64,000 bases of DNA, taken from assembly GCA_002633005.1 (NCBI GenBank), contig NMRA01000139.1, positions 756,816-820,815 of the forward strand, in the 5' to 3' direction. The translations under genes were made by a program, and so were the position numbers. The notes under the pieces were generated by a model that was not told the DNA's origin, did not search any database, and was given only the letters and a program-made list of their open reading frames with translations. Shown here piece after piece: positions 1-64,000 of this stretch. Origin of the DNA: Phoronis australis (taxonomy: Eukaryota; Animalia; Phoronida). Positions within the stretch are counted from its first letter, which is position 1. Each line of letters opens with the position of its first letter.

Positions 1-434
1 ATCGCTACTAGTGACCCATCTACGCATCCCACAACACGGGGAAAGCCAGCGACTTGATGGAATTGCCGCTGGTACAGATCGATGTTGTCGATCAAGTTGG
101 GGAGCGACAAGTCGGGTGAATTGTTGATGGCATTTGTTACTTTTGTGATCGTTCTTGAAACGGTCGACTTAGTCACCCCTTGGCTATCACCTACGACCGT
201 TTGAAAGCTTCCAGTGGCGTAGAACCGCAACGCAACTGAGACTTGCTGCTCAGTTGTAAGTGAATATCCTCTGCGAGTTTCTGGCTCGAGGTCGTCTTTT
301 AAAAAAGAGCATAATAAGTCAACTGCATCCTTGTTCATCCGGTACCGGTCAACATACGAGTCGTATTGAAGACGCTCTCGATAAACTCTGCCTAGGTTTT
401 CATTTCTTCGCTGACGAATGTGGAATACGGCCAT
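1..434 (-). CDS. PIF/Harbinger DDE transposase (HARBI1-like), N-terminal part; runs off the window start
   Basis: Manual translation from ATG at 434 is open to position 1: MAVFHIRQRR...DRYRMNKDAVDLLCSFLKDDLEPETRRGYSLTTEQQVSVALRFYATGSFQTVVGDSQGVTKSTVSRTITKVTNAI...FHQVAGFPRVVGCVDGSLVA. ALRFYATGSFQ (HTH region) and GFPxVVGCVDG (first catalytic Asp) are Harbinger hallmarks. Absent from the ORF track because it has no stop inside the window. Confidence 0.92.
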   Translation of the reverse strand, partial: MAVFHIRQRRNENLGRVYRERLQYDSYVDRYRMNKDAVDLLCSFLKDDLEPETRRGYSLTTEQQVSVALRFYATGSFQTVVGDSQGVTKSTVSRTITKVTNAINNSPDLSLPNLIDNIDLYQRQFHQVAGFPRVVGCVDGSLVA

Positions 435-629
435 TTTGACAAACTTAAGATCGAGTTAAGACAAGGTGAGAGTTGACTTAAAGTTAAGACAAAAACTTAA
501 GTCAGTCTTAGCTAAGATTGTTTCTTGGAACGCAAAATAATCTTAGGATTTGTCTTAAGTCAAAAACTTAAGAAAAGTCTTAAACTTAAGTCAAAAATGA
601 ACTTAAGCCAGTTTCTTGGAACGGGCCCC
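1..629 (-). mobile_element. 5' end of a Harbinger DNA transposon with terminal GGCCCGTTCCAAGAAAC and subterminal CTTAAG repeats
   Basis: 440-610 is a dense array of ACTTAAG/GTTAAGAC motifs. TTTCTTGGAACG occurs twice, ending in GGGCCCC at about 623-629, directly upstream of the transposase ATG. Confidence 0.8.
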
Positions 630-1269
630 TCCAATTTGGCAAAAGAATATTTCGAAAATAATTTTAGCTAAATTTAAGTTTAAACATGTTTAACCAAATG
701 TTGAAGTGATTTGGAACCGTCTACAATCTGTGCCTCTCAAATGATCACAGATGTATTGCTCGTTTGTCGCCAGAGGTCATTGTTCTTATAAAAATGAGGC
801 GTTATGTTTGTGCCGCCATTTTTTGTGAGTAGTGCTTATTGGTAGTGTGCAGTACTCTAGTTTTGCATGTTAAACAGACATGGGCGCAAAAACTCTGAAA
901 AATACCTTTTAAATCGATAAGAGCAAATGTATTCCGTGGGGCTCATAACGTCAGTGAGAGGCATTTATTCACTTTGGATATTGCAAGAATTTCTAGAAAA
1001 ACTGTAAGGTTCACTATTTTTGAAACACAGAGGAAATAAAAACTCTTTCATTCCAATAATGGTTTTCAATTTCGCCTCTCTTAATACCATATCCACTCAA
1101 AGAAATCGGTCTGGTTGCTGCTTGAAGCCGCCACTGCTATTTACATCAGAGATCAAAAGTCACATTTTCCATAAAAAGCGAAATTTGCTACGGCTATGCT
1201 TGGCATACCAAATACGCAGAATGGCTCTGCTGCGTGAGAGAACAATCGACGGAATGACGAGCAGTTTAC

Positions 1270-1420
1270 GTATAGTTTTTTTGTAAGTTCAAAACTAAAA
1301 GAAAAATGCTTTGAAATCAACACAAATTCACAACCTTAGTGAACAAACGTAAAAAAAATATCTGGTGAGCAGTTTGAATTCTGTTTCCGTGGCAGAGAAC
1401 ACTTTTGAACTTTTGACCAA
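1270..1420. repeat. Dispersed repeat, second copy at about 6270-6400
   Basis: AAACTAAAAGA(A/G)AATGCTTTGA(A/T)ATCAACA...GGTGAGCA..TTGA.TTC.GTTT(G)CCGTG is shared by both sites. Confidence 0.6.
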
Positions 1421-2789
1421 GTGTCTATTTTAATACCCGAAAAAAGTCCGGCAATGCGCTAGTGTATTGCAATAAATTTTTGATAAACTGCCGCATAATA
1501 CTCGCAAGAATTTTATCCAAGTTTGCCAGAGTCCGACAGAGTTCTGTGAAGTTTACTTTCTTTTTAAGAGTGCAGTACGTTTGTGTTAACTTGCAAGAAC
1601 TGGTGGCAAAGCGTAGTATAGAAGAGTTACATACGCCGCTATTGATACAAAGTATACTTGAATATTCTTATTCAATTCGAATCACATGCTCAAAATTATT
1701 TTAAAAAGGCGATAGTTAAAACCATTGAATTTCTGGTAGGGCCGAGAAAAACTGTGTTTCTGCGCGTCAGTTACAAAAGATACAGTGGATGACCGAATCT
1801 TATTCCAAGTGCTATTTTGCATAAACACCGACCTTAGATTCAAGGCAATTGTCTGGAGCTTGATTGAATTCTATTCTCTCCGGGAGCTGCGCAAATCATC
1901 GAAGAACACATATCACCGCATTTGTCTAAATTCTCCCTTGCAGCATTGCAACTCAAAATACCGTGATGAAAGTTTCCCTACATTGCAATGATCAATTTCA
2001 TCATGATTGGGAAATTGGAAAGTGACTAGTGCATTTGCAAGTGTAGAAGCAGTGCAGTTGTGTCTTCTATAAAGGCGTAAACCTCGCGCACACGGTAAAT
2101 CGCGCAAGGCCTCTCGTGATTCCGCCATCAGCACGTCGTGCATGATCGTGGTAGTTTCCTTCGAGAGATTCTTTTGTCTGCGGCTTTCAACCTAGGTGGA
2201 GTGTTCGAATTATTGTGGATAACTAGGCTGCCTTAGAACCTGAGTGCTACAGTGTTTTATTAGGCAGGACTTGGTGTGATGACTCGCTGGAACAAACACC
2301 TTCACGGAAAATAGTGCGTTTGATTTCTCGGTACTTCAGCAGTTACTTAACCCTTGAAATTGATTCAGATGTGAAATAGCCAAGTCAACAGAAACTGGTA
2401 TGATTATAAGAGGACTCGTTCACTGTGTAGTTATTTGTTGCCCAATTGCCAGTTATAGTTCTTGGGTATCGTCGTCTCTGATGTCAACCCTACCTGCCGG
2501 CGGTATCTATTCAATGATAAAAACTTGTTCACAAGAATTCATCTTAGCGTGTTGAATGTTTAGACGCACAAAACCCTTGTAAAACTGTCTTACCTGATTC
2601 AGCGCTGTGGTTATTTGAGGATTACAGAGAAGTAAACGTGCACTTTTTTGTTGATCATTGGATTCTTTGCTGCGTTTTTCAACAATGGAACTCGTTGGTA
2701 GCAAGGATACGACATGTTACAGATAAATGTTCTCAAATTCAAATCCTTCTAAAAATTAAGCTTAGGAGCTATTGAATATTGGTATATGC

Positions 2790-2990
2790 ACAGGCATGAG
2801 AAGGTATTTACACTCTCAAAAACTGCACAATTTTAGCGACGATAAATGAGCTGTGATGTGACTGCCACGGTGGAAGAGCTGGTGGACGGTGACACAGCTT
2901 GAACGGATAAAAAGTGCTTTGCCAAAGAATTGAGAACGTCGAAGGCTTGGCACAACTGAATACCTTTCATAGAATCTCCTGCCTGAATGC
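2790..2990 (-). pseudogene. Possible decayed hAT transposase C-terminal dimerisation domain
   Basis: Minus strand reads AFDVLNSLAKHFLSVQAVS then, after a frameshift, VHQLFHRGSHITAHLSSLKLCSF*E. This resembles the hAT LA..FLS..A.S...E.LFS..G motif. Frameshift and stop present. Confidence 0.35.
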
Positions 2991-3413
2991 ACCACTCGAC
3001 CATTCGATCTTAACTTAGACTGACTTTAAGTCGGGTTCAGGCCAGTAGGAAGGCAAAAATAATTGGGGTGTAGTGGCTTCGGGGTTGTTTCAAAATACCG
3101 TGTTGAAACGCAGTCAATAGTCCAGTTTCTGGTGGCTGGGAAAATTATACAGAGTCTGTCCCCAAAACGCACACACTTCAATGCCAAGAGTCCAACTTCA
3201 GTTCCCATGGATCACTGAGATTCTGCGTGAGCTTACTGCACGGTTACACCTTAATTTTAACGTGGGTGCCTCAGTCAGGGTGTGCTCCGTCTATGTAATA
3301 GCACAGGAATGGCAAGCAAGCGATTCCGTTTTGAAGAAAAAAATCATTGCGCAGAACCACTGGAGACTCAGAACACCAATGAAGTGCAAAGAAATTCAAA
3401 ATGACGATAAATA

Positions 3414-3714
3414 ATGAGAAGGACACTCAAGTAACATTCGTGGGTGCTGGAAGCAAAGATTCGAAATTGGTCCAGAAGCGTCCGTGGTCAATCGGAATGT
3501 GTATGAAGGTCATCAACGTCACAAAATAGCCTATAATAATTGAATTTGTGATTTCGATGTTTTTGGAATTTTGTCGTCAAATCACCACTCGAAGGCAGTT
3601 TGATGAGATCAAGTGAAAGAAGATATCCAAAGATTTGTTTGATGCCGATTTCATAGAGTTCCATGCACAACTGAGTAGAAAATTCTGAGCAGACCGATTT
3701 TTAATGTCCAGCCT
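3414..3714. mobile_element. Degenerate copy of the short TTAA-type MITE at 27661-27874
   Basis: Shares GGACACTCAA..A.CATTC.TGGG and GAGTTCCATGCACA..TGAGTAGAAAATTCTGAGCA...GATTT...TGTCCA.CCTT. Confidence 0.6.
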
Positions 3715-3767
3715 TTATCTTTTATTATATTAAGTGATGTTAGAGTTGATCGAAGAACATAAAAAAA

Positions 3768-4580
3768 CGGATTGCTCTGATACCCCCTCGACCCCCACAC
3801 CCTTCGATACCCTCGACCCACGACCCCCTCGACCCACAACCTCCACGACCCACGGCCCCTTCGACCCGGGGCCTGTGTCAACAGAGGTATTTTGCGCATT
3901 TTACATATTCCATTATTATGAAATTATTACGTCGCTGAGTGACTTTCCTATAAGACAGACCTATATGCGAGTCTGCTCTGGCTCAAGTCTGGTGATTAAA
4001 AACAAAAAGTGGCGTGAGAACGTGACCTGAAATAGCGCATTGTGAGTGCGCTATCGTCACGGAAACAGTTCCAAGAGATTCGACCAATTTACCAGCTCTA
4101 CTAAACTTACGTTAACGTGAATGTTCATAATTTTGCGTTATTATTATTTGCTTGCTGTTGTATACTCGTTTACCCCATACAACGGTGAAGTACTATTTAG
4201 TTAATATTTTGTTTTTCAAACTGTATTTACTGATGAAATTATAATTATGTCCGTTCCCTGCACTCTCTACAAAACAGGTTGAACCTGCCATTCACTGAAG
4301 AACGATATTTGTAACGTTGGTAGGTGTTCGATTTGATTTGACCGCGTTGTTTTTTTTCTATTTCTGGCTTTCAAAGTTGCCGAATCGACTCTCGTTTCCA
4401 AATCAAAACAGGGAAAAGACAGCCGAGCTCACGGCCTATCTCATTGGTCCTACAAGTTAGCGATTGTTCTATATTCAGATCGAGTCGAGTTTGTGTAGAC
4501 TGGATCGAGAGGTTGTAGGTCGTGGGTCAAGGGGGGCGTGGGTCATGGGTCGAGGGGATCGAGTGGTTTTAGAACTAACC
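3768..4580. mobile_element. Non-autonomous DNA element with inverted subterminal (CTCGACCC/CACGACCC) arrays
   Basis: 3780-3870 is a CCCTCGACCC-rich array. 4500-4565 is its GGGTCGAGG inverse. The termini are imperfectly inverted (GGATTGCTCTGATACC / GGTTTTAGAACTAACCC). A partial second copy lies at 50045-50303. Confidence 0.7.
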
Positions 4581-5292
4581 CAGAAAAACGCAAGTTTCTG
4601 TGGGTTAAATTAAACTCGAAAGATGTTTCAACCAAGTCCATTATTATTTTAATAAAGATGCTAGTTTGATACTGGTTGTTCAAGAACTGTTGTATTTTGT
4701 ACCAGGGCAACAAGACGAATGACCTACCGGAAGTAAAGTTGTCCATCTTGGCACAGACGCTCAGTTAATGGTGACGTTGCGGATTTGACGCAGGATAACA
4801 CACTTGGCAGTTCATTAGCAAACCATCTAGCTGTATGGAAACTATCGTCTAAATACATCTGGCATAAACTTAGCACCACGGCTTACTGATTACGTACTGT
4901 AGTCTGCGTCAATGCTAAAAACATGCATGCGCAAAACCTTGTGAGCCGACTACTTATTTTATTTGGATAACGCATCGAACCGTGTGCGTGTGTCACTATC
5001 AGCGTACTTCTTTCAGTGCGGCATTATGGTATTACAGTACGTGTGCTTTAGCTTACAAATGTACCTAAAATTGAACTACAGAGGTTCAATTCATTGCGTT
5101 CCAATTCGATGGCTAAGTCAATGACTCAATTGCACGCGTACACATAGTTTTCTAGAATGAGACGGCACGTGTAATGTGCAAAACACTATTATCTCAAACT
5201 GAGATACAACATGTAGATACATGTATATACATGTCCTTTTTTGAAATGATTTTCGCGAAATTTCATTAACTGTCTGTCCTTTTACTTACAAA

Positions 5293-5371
5293 ATGGTCGT
5301 TGTAATCAAGATCGCTCTTTGCGTAGTGATGGCAGTTGCTGACGTTACGTCCCTAAAAGAATCCCGATACG
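5293..5371 (+). CDS. Gene A exon 1, signal peptide
   Basis: MVVVIKIALCVVMAVADVTSLKESRY followed by G|gtgagt (phase 1). Confidence 0.8.
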
Positions 5372-8300
5372 GTGAGTTGATTTCGAATGAATGTGAGTTT
5401 TAATGCCAAACTGACCTTTTGTCTAAGAGGTCCGCCCCGGATTACACAGCGACACTCGAAGCTATCTGTATTTACACTCAATGCCGTCAACATCCGTCAG
5501 GCACATTTGCTGCCTCGTTTTCGTGCCAGTGGAGTTTCACATTGTTATTTGCTCGTGTCTGATTCTTTGCCACTTTTTAACTTTTTCACCGCATTTTTCT
5601 ATGCGTCCTTCCAATGCCAACAAATTATTACTGTTGTGCTACTGGCTGTATCTCCGACGTGAGAAATTTTGATAAACTGGACAAACACCCGTGAATGCGT
5701 GACCTGAAATTCTTCGCCTTCCCAATATCAACAAGCGATACGAAAAAGTGCCTGATTTCCAAAACGAGGTCACACGCCTTCTTATCTCCATGTAAAAGGA
5801 GAGTTCCATCGCCGTGCAATCCGGGACGGACCTATTGGTTTAAGATTTTTCTTTTATTGTTGTAGTATTCACCTGGGCATGCGTTGCAGAATTATTGCGG
5901 CTAATTAATTTAGAACAGTCGTACATGTTGGAAGCAGGGTCAAAAGAAAGAGCTGTGCACCCTTGGTGTTAGAACTGCGCCAGTCAGATTAGGCCTAAGA
6001 AGGGAGGCTTACATGTACATACATGTACGTGTCTCCCGATTGAAATTGCAGACTTGAGTCATTGCCTTGATGGCGACATACCTGGGTGCATGGCGAGTTC
6101 AGTTTTGAAAGCAAATACATATTGAGGAGAGCATACTTTAGATAACATTTGTCATGACATGAGGAAGGAGCGTTCTTTGTGTGTCCCGGGCTCGTTTTAT
6201 GGATTTTTGGCTCTATGAATCCCAGTCTTTTGCGTTACAGTCCAGGCACTAAGAGGAAAATTGAAAAAGTGGCGAGCAGTTGATAAATGTTTTTTTGAAA
6301 TTTGAAACTAAAAGAGAATGCTTTGATATCAACAGAAGTTGAAAACGAACCAACCCTCAAAACACTTGGTGAGCACGTTGAGTTCCGTTTGCCGTGTTCC
6401 AGGCCTCCTTAACAATTTGCATGTTTTTCAACAGATTTTAGTCTTAGCCAACGGAATTTGACAGAAGTAGGTAGTCATATGGTCACTTTTTTCTGGGCCA
6501 TCGATTAAAACTTATTGAGAATTACTTATAAAACTCAAGGTAGACACGCAGGTGTATTGTTTACCCTGATCAAAGATGCAGATTTACCTCGATGCAGTGC
6601 AACCCGTTCCAAACGCCGTAACACCTTTCGAGAGTCTATTAAATGCAAGCCGTTACATGATTATAGCTCACTGCATAAGATTACAACATACGTTATACAC
6701 CGTAACACTCTTCAACGGGCCCTACATGCGTGTTGCCGTGCGATCTATGATCAAGTCGACGTTTACTCTTGTTGCCAAGATTTTCGATTATATTCAGCTT
6801 CGAGACTAGTGGCAATCTGTATTTCGCGCTGAATTTACAAAATGGCAGCCTCAGATGAAAGTACCGCTATCCCAAAACTCTTAAGTCTCGCGAATTCACG
6901 CTTGTTCTCGTTGTTCAAAGAAAAGGCCGTCTCTATGTGGGCACTGCACATGCATGTAGCACTCGTTGAAGAGTGTTACGGTGTATAATGTATTGTAGTA
7001 ATATATTACAGTGAGCTTCAAGCGTGTAACGGCTTGCATTTATTAAACTCTTGAATGGTGTTACGGCGTTTGGAACGGGTGGTATTACACATACAAAATT
7101 GCCAAAGTCGAGCCCAGCTGGTGTTGAGATCTTGGCTGAGCTATGGAACCTTTCATCGATTTATTTCACATTCTTGACTTCCAAGGCATAATCTTGTGTT
7201 TTGTGGACGGTAAGAAATTTCATTTGTCTTGACCAAGTGCATGAACATAACAACAAAACGTATTCGAATGTCATCGGGTTTTTCGTCATTAAAGTTACTT
7301 TATCCTGCATTGTGCCATGTATGTAAACAGAACCAACAATATATTTGATACATCTTTATCGAACGTAACTGATCTATTCCAAAATAAGCCAAATAAAACG
7401 ACGACACGGTTCAAAGACACAAGCAGGAATCTTAGTTAGATCTGGTCCAGCCCCCAAACGTGTAAATAGTCAGGCACAAAAGGTGCGTTATAACTACATG
7501 TAAGGTGAATTATCCAGTTGAGAACTGATTCATAGGCATAACAGACTATTTGATGTCCTGAAATTGTGACGTGATAGGTCCTGTGCAGACAGATGCCCCG
7601 CGAATATTTTACGGTACTACTGAAGCATTGCGGCCAACTCTCATATAATCACCCCATGTAATTGCAATGTTTTTGTTCATTGCTTGGTGTATGACTTTTG
7701 TGCACATGTTCATATTGGTTTATTTATCACAAATTGTTTGTTTTATTAAAATAGTAAACCTTGCTTATAAACGGACTACAAGTCAGTCAGGGGAGAAGAT
7801 GGATGCTAAGATTGAAGACTGGGGTTCTTCATTGAGGGCAGTTGATGGTAACGACAATCCTATCTTCGAAGGACAGAGTTGTACACGTACTAATAAAACG
7901 ATGAACCCGTACTGGAGGGTTCAGGTTGGGGGACATGGGAGACCACCGAACGTCCCCATCCGCTACGTCATGATAACTAACCGGAATAGCGCAAGTGTGT
8001 TCTTATAAGTTAAATATGTTACTACAACAGCACCTTGCATTGCAAGTACGTTTTATTGTGCACAATGTATAAGACATAATATTTAAAAACTCATCTCATC
8101 ACAATTAGTTCCATTGTCTTTGTTAACCTTAATGCTACCTGGTATAAATATGCAGCTTTTGATCGATCTCCCTAAAAAGTAAGCAAAGGTATGTCAGGTC
8201 CAAAGGTATTGAAGCTAACCTTTCCATATAAATTGATTAATAGAACCGTCCCAGATTATACAGCTATAGAACTCCCCTTGTCCTGGAATTAGAAACGCGT

Positions 8301-11300
8301 GACCTCGTTTTGAAAATTAGGCACATTTTCTTGACTCATAAATTTCGGGAAAGCGAAGAATAGTCCTAATTCGTTGACATGGAAAGACGAATAGACTAAT
8401 GCAGCCGAGAAAAATATGTAAAAAATCAGACTACAACAAATGACATGTAAAAATCCAGTGGCACGAAAACAGGGCAGGAAATGTGCGATTGTCGATGTGT
8501 AATCTATTGCGGCTCTATTGGGTTATATGTGCGGAAGCTACCTTGTAAATCCACTAATTCCATGGTTAAATTTACGGAGCAATCATATGCATCAACTTTG
8601 AGCCCCACCTGTTAGCCATAATTATGTTTTCGCTGATTCTTCAACCGACTGTTCTTTTTAACAAGTTTGATCACAATTCACAACGAATTACCGGAAGTGG
8701 TTGCACTTCTTCGTTTTGGATTCTGTATTACCATCGAAGCGAAATTCTGAAAATGCTTGGTTCGAAGAGGTTAAATCATCATTTACCAATGAAAGTCATT
8801 TTACAAATCAAATCAATGAGGAATGACAAGTAGATATAGGTGTGTCAGAAGAGCAGTCCTATGACATCGCATTTTCATGTAGCAGTGTCACAAATCCTTC
8901 TCATTTTTCAATCCAGGTTGGCATTTGAACAACTTTGCCGTAAACGTTCTTGAAGACAGAAGTGACAAGCGACATGTATGTTACCACTTCAAGGGCAAAT
9001 TTCCGCCAGGGACGCGGTTGTTGAAATGTAAAGAAGGAACACCAGCAGGTTCCGTGCTAGAAATCAAAAGTCTCAGGAACAAGAAAGAGTTTCTAACCTT
9101 GTGCGAGGTGGCAGTATTTGGAGAAAATCCAGGTAATACGCCGACCCGTTGTAATGCAGGAGCATATTGTTTCGTGTTGTCCATGCCCGAGCATTTTGTC
9201 ACAACGCAGGCCAAACCGTCAATCTATTTGGATTCTCACCTATCATGTGTGCGGCGCAGCACTGAAAAAGTGAGGGGTGGCTAAAGCCCTCTCACCCACC
9301 TATGATGCACCACCTAATGACCGCGTGCGGTGTAGCAGTGAAAGAAGTGGGGGGCTATAGCCCCCTATGGTGCGCCGCCCATGTACAGTATCCGTGGCAG
9401 ATCTACGTTTTCAGAAAGGGGGTGATTAGGATTTGCGAGAATACGAGGGCAGGTAGAGGGGGGTTCTTCTTCCCGTGTAAGATTTTTTTTATTTTTTAAA
9501 TTTGATCCTGTCCCAGGTGCCGGTTTAAACCCCCTGAACCCCGCGTACATTCGCCTCTGCCCATTGCTCTCTTCTCTGGTGCATCCCAAACCTCGCTGAC
9601 GCCATTATATACGTGTTTTCGAGGGTCATGGTTCGTACAAGCAAGGCCCTTGGGGCAATAAATCTTTGGGATGACAAACACTATTTTTCCCATCACCAAT
9701 CATGTCAACCGCTACGGTTTTTACGTAATTTAGTACGTTTATTGTTTTGGAACGCCGCAGTGGCAAAGTGATGTTTCTAACATAATCCAATGATTTTACC
9801 ATTGATTACATATATCAAAAACCTTGTCCTCGTATGTAGTTTTTTGTTTTTTTTGTGAAAAAATAGACTGCGCTGAGTACAGTAAAATTAATGGCGACCG
9901 GGGACGTTGCTAAGCCGCCACTGCCACTGTGGTTACTGGTGAGATTCTTTAAAGCGACTACAAAGCTCATATTAAAAATCATCATTTCGGTCTCGCCGTC
10001 CACATAACAACCAACTGTCGACCATTTTACTTACTTGTACGATAGCAAGGCAAACGTTCTCACAAACTACCTGCGAATAACCTATCCCAGACTGGGTCAT
10101 AGACGATGAGCAGCGGCACTAATCCTTTCGCCACACTTCCATCCTGAGCTGTAGGAGACGCAAACTCCCAATAGTGATGTTCCCAGTTAGTTCTTGGTTT
10201 TGCAGTCGCTTCTGGGCCGGCTTGACGCGCAGGTCGCAAATAAGCGTTCTCGTAAAAATCACCTCCCACTTGCGTTTCTGTTCGGGTTGTTGTGTGACCT
10301 TGCTTTACCGCGAATTGCCTTGCGTCTAAGGATCGCAGTCCAGTTTCTAAGCTAAAACTACATGTAAGCAATGTGCTTCACGATATGTCCTCGATCTTGT
10401 AAAAGCATTCATACAGTTTACCGCAGAATTGGAATTGACAGTGTTTGACACACTCAGGGAATTTGTTAAATATATTGGCTATTGCATTAATCCAAATTAG
10501 GCTGGTACAAACCTGGAACAGAGGAAATAGAGAGCCCCGTCGACGTAGACTACAGAGGGCGTCCTTGTGCATCTGACGCCGGCAAGTACTGTAGCATGCA
10601 AGCTAACGGAGAAAAACTCGACAAACCAAAGTGCTTCGTTGCGAAAGCTTTGCAGGCGTGCACAATACCTCCATACTTTGGTTAGTTCGTGTTTTATTTC
10701 TTTAAACACTCAATACATCAAAAGTATTAAAGCCAAAATGTCACCACAACAGGTATTTGAAACTTTCGTTCGCTCTAGAAGCGTAGAGGCATGCTAAAAT
10801 GTGAACCATTTAGATTGCTTCTCGTTTTTGCGTAAAGTAAATCAGAAGTTAAGACAGTCGCACAGGAAAGAGCAATTTCATTTCTTACTTAATGCAACCT
10901 TTGGAAGTTTAAGCGAGCATCCGTTGACGCAGAGGCAACTCAACGATGCTTGAACTCATGTACATGTACAAAACCGTGTCCCGTTGAGACAAGTCTCTGG
11001 CTGACCGAGGAATTCAATTGAAAAATGACCAATGTACCTTTTATTTTTGTTTACCTAGAAGTCAAATTGTTCTCAGATAGTGTTTGCTTTCCCCAGCTCC
11101 GTATCCTTATAATACGAATTCGGAAGGTGCCGATGATAGCATGACCTTAAAACTATGCTTGCTCACTTTTTCGTCTTGGTGGCCATCAACAGTAGGAGTG
11201 GCGCTACACTCTTTCACAGTGCTACGAAAGGTAGCTCTGGAATGTTGTTTTACATTGCTTCACATTGGTTAAAGTAATGGAATCGACGTCATGACATTCA

Positions 11301-14300
11301 GTCGCGGGCAGTGATCGATCGAAGTAAAGAAAATCAAGGAAACCCCGATCCAGCGGCTTAAGCCCAAAGGAGTTCAGTGCATAGGAGGCGCATGCAAGTG
11401 GTGGCGATGTGATCGGTAAACTTCCAGCCAAGCATGCGCACTGATGCTCACACACGGAATGCAGTGTGCCATTCATCATGTTTCCACAGAGCCATTTTTT
11501 AGTACAGGTGGTGCTGTGTCAGAGGGTAGAGAAACGCCTTTTCGGTTGACGCCTATCTGGACTTTAGTTGGAGTGGTTAGAAAATACCGACCCTGTCAGC
11601 CAGCTAGAAAGTTTATTGTTCTTGGCCAGTCGATGACATTGGGAAAAAAGAAAATCATATACTGAGAGACGAATTAGTGGCAGACGTTTCGGCCTGGTCC
11701 GCCAGCCTATTATGATTAAATGGATTGGTTCCGGCCGTACAATGTGCGCTTCTAGTAGGTTGTTGTAGTTTTGGCTGTTTTATTGACTACCAAAACATAA
11801 AGGACGGCTACAAAATAATATAATAAGTTAGGATTATCCAAAGAAAATGCTAACAAACAGATTAAAAAAAAATTGAACAATACAGCTTCAATGCTTACAA
11901 CAATATATGCATACAGCAAAAGTGATGAAATTCAGTTCAGCTAAGTGATAGCAATCAATGGGCTTCAAAATTTGACAGCAAACTGGAACGTATGATTGAA
12001 AATAAGTTAATAGGAAAGGACATATAACAGATGTATACAGCATAATGTCTAGCTTTCGAAAAACATTCATGACTTCAGCTACAGTACATAGTTTGCTATT
12101 TGACAATTACGAAATGAATGCACAAGCGAGGTAACCAGCAGCGGCTTGCAATTATTGCATATGGAAAACGATAGTTAGGCAGCAAACAGTAGAAACATTC
12201 CAGTCAGGTCTGGCAAAGGGTCACTAAGTAATTTTGTGTTTCAGTGAGTGATTTTCTGATTTCCCAGTGTAAGTGTACTTGACTTTCACGCAGACGACTT
12301 TGAATATACTACGGAATGGAGCGACTGGAGTCCTTGCTCAGATACATGTGGTCAATCAACACGTCGACGACAGAAAGTTTGCGAGGAACCCGAGTTCATG
12401 GGGATGCCGTGTCCGAAACACTTTCCAGCAGAAATTGAGACTGATGTGTGCGAAACACGGACATGTGACTGTAAGTAATTCGGGCAGATGAAGATATCAC
12501 TCCTACAGGCACTTCTCAAAATATCACAGTACCGCATTTACCAAAAACCCTGCGCCAGTAGGAAACTCACCTGACAGTTTTGTCGGCTGCCGCACTGATC
12601 ACTTTATGTTCCCTTACATGTAGGGTTAGTTTGTCAGTCTTCATTCGGATAGCATTTGAGTTTTACTGTTTTACAGTTTGTTTCAACACATACCAAGAAT
12701 TCTAGAAATAGTCGCAATCAATGCTGTTATTACCCGACCCGACCAGGCCTGGATAGACAATAATTGCACAGATAATGGGTCCCCAGTAGGTTAAATACTC
12801 AGTTGGGTTCTAACTTTTCTGTGCTTACTTTGTTCACTATTGGCCAAAACCAGCGTTTATATTTACAATATGTGATTAACACTTACTCGTAAATTGTTGG
12901 CTACGTAATTGTCCAAATCTCGTGTGAAAAGACGATATGCCGCTAATGGTATGGTTGACACAACAATTGGCTGCAAACGGTAATTGCACACGTCCTCAGT
13001 TGGTCACATGTAATTTAGGGACCTGTGGTTCAATTCCCAGTCGGAGTTTCTGAATTTTCTGTGTTTATTTGAAAAGTATGTCCCTCGTACAATGTGATTT
13101 TGGGTTAAATCGATGATGTTGGGATTTTGCTTTGCATGGTCTCACAACGCGCTGGTGTACATAGCATGGTCTCACCACAACTTGATGTACACAGCATGGT
13201 CTCACTACAACTTGATGTACAAATGCACAGGTTTTGAATGTTTCCAAGGTCAAAGTCGTGATTAAACCTGGAACACCCTCATTCCCGATCAGTCACGAGA
13301 TAGCTCTGTACATTTGGTGTTACCCATTTAAAAACTCTTGTATATGACCCGTGAAGTGAACGATTTATCCATGCAATTCAAAACATAAACTGAATCCCAT
13401 AATTTAAGCGGGTCTGTGCAGTCATTGCGTTCTGTTGCGTTATAGCCGAGGGCAGTGGAGGGGACCAAGCATCTGGAGTCAACGTAGGACAAGTAACGGA
13501 TACAAACAGTTATCCCTTGTTAAACCACGCATCGCCAGGTAGTGCATTCGCTTTCCTCGATACTTACGGATGTTTTACTAAATCAGTGTTTTATACTTAC
13601 AGAGTCAAAGGGGGGAGGGTTCTATGCTCAATTGTAGTTGGGGCTTAACTCGAAATGCCGTTACAGCCGTTATTATTCACGCAGTCTATAGATGGAGAAT
13701 GACATGAACAAGATTTGAGTGTTACAAATATGGCTTTCTTCAATTATTTGAACTGCACATGCGCGGCTTGTGTATTCGGTGATCTTTTCTTCTTGCAAGC
13801 ATTAGGCGCTGCTCCACCTAGTACAAAGCTTTTATCGAGACGCCTTCATGCGGCGCCACCACTTCCCACTGAAAAGACAACCTACGAAGGGGTGCTGGAC
13901 GTGAACGAGCAAGACAGCGATGAAGGGCCGCCGGCTGCACTGGCCAACATTGGGTTCATCGAAAGCGCTAGAAACAGTGAAACTGAGCCGGTGACGGTAT
14001 TGGCGGAGTCCAATATACAACATCGTCGTACAAGCGTGAACGAAGAGTCTGGTATATGTGTCATATGTCTTTGCTGATGGTTTACATGAAGCACAACACC
14101 AAGCTATACACGAAAACAGTCGCGGATATTTATCGAATATGTTTGCAATTCTAAAGCAAGCATTCGGTATCCTAGTCTAGCCTCAAGTAAAAGATTGGTG
14201 ACACAGAACCTGATTTCGAGAACCTAAAGTGACATGGGTTTTGCATACCTACATAAAGGTGTTTGTGGAGGGGCGGTGGCATGTTCAGGGTATTTTCAAA

Positions 14301-17300
14301 AAACATGGCGAGGTACGCTGTGTAAGTTACCAGCAAGGATGTTCTACTCTTACTATTGCATACCTAAAACCTTCTGACATTGTTTTCATACAAGTTTTGT
14401 TTTCGTAGTAGCGAATTGTTCAAAGTCAGTATACAGTGTAGATAAATTTAAAATGTATACATGTAAGGTCCTAATCACAAAGATTGTTCTTTTGACCGTT
14501 ACCAACAGCTGTATGCTTGCCACCAAATAGCACCAGAATAACTTACACCAAAATCTGTACACAAAGTTTGTGTCATTTAATTACAGGACTCTCCGTATCG
14601 AGCGTGTTGGCCGGGTTTCGAGGTGAGTGTATTTTACTTTACCAATCTAACTTAGTCCACGATCGTGGTTTAGTTTAAGTTTATTCAAATGCTATTGTCT
14701 TAATTGCTTTAAGGATTTCCACGTGGTGTTCTGGGCTATAGATTATGTATCGAAAGAAAATTAATTTTTCTATGGCTCCCAAGGATTTAAAGACTTCCCC
14801 AGATTTCTTAATACCTTTTTATTGATCTGCGTCGAACAAGACGCGACGTAGCAGCTTACCTAGGTTTTGGTATCATAAGTCCCAAGACTAAGCACCCGAG
14901 AAACAGAGTATGGCATGTAATTTGGGCAAGGACCTATTTTCGGGGGACCAAACGCCCATTCATAGTTAAACACTGCATTTATGTCTCAATCGCATGGGAG
15001 AGCACCAGAGAAAGGGAAACCCACTTTAAGTACATCATTCTCTTGGTGTAAAGATCTTTCGTTGTCATTCCCTACAGTGCCAGGATCTTTGTCGACGATT
15101 CAAAAAGTTATGGTTGCGATGGTCTCAGTTACCCCAGTGACGCTAATAGTCGGGCTTCTTGGATGTATCCTCTATTTCGTGGACAAAGGCAGGCGGTGAG
15201 TAAACAGCAGACAAATGTTTCAGAGTTACCGTATTAAACCACGCAACTGTACACAAGGATAATCAGTTAATGTCGTGGTAGCTTCCCTATTCTGTCAAAC
15301 TCAAGAAGAGAACCGTGTAATAATAGAAGAGGATAACCCCAAATGACTGTTTGAAGTTTTGGTGGAGTTTCAGATGAAAGTCTCGTGGTTTTGCAAATTG
15401 TGAAATGGCAAGAAATAAGGACCAGGAGCCTATACCTTTATTTCAGGCACAGTGCATTGCATGTCAGCATATTTCTATCCACTCCTCTTAACTGTTACAT
15501 ATATGTTTGACAAAAAGCAACCTCAGCATGCTTAGTGCTGTGAAAGTCAACAAATCCATTTTGTGTTTTTTTCTTGTGTTGTTGCATCGTTATTTTTTGG
15601 ATTTTACACATATCATCCTTGACACTTTGGTGTAAACTGAGGCAAAATAAGGCATACTTACAGCCAACATGTCTTTAGCTGGGTCATGTAATTTCTTCAT
15701 ACAAAAATCAATATCGAAGTCCGCATAATTTAGTGATGCTCGAAAGTTTATTTTCTGAGTAGTCTCAAATTCCAATTTTTGTTCTAAAGGAAAAACATTT
15801 GTATGTAGGACTACAATAGCTTTTATTCTTGAGGAAAAACTTCCGTTGATAAACCAATGTCTTACAGTCGAAATTTTCCTAACAATATCAAATTTGGACC
15901 TTCTTTCTGTCCAATTCTTGCGGCCACAACATTTCGCCGTACATGTATATAAGACCAGGTGTTGTGATTTCTGGCAATAAGCCATGATTGTTCTATCACA
16001 ATTAAGTGGCTAAAACCATTGCATACAAATATTTGATTGAAAATAGAAACAAAACTGCACGTACATGTATTGCAAAGGTTACAATAGAATGCATAGATCG
16101 AAATAGTTTGAAATTGAATTGACTTCTGATTCGAATATCAGATGTGAACGGCTAATTTGAAGTTCTTGAATGCGTCAGATGATACAGACTACAGAGGTTA
16201 AAAAGCAGGAGAGTACTTTGGACTTGAAACGGTATCCGTTTCAATCTAGTACATCACTTAAGGGATTTTTCAGGTATTTTATGTACATTAGAAGCACGTG
16301 TAACCACCTATTTACCCGAATATTGAAATAATTCACAAGAACAGAAGTTTATTACGCGTTAATTAATTCTTTTATAGAGTGCACTTGGAGTATCTAATTA
16401 TGTTTGAGACAAGTGGAGCATGTGCTTGAAAATAACAATAGGTAACTTGAGAAGAAGGAAAAAAGTCTTTTATTTCATATTATTTTTAACCATTTTGAAG
16501 TTGTGCCATAGAATTGCTTTTACAGGGTCAAATACTGTAGATTCTACATCGTCTCATGACGTTATGTTAAAATATATCAAAGCTTACTCGTCCCTTCGTA
16601 AAGGAGTTTTTATATATTTTTAACATGTGATTTAAATATTTCAAATGGAATATAGGATATTGAATGTTATTACTACATGCCAAAATTCACACAAAATGAG
16701 AAAAAAAAATCGACTACATCAGGAAAAATTGTTGCACAAAGTATTAGAATACAAAAAATCTTAGATCAAACACTAAGTCTGATAAGAGACATGTGCCACT
16801 ATCCTCAAAAGCACTTTGGACACTTTATGCAACCGGCCTTTTCTTGAATGCTTGTGATGAATATGCATATTAGATGCCATTGTTAGTTACCCTTTACCTG
16901 ATTTGTAAAATTATTCTACAAGTACTGGTATTAATGGCACACCATTCACAAATCCACCCAAAAGTAGTTGGTTTAATCATTTTATTCTGTCGTATGCGTT
17001 AACACATGTAATCTTGACATCAGGACAATTTCCGCTTCAGCACCATTAAAATTGTTAAGAAATAAGAGACGGGACTGGATATTCATTGGTCTATAAAAAA
17101 GTGTAGTAATGTTGATATCAAACAGCTAATACTACGCAAACCATATTTTAACATTTCAGTTTAGTTTTTACGTTTGGCTACAGGTGTAGCAGCACGTCCG
17201 GCCTCTCGATTTGGTCACGGTTGCATTGCGTTGAAGCAGCGCATAACATACCTTGCAAATCCAAATTCGATAACCATGGATGGTTTAGTCTCACACCTCT

Positions 17301-20300
17301 TTATACGTGCTGAACATCTACACATGTACATTTGCCCCTTGTAATTTGCACAGGCGGAAAATTCCATCAACAGACGGTGAACAGGTCGGGCTTCTCGAAG
17401 GATACCCGGAAGATTTCGACGACAAAAGAAAAAGCTTTAGGCGTAAGTTGAATTGAAATTATTGCATGTAAAATAAAAGAGAATGCCACCCGATTTAATT
17501 ACTATTTTTTACCGTCTTAATCGGTCTATATCCACATCACCTCGTGTATGGTCGATCTTTTCTCGCCGAGAGGTGTCGCGTTAACTTTGAGGAAGGTGAG
17601 AAACGACGAAGCGACGACAGTGGTTCTTCTGCAGAATGAGTGCCGCAGTGGAGTGTTATATCGTTGCCTTGTGGCTGTGAAATATGAAAAGTACGCCGTT
17701 AATACCAAGTATGAGGCCATGAAACTTCTCCGCGTCTGTGTGCGGCATTTTGTCGGCAGTGATTTCACTGACGATCGAATGTCGGCTTACTAAAGGGCTC
17801 ATGCCACGACAGAAAAGAGACTTAGGCTGAAGACAGATGTTGTGCGTTGTGTGTTTACGTTCGGCAGGAGGCAAAGAAACGCAGGTGGCTTGTTGTTCAG
17901 TTGGTGATTATGGAGAATTGTANCGGATTTCGCCTACCGCCCGTTTAAAATACACGGGACGAAATTAGTACAGAACGCGATAGAACGTATTGTAGTGCGA
18001 ATCTGAAGTTCATTTGCCATAACAGCAATGCTTTTGGGCATTTTTCGAACTAAACGGCTAAAAACTCGAAGACAATAACAGAATACACTTTGCTACCGTA
18101 TTGCCTATTGGGCAAATGACCAAACGACAAGCTTTTGCCCCACTTCCCGTGACGTCACAGTTAAGTCTCACATAATCTCGCGTTATTGTTAGAAACTCGC
18201 AAAAGGCCTATTGTAGTGGGCCACGAAAACATAAAAAATTACAATTAATTCATGGCATGGGGACATAAAATTTTATATAACCTGTTTGGTGACTCAATGG
18301 TTCGCCAGGCTTCTGCCAACTCTTTTCCTAGCCGTAAAACATCGTAAGCGGACCTCTTTTCACACGCTGTGCAAAATCAGGGTGTGAGTCCGTGAGAAAC
18401 ATCTGCGATTTTATATCCTATGGTTATATGTTTGAGAATCTTTATTTAGATATTCGTATACATGTAAATTATTCGAATCATTGTTACTGTGCAACTTTTG
18501 CTCTGACAGTTCTGTGGAAGGATAAATTGACTTGGCGGTCTTCGACGATCTAGTAATTAGACTTCAAATTTCGCGGCTAATTCTCAAAAATAATCACGTG
18601 CACATTATTTCTCTGGATCACTAGCACAGTCTTTTCGTGACTGTAAGGTTAGTTTGCAAATTTGGCTGATTTATGTTCGTGATGCCATCAGTTCGGCCGT
18701 GACGGGCCTCGTCGAGTTCCGAGCAACTGGCCGGGATACCAAGCGTTTTGTGTGTTTAGAACTAAAAAAATTGCATTTCTAAAATTATAACACACAGCTA
18801 TGATCTCCTGTCTGTATTTCACGGACGAATAATTCGAATTTACCACCGAACAGACTCCTGCGAACGACATTGGTAAATTGGCCTACCTTACTTTGTAGAT
18901 TAAATCAGTTTTCAGCCACAATAAGATCAAAACCGGACGATCGCCGTACAAATAATAGCACCGTTGTTGCATCTGTGTATCGTAAGCCCAGTTTTTCTGG
19001 GCTTTATCTTAAATTTGATAGTTTTGTGCCTATCCAGTACAAGAGAGGTCTAGTCAATTGCTTGTTACACCGTGCCTGTAGAATCTGCTCCACAAATTTA
19101 AATTTTGATAGTGCCGTAGGTATGATTTTCCAGTTATTGCGTTCCAATGGTTACAATCTAAATTTTCTGAATAGCTGTAAAAGGCAATTTCTTTCAAAAA
19201 TGAATGAGGCAGATAAAATAGCTGTTATTTGACCCGAGAAAAAGAAAGTTTTCTTTTCTCTTGGTTACAACGGGCGAAGTGGTATAAAATTGAAACGCCA
19301 ATTATGTCGCCTTATTCATTGCATAGACCCAGCAGTTGAACTGATAGTTGTTTTCAAACCCCTTCGAAAACTTTCCAATATGCTGTGTCAACTGAAGTCA
19401 CCCATCCTTTATTGAACAAGAGCAATGTTGTGTATAAGGATGAATGTGACAACTGTAAGGAATTCTATATCGGACTCACACAGAGACGCCTCTGTGACAG
19501 GTTGAAAGAACATCACACCTCAGAGAAAACATATATAGACATTGTATTAGCTACAATCTCCAAGCCAACTCTGTTAGTATTATCTGCAGAAAAACTAATA
19601 AGGAGTTAGTGTACATTAAAGAGTCATTGGCCATTCAGAAACAGCATTTCACTGATTCTCTGAATAACATGCAGAGTTCTGCGAACCTGCAGCTATGGTG
19701 ATGACCAGCTACTGACCATATTCTATGTATCTCTCGCTTCACTCTATGAATGTTACCTGAGCTGTATGTTGGCACTTGTTGTCCTAAACTTTTGTAAATA
19801 TGATCCTGATGATGTCTAATGAAAAGACGAAACGTTGAATTGAACATGATTTTTTATTTGTGCGGCGATCGTCCGGTTTTTTGATCTTACTTTGTAAGCT
19901 ACGCTACGTCCAAATTCCTTTAAATCCGTAACAGCCAATAAAACAACACGCTTGTTCAATAACAAGATGCATTTTAAGGGGTTTACATCCAGTTACGATG
20001 ATTTATTGGTGTAAAACGATGAATTCAAGCGATAAGCTGACACCAGTATGCATGTTGTGAACTGCTGAACAGACTGCGTTTGAACCTCTCACCTGATTGG
20101 TTAATTTCAACACCTGCCATCAGGTGTCATGTAAAAGACCTGTGCTCGCTGTTATCGAGTTTAACTACTGGATATAAATTGATACAAAATAGGTTGTTTT
20201 TGGGTGGCATTCTCCTTTAAGGGAAACAAGTTTTAATTGTTCAATTGGCACAGCTACATGTACATGTAATTCCAGTTAGGTGGCACACCGCTGACACTGT

Positions 20301-23261
20301 TTTTGGTACACGGAGCCCGAATTCTTTCACATATCTAAACCTAGTTCTTAAATTCCAGTTATTTGACATACATGTACCTAACACTAGTTCTATGACATAG
20401 TGACACAAAGTATCAAATCCAAGTGCTTTGACAGACATAACATCAGTTATTTGGCACGCCTTATTCAAGTTATTGGGCTTGCCTAACTCAAGTTCCTTCC
20501 AGCCAACCAATGTCCTTTGGCACACCTATCCGCAATTACACGTGTTTGTTATCACAAAGTTTGAGACTACCTACACGTCAGTGTGGCTGGTTATCCTGTT
20601 TACAAAAACTAGGAATGCGGAGGACATGTGTCATTGGTTAGTTGTAAAAGGTTGTACAAAATCAGTGGCGTGAAGTGATGGTGAATTTCAGAACAACTGC
20701 AGAATTCCAGATTTTTCTGTCGATAGCTGGACTCTGGGGTTGCTGCCACGCCGAGGGGAGGCATAACTCTTTCTTTTTTTGCACTGACGATAACTTTACT
20801 GATGTTTTCGGATACTTCCACAAGCACCCATTTTTAACCTATTCATGTTTTGGGCTGGCGAATCCTGTTGCTTACCTTCGTCTATACATTGTATGTAACT
20901 GTAAGAGATGCCCAGGACAGAATTGTCTTAAGTCCCTATTCATGTAACAATTTCCAAGCTTCTTGACGTGAAGAGGGTCTCCTGTCTATCTGTAAATCTA
21001 TTTGAATTTCTATCCAATATGGAAACATTTTCCCAATCAATGATACGCGTATGGTTGGTTCGCATTGCACGATCAGTTAATGGTGCTCCCTGAAGCCTTA
21101 CGCTTACTACGACTTACATGGCGGGCAGTCTCTGACTAAAAGCCTTTCCCGTTTTCAGAAACTACCTAGTTTTCGACAAATGAATGCAGGTGTGGTAAGG
21201 TATTCCTTGTGCAGTGTCCTCTACATGTACGCGTTTCGTGCTGTATCCGCCCTTGGCACTTTTCAGTTGATTTGCTTTAAATTTGAAAACAGGCCTACAA
21301 TAGCATTTTCGATATCTCTTGATTCACCAGATTCTCATAATGTCGGTCTTATTAAACTCACGGCAAACCTGCAACTGCAAATAAAATAAAGATCTCCTGG
21401 GCTATTTGATTGGCACATTACACATTCCAATTCTTCCATTTGGAATTTCCTCTACATGGAAACCAAAGTTAACTATGATTGTTGTTTACCTGATTGTTGT
21501 TTTGAAAGAGATTGATAATAAAAGGCCAACAACCTCGATTTTTACATTCTTCAAAAGGCTTAGCATTGAAACTGTTTTCTCATTTACGCTACTTTTTCTT
21601 TACCATCTGCACCAGCTGCAGTTAAGTTTTTAAGCAACGATTCATTCCTTACGAGCTGCGAACCTCTAAAATACAATAATTGTGAAAATACACTATACAT
21701 ATTTCGAAAGAACTATGTAAGTCTCCGTCTGCGAAAACTGGCTCTTTCTGTATATCATTATTTGTTGTTGGGCTTAGCAAGGTGACCATTGTTTTTGCTT
21801 CTGAGGTTGGTGTTTTAATAATAGCCGAAACATGTCAAGACAATTTAAATTCATCGTTGTTTTTATCAACAAACTATTTCTTCATATTAATACTGTTTTT
21901 GTTATGTAGATAAGAGGTCGAGCGACACTTTCAACAAATCCGAGTTTCCATCTGGCGACGACTTAGGGAGGCGTACTAGTAAGAGAGGGAGTAAGCAATC
22001 GAAACGTAAAAGCATGATTAGTCAACAGCAGGATGCAGTAGAAGAGGGGGAAGACGAGCTATTCGATGCACTGGAAGAATTCCCTTTAGAGGAGGGTGAA
22101 AACGAAGGAGCAGGTAATGAGGAAGTTGAGAATGAGGGAAAAGGTTTAGAAGAAGGTGAAGACAATCAAGATGAGATCGCCTCCAACGAAGCGGAGGACT
22201 CCGTTGTGGTTGAGAACCAGAATGCAAGGAGTCGACCTAGTCGGAGGGCTGTCGTCAACCGGAACGAGAACTCGTCGTCGAGGGCTAAGATTCCTGTGAG
22301 ATCTCACGAGTCTGGCGCGAGACGCAATGACGTCAAAGGGCCTCTTGAAAATCTCGTAGACAAAGTTATCCAGAACGCAGTGCTGAGTGAAGAAAATAAA
22401 ATTCTGCGTGAAAAAAGAACAACTAAGCACTCCGTGAATCAGACTAAAGGCAAATTCTCGCACAATAAATATTTGATTGAAGAAGTGAGTCGTCCAAAAA
22501 GAGATCTGACAACACACAGACATCAAAAGAAAAACATGTCCGAGGTTACTCAGAGTTTAAAATTTCCTTTGGACAAAAACACAGACCCGCGCACGCGTAA
22601 TAAAACGATTTCAGTAAGTGAGAGGCACTCGGGTATGAGAGTCAGACAAAAAGATGACAACAAGTCCGCACCTAACACACCGACAACTTCATCAGGAAAT
22701 AATAAGCGGGAAGGCAGACTAAATAATCAAGAAGGTTTGCAAAGCACCTCACATATGAAATACATTCGTGAGGATGCAAGGTTAACACAGGGCGAATCTG
22801 ACTTGAAAATTTTGGATAGGCACTCTGAGAATCAACAGCTAAGACCACAGTGGCCCAGAGTTTCACCAGAAGAAAGTAAACCGGACAAGCGAAAACCTCA
22901 GCCACGAGAATTTGATGCGTCGACCTCAAGAGAGGGCGTCACACAGAAACGATCTGAAATATCCGAGTTGCCGTTACAAGCAGTTCAAACTAACAACGGC
23001 ACCCGTATTTCACCAACAAAAGATACTTTACCGAGGAGGCGGAAAACGCCTGAAAAACACAAAAGGAAAAGTCCCATTAAAGTTAGAGGAAGATCCAAGT
23101 CTAAAGAAAGTGGCAGGCACGAGATCAAGCGGTCTCCCGAGAGTGCCTCTATACAAGACCTTCCTGGCTATGGCGCTAGTGCCTGGATAATAGACAGCAA
23201 AAGAACCCCCTCAAATGATGAAAAGTACTCCATACCCGGGTACGGACATCAGAACATTTAG
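5293..23261 (+). CDS. Gene A: type-I membrane protein, signal peptide - F-type lectin - kringle-like - TSP1 - stalk - TM - long disordered tail (about 943 aa, 11 exons)
   Basis: Exons 5293-5371, 7755-7994, 8917-9132, 10501-10680, 12294-12470, 13446-13538, 13800-14051, 14587-14622, 15078-15195, 17354-17442, 21910-23261. All junctions are GT-AG with compatible phases. The total of 2832 nt is one open frame. Most exons have a counterpart in gene B or C. AATAAA at 23295. Confidence 0.85.
7755..7994 (+). CDS. Gene A exon 2, F-type lectin domain N-half
   Basis: NLAYKRTTSQS...AVDGN...SCTRT....PYWRV...VMITNR. 240 nt, identical in length to exon 2 of B and C. Confidence 0.93.
8917..9132 (+). CDS. Gene A exon 3, F-type lectin domain C-half
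   Basis: WHLNNFAVNV...CYHF...LKC...G..LEI....FLTLCEVAVFG. 216 nt as in B and C. Confidence 0.93.
9257..9385. repeat. Short dispersed repeat (CAGCACTGAAA..GGGGGCTATAGCCC..CCTATGATGCACC); copies near 31670 and 32490-32550
   Basis: Direct sequence similarity between the copies. Two tandem partial units at this site. Confidence 0.55.
9393..9559. mobile_element. Short CAGTGGCGGATCTAG...GATCCGCC-type MITE; relatives at 43676-43826, 44000-44155, 46125-46346 and a left end at about 57271
   Basis: Imperfect terminal inverted repeats with internal G-runs on the left and C-runs on the right in each copy. Confidence 0.6.
10501..10680 (+). CDS. Gene A exon 4, shortened kringle-like module
   Basis: GWYKPGTEEIESPVDVDYRGRPCASDAGKYCSMQANGEKLDKPKCFVAKALQACTIPPYF, tag|...|gttagt. 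Aligns with exon 4 of B and C. Absent from the ORF track. Confidence 0.9.
12294..12470 (+). CDS. Gene A exon 5, thrombospondin type-1 repeat
   Basis: DDFEYTTEWSDWSPCSDTCGQSTRRRQKVCEEPEFMGMPCPKHFPAEIETDVCETRTCD: WxxWxxCSxTCG, RxRxxxC and 6 Cys. Confidence 0.93.
13134..13223. repeat. 30-bp minisatellite, 3 copies
   Basis: Unit GCATGGTCTCAC(C/T)ACAACTTGATGTACA(C/A)A. Confidence 0.85.
13446..13538 (+). CDS. Gene A exon 6, stalk
   Basis: SEGSGGDQASGVNVGQVTDTNSYPLLNHASP, phase 1-1. NVGxVxDT matches gene C exon 6. Confidence 0.75.
13800..14051 (+). CDS. Gene A exon 7, P/S/T/E-rich stalk
   Basis: ALGAAPPSTKLLSRR...PPAALANIG...TVLAESNIQHRRTSVNEES. An alternative in-frame acceptor starts at 13806. 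Partly homologous to the gene B stalk exons. Confidence 0.8.
14587..14622 (+). CDS. Gene A exon 8, 36-nt stalk exon
   Basis: ttacag|GLSVSSVLAGFR|gtgagt, phase 1-1. Confidence 0.6.
15078..15195 (+). CDS. Gene A exon 9, transmembrane helix
   Basis: VPGSLSTIQKVMVAMVSVTPVTLIVGLLGCILYFVDKGRR: hydrophobic span then basic stop-transfer residues. Phase 1-2. Homologous to 40602-40698. Confidence 0.88.
17354..17442 (+). CDS. Gene A exon 10, juxtamembrane cytoplasmic
   Basis: RKIPSTDGEQVGLLEGYPEDFDDKRKSFR, phase 2-1. Homologous to 41306-41397. Confidence 0.8.
17477..20216 (+). mobile_element. Kolobok-like non-autonomous DNA transposon copy 1 (THAP remnant) with a nested Penelope element
   Basis: TIR A(A/G)GAGAATGCCACCC...GGGTGGCATTCTCCT, flanked by ATAA and TTAA. 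THAP-like LRVCVRHFVGSDF near 17727-17766. Internal similarity to 54306-56024. Confidence 0.8.
18898..19885 (+). mobile_element. 5'-truncated Penelope-like retroelement (RT C-terminus plus GIY-YIG endonuclease), decayed
   Basis: SVYRKPSFSGLYLKFDSFVPIQYKRGLVNCLLHRACRICS...LRSNGY, then KSNVVYKDECDNCKEFYIGLTQRRLCDRLKEH. Stops and frameshifts are present. The 11-bp direct repeat CTTACTTTGTA lies at 18887-18897 and 19886-19896. Confidence 0.9.
21910..23261 (+). CDS. Gene A terminal exon, about 450-aa disordered acidic/basic cytoplasmic tail
   Basis: The acceptor gttatgtag| continues in frame into ORF 22014-23261. The N-terminal part aligns with the gene B terminal exon (ELF/YD..EEFPL, ENQNARS, IPVR.H..G..RND). 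Confidence 0.88.
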
Positions 23262-25197
23262 ATGTGAGGTTCTTAAACATCGGTTAAGTTATCGAATAAA
23301 AATATGCATCCAAATATGTGGAACAGTTTATTGTGTAATCAGTTCATTTTAGTGTTCCGCTCTACTATTGCTCTCTGGAACAACTACGTTTGGTCGTGAA
23401 TAATATAAAATAGAATTAGTTTTGACCAAAATATTATGAATTGAACTACGAGACCATGTAATTTTAGTAAAACCTAGCAAGAATGAAACGTACTTCTATA
23501 GGGAATCAATATCAATAACACGACAGAAATCAGCATGACATGTTGATGATGAAATCTCAAAACGTTGTTTAGTTATCTAAAATATCATTTCGTTTTCGTT
23601 AAAGATGTCGTGGTGGCCTGTTCAATTATCTCTGTTGCTGAGATGAATTTTTGTTGTCTGTACAAGAGCCGTGGATGCAGTGAGTCGTACCACCTTCAAG
23701 AAACTCATTGCACATGTATGAAAGCCTGGGGCACTAAGTCATTTTAGCTCAAATATATCTACAGGTGTATAGGTGCAAGCAGGAAATAGTTAAATTAGCA
23801 TGACGGGCCTACACCAAAAATCCTTGACTTTACGGACATACCTAGTCTCTAATAGCAACGTGTAAAAAGCCGCGGCCTTGTGTTATAGCCACAACGTGAA
23901 AACTGCCGTTTAAACACTTTGGTCGACCGTGCAATCTAGCGTGGGTTTGCAGTCGGTGTATCTCAGTCCTGGAAATCTGGTGGAGCTGTCGTCAAGTGCT
24001 ACATGTAACGGATCAATGAAACAGAAATGTACACAAATACCGCCATAACTGATTTGCAGTTAATGGCTGCAGATACCCATTCATTTACCAGAGAATCATT
24101 TGTAGGGGGCTTCCCAGAAAGGTCGTTCTATTATAGGATTTTGTTCCGCGGAACCACTTTTTTGTTCAATCTCCTAACCCAATAGCTGGCCAAGGACTCT
24201 TGGAGTTGGATTTGAAGCTCTGAGAGGTGGTCCCTGTTTCGTAAAATTCAACCTGCATATTTACGTGCGACAAAATGAAGGAGTGTGGTATGCTTGATGT
24301 CATAGTGTTCTCCGGCTCAATTCTCCAGTGTGACCTGCAATGATCTGCTCGCCAGAGAAGTGATTGATACCACCACTTTTGCATGTACCATGTTTTAACA
24401 AGTGACTACATTGTGAGCCTCGTTAAACCTTGATTTATAACATACACATCACAATTATGAATCCAGTAACCCAAAAATGAGAAAATAGAAGAAAAACGAA
24501 TTCAGCTGAAGGTTTCTTAGCTCCACAGACGCGAGTGTCATGTACGAACATACCCAGCGCCAGAGTGTAATGTCAGCCAACACGCACCTTGAGCACCGAA
24601 GGAACCAAAAGCCTATTTACATCAGTTATCAATAATGAGATTTATGGTACTTTGACATAAATCCTATTATTTGGGCAAATACCATTAAAGAGCCCTTCAT
24701 GCTTCATATCCAACTCCTAGTTACTTTTTACCAAGTCCGATGGTTGCGCTGTTTGTTCTTTCTCCCCAGCGTCCTGTTGACCCAGCCTCAAGCAACAGTA
24801 CATTCACTCGTAAGTTTTCCTAATTAGACGAGTTTATACCTCTCCCGCTCTCCCTACCCGGGGTACCACAAAATTTCACGCCAACCGCTTTCTACCTTTC
24901 CCACGCTCCATCCCTTTTGCCGAACAAAATCTGCTGTTGGTGATTGTTGTTTTTACAGTCACTGCTGGTACCTTCTTCAAGCCTGGAGCGTGTTACCGTC
25001 AGGCAAGAACCGACGTCATTGGCTAGCGACCAGACCTGTACTTGAGCATCCATTACTGCAGCTTGCTTCTCTCCACCCCGGTCACAGCTCTCGGCACATA
25101 CTGAGCCACAACACCACGTTCTTTACAATATCTCTTTTTATCACTCCGGCTGGTCTGCTCACTCAGCTTGTCCGGAACCTGCTTTGCAGGTTGTTAT

Positions 25198-25413
25198 AGC
25201 CCAGTTGGCTGTTTGGTGTACCCACTTGGTACTTTATATGATATTTGCCCATTTGGCAGTTTGTACCCACTTGGTACTTGTTATTGAATTTGCCGCTTTG
25301 CTCGACCCAGTTGGTAGGCAATCGGCCAATACCCATTTGGTATTATGTACCCATTTGGTACTATGCTAACCTGTGCCACTTAGTATCCGATACTCAATTA
25401 CACTTTGGGTATC
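25198..25413. repeat. Cluster of about 8 TACCCA(C/T/G)TTGG(TA) motifs, probably transposon subterminal repeats
   Basis: The motif recurs at irregular 20-45 bp spacing. Confidence 0.6.
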
Positions 25414-26636
25414 GGAAATGTGTGTGTTTTATCTCTTGTAATTAAAGAACCCATCTGGTTCCTTCTGTGAAATATTTATTTGTAGAGCTGTGACCCTGAA
25501 ATTCCCAATACAACTTAAAATATTTATTATTCTTGTTGATTTATTTGGCCCCAATAAAATTGGTTTCCCCCAATCTTCTATTTATATGTGGAATTAATCG
25601 TATTTGTTTTGACATAAGTCAAGCAATGGGAATCGTCGATATATTCTCCACCATTATCACGAAAACATGGCGCGTCTTAGGGACCAACTGTTTTCCCGCA
25701 AAATTTCAAGCGAGATGCGAATAGAATGAGAAATAATCGGATACTGAGAGACGAATTAGTCGGATGTGGACCAGGCCGAAATGTCTTCATCTAACTGCTT
25801 CGTCTATTAGTTAATGATAATTATTCCAGTGCCTCGAGATACCGATGACAAACATAAACTCCCGAGTTGTGAATGGTTATGTTTTAAAATTTATTCGGTG
25901 GTGAAAGTGTAACATCGAAAATGTTAACGGGTACTGAATTGGCAGGAAATATTTTGAGCTCTATCAATGACGATTCTTATTGAATGGGTTAGGTCTGACA
26001 TAAAAATGATATATGTAAATTAAGTAGAATAAAGGCTGATATTACTGTTATTTTTGTCTGATAGAAATAGTACAAAGGTTCACATCAATGGACTGTATAC
26101 ATTATTACTTGAGAATTTGTAGGACAAAAATATTTATGTCCAACATAACTGATTTGTATGTAAATGTACATGTAAGGAATAATTTGATTGGTGTCCGATA
26201 TAAATTACGTCACACTGGGGCAGCAGTCAACGTGCCAGTCCTCCACCCTGGATAGTTTTTGTACGGTTATGTGATATGGTAATTGCACGGTATCGAGATG
26301 TTGAAAATTTGGATTACAACATAAAATGTGGTAAAAATATGTTAGACTACACAGGTTTTGGATACAAGTAGAAGGATGTTAAGCATTTTTACTCGGTTCG
26401 GCTCAGAGAAAATATGTACTCGACACAGCAATCTCTTCTAAAGCCATTTAGTCACATAAAATAACACGTGAAGTTCGTATGCTTATTTTTGGTCTTGTTA
26501 TTGAAAGTGTTGCGTGCTTAGAACTTCATTGTTTTTGCACGTCAGAATATCGTGCATTCGTGCAGATAATATGATATCGTAAGCAATTTTATTGTAAATA
26601 TATACACATAAACAAATGCATAGATGATTATTGAAT

Positions 26637-26718
26637 ATGGCTGTTCAACGCCATTTTGGTATGGTTTTGTTTTTTAATGTTTTGAAGATGACTTACAACG
26701 AGCAATTGACACCGTACA
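26637..26718 (+). CDS. Gene B exon 1, putative signal peptide
   Basis: MAVQRHFGMVLFFNVLKMTYNEQLTPY + A|gtaagt. Clearly homologous to 50637-50718. Confidence 0.8.
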
Positions 26719-29700
26719 GTAAGTATACTGTTGAATATACGTGTGAGCTTTTTAAAAACTTTATATAAACGTATCTTATGACGTAGTTTTTTGACATTTT
26801 CAAATAAACCATTCAAACATGTAATATGTTCCTATGGTTGCCTAACAGTTTCCTAGTTGTAGTTAAAAGAAAATAAAATAAAATAAAACCAAAGGCGAGT
26901 TTGTTTTCTCCCCAGAATCGTTCCACAGGTAAACTTGATGATGATCTATCGTTTATTTTAGAGTGTGGGTTACTACTAGTCACAGGCCCTCTTATTTCCC
27001 AATGCCCATTATGAAACATGTAGGTTTGACACTTAACCTTTGACGAGTCGAGGCTCCCAAGTTCAACTGTCCCAAATCCAAATAAAATCTGCGTGCATCT
27101 CCCTCAGACTGGTATTGCATAAACCTTCAAAGCCTTAACTTTCCTTGATCTTATTAAATTATACCTGTGAGTGATGAATTGGCGACGAAATTTTCAAAAC
27201 AAACTCATATCTCTGAATTCAAGGACCTAAAATAGTTATCATGGCGGATTTCAGTTGTGCTTTAACTTGTGCGCCTGTCGAAGATTAAATTTTGAGTTTG
27301 TGCAGTCAAGAAATTCATCCCCAATTTCAAGGATTGAGATCATTAAAATTAACCTTCCACTTAAGTGTTATTTGTTTCTTCTTATTGCTCATTTTAACCC
27401 CTGACCTAGAATTTAATTGCAAGAACCGGCGTATCTTGTGATTGCTCTTGACATTTTGTGCTACTCTTTGTTGAAGCACAACGGTTTTTGGGCTGACATT
27501 TCCTGTGACTGACCACACGTTTAGCCGCGGTAAATCACCATCGGATTTAGAAGTAGGCCAGCGTTAGAAGTCAGAAACCTTTGGTACCACGGTTATAAAC
27601 AATGTTGTTTGGCATACTCAGAATTTAATTACTTTCAAACTTATAATACAAGTATATTAAGGGGAGGACACTCAAATATCATTCTTGGGCGCACGGAAAC
27701 AGCTCCGGAATTGCGTCGGGAACTTCTGCCAAAAATCCGGATGCTCGAAGGTCGTTAGCCAGCTGTAGATCAAATGAAAAAAGTTATTCAAATATTTGTT
27801 CGTTGCTGGTTTCGCGGAGTTCCATGCACATTTGAGTAGAAAATTCTGAGCAAATTGATTTCGAGTGTCCAACCTTAATGTTTTCTAGCAGTGACTGACG
27901 GCAGTCGTGATCAAGGAACAGATAAACTCAAGCGCCTGTGCTACTAGTGGGTAAACGTAGTTTGGAAATTGAAAGTATAGAAGTTAGTGCCATACAAATT
28001 AAATAATGTATTTTCCAACGCATATTGGACACGTCGTCCTCCAGAACGAGTTAATTATGGTGCATGATTACACCACCTTGTCAAATTAAGCTGTGAATGG
28101 AAATGGCTTTCTTCCTCTTCTTGTATTTAAACAGGCAAGTCTGCTATTTGCACAATTTGCATCTTTGGAAAGTGTTTACTGTAGTTCTTGGCAGTTCTTA
28201 CCCTACATTTTCTACAATAGAATACTTGAGTGGAGAAGTTCTTAATGGCTTGATTAGCTAGCAGCTCTATCCGCCGTATTAATTGTGCAAATAAATGTTC
28301 TCACGCAACCAAAATTTCGACCTGTGCAAGGTAATGTAAAACGTTTATTTGTAAAGTTTGACCATAGAATATAGCACATGGACAGCCAAATCCGTTTGTT
28401 TTTAATGGACGGAATGTGTGCTATTACAAATAAACCGTGACGTCAGTACTGACTAGCGACAACTGGCAGACATTGCACACTTCATTTTCTGCTAATCATT
28501 GTCATTTCCTCGGGATTTGGATCGGTGAATTCGCCCAACTCAAATTCGTGCTTACATTGAACCCTCGTAAAACGTTAACTTCTTAAGTAAAGCTTATATT
28601 ACTACTCCAGAAATAACCACCACTAGGCCTACTCAAAAATCAATCTCGCTCTTCACCAGCAGTTTATATATTTCACAGTAATTTTCATTTTAAACTCTAA
28701 TGCATGCCGGTGCCACTCAAAATTTCTGGACTCTACTGTTAGAAGACCTTGAACAGCGTTTCAATGCTCAATTTTTTTTTTTCGTTTTACTAAACAGTAA
28801 AATAGATGGAAGAATATCCCGCCAAAATACACTAACCGGAAGCTGGGCGCGCTATGTTTATAGGGTGGTGCCACCTATAGGATATTTCACAAGAAAATGT
28901 CGGAGTTGCAAAATCTGTTTTCTATAATGTATGGTATGATCGTTTGAAACAAGTATAACATTAAACGCTACGGTGTCGAAGTACGGACTCCCAATTCCTT
29001 CGAATCGTTGGTTTACCGACCAACAGATTTGGATCTAATGACGACATGATATAATAAGTTAATGCCTTAGTTCTGGAGTTAACCGATAGGTGAGAAGGTA
29101 AATGACGGAGTTGCAAGCAAATAGTAGAATGTTGAACATCCGAGTGAATAGGTTATTTTGAAGGGATTGATTTCAGTGCAGTTTTATATTCGCCGCATTG
29201 TTCCTGCTGATACATGTAATCTTGGTTCCCATGTGAGCATCTTAAAATGTGATGTGCAATTCGAGTGTGCTGGCATTAAGTCCTAGGTTCCAAATGGAAG
29301 GTTTTTCTAACCCTTTGGTTTACCGACTTTCAAGTACGAAATGTCGTGCACTCAGCTCAAAACAGAGCTGAAGATCCATCCAAAACTGGTGTAGTAAATT
29401 TTGTGAAATGAACACTAATCATTTAAATGATTATAATAATAATTTTAGACTCGACGACAAGCATTTGGCATTAGATTTGTCACCTACGAGACTCAGGCTC
29501 AACCGGACAAGTTCCAGCCCCGTGCCTGAATTAACCCCACCACAGTCCAGCCTCATTTGCCACGTGGTATCGGGGGTAGGGCGTGGGAGATATGTAAATT
29601 GAAATCGCAGTGTCACACGTTTGAGTCCCTGCGTCATACTTAGTGCTGATGCCTCACTGGAGATCTTTCATTTCTAACTGCCGCATGCCACTTCCGAAGC

Positions 29701-32700
29701 ATTTCGTGGTCTCGATAAAGCCAAAAAGGTCCCTCTGTTTCCTCTCATCTTCGTGATCGGTAAAACCAGGGACATTACACCAAACCACAGCAATATACAG
29801 TGACGTACACCCAGCGTAAGATCCGATGAGATCATCGCTTACTGTAGCCTTCCTTCTAACCGATTAATGAAACATCTCTCGGCTCAGTGAGCGCGAACGA
29901 ACACGGGGTAATGAGGATACTGATCGATTAAAACGGTGAAACCTAAGAGGTGTGACATTATCCCTCAAGACTTCTTATTTTTCTCTGTTGCAAAAGCGAG
30001 AGTCAGTGGAGCAATAGAGAGTCGGAAAATGGGAGTCCGTTGTCCCCAATATTTTCAAAGCCATAGCCGGAAATGTTGGTTATAAGTTTTAGAGCTCGGC
30101 GACTCACACTATAATCCGGATGATAGGACTGCGAGATTTATACACATTTCGTACTCGCCGTACGGTTGATATTTTTTGCCAGTGTGCATGCATTGTACAA
30201 GCAGTTGCTATAACCAAAATGTATTTATCTTCGTTGCAGAAACCAAGGCAATATCTCACCCGCTCATTCCTAAGCGACAACAATTTTTGTACTTAAATGG
30301 CGCTCTTTACTTAGTTGCGGTATTGTTCCCGAGGCTGACATGTCAGAGTTACGTATTCAAACATTGAATTGGAAGCAAAAACGAGCTGCAATTCACTGTA
30401 GCATGAAGCAGTCAATCTACCATCTTATGGACTGAAAAGAATGTGTAATGTTTTATTTTATTCTTTCTTATGACGACCAATCAAGCAAACCTCGCCTACA
30501 GTCGAATGACTTCGCAAACGGGTCAGAGATTAGAAGCCACTGTGAACGACTGGGGGTCCTCCATGAAAGCTGTCGATGGGAATCCGAACCCAAACTTCGG
30601 AGGAGGGAGTTGTACGCATACTGACAGCGTAATGAACCCGTGGTGGAGGGTATGGGTGGGAGGAAATGGTCGCAAACAGAACTTGCCAATTCATTACGTG
30701 ATGATTACAAATAGAATCCTGGCTTGTAAGTAAAGTGTAATAATATTAAACCAATCTATCTAAATTTGTGCGCGGATACATGAGTATAATCGTAGAGTAA
30801 ATGTACACATTTTATGGTCCTAAGGTATCAAAACGATGAGGCATCTTTTCAAAATGTATTCAATTTAGTACGTGTAAATATATTTATTTTAAGGTCGAGA
30901 ATGTGAAAAAAATGCTTGTATATCTAATCACGTTACTCATGTCAATATATTAGTTTTGTCAATTGTAAAACATAAAGTAAATACTATCATGTATTTTTAA
31001 AGATGAAACAAAACGCTGAAACTTAAAGTAAACAAAGAACAACACTGATGTGTTCAATTTACACTGGGGACCTCATACAAAGCCCAAACATTACAATATG
31101 CATTGAATGTCATCCGTACTGTAGATTACCCGAATAATAAAGCTTACATGTACCTGCGTTACATTGGTATTTCGACAGTTGTTTTCGCATACACAGGAAA
31201 TAATGGATCTCCCTTTTTAAGTTGGCCGCTTAAACAATTTCGCCGTGTACGTGGTCCAAGCTGGAATACCTGATCGGCATTTATGCTACCACTTCCAAGG
31301 CAAATTTCCACCAGATACCAGACTTCTGAAATGCAAAGATGACACCCCTGAGGGCTCATTGGTGGAGATAAAACTTCTGTCTGACAAGAAAGAGATACTC
31401 ACTCTTTGCGAAGTGGCGGTGTTTGATGCTTATCCGGGTAAGCTGATGCGCCGACAATGAAAACAGATTCTTGGTAATCGAAAGTACAACTTTGTTGTGC
31501 TACAATGGAAGCCCAATATTTTTTCTAGTATGCATATCGTGCGTCTGTAAAAATCTGGGGCAAGGCGGTCGTGGCTGCGCCTGCCCGCACAACGTCTGAC
31601 GTCACGCGCAGTAGAGGTGCGTTCACTGATTGTGTCGTTTCGTCTTGCGTTTTCCTTAAACATGGACGGCGCTGCACTGAAATAAGTGGGATAGTCGCCC
31701 ACGTTTAAGTCGAACTTCCACGATAGTTCGCAGTCTAAGGAAGTTTAAATAAACTCTTGACTCTGACCCGAAGAAGATACCGTCATTCTGCGGAACCGGA
31801 GGTTCATTCAGGAACCCAAGCTCCTGTTCAATAACCCTAAGATCTTTGAGATGTTGTCATTTATTTTAATGAGAACAAGTGACTTTAACTAAATTGTGCA
31901 AGGTTGACATACTGACAAGAAGCATTCCTGAAAATGTCTACAACTGTCAATTTTCTTGAAAAGTTCTGAATCTCGATGTCAGTATTTTGCCACTCACTGA
32001 AGAATCAGTTATGAATTACAAAAAGCATTGCATTTCACTAAAAACCCAGGTAAAAACACAAGCACGCGCACACGCACACGCACAGCAGGTCATGCATGTA
32101 ACTTGCAAAACTGGAAGCGAAGCAGGTGTCAGTACCATCGGTAAAATATACGATTCATTTTGATTCGGCTCCACCTTTCGCAGACAGCATGCATTCTGAA
32201 GTTTATTTGACAGTACCCCTCGTTCAATGATTTAGACATATTATGAAGACAACAACTCATATTTTATCCAGTCTTACTTATCGTTCATTTGGCCGCAGCT
32301 GTGTAAATGCGATTTCAATTCGTTTTAGAAATCTTCTCGTTCAGTTCGCATTTCTTCGAGCGTAAATAAGCTACCACACTGCTAGTAAACGGGTGCACCA
32401 AATCAACTTCAAAGCCTTGCTTTGTGATTTCTATCGGATACATCGTATATCCTCCAGCCCTCGTGTGGTCCACCGCCAATGGGGGCGGCACAGCACTGAA
32501 ATAAATGGGGGCTATAGCCCCCACCCACAGTCGCCTATGATGCACCGTTCATGTTTGAATAGAATCTGGCTATTTCACCTTTGCAAAGCTGGTCATTCTG
32601 CCAAAACGCACGCTTTTATCACTGTCTAACTGCCGTTGAGCATATTTAGGTGGGTTGACAATGGTTATAAAAAATACATCTAAACTAAAAAAACATTTCG

Positions 32701-35700
32701 GGTATTTAGTTAAAGCCAGGTTTGGTTTATTTTCAATGACATTTTGGATTTGTAATATCCAGGTTTTCTTCAACAGGTTGGTACACACCGGGTACCCAGG
32801 TGGTGGAGAGCAAAGTCGACGTCACGTACAGCGGAACATTGTGCCAGCCTCGCGGACCAGATACCAAATACTGCATCATGGTCGTTAAGGGGCAGCCTTT
32901 AGACGTACCTCACTGTGCGACTTACACCAAATTGGAGAGGTGCACCATACCTCCTAAAATTGGTATTTGCTTTTCAAATGACAACATAATTAAAACGATG
33001 TCACCGATGTCGTACAGTTAACAACTCCCCCGTTGGCAGCACGGTTTCACGCAGTAATCATCATCCAGTGGCCGGAAATAGACAGCTTTATTTGTCTCCG
33101 ATTACACAATATCATGGTTTAGTCAATGAAAAACACAAGTTTTGTCATTAAGAATCATTTTGGGACCCATAAATCTACTTAGCAGGGTTTAACTGCACCT
33201 TGAAATCCAAGCACAACCCACGCAACAGCGTAAACCTGTAACTTCTATTGACTCACACGTTTGTGTTCGTGTTTAATGTGTGGCAAATCCTCTCTATTGT
33301 GTGAAAAATACCTGCCCATATTTCACTTAATTACAAAATGGGGCAAAGCTAATGACAAAAGGCAAGCATGTTTTAATTTTTAGGATTGGTTTGCATTTCA
33401 GCGGTAAACAGTTGATGTTGTACAAACAAAATATGTGAATCCATACCTAAGGATAAGAAGCTTTGGTTTCGAGACTACACAGTGGTAAAGGCATTGGCGC
33501 TTTCCTATCCCCTCTCCACATAGTCGTTAGTAAAACGTCCTTTACTCGGGTGGAGAAGAGGTTTGGGGCAAAATTAAGCTTAAAAAAACAACCTATCCAT
33601 TCACTCAAAAATACAGACATAAAAGTTATAGACAAGTTACATAAAGCAACAACGGCAAAATTCGCATCTGACCGTAAGTTACAATTACTGGTTAAGAGGT
33701 CTCGTATGTTATACCTTCACTATCAAAGAGCCCAGTGAAAATCTCCGCAACATTGTACACTTGCAAGGGTTTTTAAAGGCTGTTGCTGCAAATTGTTTGG
33801 CACACAATATTTTGTAAAAAAGTGTTGCCCCAATTCCACCATGAAAAATTATGTAAAGTTTGTTTGTCGAAACGGACATGCTGACAGGCTCTTTCTCAAA
33901 TGCTTAAACTGCCTAAAGACACAGTTCACATTCCAAAAGCATTATGGGTGGTCTTGCCAAATCATCGACATTGAAAGCACTGACGTGTATGCAGGGATTA
34001 TACATGTACCAATATTCACAGGTTTACACTGTGTACTAGGGGTGACCGATCAAGGCAGAAATACCTCCTAATTCATGGGGAGTCCATTTTTGTCAGTGGC
34101 AAGGAGTTTGTTACCTTAAACTAGTAAGGGCGATCTTAGATGAGGGCTGGTCACCAGCGTATACATGTACAATCATGTCATATGGACTACAATACAGCAA
34201 TACTGATCACCGATGACCTGAAAGGGATCGCTATATGAGCGTGTTTTGTTGTACATGTATGATCAACAATGCGTTTTCGTCACTTTTGTCCTTGATTACA
34301 TTATCTTTTTCTTACCCGAGTCGATGAAATAATGTCGTCTGTTCGATTCGATGTAAGGTCTAGTGATTGTTACAGCAACTGATGGGTCAACTAGAGGTTA
34401 GCAATATCTGACTCCGACTGGCATGGATGGAAAATAGCGCTGTAGGTCTATAATACCTTGAATACATATCAAAAGTTGCAGTTTCAGGTTTTAGCCAACC
34501 ATAGGAAAATAGTAATAGTTTTTATATGATAACTTACTTCGTTCATGGACTTAACAAGAAATGGCCTATTTCGGTTGCGCTCTGACACGATAACGTGGTC
34601 ATGATACTATCACAAGTCTATTCCATTTGCAATAGAAGTGAATTACATACCGAGAAAAAGGTCTCGAGTTGCGCTTTAACTTAACAACGTTTATAATTCT
34701 TGCGGCAACAATATTCGAGCCTCTGCACTCAAAAATTCCAACAGTTCCGTTATAGGGACAATTTGTGAAGATTCACCAAAGGTTTGTCGTTGCATGTTTA
34801 ATATTATAATATGTCTCTTAATTCACAGTACCAAAGTAACGCCTGGCATATGCAAAAAGCTAAACTAGCTCACCTTATAGATAATGTGGCTTTCCACCAA
34901 GTTAATTTTTTCGTACCTTTGATTTACATGTATCCCAGAACAGTCTCAGGGCATTCTTTTCTAATAATGTATTACTGTTGAAGTTTGTTTTAGGTCAGCC
35001 TCTTTTAGAATGCAGTTCGCCTTGATTAAATGCGAGTATCGGCATGTTGCAGGTCAACCACGGGAATTGAAAATGGTTTGCCGCTCAGGTTTATTTATCC
35101 AAGGGAGTAATACTTTGCCTTTGTGTTGGATCGTTTTAGATGACTTTGAATACACTCTTGCTTGGAACGAGTGGAGCCCTTGCTCGACAACGTGTGGTGA
35201 AGGCGTTCGACAAAGAGAAGAAATGTGCCACGAGCCACAGTTTCAGGGCCATCCATGCCCAATAGATTACCACCCAGAAAAGGAAACTTCACCGTGTTCA
35301 TCCTCGCCTTGTCCCGTTAGTGAGTAGGTCAGGGCACAGAAAAGCTAGCGGGGACAAAAACAAAACGTTGTTGTGGTATTTACCTCGACTCCGTTTGAGA
35401 ATTTCTATGTTCGGAGTCTTGTTACTTTACTGCAGTATTTCTTTCCGATAAGCGAGAGGGAAGCATTTCCATACGCTGTATCGACTTTGTACTCTTTCAA
35501 GTGTTTTGAAAACTAGAGGTGGTCGACATCCAACTCGTTTCGGTTTGACTTATATAAGGAAGCTATAAAACTAGGCTTCAATCACTAAAATGATTAAGAC
35601 GCTATGAACGTAGTATTTCAAAGTGGACGTGGAAGTGATTTCAGGGCGTATAAAGCTCTGCCGCTTCGATATTACTTGAGAACTGTCTTTAAAAAGTCTG

Positions 35701-38700
35701 GTCATGACATGTCAATTTAATCTGGACACTGAATTGAAACTTCATCGTGCATTGAAGGTATAGGCATCAACAAAATTGCCACTGTTCATTGTAGTTTCAA
35801 CAACGGTTCACACAACGAGATTAGCACATGAATCTGATACCAGATTCGCTAAAGGCACGCAAAATGTTATTTATGAAAACGAGAAGTCGACGCGTTTCTT
35901 AGTAACGGCCTCAGGTAAGCCTTGTGTAACAGTTTCACAGATTTTATAGCCCTTCTAATGCCTGTTACACATAATTACCTATGTTGATTACATGTGTAGC
36001 GTAACAAAAAATAATTCACTGTGGTAGATATTTTACCCGTTTTTGTCAGAGGTTTTAAACTAAACTTAATGAGTGAAACCACATGGAAAGACGCGTTCAT
36101 TTTACGTTGCATCACAGTTTTATCTTTGTCCCCCTAAAAATGAAAATTGAACAAATTTGGGGTCTATACACCACCAACAGATATACATGTGCCAACCATG
36201 CCAATACCATTTAAAGGGGGAAGTGCAATGTTTCTTTGTTTGAAACACAGTCTGTGGTAATAATGCCCCGTAAAAAGGTCAACGGAGATAAAAGTTAAGG
36301 ATATAGTATCTAATGTGTTTTAAGCCCCATAGAATCCTATGTCGTGGAAACTTACATGTAAGACTCGTTTACACATTGCATAACACACATTTCCTTTGCA
36401 TGTCTTCAGTGGCACTAAAATGGCCGGTTATCATATCTGATGTCGTTCATCATTTTAGTAGGGTACATATCTGGAACGTAGTTGGTGACTCGTTTTCCTT
36501 TCTTCAGGAACACATCGCAATTCCTTCCTTAATTTTCAGCGGATCTTTGTGGCACTCTTTCCCCCTCGGTCACTCTGCTTACTGCACAGTAAGAACCGGC
36601 AGTAGACAAAGATGGACTACCGCCATTTCATCGACCGTTGGCAGCCCCGTATCTGTCGAGAGATCGACCCATGCTCTGGTTGCAGGGCGTTATGATGAAT
36701 TACTGGCCTAATTTTACTTACTCTCTCTCTGTCCGTCACTTTTGTAACCCTATGCAGGTTTGACGGAAGGTAAACGACGCTTTTGTAATTTAATTCGCAG
36801 ATCGTTTGAGGAATTGCACATGTAAAAGTACGTACGCCTGAATTTCTTTTCGGGATCCTTTACTGGTGTCAGTGGGCAATATCGACGATTACCATGCTAA
36901 GTGTCAGCATAAGAAATGTTTGTGTGGTGAAATCGTCCATCAAATGAAGTAAAGTGGTATCGTTGAACTGGCATGAATTGTTTGCCAGATTTCGTTCTTA
37001 CCGTTGCATGAGATCCATGAGTGTTTAATTGGGAGCTTTAGTTCGCGCCTGAAATAGACGAGGCATTTTTTTGTTTACAGCAGCTGAAAAAATCTAAACA
37101 TTCCCATTTTCGTGTAAAAATATATCCTTTTCATTTTGATTGTGCCAGAATCACACTTTTCATTGTCCGCTAAATGTAGATACATATAGGCTTATCGTAT
37201 AATTAATTTGAAACGTGATTCTAAACACGGTATTGGTCACTGCTGTGTTGTGCAAATCGTCATCAAGAGATCAATATTCAGCCCATCGACGTTTTGACAA
37301 GCCTCCAGATACCGGGAGTATATCCCATCTGCTCCCTGTCCCCGCTATACATGTACATTTATCCCTCGAATGTCTAGGATATCACAAGAAAATGGGCAAC
37401 GGCAATTTGCCAACACGACAAAAGTTTGTGACATCAAGAGAGAGGTACGACCCCTATGGGTCGCCCAGAAACTTCTAATGTACATGCAATGCTTTGTTAT
37501 ACGAAGAGAGGACCTCCTCTTACAAAATCATCATAAGCCCTTGCATAAAATCATCGATTAAAACTGCATCGAAGTATCAGGGTTGCTGCTGTCAGTCACA
37601 TCTTTCTCAAGGTTTAGTGAGAACGTTGCACTTGAGCAGGATATAAAGAATTCCTGCTATCCAAAACCACTTTCACAGACTACATGGTCCCTATGCTACA
37701 CTAAGGGGAGTAGGCACAGTAAGTGCCAATCACTGTACTTAAAAGCTATTGTTATCTTAAACTCGACCAATGGCGTAAGGCTTTCGTAAATTGTAAGCAA
37801 TACAATACAAACGGAAGTGCTAAGACCAGCATCATTGGCGAATAGTTGTGTCGTTCGGGAGCCGGTATTGCAAACTGGACTACAACGTCGGTGACGGCTA
37901 ATCGATAAATTGACCTAGGGTCGGGTATTATTATAAAGACAACGGAATTGGTTGTACTACAAGTACCTATGTAACATGCTACTGACAGCTACAACGCAAT
38001 TAATGTAAAACATCAATAAACGATGAAAGGTACTCATCCTTCAGAATTCTCTGCCCTGCAGCATCCTGGTGGAAGTTCCACTTAACTAGGTTGCAGGACT
38101 TCTCGTGCCCATTGCTCAATATCATAAGGCCTCAAAACCGCCGAATGTTTGCTAAGTGTGTGTCATATTCGTTGTCAGTGTCTGTGTTTCTCATATCCAC
38201 TCCCTTATCTCTCTTAGTTCATAGTAATCTTCCAGTTCTCGCTCAAAATTGTCCTCGTCTTCCAACCTGTTACACCGTACGTTACGCCGTTGTATTTTGC
38301 TGTCAAGTGACCAAACGACCTACTACTTGGAGGAAAGCTGGAAATGTAATTTTTTCTTTAACATTTAAAAATCCTCGTTTGTGCGGTACATTAAAGACTG
38401 AATTGGTTTTGTTTGATGGCTTTTTATTCATTTTAGCGAACCGATACCTCAAAAACTAAAAACGTGTGGTTGAAAAGCTTAATGGTCATTCTTCATCACA
38501 GTATTTTTTACACAAATAGCACGTTGAGCATAAATTGGTGTTGATCCTGGTACTGCGTAATGCATAATGCGCGATGCAAGCACACGTTGACATAAAGCAT
38601 TGAGTAAATGCATGTTGGTGTTTCCACGTATTCGTCAAGTGACGTGTTTTCGAAGAAATATCACCTAACACTTTCCTCAAAATGCATGTCAATAGAGGAG

Positions 38701-41700
38701 AACGCATTCATGCACCTTCTGGTCCACAGGCAAACTTGCAGAGACTCACGTAAAGTTTGAGCACCTTAGGTTCTTAAACATTTTACAGGCTGCTCGCAGA
38801 TGAAGCTAGAATAATAAACGAAGGTGTCTATATTGGGAAGGAGGAGATAAAACACATATGTGAGCCTAATGTCAGAAGCAGAGGACAAGTAATTGCAAAG
38901 TTGACATGCATCTTGGTAAAGTTCTACTGTAGTGCATTTCTTTCCACGTGAAAATCCCGTCGCTGTTGTCACTTAAATGACGTCATCAGTTATAGGTGTT
39001 CAATCGGTACACAATGTGTTCCAACTAACGCAGTGCAGACGCTGTGCTCATTATATTCGGACAAAATAAAAATCACTTTCATTGGTTCCGGTGCCTAAAT
39101 CAACAACCCAGGCGTAGAAGACCGAATAGACACTATTTCCTAAATGCATCGTTGGTCATTGCACCGTTCTTTAAGGTGGGTTAACAGTCGGTGTCAAAGG
39201 AGACAGCTCCTCAGTAGTAAACGAAAGAGAACATAGGCAACCCAGCACTCGAGTGCTGTCACCTCCAGTTAGGCATTCCTATCCAACGGCACAACCGCCG
39301 CCTGCATACGGTGACTGGGTGGCCGAGAAGGCAGTCACCAAGCGCCGAGACCCTCTTGTCCACACGTCGGCTGTCCTCGATCTGTCAAACGGCAAGTTGT
39401 GGAAATCGACGACATTTCGTGAGTCAGTTGAAACATAGTTCGGCAACGGGACTTTCACCAGAAAGGGAAGCAGAAACCCACTTTTCAAAAGCAGAAATGT
39501 GACATACCCTTGCCTTTTGTTTTCAAAGTGAAATTATTTGAAGGAAATGATTGTTGATGTTAACCATTTGCTTAGTAAATTCTCATGTTTTATATGATCA
39601 ATCAGGAAAAGTCTAAGCCAGCTGGCTGTAATCGGCTCGTAGTGTATTACAACACGTGATCTGACCTCAGCTCGTGGCCACTGACGTATGTGCTAACACA
39701 ACTAGGCTTAACTCATGCTCCGTAAGCACTAACTTTCTGCTTCTCAACAAGTCGATCGCGTACATGTATATCTACATGCAAGTTATTACAGTATTTCCCT
39801 TCTTCAAGGTTATGTTCCGGTTTTTAAGGTGCTCGGCCACGAGCAACACCTTCGACGAGGCGACCGAAAGAACCCGTGTTGAGAAACAGTCAAGTGCCCA
39901 CAGATGTCACGAATATTGGGAATTCTGATTACGGTGGAAATGGAACGGTGACTACAGTGGATGAAATTGATCACAAACCTTCTGGTAGGGACGGGAGATG
40001 TTGCGTTATATCGACTGTCTACAGAAATCACAAGTGCATGTTGGGGAATGGGCTAATACTCATGAAGTTATAGGTTGATAAGCAGTAATCTGCAACATGT
40101 GGCTTTGGAATAGGTGGGAGGTAATGGGTTATCAGGCAGGCATATGTACATTTAAGCGCCGTCCACATAATTCTGTATCAGATTTTTGTTAAGTTTCCAG
40201 GGCCCTTGTGACCAAGCTTGATATAAACGGCTTTAATCCAAGCGGACTTCTGCCCGGTTAGGACCATCTGGTCCAGAACATCATTGTGGAGTATATTAAG
40301 TTGCATGTAGTGTCGTCACAGCTCGAAGAGCTGCCGTGACAAGTTAATTTGCACTAGATTATGACATGTGTATGAAGGCTCTGGGACGTACGTTATCTAT
40401 ATACCTCGCAATTTCCAGCCATATCATAGAAAAGCGAATCTGGTAATATGACTTCATATCAAATGGCAAACGTTGGACACGGTCCTTCATTTGGAATATT
40501 TAACAATAATTCCGAGTTACCAGATGTTGCTACCGGGAAGAAAACTTAATGAGTTACACAAAACTGCAAAATTCAACATTATTCCCTTTTTTTCTTTTCA
40601 GTACCCGGGTTTTTGATTGCGTTCCTGTCGATTACGTCGTTGGCGTTACTTATCGGTCTTATTTCTTGCGTTTACTACTACGTTAACAAAAATATACGGT
40701 AAGTAATCCTATTTAGGGAGTTCTTTAAGTAGGAGAAACAAGGTTTAAATCGCCTGTCTTTGCCACATCATTTTCCATAACCTGCTCCGCTTGATGCGGT
40801 CCTGCATCTGTAGATGGTTTGTTTTTTGTAGGCATCCAAATTAATCAAAGCGGATGTAACGGTCATGTAGGACCTGACCATTAAGTCTATGTTTGTATCC
40901 ACACATCAAAAACACCTGTTTTAACGCAGACATACACTGACTTTTGGAAAAAAAGAAATCCTGCAGCTGTTGATTTATTACCAGTCTGGGATTACTTGAG
41001 AACCCGAGCGTGGCTTTCACAAAAAATGGAAGTTTTATCCAAAACAAACCAACGGTTGAAGTTACGCGTACACATTTTGAAATAATTTCCTAGCAGTATT
41101 TTTAGAAAAGTACCTTTGATTTCATAGGGGTCCGATCAGCCATTTCACAGATATGATGTTAAGAAATTAACGTTAATTGAACATTTTTCTAAGTCTTAAC
41201 AACCTTAAGTATACGACACACTACTGTGAGAGACTATTTAAAACATAACGCACGCATGATGATAGATGTGCATTGGCTCATACTCACATTGTGTTCTTTA
41301 TGCAGTCAGAAAACACCTAAATTGCAAGTACAAGTACAAGATTCAGACGTTCTTCTGGAACATTCGAGTGACGGAGATAAACGAGAAAGCCATTGGCGTG
41401 AGTTGCATGTTGCTAAAGCAGGCTCAATGCGTGCTCTATTGACTAATCAAACGCGTGTCGATTAGGGATCACACTGGGCCTCAGCCGCCTTGGTAGGATT
41501 TGGAAACCGATAGTCAAACTAGAGGTGGAATCAATTGGACAGTCGTAATAATGTTTTTTCGTATATAGACAAAGTTTGAAACTTTTTTGAAACGTTCTGA
41601 CAACATTTGGAGTGTAATTCAAACCCTCAGGTCCAATACCGGGGCACATGTTTTTCCACTTTCCCAAAACATTCGAATACAAAATACGTGTATGTTAACC

Positions 41701-43036
41701 GTGTTATAACAGCATTTGCCCCAATCATGTCCCAGACGAGATTGAAATGCCAAGTCATTTATCATTACGTTCAAAATAGCCCGATTATACCTTGAGTTGA
41801 AATATAACTCCATCGAATCTCGGTGGCTGGAGGAATTTCTTTCAGCGCTTAAAGACAAAGTAAAACGATCATTTAAGATATGCTAAATACATGTAGTGCT
41901 GCGCAACACAAATTATTCCACACAACCACTAATTAATTACTAAATTATGTGCCCTCTTCGGAAACCCACTTTCATTTTCTTGACCTATCACAGTCGACTG
42001 ATGTATTGACGTCATTTTTGTGCGACTTTGAAGGATATTCTATGCAAGTGGAACTGCCAAGATCTGAGTCTATCTATTCAATTAAACACTTTTGTATCAT
42101 ATACACGTAATTTGGAAATCTGCAGCCGACTCTTATGGTAAATTTTCTTGTTGTTGCAAGGGACTGTAGGTCATGCTTCCCAAAGATGATGTCATTTACA
42201 TGGATTAGTACGAGCGCCACCTAAGTTTATTAGTCGTTCAATGGAGTTCCTGATGAGGTCGTACGATAGTTATTAGCGTAATCAGATAATGTTTGGAGCA
42301 AACAAAGAGACGGCACACTCGTGTTGACCAATAATACACATATTTAACATGTTCAAATGTAACTTGGCCATTTTACGCTGTCTTTAAATTGTTCACCTCC
42401 AATGTTATCCAAGAATGTTGTCTGGATATTTTGATTGCCGCTTCACTATACGGATTTACTCTCGCCCACGGCATATTTAGCGAATCTTTATTCTGTTGTA
42501 GCGCAAGGTTTATGCAATTGACTTTGAGCAGATGATTGTAGTGACTTTTATCTTTATGCTGTATAGAGAATGGAACGAGATTATCCTACCAAGAGGCAGA
42601 ATTGCCTTCCGAAGAGAAGGAAGGCGACCTGACAAAAAAGAAGAGAAAGAAAAAGCATAAACGTAAAAATAAGGAGAGTCAACAAGAGTATGACTCGTTT
42701 ATGGAAGGTGGTGAACTCTACGACGGTCAGGAAGAATTTCCCTTACTGGAGATCGGCGATGAAATAAACCCTGAAGAGGATTTCGAGAATGGAGACATTT
42801 TAGGAGAAGAACCAGTAGAAAGTGAGATTTCCCAACCTGACACGGCCTTCACAGAACCAGAGGACACCTATGCCGAGAACCAAAACGCACGAAGCACACG
42901 TAGGTATAGTCGAGAACGATTACAAATGTCAGTGACCAGAATTCCAGTGAGACCCCACAAATGGGGGACTGGACGTAATGACATTCATAGACGTCTTGAA
43001 AGGGTGAACAACACTACAAAGATCGATAAGTTGTGA
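26637..43036 (+). CDS. Gene B: paralog with the same architecture and a shorter tail (about 693-697 aa)
   Basis: Exons 26637-26718, 30486-30725, 31222-31437, 32777-32962, 35140-35319, 35795-35914, (36758-36769), 39176-39418 (or -39310), 39829-39984, 40602-40698, 41306-41397, 42567-43036. Phases are compatible and the frame is open. AATAAA at 43112. The stalk exons are the least certain. Confidence 0.82.
27661..27874. mobile_element. 214-bp MITE with TTAA target duplication (Kolobok-like termini)
   Basis: TTAA|GGGGAGGACACTC ... GAGTGTCCAACC|TTAA. Confidence 0.75.
30486..30725 (+). CDS. Gene B exon 2, F-type lectin N-half
   Basis: NLAYSRMTSQT...AVDGN...SCTHT...PWWRV...MITNRILA. Confidence 0.94.
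31222..31437 (+). CDS. Gene B exon 3, F-type lectin C-half
   Basis: GRLNNFAVYV...LCYHF...LKC...LTLCEVAVF. Confidence 0.94.
32777..32962 (+). CDS. Gene B exon 4, shortened kringle-like module
   Basis: GWYTPGTQVVESKVDVTYSGTLCQPRGPDTKYCIMVVKGQPLDVPHCATYTKLERCTIPPKI. Confidence 0.92.
35140..35319 (+). CDS. Gene B exon 5, TSP1 repeat
   Basis: DDFEYTLAWNEWSPCSTTCGEGVRQREEMC...PCP...ETSPCSSSPCP. Confidence 0.94.
35795..35914 (+). CDS. Gene B candidate stalk exon
   Basis: ttcattgtag|ISTTVHTTRLAHESDTRFAKGTQNVIYENEKSTRFLVTAS|gtaagc. 120 nt, phase 1-1, S/T-rich, no paralog support. Confidence 0.6.
39176..39418 (+). CDS. Gene B stalk exon (alternative in-frame donor after 39310)
   Basis: GGLTVGVKGDSSSVVNEREHRQPSTRVLSPPVRHSYPTAQPPPAY(GDW...KSTTF). 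PSTRVLS..PT....Y resembles gene A PSTKLLS..PT....Y. Confidence 0.65.
39829..39984 (+). CDS. Gene B stalk exon
   Basis: ARPRATPSTRRPKEPVLRNSQVPTDVTNIGNSDYGGNGTVTTVDEIDHKPS resembles gene A PAALANIG...TVLAE..QHR. Confidence 0.72.
40602..40698 (+). CDS. Gene B transmembrane exon
   Basis: Strong polypyrimidine tract. VPGFLIAFLSITSLALLIGLISCVYYYVNKNIR|gtaagt, phase 1-2. Confidence 0.9.
41306..41397 (+). CDS. Gene B juxtamembrane exon
   Basis: QKTPKLQVQVQDSDVLLEHSSDGDKRESHW, phase 2-1. Confidence 0.82.
42567..43036 (+). CDS. Gene B terminal exon, cytoplasmic tail
   Basis: QNGTRLSYQEAELPSEEKEGDLTKKKRKKKHKRKNK...ELYDGQEEFPL...SVTRIPVR...IDKL*. Confidence 0.88.
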
Positions 43037-43294
43037 AAGACGAAACACTATGGCCGAGAGATGAAAAGCAGTTAAGGGGTTTTATCACGAATGCCAAGAG
43101 TTGGAGACTAAAATAAAAAATATATGTCAAGGTATCTGGAAAATATTTTCTTAAACAAGTCTGGGGTTTTAACTACAGCACTGCTTACAAAATTCTAATA
43201 AAATATTGGTGGTTGTCGGCTCGTAAACATCCGCTGACATCATAAGCATATGTATTTTGGTAATAGGAAAAAGCAGTGTGGAGGAAAACACAAA

Positions 43295-44816
43295 CAGCCG
43301 ATTTCATAAAGGTGGTTTAAATTTAAATCTGGTTTAAACTGGACTTAGACCAGGTTTGAAGATAATGTACATTTCATAAAATTGGTTTAACTTTTAGACC
43401 AATGGTTTAGTAAAACCTGGTTTAACTTCAGTTTCAGGTTTAAGTCAGTTTTCATTTCGCCGACGAGGTGTATATTACTTAGACCTGTCTTAAGATATTA
43501 AATCAGGTTAAACTTTAGACTTGGTCAGACCAAGGTTTATACTATTAAATATGGCAGACTTGTACGATATAGGTGCAACTTAATGATGCTGTGGTGTGCA
43601 TTTACGACTCTAATTTAGAGCAAGAACGGACTATTTTCAATATTCAGTTTTAGGACGACACAAGATCAAACGTAACAGGGGGGACCTAGAATTTTTAAAG
43701 TCGGGGGTCTGATCAAGGATTTTAAAAAGGAGGACCTTGGTCAACAGTTTGAAAGTTATAGATTTCGTATCACTAAAATAAAGTAAAATTGGAGTCCGGA
43801 CCCCTTGAACCCCTGGATCCGCCTATACCAGTACGTACTGATTTGTTTCCTTCGTATTTTCCCAGATTATGACGGTTCGAGCAGAACGTCATAGTCGCAA
43901 GCGCTACGCGTATGACGAAAAATGCATCTAATGATAATTCTGGGCGAGTTCCATCTCAACTGGTCCCCCATATAAGGTTGCCGGCCAGGGGTCCTACCAC
44001 AGTGGCGAATTTAGAGGAGGGCCAAAGGGGGCATGGTCCCCCTAAAATTCTCCCAGATTGCATTTGGCAGTTCGAGGGTGCGAATGTCAGACGAGCAAAA
44101 TATTGACTAATACTATGCCCTGGCCTCCCCTACTCAAAATCCTTGATCCGCCCCTATGCACCCTTTGGCCGCAAAAAAGGAAAATGACACGGAAATAAAC
44201 ATTTGCATTTACTATGTTGCGGTTAATCTTGAACAAGTACTTTATTGTGTATACTTGTGTTGGACACAGACGATACGAAATGAACAATATCTCCTCATGA
44301 TATCCTAAATGTGCCACTGGGTCCCTTGCCGTTTTTCTTTGCAATCTTTCACTGATAAAATTTTCTTTCTGACCTTTATTCTGGATCAATATCACTCCAA
44401 CACTGGTGACTTGACTTGGCATAAAATTTTCTTGTTCTTGATTATCACATTGGGTTTTTCTCTGATCAGTTATGGGAGGGAGCATTTTTCCTGGTGAGAA
44501 AACGTAATAACGTTTTTTTGCAAATATCTAAACTGATGCTACTGCTGTGTACCATTGTGTACCCACGTGATCAAGGTTTCATTGAATCACGGTAACAGTT
44601 TCTTTGTTAGGTTAACCCGGATCCACACAGTAGGGTGGCTGGATACTTAAAACCTAGTTTTACTAAACCCGCTTCATCGTCTAACAAAACCAGGCACTCC
44701 GACTTTTAAACCATGTTGGTGAAATGCAAGTTAGGTCTAAAATTAGACCAGGTTTAGAAAGACCAGGTTTAAGTCTTAAATCTGGTTTTGTTAAACCGTC
44801 TTGATGAAATGGGCTG
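43295..44816. mobile_element. Harbinger-like non-autonomous element with nested short MITEs
   Basis: Left end CAGCCGATTTCATAAAGGTGGTTTAA vs right end (reverse complement) CAGCCCATTTCATCAAGACGGTTTAA. GGTTTAA/TAGACC subterminal arrays at 43310-43535 and 44645-44800. AAA on both flanks. Confidence 0.7.
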
Positions 44817-45561
44817 AAAATTTCAACTGTGAGCACCACAATTGAAAGTGCGGGCACAATACGTGGCATCTTACCATAAGTAGCTGATGGTGGTGGATTA
44901 TATCATGTAACATCTAGAAAATGTGAACACAAAACCGGAAGTAGTCCGTTCTCCCTCTCTTGTGAATAAGAACAGTAATAGATGGCAGCACCAGCTTAAT
45001 CATTTAAATGGCAAGACACGACATATTCCCCTCGCACTTAAAGAGAAATCCGTAGGAAATGTAGCGAGTTAACCAACATTAAAATCTAACTAGGTTAAAC
45101 AGATAAACAGGTCCAAGATCGGAATTTGGAAATAATCTACAGCAACATATATAGTTCATTCTGTAATAACTCAATAGACGTGCGCGTGGAAATTGACACA
45201 CAACGGCAAGTTCAGCATAGTCACTGGTTACTTGTATTTTGTACGCTCATTCAGGGGGGCTCCAACGAGCCCTCTCATTTGGCGAAATGGACAAAAGGCT
45301 CCGCCTCAGAGAAACAAAAACCCCGAAAAGGTCCACTAAAACACAAGAACAACAGTTTACCAAAATTCAACGAATACACAATTTAAGCTATGAACGTACC
45401 CCGTGAATCTTAGTAAAGGTCCACATTCTCAGAAATTCGATCTACTGCTTGTAGATTTTGAGCTACTGACGTCATGTGATAAGTGCTAGCAGGAAGGTGT
45501 TATTAAGTCGTACCTCTTGCTAGCAACTGCGCTGAGCGAAATCCTTGGTTGACGAACTTAA

Positions 45562-48500
45562 AGGAGAATACCACCCGGATTTGAAAGGTCTTGTTACCTT
45601 CTTAATCGGTTAACATTCACATCACCTCGTATGCGGTCGATGGTCAGTGGTTCTTCTGCAGAATGAGTGCCGCTGGTGTATCGTTCCCGCTTGTGCGAAC
45701 TATGAAGCTGAGAGGTAAGGCGGGTATAGCGTTTTTTCGATTTCCTTACTTCAGAAGTGGCTTGCGGCAGTGAATAATGAAAAGTATGCCGTTAATACCA
45801 AATATATGAGNAATCAGTGAAGATTCACCGATATTTTTATTCTGTCGTCTGCTAGATTTTGCCAAATAAAAAGTAGGTCACAACTGGTGGAACTCCCAGA
45901 GTAAAGTAGCTCATAGATTACAGACAATTCATGCACTATAGTCTCTGACTAGGTCGACACGACAGCACTGTTTACGCTTTTCTAATCTTGTAACGAAATA
46001 TTTTGATCAAAAAAATTCAGGTTTATAGCTCATGTACACATTCATCTCGTCCTAGGCAAACAGCAAGCTCCGGCGGGGTAGGTCTAGGGCTGTGTCTAAG
46101 TCAGTCAAGTTAATGTCTGGAACTCAGTGGCGGATCTAGGATACCACAAGGGTGTCCAACATGTTGCCTCGTGGAATTGGTCAAAGTGCAATTGTATGTA
46201 CACAGGCGGCCCGAAAGTTGCAGGGGCCTGGGATGCAGACCTTTGGACCTTCTGTTCGGAAAATCTATCGGTGGAATAAAAAAAAAACAGGAACACGATT
46301 CCGCCGCGATCTGGGGTCTGAGCCCCCCCTCCCTCTTCCGCTACCGGTCCTAGTTACTGAACTCAATATTTCCTCACGCTTCACGCTCTTGCTGTTTCAT
46401 TTTGCTTGCGCCTATGGAATTGTCCGCTTGCACCATAAAGACATTAAAATTAGGCCTACCTTCTTACGAACTTGGCATTTTTTTGTACTTTCATTCCATA
46501 AAGGTAACTTTCATTTAATTTTGAAGGTAGCATAATTACTAAGTCGTGGTATGGTTACAACTTGAAAGATTACAAAAGTCTGGTGTGGTAGTTGAAAAAA
46601 TAGGGTATTTACAAAAATAACTCAAATTCTTTTTTAAAGCTTCATAAATCTAAATATCATGTCTGAACAACTTCAAAATGAGCTCTGTCTAACTCTACAG
46701 ACACAGTGTATACTAGAGGTACACGCCAAAAAGGAATTCAACAGTTTATGTTCAGTGACAACAGCTCGACCAAGGCTTTGAGTTACCGGCAGTAATCCAG
46801 TGCCCTCGATCCCTGTGCAGATCGAGTCTCTGAATTTTAACGGGGAGAGAAGTTCATTTGAACGCCAGCCTACGGGCTTATGAATAACAAAAACGTACAT
46901 CTGTTAGGTTGAAATAAATAAAAAAATAAAATGAAAATGTCCTTGAAAACTACAATTTCCGGGGACTATACCGCTAGAGAGCTGAGATCCAGCAGATGTC
47001 GAGACAAAGGCGGCCAGACGTATACTAAACTCGGGAGTCACAATCTGAGATAGCCCTTCACCATAGCCACCAAGCTGAAAAGTGCGTATCTTGGAACTAA
47101 TACATTTGTGTTTATTATAGCCTTCGAGTTATCAAGCAACATCGCTAAGTTCAGCTGCTCGTGTGGCCGTACAGTTTGATTCATAGTTTACGCTTTTCAA
47201 CATCATTTTTCGGCTTAGGACATGCCAAAAATGAAGGGATATTATTCTGGTGCAGCATAACGGCTGTCGGTGCTACACACGCCATTTCAACACCGTTTCC
47301 TTATTCTTAGCGGACAATTTCTTGAGCTACAGACTAAAGTAAGTTTTACTAGACTACGTGTGGTTTGTCGGGTATAATGGCGGCTTGGAAACGCAGACGA
47401 AGGTGTGCCAAGAATGCTTTGTTCTGATTGGTCAATTAAGCCGTCCGGCATAATCCTGGCGATAGGTCAATTACTGCGTTACCGGCTTTAGGTGCAATAT
47501 AGCTAACTGACCGGGCATCAAGGTCGTCTTACCGCAGGCTAATTCAGTGTTTGCTCACAGAAAACTGTTCTGAAACAATACATGCAACTCGAATTTATAT
47601 GCTATGGTCAGATGTTAGGGGAATCTTTATTTAGATATAGTATATTATTTGAATCATTGTTTTTGTACATGTTTTGCCCGGAACTTAATTTAAACACTTG
47701 ATGGAGCTGTACTCAGCCGCCTTTTCAGTTGATCTCCTACTGTCCTTAAGGGTTTCGTCCCTAAACCTAGACCACCTCTAGTAGGACGGACAACAGAGTT
47801 GATCAGGCTCTGCATGAAGGTTGTTGGTGGTGTTGATGTTGGTATTTCATCCAAATCCAACAAGATGCCTGTTCAGCTTCAGAGGTTACGTTGCGCAGCA
47901 GAGCCTTCTTTCCTGACACGGAGACGCCAAGACACCTCGCCATGGTAATGACCGAACTGGCCGGAAAACCCCGGCAGCCGACATCTCCAGCCGTTAACAT
48001 GACAGTCATTCCTCAGGTCTGCGTACTTCAAGTTCTTTCGCTCTTGTGCCTCTTCCACCCTAATCTCCCACGGGATAGTGAGCTCAGTCAAGATGACCTA
48101 TTGGGAACTGTCCGAGTAAATAACCACGTCAGGACGCTGCGTCGTCTGAACAATGTGTTGATGGAAGAATGATTGGTGACAGGCAAGGTCTGCCCACCCT
48201 CTCAATTCGTTGACTGTGTTTAGGATGCCTTTGTGCGCTGGGGTCTTCCTTTTACAAGCCTCATCACCACTTCTTATGAAATTGATGCGGTGGCTTCTCG
48301 GCTTCGGTTTGCTCTTGACCTCGTCAACCAACATCCTTGCAAAAACTTTCAGTATCTGGTTGTGTCGGTAAGTGTACCTTCCTGATGCCAAAAAGACGCT
48401 TCAAGATGATAGGATGTGCTCTAACGTACATCTGCGTCCACACTGAATACAGCTCGGGCTGTCAACAAGGCCCCAAGTAGCAAGGTTGTTGGGAGTAGGC

Positions 48501-49385
48501 AGTACGTCGTAAACAGATCTAATGAGGAATTTGGCTTTCAGAGGAGACATCTTCCACAAATCAGCTCACTTGAATTCCCTTTGTAAGACTTTGTCCCACT
48601 TGATCCATGCTCCCTGTTGGCCCATCTGGATTGCTCGGGCGTACCTTTCTTCGTTCCCTGATGATCTAACCTCCCTGATTATTCTGTCTCTGCCCGGATC
48701 TTTAGATCTTTCCCTAGCTGGTTCACCGGTCTTATAGCCCAGCCCTTGCCTACACTGGCAAGCTGTTCCTACCAACTGCCTGTGCCTCAGCCGACTCTCT
48801 GCTTCACTGATCGGCAAGGTGGTGGACCACTTACTTCCTGTGCGTGACTGGTTATTGCATCCCCTGGTGGCCTGGTCAGATATATTCCGCAGAGTGATGC
48901 TGGCTCGGACTTTGGTAACTTTGTATTCTTCTACCACAGAAGAGACTGGCAGTACAATTTTGACGACTTGCAGTATAGTCCGACGTTGCTGAATGACGCG
49001 GGTATTCCAAGCCACCTTCGAATGAATCGGCTTGCTACCCTTTCCATTTCTTCAGCTGAGGATCACGTGACGTCGTAGACAAGCAGTGGCCACATAAGCT
49101 TCGGGAACAAGATGAACTGATTGCACCAAGGCTTGAACCTTCCGAGTATGACATCTTTGTCGTTCTGTGGAACGGGGACCTGATAACGCGGCCCCCATCA
49201 ACTAAGTCGATTTGCATTTCCGGGGCTAATTCACCAAAATAATCCCACACACAAGATTTTTTGTCTCAACATTATTGTGTTTTCTTGTCTGTAAATTTAG
49301 TTTCCAACTTTGGTTGGCTTATGCTCATGATGGCTTCAAACCGGCCGCGACGGGCCTGATCGGGTTTCAAGCAACTGGGAAGCGA
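45562..49385 (+). mobile_element. Kolobok-like element copy 2, fragmented
   Basis: TTAA|AGGAGAATACCACCC left end, with a THAP remnant to about 45810. Internal pieces at about 47475-47685 and 49240-49385 match 55050-55540. No right TIR seen. Confidence 0.65.
47690..49030 (-). mobile_element. 5'-truncated non-LTR retrotransposon with restriction-like endonuclease (Hero-clade-like), decayed
   Basis: Minus-strand fragments: SSVVEEYKVTKVR...TGSKW...AESRLRH...GLGY...QQGAWIKWD; FLIRSVYDVLPTPNNLATWG...CIQC...TLEHILS (CCHC knuckle); GRYTYRHNQIL; RPDVV...ELTIPWE...ERKNLKY (PD-D/ExK); GCRGF...AEQASCWIW. Several stops and frameshifts. Confidence 0.88.
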
Positions 49386-50044
49386 TGCACGGTACAAGAC
49401 CTCAAACCTAAAACCACAGGTCACGTGAAAACAGACATGATAGTTATCCATTTCAAGATGTACATGTAATTGATTTTCGGAAGATATAGGATAGGGAGTA
49501 AACAAATAGTCTAATGGATATTTGTCACGTACCCTTTGCCACGCCATTGGGCTTGGATTGTAATCTTTAACTCACTAACCAGTATCGAGTTAAGCATTCA
49601 GCATTCATTGATGTAACTGTCACTGATAAACCTGTTAGAAATCATTCCAAACAATAAAACTGCTTTGATGAACAAAAAGTTCCCGAGTGCTACGTCAAGC
49701 ATCGTAACACACATTACAACAAACAAAGAGTAACCAGACTGGCGACTGCCGCGAAGTCGACATCGGCGAGTACCTCAGTTAGCAGGCATCAGTAGAATAA
49801 ACATGGAACAATCGTTAAAATAATCACGAACCTTATCTTTGTATAAGGTAGTGCTTACTTACTCTCTTAGAAGCACCCTTTTCACGCAATCTCAGATTCA
49901 GTTGGCACGGCAACAAGCCATTTCACCATCTATTTAAATAGCTCGCGAAATCGAGGTTCTTAATCTATCACGACTAGTACACGCGCGCCCTCTAGTTAAT
50001 GCAAATTTTCCGAATAGCCCCCTTGTGTTGGTTCCCCGCACTCT

Positions 50045-50303
50045 TGAATTCACTGAAGAGCAGACGGGATGATTGCACTCTGCAGGGAACAATATTTGTA
50101 TGGTTGGTGGGTCTTTGATTTGATTTGGTATCGTTTTATTATTGGTCCTACAATTCAGCGCGTGTTCTGCGTTCAGATGGAGTCAAGCTTGAGTACATGT
50201 ATAGACAGGGTCGAGGGGGTTGTGGGCTGTAGGGCAAGGGGTTGTGGGTCGTTGGTCGAAGGTGTTGTGGGTCGAGGGGGTCGAGGGGGGTTCAGAACAA
50301 ACC
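50045..50303. mobile_element. Right part of the element family at 3768-4580
   Basis: ATTCACTGAAGA, GATTTGATTTG, ATTGGTCCTACAA, the GGGTCGAGG array and the terminal AGAAC.AACCC all match 4290-4580. Confidence 0.75.
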
Positions 50304-50636
50304 CTTTGAATCCGAGCAATTAGATTCGCCTTATGACTGATTTGAGAAGATAATCCTAATTTTGACGTATGGTGGTTAATAATGGTGCGTGTGTTTAATG
50401 ATTGCGATATGTACAGCACTGAATTCTACGCTTTCAGCATGAGGACTCCCAACTCCGTTTATTAAGGTTTGATTTGTCGACTACGGTACATTGTTTCTTT
50501 CATAAACAATGATCATCTTCGTCTTGCTAGTTTATTGAACGTGTCGCGTGTTTAAAAACATAATGCCTTACATGTCAGAGTGTCATGCTATCGTGCTGAA
50601 AATAGGCAACGTACATAAAAGTCCATTTTTGTACAT

Positions 50637-50718
50637 ATGCTCATTATACGTGATTTTTGGATGGTATCGTTTTTCAGCATCTTCAGGATGACTTTTAATG
50701 ACCGGCTGACACCCTACA
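50637..50718 (+). CDS. Gene C exon 1, putative signal peptide
   Basis: MLIIRDFWMVSFFSIFRMTFNDRLTPY + A|gtgagt. Confidence 0.8.
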
Positions 50719-53700
50719 GTGAGTATACTGTCCAATACCGACCTTTTAAACTAGGCAATATAACTAACATAGCAATAGCATAGCTTGTTACCAATATACC
50801 CCTTCAAATGCTTAACCAGAGTTGGTTAGAGCTTAGTCAGGGTCGACAATATACTCCTGTTGGGCTCTGTCTTGGTTTTCGTTGAACAAGTACTCCGTTC
50901 CTACAATGAATTGTTGGTTTTTTAGGTTTTAGAATGTGTATAATGATTTGATAACTCAAAATCTAACCATGCACGCACTTATTTTGGGAAATAATTGAGA
51001 AATTTTAAATTTTAAAGAAACACGATTATTTGGTTTCCAGCTGCGTGATGTCCTTAGCTTCGACGTTGATCAGTCGATAGCACAAATGTGTTTGCAATGG
51101 CGGACAGTAGTGATTTTGTGAGTTACTTACACTTGGAAAGAGAGAGAGAGAGCTTTACTAGTATTGTGAAATCAAATATGGAGATGGGTTGAACAAAACA
51201 GTATGGCCATAGGTGAAGCAGGTAATGACAAAGACTTCGCTATATCGGCTGACCTCGTGTTTGAGGGTGTACTTACTCGACCCATCAGCAATGGTGTCTT
51301 CGGCAATTAAAGTCGAATCGGTGTCTATTAAGTCTGCGGACAGTCCTTTTGTCGAATCACGATTTAGTTTGCAAATCACTTCAGTGCCGAGTAATATGTG
51401 TCTCGAACTGTAAATATAAGCCTGGCTTTCGAAGCACAGTCGCCAAGAGCAGACATTGATTTTTTCTTCAATTGCAGAGTGCTTTCACAGAAATGATCAT
51501 GCAAAATTGAAATGATGCTAACTGGATTTTAATTCTGGTAAATGGCTTTTGTTTCTCTCTTGTCTTTTCCAAGCTCACGACTGCTGTGTAACGCTGTTAT
51601 CCGTCCATTATCTCTGTCCAGTGTCCGACTCCGACCTCTGTACTGGCTCCGGTCTTGACCTCAAGTTATTTGAGTGGCATCTACATGTATGTCTTATATT
51701 CTGGCCAATTCCATTGGGGACGGACGTACAATCAGAGAAAATTTTGATCAATTGTGAAAAAAATGTTCCTCCTAGGAAAACAATTTCTTTTAAAGACTTC
51801 ATTCAGAATGTTCACTTGGCGGATCACATCCTATATATATGTACGTGCGCGTTAGTCTGCAAGTTTTCCCTAGTAAAAGAAACAATTTTAAATGTGACGA
51901 TTTATTATTTGAAAAGAGATAACAAAAATGAAAACAAGGGTAACTTTTCATTGAACTTGTAACATCTCCTGAAAGTAGTTAAATAACAACAATATTTGAT
52001 ATTGTAGTTATCGAGGAATCGGCGCCTGAGTTGCAGACGATATAATATTTAGCAAATGAAAACCGAGACAGAACTGTAATATAATCAACAGTTCTGTACC
52101 AGATGTTACGATTGAGACCGGATTGTATGTTGACCGTTATAACTGCATTACTTTAAGCTATTTTCTGAAAGTTTGGTGATCGAACTGGCTAACGATATCG
52201 AGTCCTCATTGACCTACCTTTGAACTTTCCATGTCAGAGGTCACTGTTGAAGTGGTGTGGGAGGTAGTATTTCCCTTGACAGAATCAAGGCGTATGGGAT
52301 AAAAGGTTATATTTTTTGACTGAAAAATTGTAATTTCATGGGTGTGACGGACTTACGTGACGCAAATACAAAGTTCCAGTACCTCTGTCACGCAATTTCT
52401 GACTTAACGAATAATCCCTAGGATCTATTGTCAATAACATCGAGTAACAAGTTAAAAGACAATCTGAAATTATTCTAATTTTGATTGAAAACTTTTAACG
52501 TAATTATACTTTTAAACACGTTTTTGAAACCTACGTACATGTACGGCACCAAGAAACCCAGGAGTAGACATTTGATCTCAATTGGTCAATGATGTGCTAA
52601 TGTTGAAATGTTATTTTTTATAAAGTTTGTGGTTCATAGAATTGCACAAATCTGATTGTATAGTGAAATACCCTAGTTGGCTTTTTATGACAACAATTAG
52701 CAACACAAATGAAAACCGAGTTAATTTTTTAAGTTCAATCGACCCCCAAAATGGGTCCATTTAGCCAAAAAATTGAAACGCTATAGAACAATCAAATATG
52801 GGTCCTGAATCTAGATTGAATGGGCTTTCAGATGAGACTAAAATGTCAGCGTAGTCTCAAATTATTTTTTTTTCTGCCTTGAGGTTGACCCTTGCACGGA
52901 ATTGTCATTCTACTATTCGGTTATGAAGTGTACATGTACCTGGAACAAGAATAGGCTCATGGAAACTTTGCAAATCACCCAGTAATGGTATAACATATTT
53001 TTTTACACTTACACATTGGAGAAACCTTCATCAATTCTCCGATTCAGCGACGGATCGAAGCACGGTTCTTCAAAACCCGCGTCTGACGCACAAACATGAG
53101 GCAATTGTGGGCAATATTAGGGTCTTTTGGCAACTGAAATATTGTCTGACATGACAATTGCTTCTACAACATCTTCCCGGCATATACAACTTTTCACAAT
53201 ACTCAGTTGAACTGGTGTAGAACAGCTCAAACACAAAGACCAGATTCACTGATGCCGTCACACAGAAACTAAGCTTTTTCATACTTTTTCATTTAAATCT
53301 TGATAAAATGTACACAGATTCAAAAAGAAATAACTAAAACATCATAGCCAAATTGTTGGTAACCGAATTCAAACAGTTGTGACCATAGCGAGAATGAGGA
53401 GTGTTTAAAGACAATACTTGTCGCACTGTATTTATTTTAAGCTCTGACGTATACATGTACTCTACACATCACGCGCGCCATCTTGTTTACTGAACGATTC
53501 AATTAGAACACCCCTTCTTAAGCGAAGTGATTTATCTATCGCTTATACATGTAGATTTCAGCTCCTCTGTCAACCCACTAGCGATTCTAGAAAAAATGTT
53601 ACAATAGTTTTACAAGATTTTGCAGAAATGCTACAAAACGTATGTTATCATTGACAAATTCACAATTTTTTTCAAAGGCTCAAGTTTTGCTTTCGCCACA

Positions 53701-56700
53701 AGCATTGCAAGAAAAACATAGCTCCATACTTCACATAAAAATCAAAAGCTCTTCATGCGCCACTGGTTTGTTGACCGATCGTTTGACACAGTTCGATGAA
53801 TCATTGGATTCTTGTGCGACTTTACACGTCTCGTACCTATGAGCAATGAGATATCTTGGTACGGTAGACACATTTAGCTCATCGCTAGGAGTGAGTAAAC
53901 AGAACAAAATATCACAATTGCGCTAGTAGGCTGCAGGGTGTACATGTATAACACTAGAGACTATAGAATCAATTTTGAAACCAATTAATTTTGGTGTTTT
54001 TTGTTTGCTTCTAACATGACTCTGCCGTCAACATTATATTCAGAAAAATGTTTAAGTTTCGTGTGTCTGTCCAACTGGTAATCTGGTATCCTTTTTCAGA
54101 CGATGGACTTTAATAGAAATAAAGTTTGCTCAAAAATTCTGTTTCTGATTGTGAAACACTCAAAACTACCATCAAAGTGAAATCACTACTGACAATTTGT
54201 TGTGAGCTGTGCGCATCACAGGATTGCAAAACGAATAACAATGAAGTGGAAGTTTGGTGAACGTAATTTGATTCATGGCGCTCTAGGCTGACTCGCCTAA
54301 TTTAAAGGCGATTGCCAACCGACTTAATTAGTATTTTTCATCGTCTCAATCGGACTCTATCCACATCGCTTCTTATACGGTCGACATTACCTTCTCGTGA
54401 GGTGCCTCATTAACCTAGGAGGAAGGTGAGAAGCGACGCAGCGACGTCAGTGGTTCGTCTGCAGAGTGAATGCGGTGTATCGGTTCCCACTTGTCCGAAT
54501 TATGGAGCTGAGAAGAAAGCGGGTATATCGTTTTTTGACTTCCCCGAGAGCCCGAAATGGTTAGGAAGTGGCTTGCGGTAGTGAAAAAAAAGAAAGGTAT
54601 GCTGTTAATAGCAAGTATGAGGCCGTGAAACACCTCCGTGTGAGTGGCCGGCACTTCGTCGTGAGTGATTTCTCTGACGAATTCCGGCTTACCAAAGAAC
54701 TATCCATACGTTCCGTTGCCTATGCATGTTCACGGCGCCTCTCTACAGTAGTATTTCTTGATCAGTGTATTCCGTTTCGAACTGATAGCCTGTGAAACCT
54801 AACGATGCGACCCTTGAATTCATCGTCGAATGACCTATTGACTAAAGTCGGGATTGGCGCCGGGCGAGTTGCCGTGTAGACGTCTACTATTCTGCGTTCT
54901 GTTTCAAAATGAATTATTCTCACCGTAAAATGATCCTAACCAATGCTTATATGAAACTGAAGCAAAGTCTGTCTCATTAGATACAAAGTGTAATGCCTTG
55001 GAGCGCTCGTGAGTGCAAATGTTTTGATGAGACAGCAATGAATAAACCACTGCGTTACCGGCTTTTGATGCCCCCAACAAAGGTAATTGACCGGGCACCG
55101 AGGCCGTGTGAGCGCATGCTAATTTAGTGTTTGCTGACAGAAAGCTGTTGTGAAACAAGTACTCGATTTATATGCTATTGTCACATGTTAGGGGAATCTT
55201 TATTTAGAAATACAAATACATTATATTATTTAAATCATTGTTACTGTTCAACCTTTGGCCTGACGGTCTGTGTACGGGGCCGATTTCTCGACCCCCGACA
55301 AGTAAGTAGATTTTCAGTTTCGTGGCCAATTCACATAAATAATTACGCGCTCATCATTTCTTTGGCTCACTATTATTTTCTTGACTGGAGGTTTAGTCTC
55401 CAACTCAAGCTGGTTTATGTTCGTGCCAGGTTGGGCGGCCGCGACAGGTCTGATCGGGTTCCGAGCCACTGGCCAGGATAACGTGTCAGTCCGGCCGCGA
55501 CGGGCCTGATCGGGTTCCGAGGAACTGGTCGGGATAACAAGCGTTTTGTGTGTTAAGAACTCAAAAAATGACAAGTACGAACAGCACATATCTTGATTCT
55601 CATGTCTGTATTTCACGTATGAATACTTCAAATTTATCTTCGAGCAGACCCCAAACTCCTGCTACGGACCTTGTTAAATTGGCCCGCTGAACTCTGTAGG
55701 TCACGGTGTGTCCAAATACCAATAAATCCGTAACAGCGAAATAAAACAACACGTTTTTATTAGAACTCGGGTACTTTTAAGGGTTTTATATCGAAGTTTG
55801 ATGATTTATTGGTGTTAAACGATGAATTCAAGCGATAAGCTGACACCAGTAACGCGAGTGAACTGCGGAACAGAATGCGTGTGAAACCAATTACGTCATT
55901 GGATAATTTCAGCACCTCCGTCTGCCGTCAGGTGTCAGGTAACGCAAACGAACCTGCCGTTATCGAGTAGAACTACTCAATCTAAATTGGTGCAAAATAG
56001 ATTGTTTTTGGGTGGCATTCTCCTTTAATTGTAGTATAAGGAACTGACTACATCATTTTCTCGCCGCTTACCAAGTTTCTTAACTCGCTCAAACATGCAA
56101 TGGCATGAGTTTGTTTCAGAATTCATATGGCCAGCTTTCCCCAGATCCTTACAATGTTTTATCATATTTACCCAGCTGTGCAGCATATCTACTCTTTTTG
56201 GGGGGCATATATTTCCCTAAATATGCGTGGAAAGCAATGAAGCGGTCTTAGCCATGGACACCAGAGAATGTTTAATTCCGTCTTTTCTGGTTTCCATGAC
56301 GTTCCTTCAAGCAAACCTTGCCTTCAACCGAGTTACATCGCAGACTGGGCAGAAACCAGGAACCACAGTGAAAGACTGGGGATCCTCTATGAAAGCTGTC
56401 GACGGAAATCCCAACCCAAACTTCGAAGGACAGAGCTGCACACACACCGACAACGTAATGAAACCGTACTGGAGGGTGTGGGTAGGAAGGTTTGGTCGCA
56501 AATCGAACTTGCCGGTTCATTACGTGATGATTACAAATAGAATCCTAGCATGTGAGTAAAATAAGTATAAGTATATTTAACCAATATCAGTCCGGTACAA
56601 GTTTGTGTCACACTAGCCAGTTAACCAAGGGGATTGTTAAACAGGGCTGAACGTCAGTACCATGAAATTATGGCGGGAGGTATAGTCACACGTACCGCAC

Positions 56701-59700
56701 TGTAAGTGTACATCAAATACTGACCTGGTCACATACCGTATACTATAAGGTGACAGTACGCAATTAATCTTGACACTGCGAATAAAACTGCATGGAAACC
56801 ATTCTCGAGAAAATTGCGACCGACGTCTTACGAGTGTTATTCCGCATTTTTTGTTTTTCCTATAAAGGTGTATCTTAACGAATTTGGCTGATCTTCACCA
56901 AACGAAACTAATTTTATTATGTCGTCATTTGAGTCAAGTCATTACTTGCAAGTTTAGGATGACGGACCACCGATTGGTTATAGTCACAATGAGTTGAAAA
57001 GAAGCCAATTCCATTTATGACCTGACAGTTATTGACCCACCAGTACCGACCACATCTGAATTTGTTATTACTGGATGTGCTCAACAACGAAAGACGGATA
57101 CGGTACTGCTCAGCACTATCTCTGGCCGATTCATCTGGCCACACAATTGTGTCTGTTTCAATGTGGGGTCGATTTGATTACAAAAGAGTATCTCCCACCG
57201 GAAATTGCTTTACTTTTTACAATAGATTTCAACGGTGGCGTTATCCCGTCAAATAAAACTGCCTATTATGGCAGTGGCGGGTCTAGGACGTGGCAAGGTG
57301 GGTGTAACGGGGCTCGATATAAACCAAACTGCTGGTAGCTATATCAAACTATTTATTTCGCAGATTTCAATCATGTAACAAATAAAACAATATTTACAAT
57401 GGGATAAAACCAGTTACAACTCACGGTAGATGATTTCCATACTAAAATTAGCTTTGCCACATGACATGTTCAGTGAAACTCACAGTTAGCAATCTATTAC
57501 CACACAGTTTACACATACTAGAATATATTAACAACAATAAGGCAACACCTATTGAGTCAATGTGAGTTATATGATCCTCGGCTACCTTTTGATTAAGGAT
57601 TCTTGAATGAAATACAAAATTAGTACGTATTACTAAAGTGTCAACAAAATAGAGCCACACCCAAACGGAACAACATGGCCGCCAATCATTACCCGTACAA
57701 TCTAATTCATCAAAACCTGATTTCATCTCATGATATATGATAGAAAGCACAACAGACTGGACTTACATGACGAGTTCCTCATATAGATATTAACAACATC
57801 AGAAGTATATAAATTACAAATCTCACCTAACATGGCAAACAGCTGCTCCAATATACAACCTTTCCCATACACTGCAGAAACAATAATGCCGTCAAAATCA
57901 GGGCCCGGTCTCCAATCTCCGTACTCAGACTCATACTCATACTCGAGATTTCATACTCAAAATCGTGCTCACTGGAGTCATACTCAAAAATTCGTATCTA
58001 ATGTCGTATTTCGAGTAGACTCCAAACGTACTCAAATCTGACACTCATACTCGAGTTGCTATGGAACTCTTTATGATGTGAAATGCAAAATCACGCAAAG
58101 CCGCGCTGATTCATCGCTCACTATTGGAATAGACCACCCCAGGAACTAGGCCTACATTATCGTCTGCTGTCGCTACAACTACAAGAGTATGTCTATAGCG
58201 TGGAATTCTGAGTGTTCTGTAACTGTTTTAGTTTCAATAAATATTCTTATGCCATTTCTTTGATACATTTGGCAATTATTAAGCTTTACTTCTTGAGTTC
58301 CTCACCCAGTCCCGNAACTGAGTACGTGCTCGAAATTTGGAGTACAGATTTTTCGAGTATGACATTGAATACACCAAAGCTGAGTCTGTACTCGAGTTGA
58401 GTATGAAGTGTGAGTTTGAGCATGATTCGAGTCTGAGTACGGAGATTGGAGACCGGGCCCAGGTCAGGATTGGTACCTCTGTTGGAGTGAACATAGAACC
58501 GGCATGAGCTAGTTACCCACACATCTACTATTTGAAATTACCACCCACAACAATGCCCCAACAAACCAGCAGCTACGAATGGTCTATCGGTGACACTTCC
58601 GGTGCCCCAAGCCAGAGAACCTTGGTTCAAATCCCGATGAACATTACTAATTTCTAAAATATATAAAATACAACACTATCATATAGGGGGCCAAAATCAT
58701 TTTGAAGAAATATGTAAACTGACCGCCCAAAAGCATGTTGAAGAAATTTGTAAACTGACCGTGGTATGTGTTTGCATTGTGTTGTTTATCATTTGGTCGT
58801 GGGACTGACCAGGCAGAGAAGTCTTCCTATGGACTTGCAATCTCCTATTATAATATACGTGGATAACATGTATTGATCTTAGATTGATTCTTTGACCTTG
58901 TATAAATGTGGAGAAATGTAAGCAAAGTAATTGACTTTCGCGTGAAGTGTTTTTAACCTTTGACAAGTAGAGTCTACATGTGTTTAGTTGGCCGCTTACA
59001 CAATTTCGCCGTGTACGTGGTGCAAGCAGGCAGACCTGAACGACATTTATGTTACCACTTCCACGGGGTGTTTCCACCCGGTACCCGACTTCTGAAGTGC
59101 AAGGACGACACGCCAGAAGCCGCATTGGTAGAGATTAAGCTTCTTTCTGACAAGAAAGAGATACTTACGCTATGCGAAGTGGCGGTTTTTGACGCTTATC
59201 CAGGTAAGCTGAGGCACGAGGAACATACATTGGATTTATCAAACAGGGTGCCACCGGTTTTAAAAAAGATGGTCGAAAGCACTTGCCTAATAATGAAATG
59301 AAGTGCACATGCTCGACACGTGAATTTCCGGATGTTATTTGCATTTGACGAATTGGCGACAGGTCAGAAAAATTCTCACTTCGTTTTTTTTCCTTTCAAA
59401 ATTACAATCACAAAATAGAAACTTATGCGATAGATAGCTAACGGAAACGTTCTGAAAAGGGAATATTCGATGTTATACAAGCCACTTTTTGATAAAAATC
59501 CTCTTGTCAATTGAGACACATGTTGATCCCAAACTCGTCATTATCTGTACGGAACAGTGACACGACGGGGAAACAGACCACCAGCAAGTGGTCTTCTGAC
59601 ATGTCAAGACCATGTAACCACCGACAATTTCCATTGCTTAATTTTAATAAGACGTAGATTCGCTTTGCAAAGAGGCGTTATATTCGCCTTTCACATAGGT

Positions 59701-62700
59701 CCGATTGAAAGTCACTTATAGTCCAAAATTGATCTAAGTTATGACCGAAAAGACCGTTTCATTAACAGAAATTTTGTTTTGCTAGTCGGTCTTATAGACA
59801 GAAATTTAGTGTTTTTTGTGGCATCGATGAGCGTTAAATGTACGCACTACGCTTTCGCCAACTGTTGCGAATTTACGATAATAAACGAGCCGGTGGGCAA
59901 AATACTGTTTAACGAATAATCTTGGTTTTGAAGTGAATGTTAAATTACTGATATCGAGAAACGAAACTAAATATCATGTACGCAAGTGACCTGTAGTTGA
60001 CAATGAATTTCCGTGAGTTCGTTACACTGTTTATTAAATGCTGCTTGGCAGGTCGCTGAGCAGCGATGCGAAAATCTTCAATACGAAGGTTTATATAACA
60101 GCCTGGGACACCTTAAATGTTTGTCAACCTGATTCCCAATTGATCCACGGATTGAGGCTGATTCCTTGCCGTCTACGGTAAAGCGAAATCTTCGATGCTT
60201 GTGGATATCGTAGAGGGAATTCCAAAATCTTAAGCACTCGATCCTTTCAATAGAATATTGCCTCTCCTAGAATAAACTGGTGCTTGCAAACCACATCTTT
60301 CATACCAGAGTAAGATATAAGAGATTATGGTTGTATTTATAGGCTGGTACAGACCAGGCACCCAAGTAGTCGAGAGCAAAGTTGACGTCACCTTTAGCGG
60401 TGAGTTGTGCCAGCCTCGCGGACCAGACACCAAATATTGCATTATGGTCGCTAAGGGACAGCCTGTAGACGTACCTCACTGTCCGACTTACACCAAGTTC
60501 GAGAGGTGCACCATACCTCCGAAAATCGGTATGCATGGAGGTTTTTAAAGTAGTTTTCCAACAAAAAATGAACGACATCAAAGTTTAAGAAAGTTTTAAT
60601 GCACGAGTGGGAGATTTAATATCCATATCTTTGCTACAAAATATCCATTTTACTCTATTTTAACTTCTTCAAATTGTTTATCGGTTTTAAGCGCGTTTAT
60701 GTATTGGAAATCTGCCTGTCTTTTGTCCCATATATCGAAATCACTGTTGTTGAATCTGTGAACCCCGGGGATAGTTTCAACAGACGTAATTAAGGCAGGC
60801 CTACCACAGTTACCGGTGCAAATTCCAAGAAGCAAAAAGCGCAAGTTTTTTACAAGCGCTCTGCAGCACAAGATTATCTGAGACATGTTACTCGCTATAG
60901 TTCATAGACACATTGTCATAGAAACGCACCGTTAAAATGAGTTTGTCAAGGGACAAGTTTATAGCAGCTCACCACAAAATCGATGAATTCGAGAGAATTG
61001 GCGATTGGCGAAAAAAAGTGGATATGCGCAACGACGTCAAATTCAATTATGGCACGAACCAACTACAGCACCTTTCGAACGCGTCAGGAACTTTATGTTA
61101 TTGGTACATGTAAGTGGTATGGGCTCGAACAGTGTAAATCTTGTGTAGAGCATTTTGTCGATGTTTTTGTCCACTTTGTTCTTTCTTCTTCAAAATAATT
61201 TATAATCAGACAACATTTTGGAGTGTATTTTAACATGGCATGCAAGAAATACACAGGTACCGTAAGATATGAAATAGAATGGGACGAAAATACTTAAACG
61301 TGTCCACTTAACATAGGCACGTGTTTGCTATTGCTCATGCAGATTTCATTACTGGATGTGAGTATATATACTTGTAGGATAAGCACAGGCCTTCATTTAA
61401 TCTACTAAAAACACCTAAAATCGTGTGTTGTTTCAGATGACTTCGAATACACATTGGCTTGGAACGAATGGAGTCCTTGTTCGACAACATGCGGTGAAGG
61501 CGTCCGTCAAAAAGAAGAAATTTGTGAAGAACCGGAGTTTTTGGGCACGCCTTGCCCGAGAGATTACAAATCAACGAAAAAAACGTCAATCTGTTCCTCC
61601 TCGCCTTGCCCTTCGAGTGAGTTAATAACAGTTTTATTAGTTCCTAGAGCTCATTTAAACATATCATGTGTTATTAATTGTAAAAGACTACTAAAACACT
61701 TAATAGAAAAGTCTTCTACCTACGACCATCAGCGAATGTGTACATGCGCGGAGTGAAATCGAGTTCATGTTTGTTCGTCAAGCTTCGATTCCTTAAGTTT
61801 CTGTTCCGCGCCACCAGCGGTCTCGATCCTTAACCGCTCCCCTACACTAGAGCACAACTGGTGTGAACATTTTCGTCCGGGACCAAACGTCACGTTCCAA
61901 ACAGCAGTTAGGATTGGCGGTTACATGTCCGGAACGTGGAGTTAAGGAATCGATACCGGAGTTCAGATCCGGATCGTTTCTACTAGCAGGAATTTACTGT
62001 CAAGTTAAAGTTTTGGAAGTGAAATATGTGCACTTGAGTTTCAACAAACACGTGAATATTTCAGCGTCGAAGATAGAGTGACATTTCATGTGAAGTTTTC
62101 AAAAACATTTCCGTTCGTCACGGAGGTCATTATAAACATAACTACGACTGTTCTTCACTTGCATAACACACAGTATAGCCGACAACAGAAATTATGTTTT
62201 GTTAAAGCTCTCCCCGGAAGTGAGATTCAAAACGTTTTAGTACATTGTAAGCACGGATTGTGGCTTGATGTCATAGAACAACATTTCCAGGACCTCCGAT
62301 TAGTTGTAAATGTTAATAAGCCACTTTGGCCGATGTTTTTGTTCGAATTAACTGGAGGATCACAATCATTTTTTGACAAAGGGCGATGTGGAATATCAGT
62401 GATTTACGGATACTCTTTACTTAATTGTCTCCCGCAGTTACTTTGAGTAAGAGATATTCATCCCGGCATTCATTCAGCTCTTCATGAATCTTCCAACCAT
62501 CCCTCTACACACTCACGCATACGGCCACTCAATTACGTGTATGCACCCTTCAAATCAGGTGCCTGAAATCAAATCTCACCTCTGCTCGTTGTAAATAATG
62601 GCCTTAGGTTATGGAACAATTCTAGGGCCATGCCTATAAATTCTAGACACGATCCCCTAAACTCTTATCCGCGGTCTAACTAACACTAAATCTCAAATCC

Positions 62701-63036
62701 TCACTACTAAACTCGAAAAAACGAGCCTGAAATGCCACTGACCGGTGATCAAATTCCTTACTTATGTCCAGAGGACTGATCTTCAGACCCGGTCCCACGT
62801 GCATGCCAGTAAGAGACTTTGGTCTGGAAGGTCGTAGATGGATTTAAAAGGCGATGCAATGGAATTGTTTCCTCTCCCTTGCTCGAATAGTAATTTACAG
62901 GTCAGTTCTCATCACTCATTTGCAGGTGTGAAGGCATATCCCGGAAATGTTGGTTCCGTTAAGGACACAGAAGAACAAACGCACAAAAGAGGGTACACGA
63001 ACGGCAGCACGACGCCGATCAAACAAACTCCGCCAG
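50637..63036 (+). CDS. Gene C: third paralog, 5' part only (signal, F-type lectin, kringle-like, TSP1, first stalk exon); presumably continues past the window
   Basis: Exons 50637-50718, 56312-56551, 58988-59203, 60343-60528, 61437-61616, 62926-63036. Exon 1-5 lengths (82, 240, 216, 186, 180) are identical to gene B. Confidence 0.85.
54306..56024 (+). mobile_element. Kolobok-like non-autonomous DNA transposon copy 3 (THAP remnant)
   Basis: TTAA|AGGCGATTGCCAACC...GGGTGGCATTCTCCT|TTAA. Frameshifted C.VPTCPN...ISFFDFP...RKWL.VV...HLRVSGRHFVVSDF at about 54470-54680. Internal tandem duplication of about 56 bp at 55437-55540. Confidence 0.82.
56312..56551 (+). CDS. Gene C exon 2, F-type lectin N-half
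   Basis: NLAFNRVTSQT...AVDGN...SCTHT...PYWRV...MITNRILA. Confidence 0.94.
57902..58459. mobile_element. Harbinger-type MITE, perfect 31-bp TIR, CAG target duplication
   Basis: CAG|GGCCCGGTCTCCAATCTCCGTACTCAGACTC ... GAGTCTGAGTACGGAGATTGGAGACCGGGCC|CAG, with subterminal TACTC(A/G) repeats. Confidence 0.92.
58578..58645 (+). mobile_element. Possible tRNA-derived SINE head (similar B-box at about 13028)
   Basis: A-box-like TGGTCTATCGG and B-box GGTTCAAATCC at tRNA-like spacing. No complete cloverleaf. Confidence 0.35.
58988..59203 (+). CDS. Gene C exon 3, F-type lectin C-half
   Basis: GRLHNFAVYV...LTLCEVAVFDAYP. 8 of 72 residues differ from gene B. Confidence 0.94.
60343..60528 (+). CDS. Gene C exon 4, shortened kringle-like module
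   Basis: GWYRPGTQVVESKVDVTFSGELCQPRGPDTKYCIMVAKGQPVDVPHCPTYTKFERCTIPPKI. Confidence 0.92.
61437..61616 (+). CDS. Gene C exon 5, TSP1 repeat
   Basis: DDFEYTLAWNEWSPCSTTCGEGVRQKEEICEEPEFLGTPCPRDYKSTKKTSICSSSPCPS. Confidence 0.94.
62926..63036 (+). CDS. Gene C exon 6, stalk
   Basis: tttgcag|SVKAYPGNVGSVKDTEEQTHKRGYTNGSTTPIKQTPP|gtacac, phase 1-1. Matches gene A exon 6. Confidence 0.75.
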
Positions 63037-63426
63037 GTACACGTATATTTTGCTACACTTTCATTATGCGCAAGCATATAATGGTAACACCGACGTAATC
63101 CAGAGACCAGTTTCATGAAAACTGACTTAAAGACTTAAAAACTTTGACCAACCACTCATCAGCGGTTAAGGCCGAAGTTCGGTTTATATTAATAAAGAAG
63201 ATGAAAACTCCAAAAAGACCTTTTCATGAACACAAAGTCGGATTTTTGTTATTCGGCCTAACTTAAACATAAACTTAATCTGTTTTCGACATAGGTGAGC
63301 ATGGAAAAAACACCATCGATACAAGTTTCAAATTCACAAAGCAAAAGTCTAAATCATGATTTACTTACATTTTGGATACCATTCGGATCTCGTTTGCCTG
63401 CGATCGGATTACCCACGTATGACGGG

Positions 63427-63731
63427 GAAAATATCATTGCACATACATGTACATGTATGCCGGTAGGAAATATCATTCCACATACTTGTATGCCGGTAGG
63501 AAATATCATTGCACATACATGTATGCCGGTAGGAAATATCATTGCACATACATGTATGCCGGTAGGAAATATCATTGCACATACATGTATGCCGGTAGGA
63601 AATATCATTCCACATACTTGTATGCCGGTAGGAAATATCATTGCACATACATGTATGCCGGTAGGAAATATCATTCCACATACATGTATTCCGGTAGGAA
63701 ATATCATTGCACATACATGTATGCCGGTCGG
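63427..63731. repeat. 33-bp minisatellite, about 9 copies
   Basis: Unit GAAATATCATT(G/C)CACATAC(A/T)TGTATGCCGGTAG. Confidence 0.97.
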
Positions 63732-64000
63732 TCGCACTCCAATATATCTACAGCCTTCGACGGTTATCGAATCGAAAGCAGACGACCTTCAGTTTGGCAA
63801 CGTTAAGGAAAACAAGAACAAAACCATACGATGATAAAAGAGAACACAGTAACACGACAATTATATACAAACACATTTCAATAAAAGAAAACAAAACGAA
63901 AATCTCAGCGTAAATACATGTACTAACGCAGTACTGTTCCTTGTTACGACATTTAAATATAAAGTAACTAAGATGTCTAAGTAATATACAAATGCAGAGT

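Follow-up and report, generated by a model that had tools for sequence, protein, structure and literature searches.

Pattern recognition is a role described for F-type lectins, and membrane-anchored mosaic members of the family have already been published, in the form of Drosophila Furrowed / CG9095 (PMC5712786 and PMC12221842). In a snail, parasite resistance has been linked to a gene cluster whose single-pass products carry fucolectin-like signatures (PMC13712769). The stretch of DNA analysed here (the window, 64,000 nt) holds, within 5293-63036, three paralogs, A, B and C, all on the + strand and head-to-tail, as in the original prediction, and the three-paralog family is real. Common to them are the exons of an F-type lectin domain (240 and 216 nt in each copy, the identical lengths noted before), a 4-cysteine module and a TSP1 repeat. 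Intron borders are GT-AG, and the introns are in phase 1 at all junctions as far as the transmembrane (TM) exon; the junction after that exon is in phase 2 and the next one again in phase 1. The exon order and phases claimed to be common to the copies hold in this pattern, except that the stalk exons differ in number (93+252+36 nt in A vs 243+156 nt predicted in B) and their A/B alignment score was matched by 199 of 500 shuffles, so that the stalks are not alignable. Exons 2-5 have 44-89% identity between paralogs (Table 1), and Rfam gave no match. The dN/dS between B and C, 0.07-0.18, reads as conservation and not as an arms race. The paralogs are old, with purifying selection acting on the copies, which qualifies the predicted lineage expansion, seen here as three copies in the window.

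Table 1. Exons of the three paralogs by position in the window (KD, Kyte-Doolittle)
Feature	Position	Strand	Evidence
A exon 1, predicted signal peptide	5293..5371	+	hydrophobic N-terminus, KD 2.41; junction to 7755, 47 + 46 reads
A exon 2, lectin first half, Arg71 at His position, Arg103	7755..7994	+	240 nt; junction to 8917, 36 + 38 reads
A exon 3, lectin second half, His109 at last basic position	8917..9132	+	216 nt; junction to 10501, 38 + 37 reads
A exon 4, 4-cysteine module	10501..10680	+	RNA-shown acceptor; family, sequence, fold: no credible match
A exon 5, TSP1 repeat	12294..12470	+	Pfam TSP_1 39.8 bits vs cut-off 21.6; RNA-shown donor
A exon 6, 93-nt stalk	13446..13538	+	junction 12470-13446, 48 + 34 reads; donor inferred from frame and depth
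A exon 7, stalk	13800..14051	+	depth agrees; junctions not among the rows listed
A exon 8, 36-nt stalk	14587..14622	+	junction to 15078, 37 + 38 reads
A exon 9, predicted TM helix (about aa 437-458)	15078..15195	+	KD 2.26; junction to 17354, 44 + 27 reads
A exon 10, juxtamembrane tail, acidic dileucine motif	17354..17442	+	junction to 21910, 39 + 38 reads
A last coding exon, charged low-complexity tail + stop	21910..23261	+	depth ~63 in X1, X2, 0 in X3; no Pfam match
B candidate exon 1, atypical signal-like peptide	26637..26718	+	homologous to 50637-50718 only, length and phase equal; predicted
B lectin first half, His72, Arg104	30486..30725	+	matches FBP32 (3cqo, E 4e-18), eel lectin (1k12, E 1e-7)
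B lectin second half, Arg110	31222..31437	+	65% identity to A exon 3
B 4-cysteine module	32777..32962	+	47% to A, 89% to C; searches without credible match
B TSP1 repeat	35140..35319	+	Pfam TSP_1 51.7 bits; thrombospondin-1 structures
B predicted stalk exon	39176..39418	+	open frame, phase 1-1, good splice sites; no paralog support
B second predicted stalk exon	39829..39984	+	open frame, phase 1-1, good splice sites; no paralog support
B predicted TM exon	40602..40698	+	KD 2.47; homologous to A TM exon
B juxtamembrane tail exon, acidic dileucine motif	41306..41397	+	phase 2-1, as A exon 10; predicted
B last coding exon, tail + stop	42567..43036	+	~40% identity to first third of A tail
C candidate exon 1	50637..50718	+	homologous to B exon 1; predicted
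C lectin first half, His72, Arg104	56312..56551	+	78% identity to B
C lectin second half, Arg110	58988..59203	+	89% identity to B
C 4-cysteine module	60343..60528	+	89% identity to B
C TSP1 repeat	61437..61616	+	Pfam TSP_1 42.7 bits
C candidate first stalk exon	62926..63036	+	open frame, phase 1-1, weak donor score 3.2; predicted

Gene A is spliced and its expression is sample-restricted. In three raw-read RNA runs (X1, X2 and X3), at least seven of its ten junctions were joined by reads among the rows listed (15 of 57), with 27-48 reads per junction each in X1 and X2, in the orientation expected for + strand RNA. Reads spanning 14622-15078, 15195-17354 and 17442-21910 join the ectodomain to the TM and tail exons, the joining for which RNA-seq mapping had been proposed as a check. 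The 93-nt stalk exon from 13446, absent from the sequence-only model of the gene, was revealed by the reads, and with it the protein has 943 aa; this exon contains a Ser-Gly pair in an acidic context, which we take to be a possible glycosaminoglycan site. Read depth followed exon content (r = 0.99 in X1 and X2, over 15 chosen bins) and was even across the exon bins tested (33-83), RNA ends cluster at 5193 and 5207, near exon 1, and an AATAAA is found at 23295. In X1 and X2, expression amounts to ~34-39 reads per kb per million, with none in X3. Gene A is thus seen in two of the three runs, and its absence from one of them would accord with a bindin-like role in gamete recognition, on sperm or egg membranes, as would the oyster F-type lectin domains that act in this way, some variants lacking the triad (PMC5712786). 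Such a role is nonetheless improbable, considering that a single lectin domain with low dN/dS is found here vs the hypervariable multi-repeat bindins, and that no alternative joints at the lectin exons of gene A occur among the rows listed.

Gene B (653 aa, AATAAA at 43112) is a prediction from sequence, and gene C runs off the end of the window before any TM exon, so that any TM and tail would lie outside. A and B had been proposed as complete frames with signal peptide, TM helix and tail. Each is open to one terminal stop and has a 19-residue TM peak (Kyte-Doolittle 2.26 in A and 2.47 in B), but for B the signal peptide is only putative, because the first exons of B and C are weakly hydrophobic and poor as signal peptides. 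These first exons are homologous to each other (14/27 identical; score 82 vs a best of 33 in 500 shuffles), and alternative B/C leader exons of equal or higher hydrophobicity were rejected, having no counterpart in the other paralog. For a type I topology, hydropathy agrees with the RNA junctions in A, and in B a clear TM is accompanied by a weak signal. Other in-frame exon candidates lie in the introns of B (e.g., 35795-35914) and are unsupported. It is very improbable that A alone is a working receptor, with B and C secreted, mis-modelled or decaying. The predicted status of both, their weak signal exons, stalk exons unsupported by paralogs and a 3' end of C beyond the window would suit this, but the open frames, the dN/dS values given above, the third-position bias of the differences (98 of 150 in exons 2-5) and the homology of the B TM and tail exons to their A counterparts (for the TM exon, score 74 vs 37 as the best of 500 shuffles) argue against it.

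The assignment of an F-type lectin was borne out by homology over the whole domain. The domains of A, B and C score 67-73 bits in an alignment that spans profile positions 3-146 of 151, values that are partly circular, the profile consisting of 54 fetched domains picked with B as the query; the PDB matches (3cqo, 1k12 and 2j1r) are independent of it. On the separate lectin halves, Pfam remained below its cut-off. The first half was found in 14 of 20 candidate relatives, at no more than 49% identity and with kringle or TSP1 Pfam domains listed for none, and alignment of the second half gave 0 of 293 candidates. A metagenome locus (L001) was discarded as a chance hit, with a 21-codon match only and 68% GC. 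The Ca-binding motif, defined for F-type lectins as h2DGx (PMC12221842), is present as AVDGN in all three paralogs. None of the three domains conforms to the fucose motif HX24RXDX4[RK]: in B and C, His/Arg/Arg is kept at a spacing of 31 with the Asp absent, and in A the order is Arg/Arg/His, with the first and last residues swapped. Among the 35 parsed domains (of the 54 fetched), 33 have Asp/Glu at Arg+2, and none has Arg at the His position or His at the last position. With the published motif disrupted in A, B and C alike, their canonical fucose binding is doubtful.

The same broken motif (3/3) favors adhesion or tissue-patterning receptors of the Furrowed type, in which the lectin fold would be reused for protein-protein contact and sugar binding lost or secondary. 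Purifying selection, the TSP1 repeat and the long charged tail point the same way, as does the precedent of Furrowed/CG9095, mosaic membrane proteins in which the F-type lectin site is degenerate (PMC5712786 and PMC12221842). We consider this fairly unlikely, however, since His/Arg/Arg in B and C, together with three basic-type residues, swapped, in A, suggests a maintained ligand pocket, and since CCP and C-type lectin domains are absent, with no Pfam match to either in any exon scanned. The difference in pocket between A and B/C could also suggest a polymorphic self/non-self (allorecognition) locus, where specificity would vary from paralog to paralog and from allele to allele. Tandem single-pass genes and a dN in exon 2 (which holds the binding loops) of 0.129, twice that of exon 3 (0.058), would be in line with such a locus, but it is quite improbable in view of a dN/dS far below 1, three copies in the window and one coding difference in gene A (13941) among the 40 listed of 633 rows.

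Exon 4 had been called kringle-like. The short motifs around its four cysteines resemble the inner cysteines 2-5 of a kringle (Pfam PF00051), the exon is phase 1-1 as kringle exons are, and a PROSITE-type kringle pattern is absent. The label is not supported, as a kringle comprises 78-80 residues with three disulfides (PMC6389260), whereas the module has 59-61 aa and four cysteines (spacing 7-9/13/8), and no search gave a supporting match. Kringles were not among its matches in Pfam, PDB sequences, the Atlas or 1.84 billion protein representatives, in searches whose filters hide very weak matches. The AlphaFold models (pLDDT 41 and 51) were too poor to use, and fold searches on these were empty. 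Relatives of the exon were found in 0 of 2 candidates and 0 of 135 in the metagenome scan, and the Atlas gave no usable match. The hits rejected as relatives were a CARDB/DUF11 repeat protein and a plant zinc-finger repeat protein from the 1.84-billion search (both summed weak repeats), the IL-18 receptor, P transposase and Utp5 (E 0.013-3.1) and, at the family level, Ragweed_pollen (E 0.028, A only). It is possible, if unlikely, that exon 4 represents a disulfide module of 60 residues, spread by exon shuffling and not described before (or else a kringle reduced to the two inner disulfides), within a new receptor family. The lectin pocket of this family would have been rewired, to His/Arg/Arg without Asp in B and C and to the reciprocal Arg/Arg/His in A, so that each paralog would recognize and internalize glycans of its own, in a recognition system specific to the lineage. 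The TSP1 call was upheld by Pfam TSP_1 above its cut-off in A, B and C (Table 1), with six cysteines and WxxWxxC present.

The tails are charged and 191-484 residues long (484 in A), and those of A and B are homologous (score 204 vs a best of 87 in 500 shuffles). Neither has a Pfam domain or an Atlas match, in agreement with the tail free of catalytic domains that had been predicted, and ITAM, ITIM and NPxY motifs are absent from them. The first tail exon of both A and B encodes an acidic dileucine motif, by the definition we assumed, at 14-17 residues into the tail, with a chance of 0.019 and 0.037 by shuffling, dileucine being one of seven motifs scanned and the two copies not being independent. 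The B tail has a second acidic dileucine motif and a YxxPhi motif. A single-pass surface receptor with F-type lectin, TSP1, stalk, TM and such a tail is supported, with RNA backing for A.

We give about even chances to the reading that A, B and C, as predicted type I receptors, recognize glycans, are cell-type-restricted and are taken up by clathrin-mediated endocytosis; in this best reading they are lineage-restricted and likely endocytic. The outermost F-type lectin domain would bind a sugar-bearing target. B and C, with His/Arg/Arg kept and the loop Asp lost, may still bind fucose or a related sugar, and A (Arg/Arg/His) might bind with changed specificity or not at all. The 4-cysteine module and the TSP1 repeat could serve as a rigid spacer or a second contact, with the Ser/Thr/Pro-rich stalk holding the head away from the membrane. 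Clathrin adaptors would be recruited through the acidic dileucine motif, and the remaining tail may be a disordered scaffold. A likely use would be the recognition of microbes, particles or host glycoconjugates. The A tail (484 residues) is mostly not accounted for by endocytosis.

Invertebrate genomes contain many lineage-specific mosaics of such modules, and the A-C receptors overturn nothing established. The F-type lectin family does gain a transcribed, membrane-anchored architecture, and the paralogs offer a naturally occurring exchange of His and Arg within the fucose-binding triad as well as a small conserved cysteine module without detectable relative. Should the receptors prove endocytic, they would form an F-type equivalent of the C-type lectin uptake receptors. 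The best reading of the module order is a new arrangement within the known mosaic membrane F-type lectins. The eel agglutinin AAA (1k12) and striped bass FBP32 (3cqo) are secreted oligomers with the full motif, whereas A-C are predicted to be anchored in the membrane, carry five extra residues between His and Arg and do not have the Asp. Oyster bindin has F-type lectin domains with variant triads, as here, but is a hypervariable sperm acrosomal protein of variable repeat number, whereas A-C have a single domain under purifying selection, with a predicted TM and tail in A and B. The Biomphalaria LG5R SCARF-like cluster, compared here by its description, likewise consists of single-pass genes, some with galactose-binding/fucolectin-like signatures, with a proposed recognition role and mostly domain-free tails, as in A and B, but has EGF/Tie2-ligand-binding modules in place of the TSP1 repeat and 4-cysteine module (PMC13712769). 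Furrowed / CG9095 likewise join an F-type lectin whose sugar site is degenerate to further extracellular modules and a predicted TM; there the partners consist of CCP repeats plus a C-type lectin domain, whereas A-C have the 4-cysteine module, a single TSP1 repeat, a stalk and the long charged tail.

The tandem family of predicted membrane receptors encoded by genes A, B and C is real, conserved and, in the case of A, expressed, and the searches made returned no match to a described protein. The window has a GC content of 41%, a CpG level close to the expected one and long introns rich in repeats, a composition consistent with an invertebrate genome. Its self-comparison revealed four exons repeated three times in the same order, all on the forward strand, and together with the hand-built models this bears out the original prediction of three head-to-tail paralogs sharing exon order and lectin exon lengths (240 and 216 nt in each gene). 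No fourth copy came up when the window was searched in translation. Every internal border of the models is GT-AG, junctions are in phase 1 as far as the transmembrane (TM) exon and in phase 2 at its end, and the A and B models each form an open frame with a single stop. The complete frames with signal peptides proposed for A and B thus hold as frames, and the leader is clearly hydrophobic in A but weak as a signal peptide in B. The B and C leaders, both weak in this respect, are homologous to one another and have no other copy in the window. Over exons 2–5, identity is 78-89% between B and C and 44-65% between A and either; third codon positions hold 98 of the 150 B–C differences, and dN/dS between B and C for exons 2, 3, 4 and 5 is 0.18, 0.07, 0.09 and 0.11.

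Genes, repeats and other features of the window
Feature	Positions	Strand	Remarks
Gene A	5293-23261	+	Hand-built model
Gene B	26637-43036	+	Hand-built model
Gene C	50637-63036	+	Hand-built model; partial, cut by window end
Exon-like stretch between A and B	24770-24809	+	40 nt; pyrimidine tract and donor both strong; possible 5' exon of B, with no counterpart 5' of C
DNA transposon fragment (probable)	3-455	-	Open frame; weak HTH_Tnp_4 match (E 0.13)
Broken frames in last intron of A	18804-19660	+	Weak GIY-YIG match (E 0.044); reads from both strands in all runs; probably a Penelope-like retroelement remnant
Two open frames	48101-49051	-	No Pfam match; resemble a non-LTR retrotransposon remnant
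Dispersed repeats	17474-20220, 45559-47682, 49158-49378, 54303-56028		67-79% alike; common to last intron of A, B-C spacer and first intron of C
Short repeat, third intron of A	9247-9382		Reads "go back" 134-136 bases (69-112 in X1 and X2); probably reflects a tandem copy at another site in the genome
Inverted repeat pair	6602-6741/6941-7080		85% alike
Inverted repeat pair	5501-5836/8239-8486		About 75% alike; on both sides of A exon 2
Tandem array	63414-63731		33-base unit, 8.5 copies, 95% matches; just 3' of the last seen exon of C

Transcription of A was checked over 4600-24200 in four sequencing runs of the same species label (X1–X4), with about one-fifth of each raw-read run (X1–X3) sampled. 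Spliced reads cross at least seven of ten A junctions among those listed, with 27-48 reads each in X1 and X2, all oriented as expected for forward-strand RNA, and no such read in X3 or X4; the remaining three junctions have depth support only. Depth follows exon content (r = 0.99, in 15 of 30 bins picked to avoid repeats), with an implied cover of 33-83-fold for each exon tested and about 34-39 reads per kb per million. Therefore, A is expressed as a single spliced transcript that two samples contain and a third lacks. Among the junctions crossed are leader–lectin, lectin–exon 4, stalk–TM and TM–tail and the one into the last exon; the proposed joining of ectodomain to membrane anchor and tail is thereby supported, but the first sequence-only model of A was incomplete, as junction 12470 -> 13446 exposes a 93-nt exon that it lacked and that brings A to 943 aa. 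Stalk exons can therefore escape prediction, and the leader and stalk exons of B and C are themselves predictions. At position 13941, every read differs from the window (40/40 in X1, 32/32 in X2), changing Leu376 to Gln in the A stalk, either as an allelic variant or through a mistake in the assembly.

In its first half, the lectin domain of B is similar to FBP32 (E 4e-18) and eel agglutinin (E 1e-7), and the spliced lectins of all three genes score 67-73 bits across nearly the whole of a profile of 54 domains from 14 fetched proteins, a partly circular score, since those domains were selected with B. All three genes keep the Ca-binding motif, but none has the complete fucose motif defined in PMC12221842. 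In B and C the pocket carries His72, Arg104 and Arg110, lacks the Asp and has an insertion of 5 residues; in A it carries Arg71, Arg103 and His109. Among the 35 of 54 fetched domains that could be parsed by pattern, the His is present in 29, Asp/Glu at Arg+2 in 33 and Arg/Lys at the last motif position in all, and six share the shorter loop seen here. Judged by these residues, B and C may have retained binding to fucose or a related sugar, and the swap in A is unusual within the sample. The broken fucose motif and the purifying selection count against a fast-evolving immune role, and likewise against the fast-evolving version of gamete recognition, itself an improbable function; allorecognition is very improbable.

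TSP1 passes the Pfam cut-off in 3/3 genes; this repeat and the F-type lectin domain both stand as originally assigned. The kringle label does not: exon 4 encodes 59-61 residues with four invariant cysteines (spacing 7-9, 13 and 8), whereas a kringle measures 78-80 residues and contains three disulfides (PMC6389260). Nothing credible was found for it in Pfam, PDB sequences or a word-indexed protein search, nor by HMMER over 1.84 billion representatives, metagenome contigs or the Atlas. Fold searches gave no match and are uninformative, because the structure models (pLDDT 41 and 51) were unusable. The cysteine-flanking motifs resemble the inner part of a kringle; such an origin would require that the outer disulfide was lost and about 18 residues were deleted, and a degenerate kringle is a possible but doubtful reading. 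"4-cysteine module" should be preferred as a name.

The stalks contain 28-37% Ser/Thr/Pro and allow no alignment between paralogs; the 93-nt stalk exon of A holds a Ser-Gly pair in an acidic context. A and B have homologous TM exons. Their tails (484 and 191 residues, 37-39% charged) have no Pfam or Atlas match and can be aligned over the first 180 residues (score 204; the highest of 500 shuffles reached 87). A scan for seven motifs located an acidic dileucine 14-17 residues from the membrane in both tails (shuffle chance 0.019 and 0.037), in B also a second one, a YxxPhi and a basic run, and no ITAM, ITIM or NPxY. This anatomy would be that of a capture receptor: a lectin head above two small disulfide modules would be carried by a glycosylated stalk and a membrane anchor, followed on the cytoplasmic side by a sorting motif and a disordered tail. 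Glycan recognition with uptake is the role we favour, at even confidence, and Furrowed-like adhesion is unlikely, if still to be reckoned with.

In the accessible parts of PMC5712786 and PMC12221842, the usual partners of F-type lectin domains are C-type lectin, pentraxin, CCP, TM and FA58C domains, and "kringle" and "thrombospondin" are both absent from the main text of these reviews. Neither TSP1 nor kringle is listed for any of the 14 fetched lectin proteins. In a largely open-access literature, no paper combined F-type lectin with kringle; fucolectin, kringle and thrombospondin together matched solely a mussel transcriptome (PMC4581086), and wider searches of the same literature listed no paper with this architecture. 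The family is built from two known domains, a 4-cysteine module and an unusual lectin pocket. Bishnoi and colleagues reportedly published a survey of F-type lectin domain architectures in 2015, and that survey, InterPro or supplementary domain tables could contain this arrangement. The closest working analogue found is the snail LG5R cluster, as far as described in the accessible part of its source (PMC13712769).
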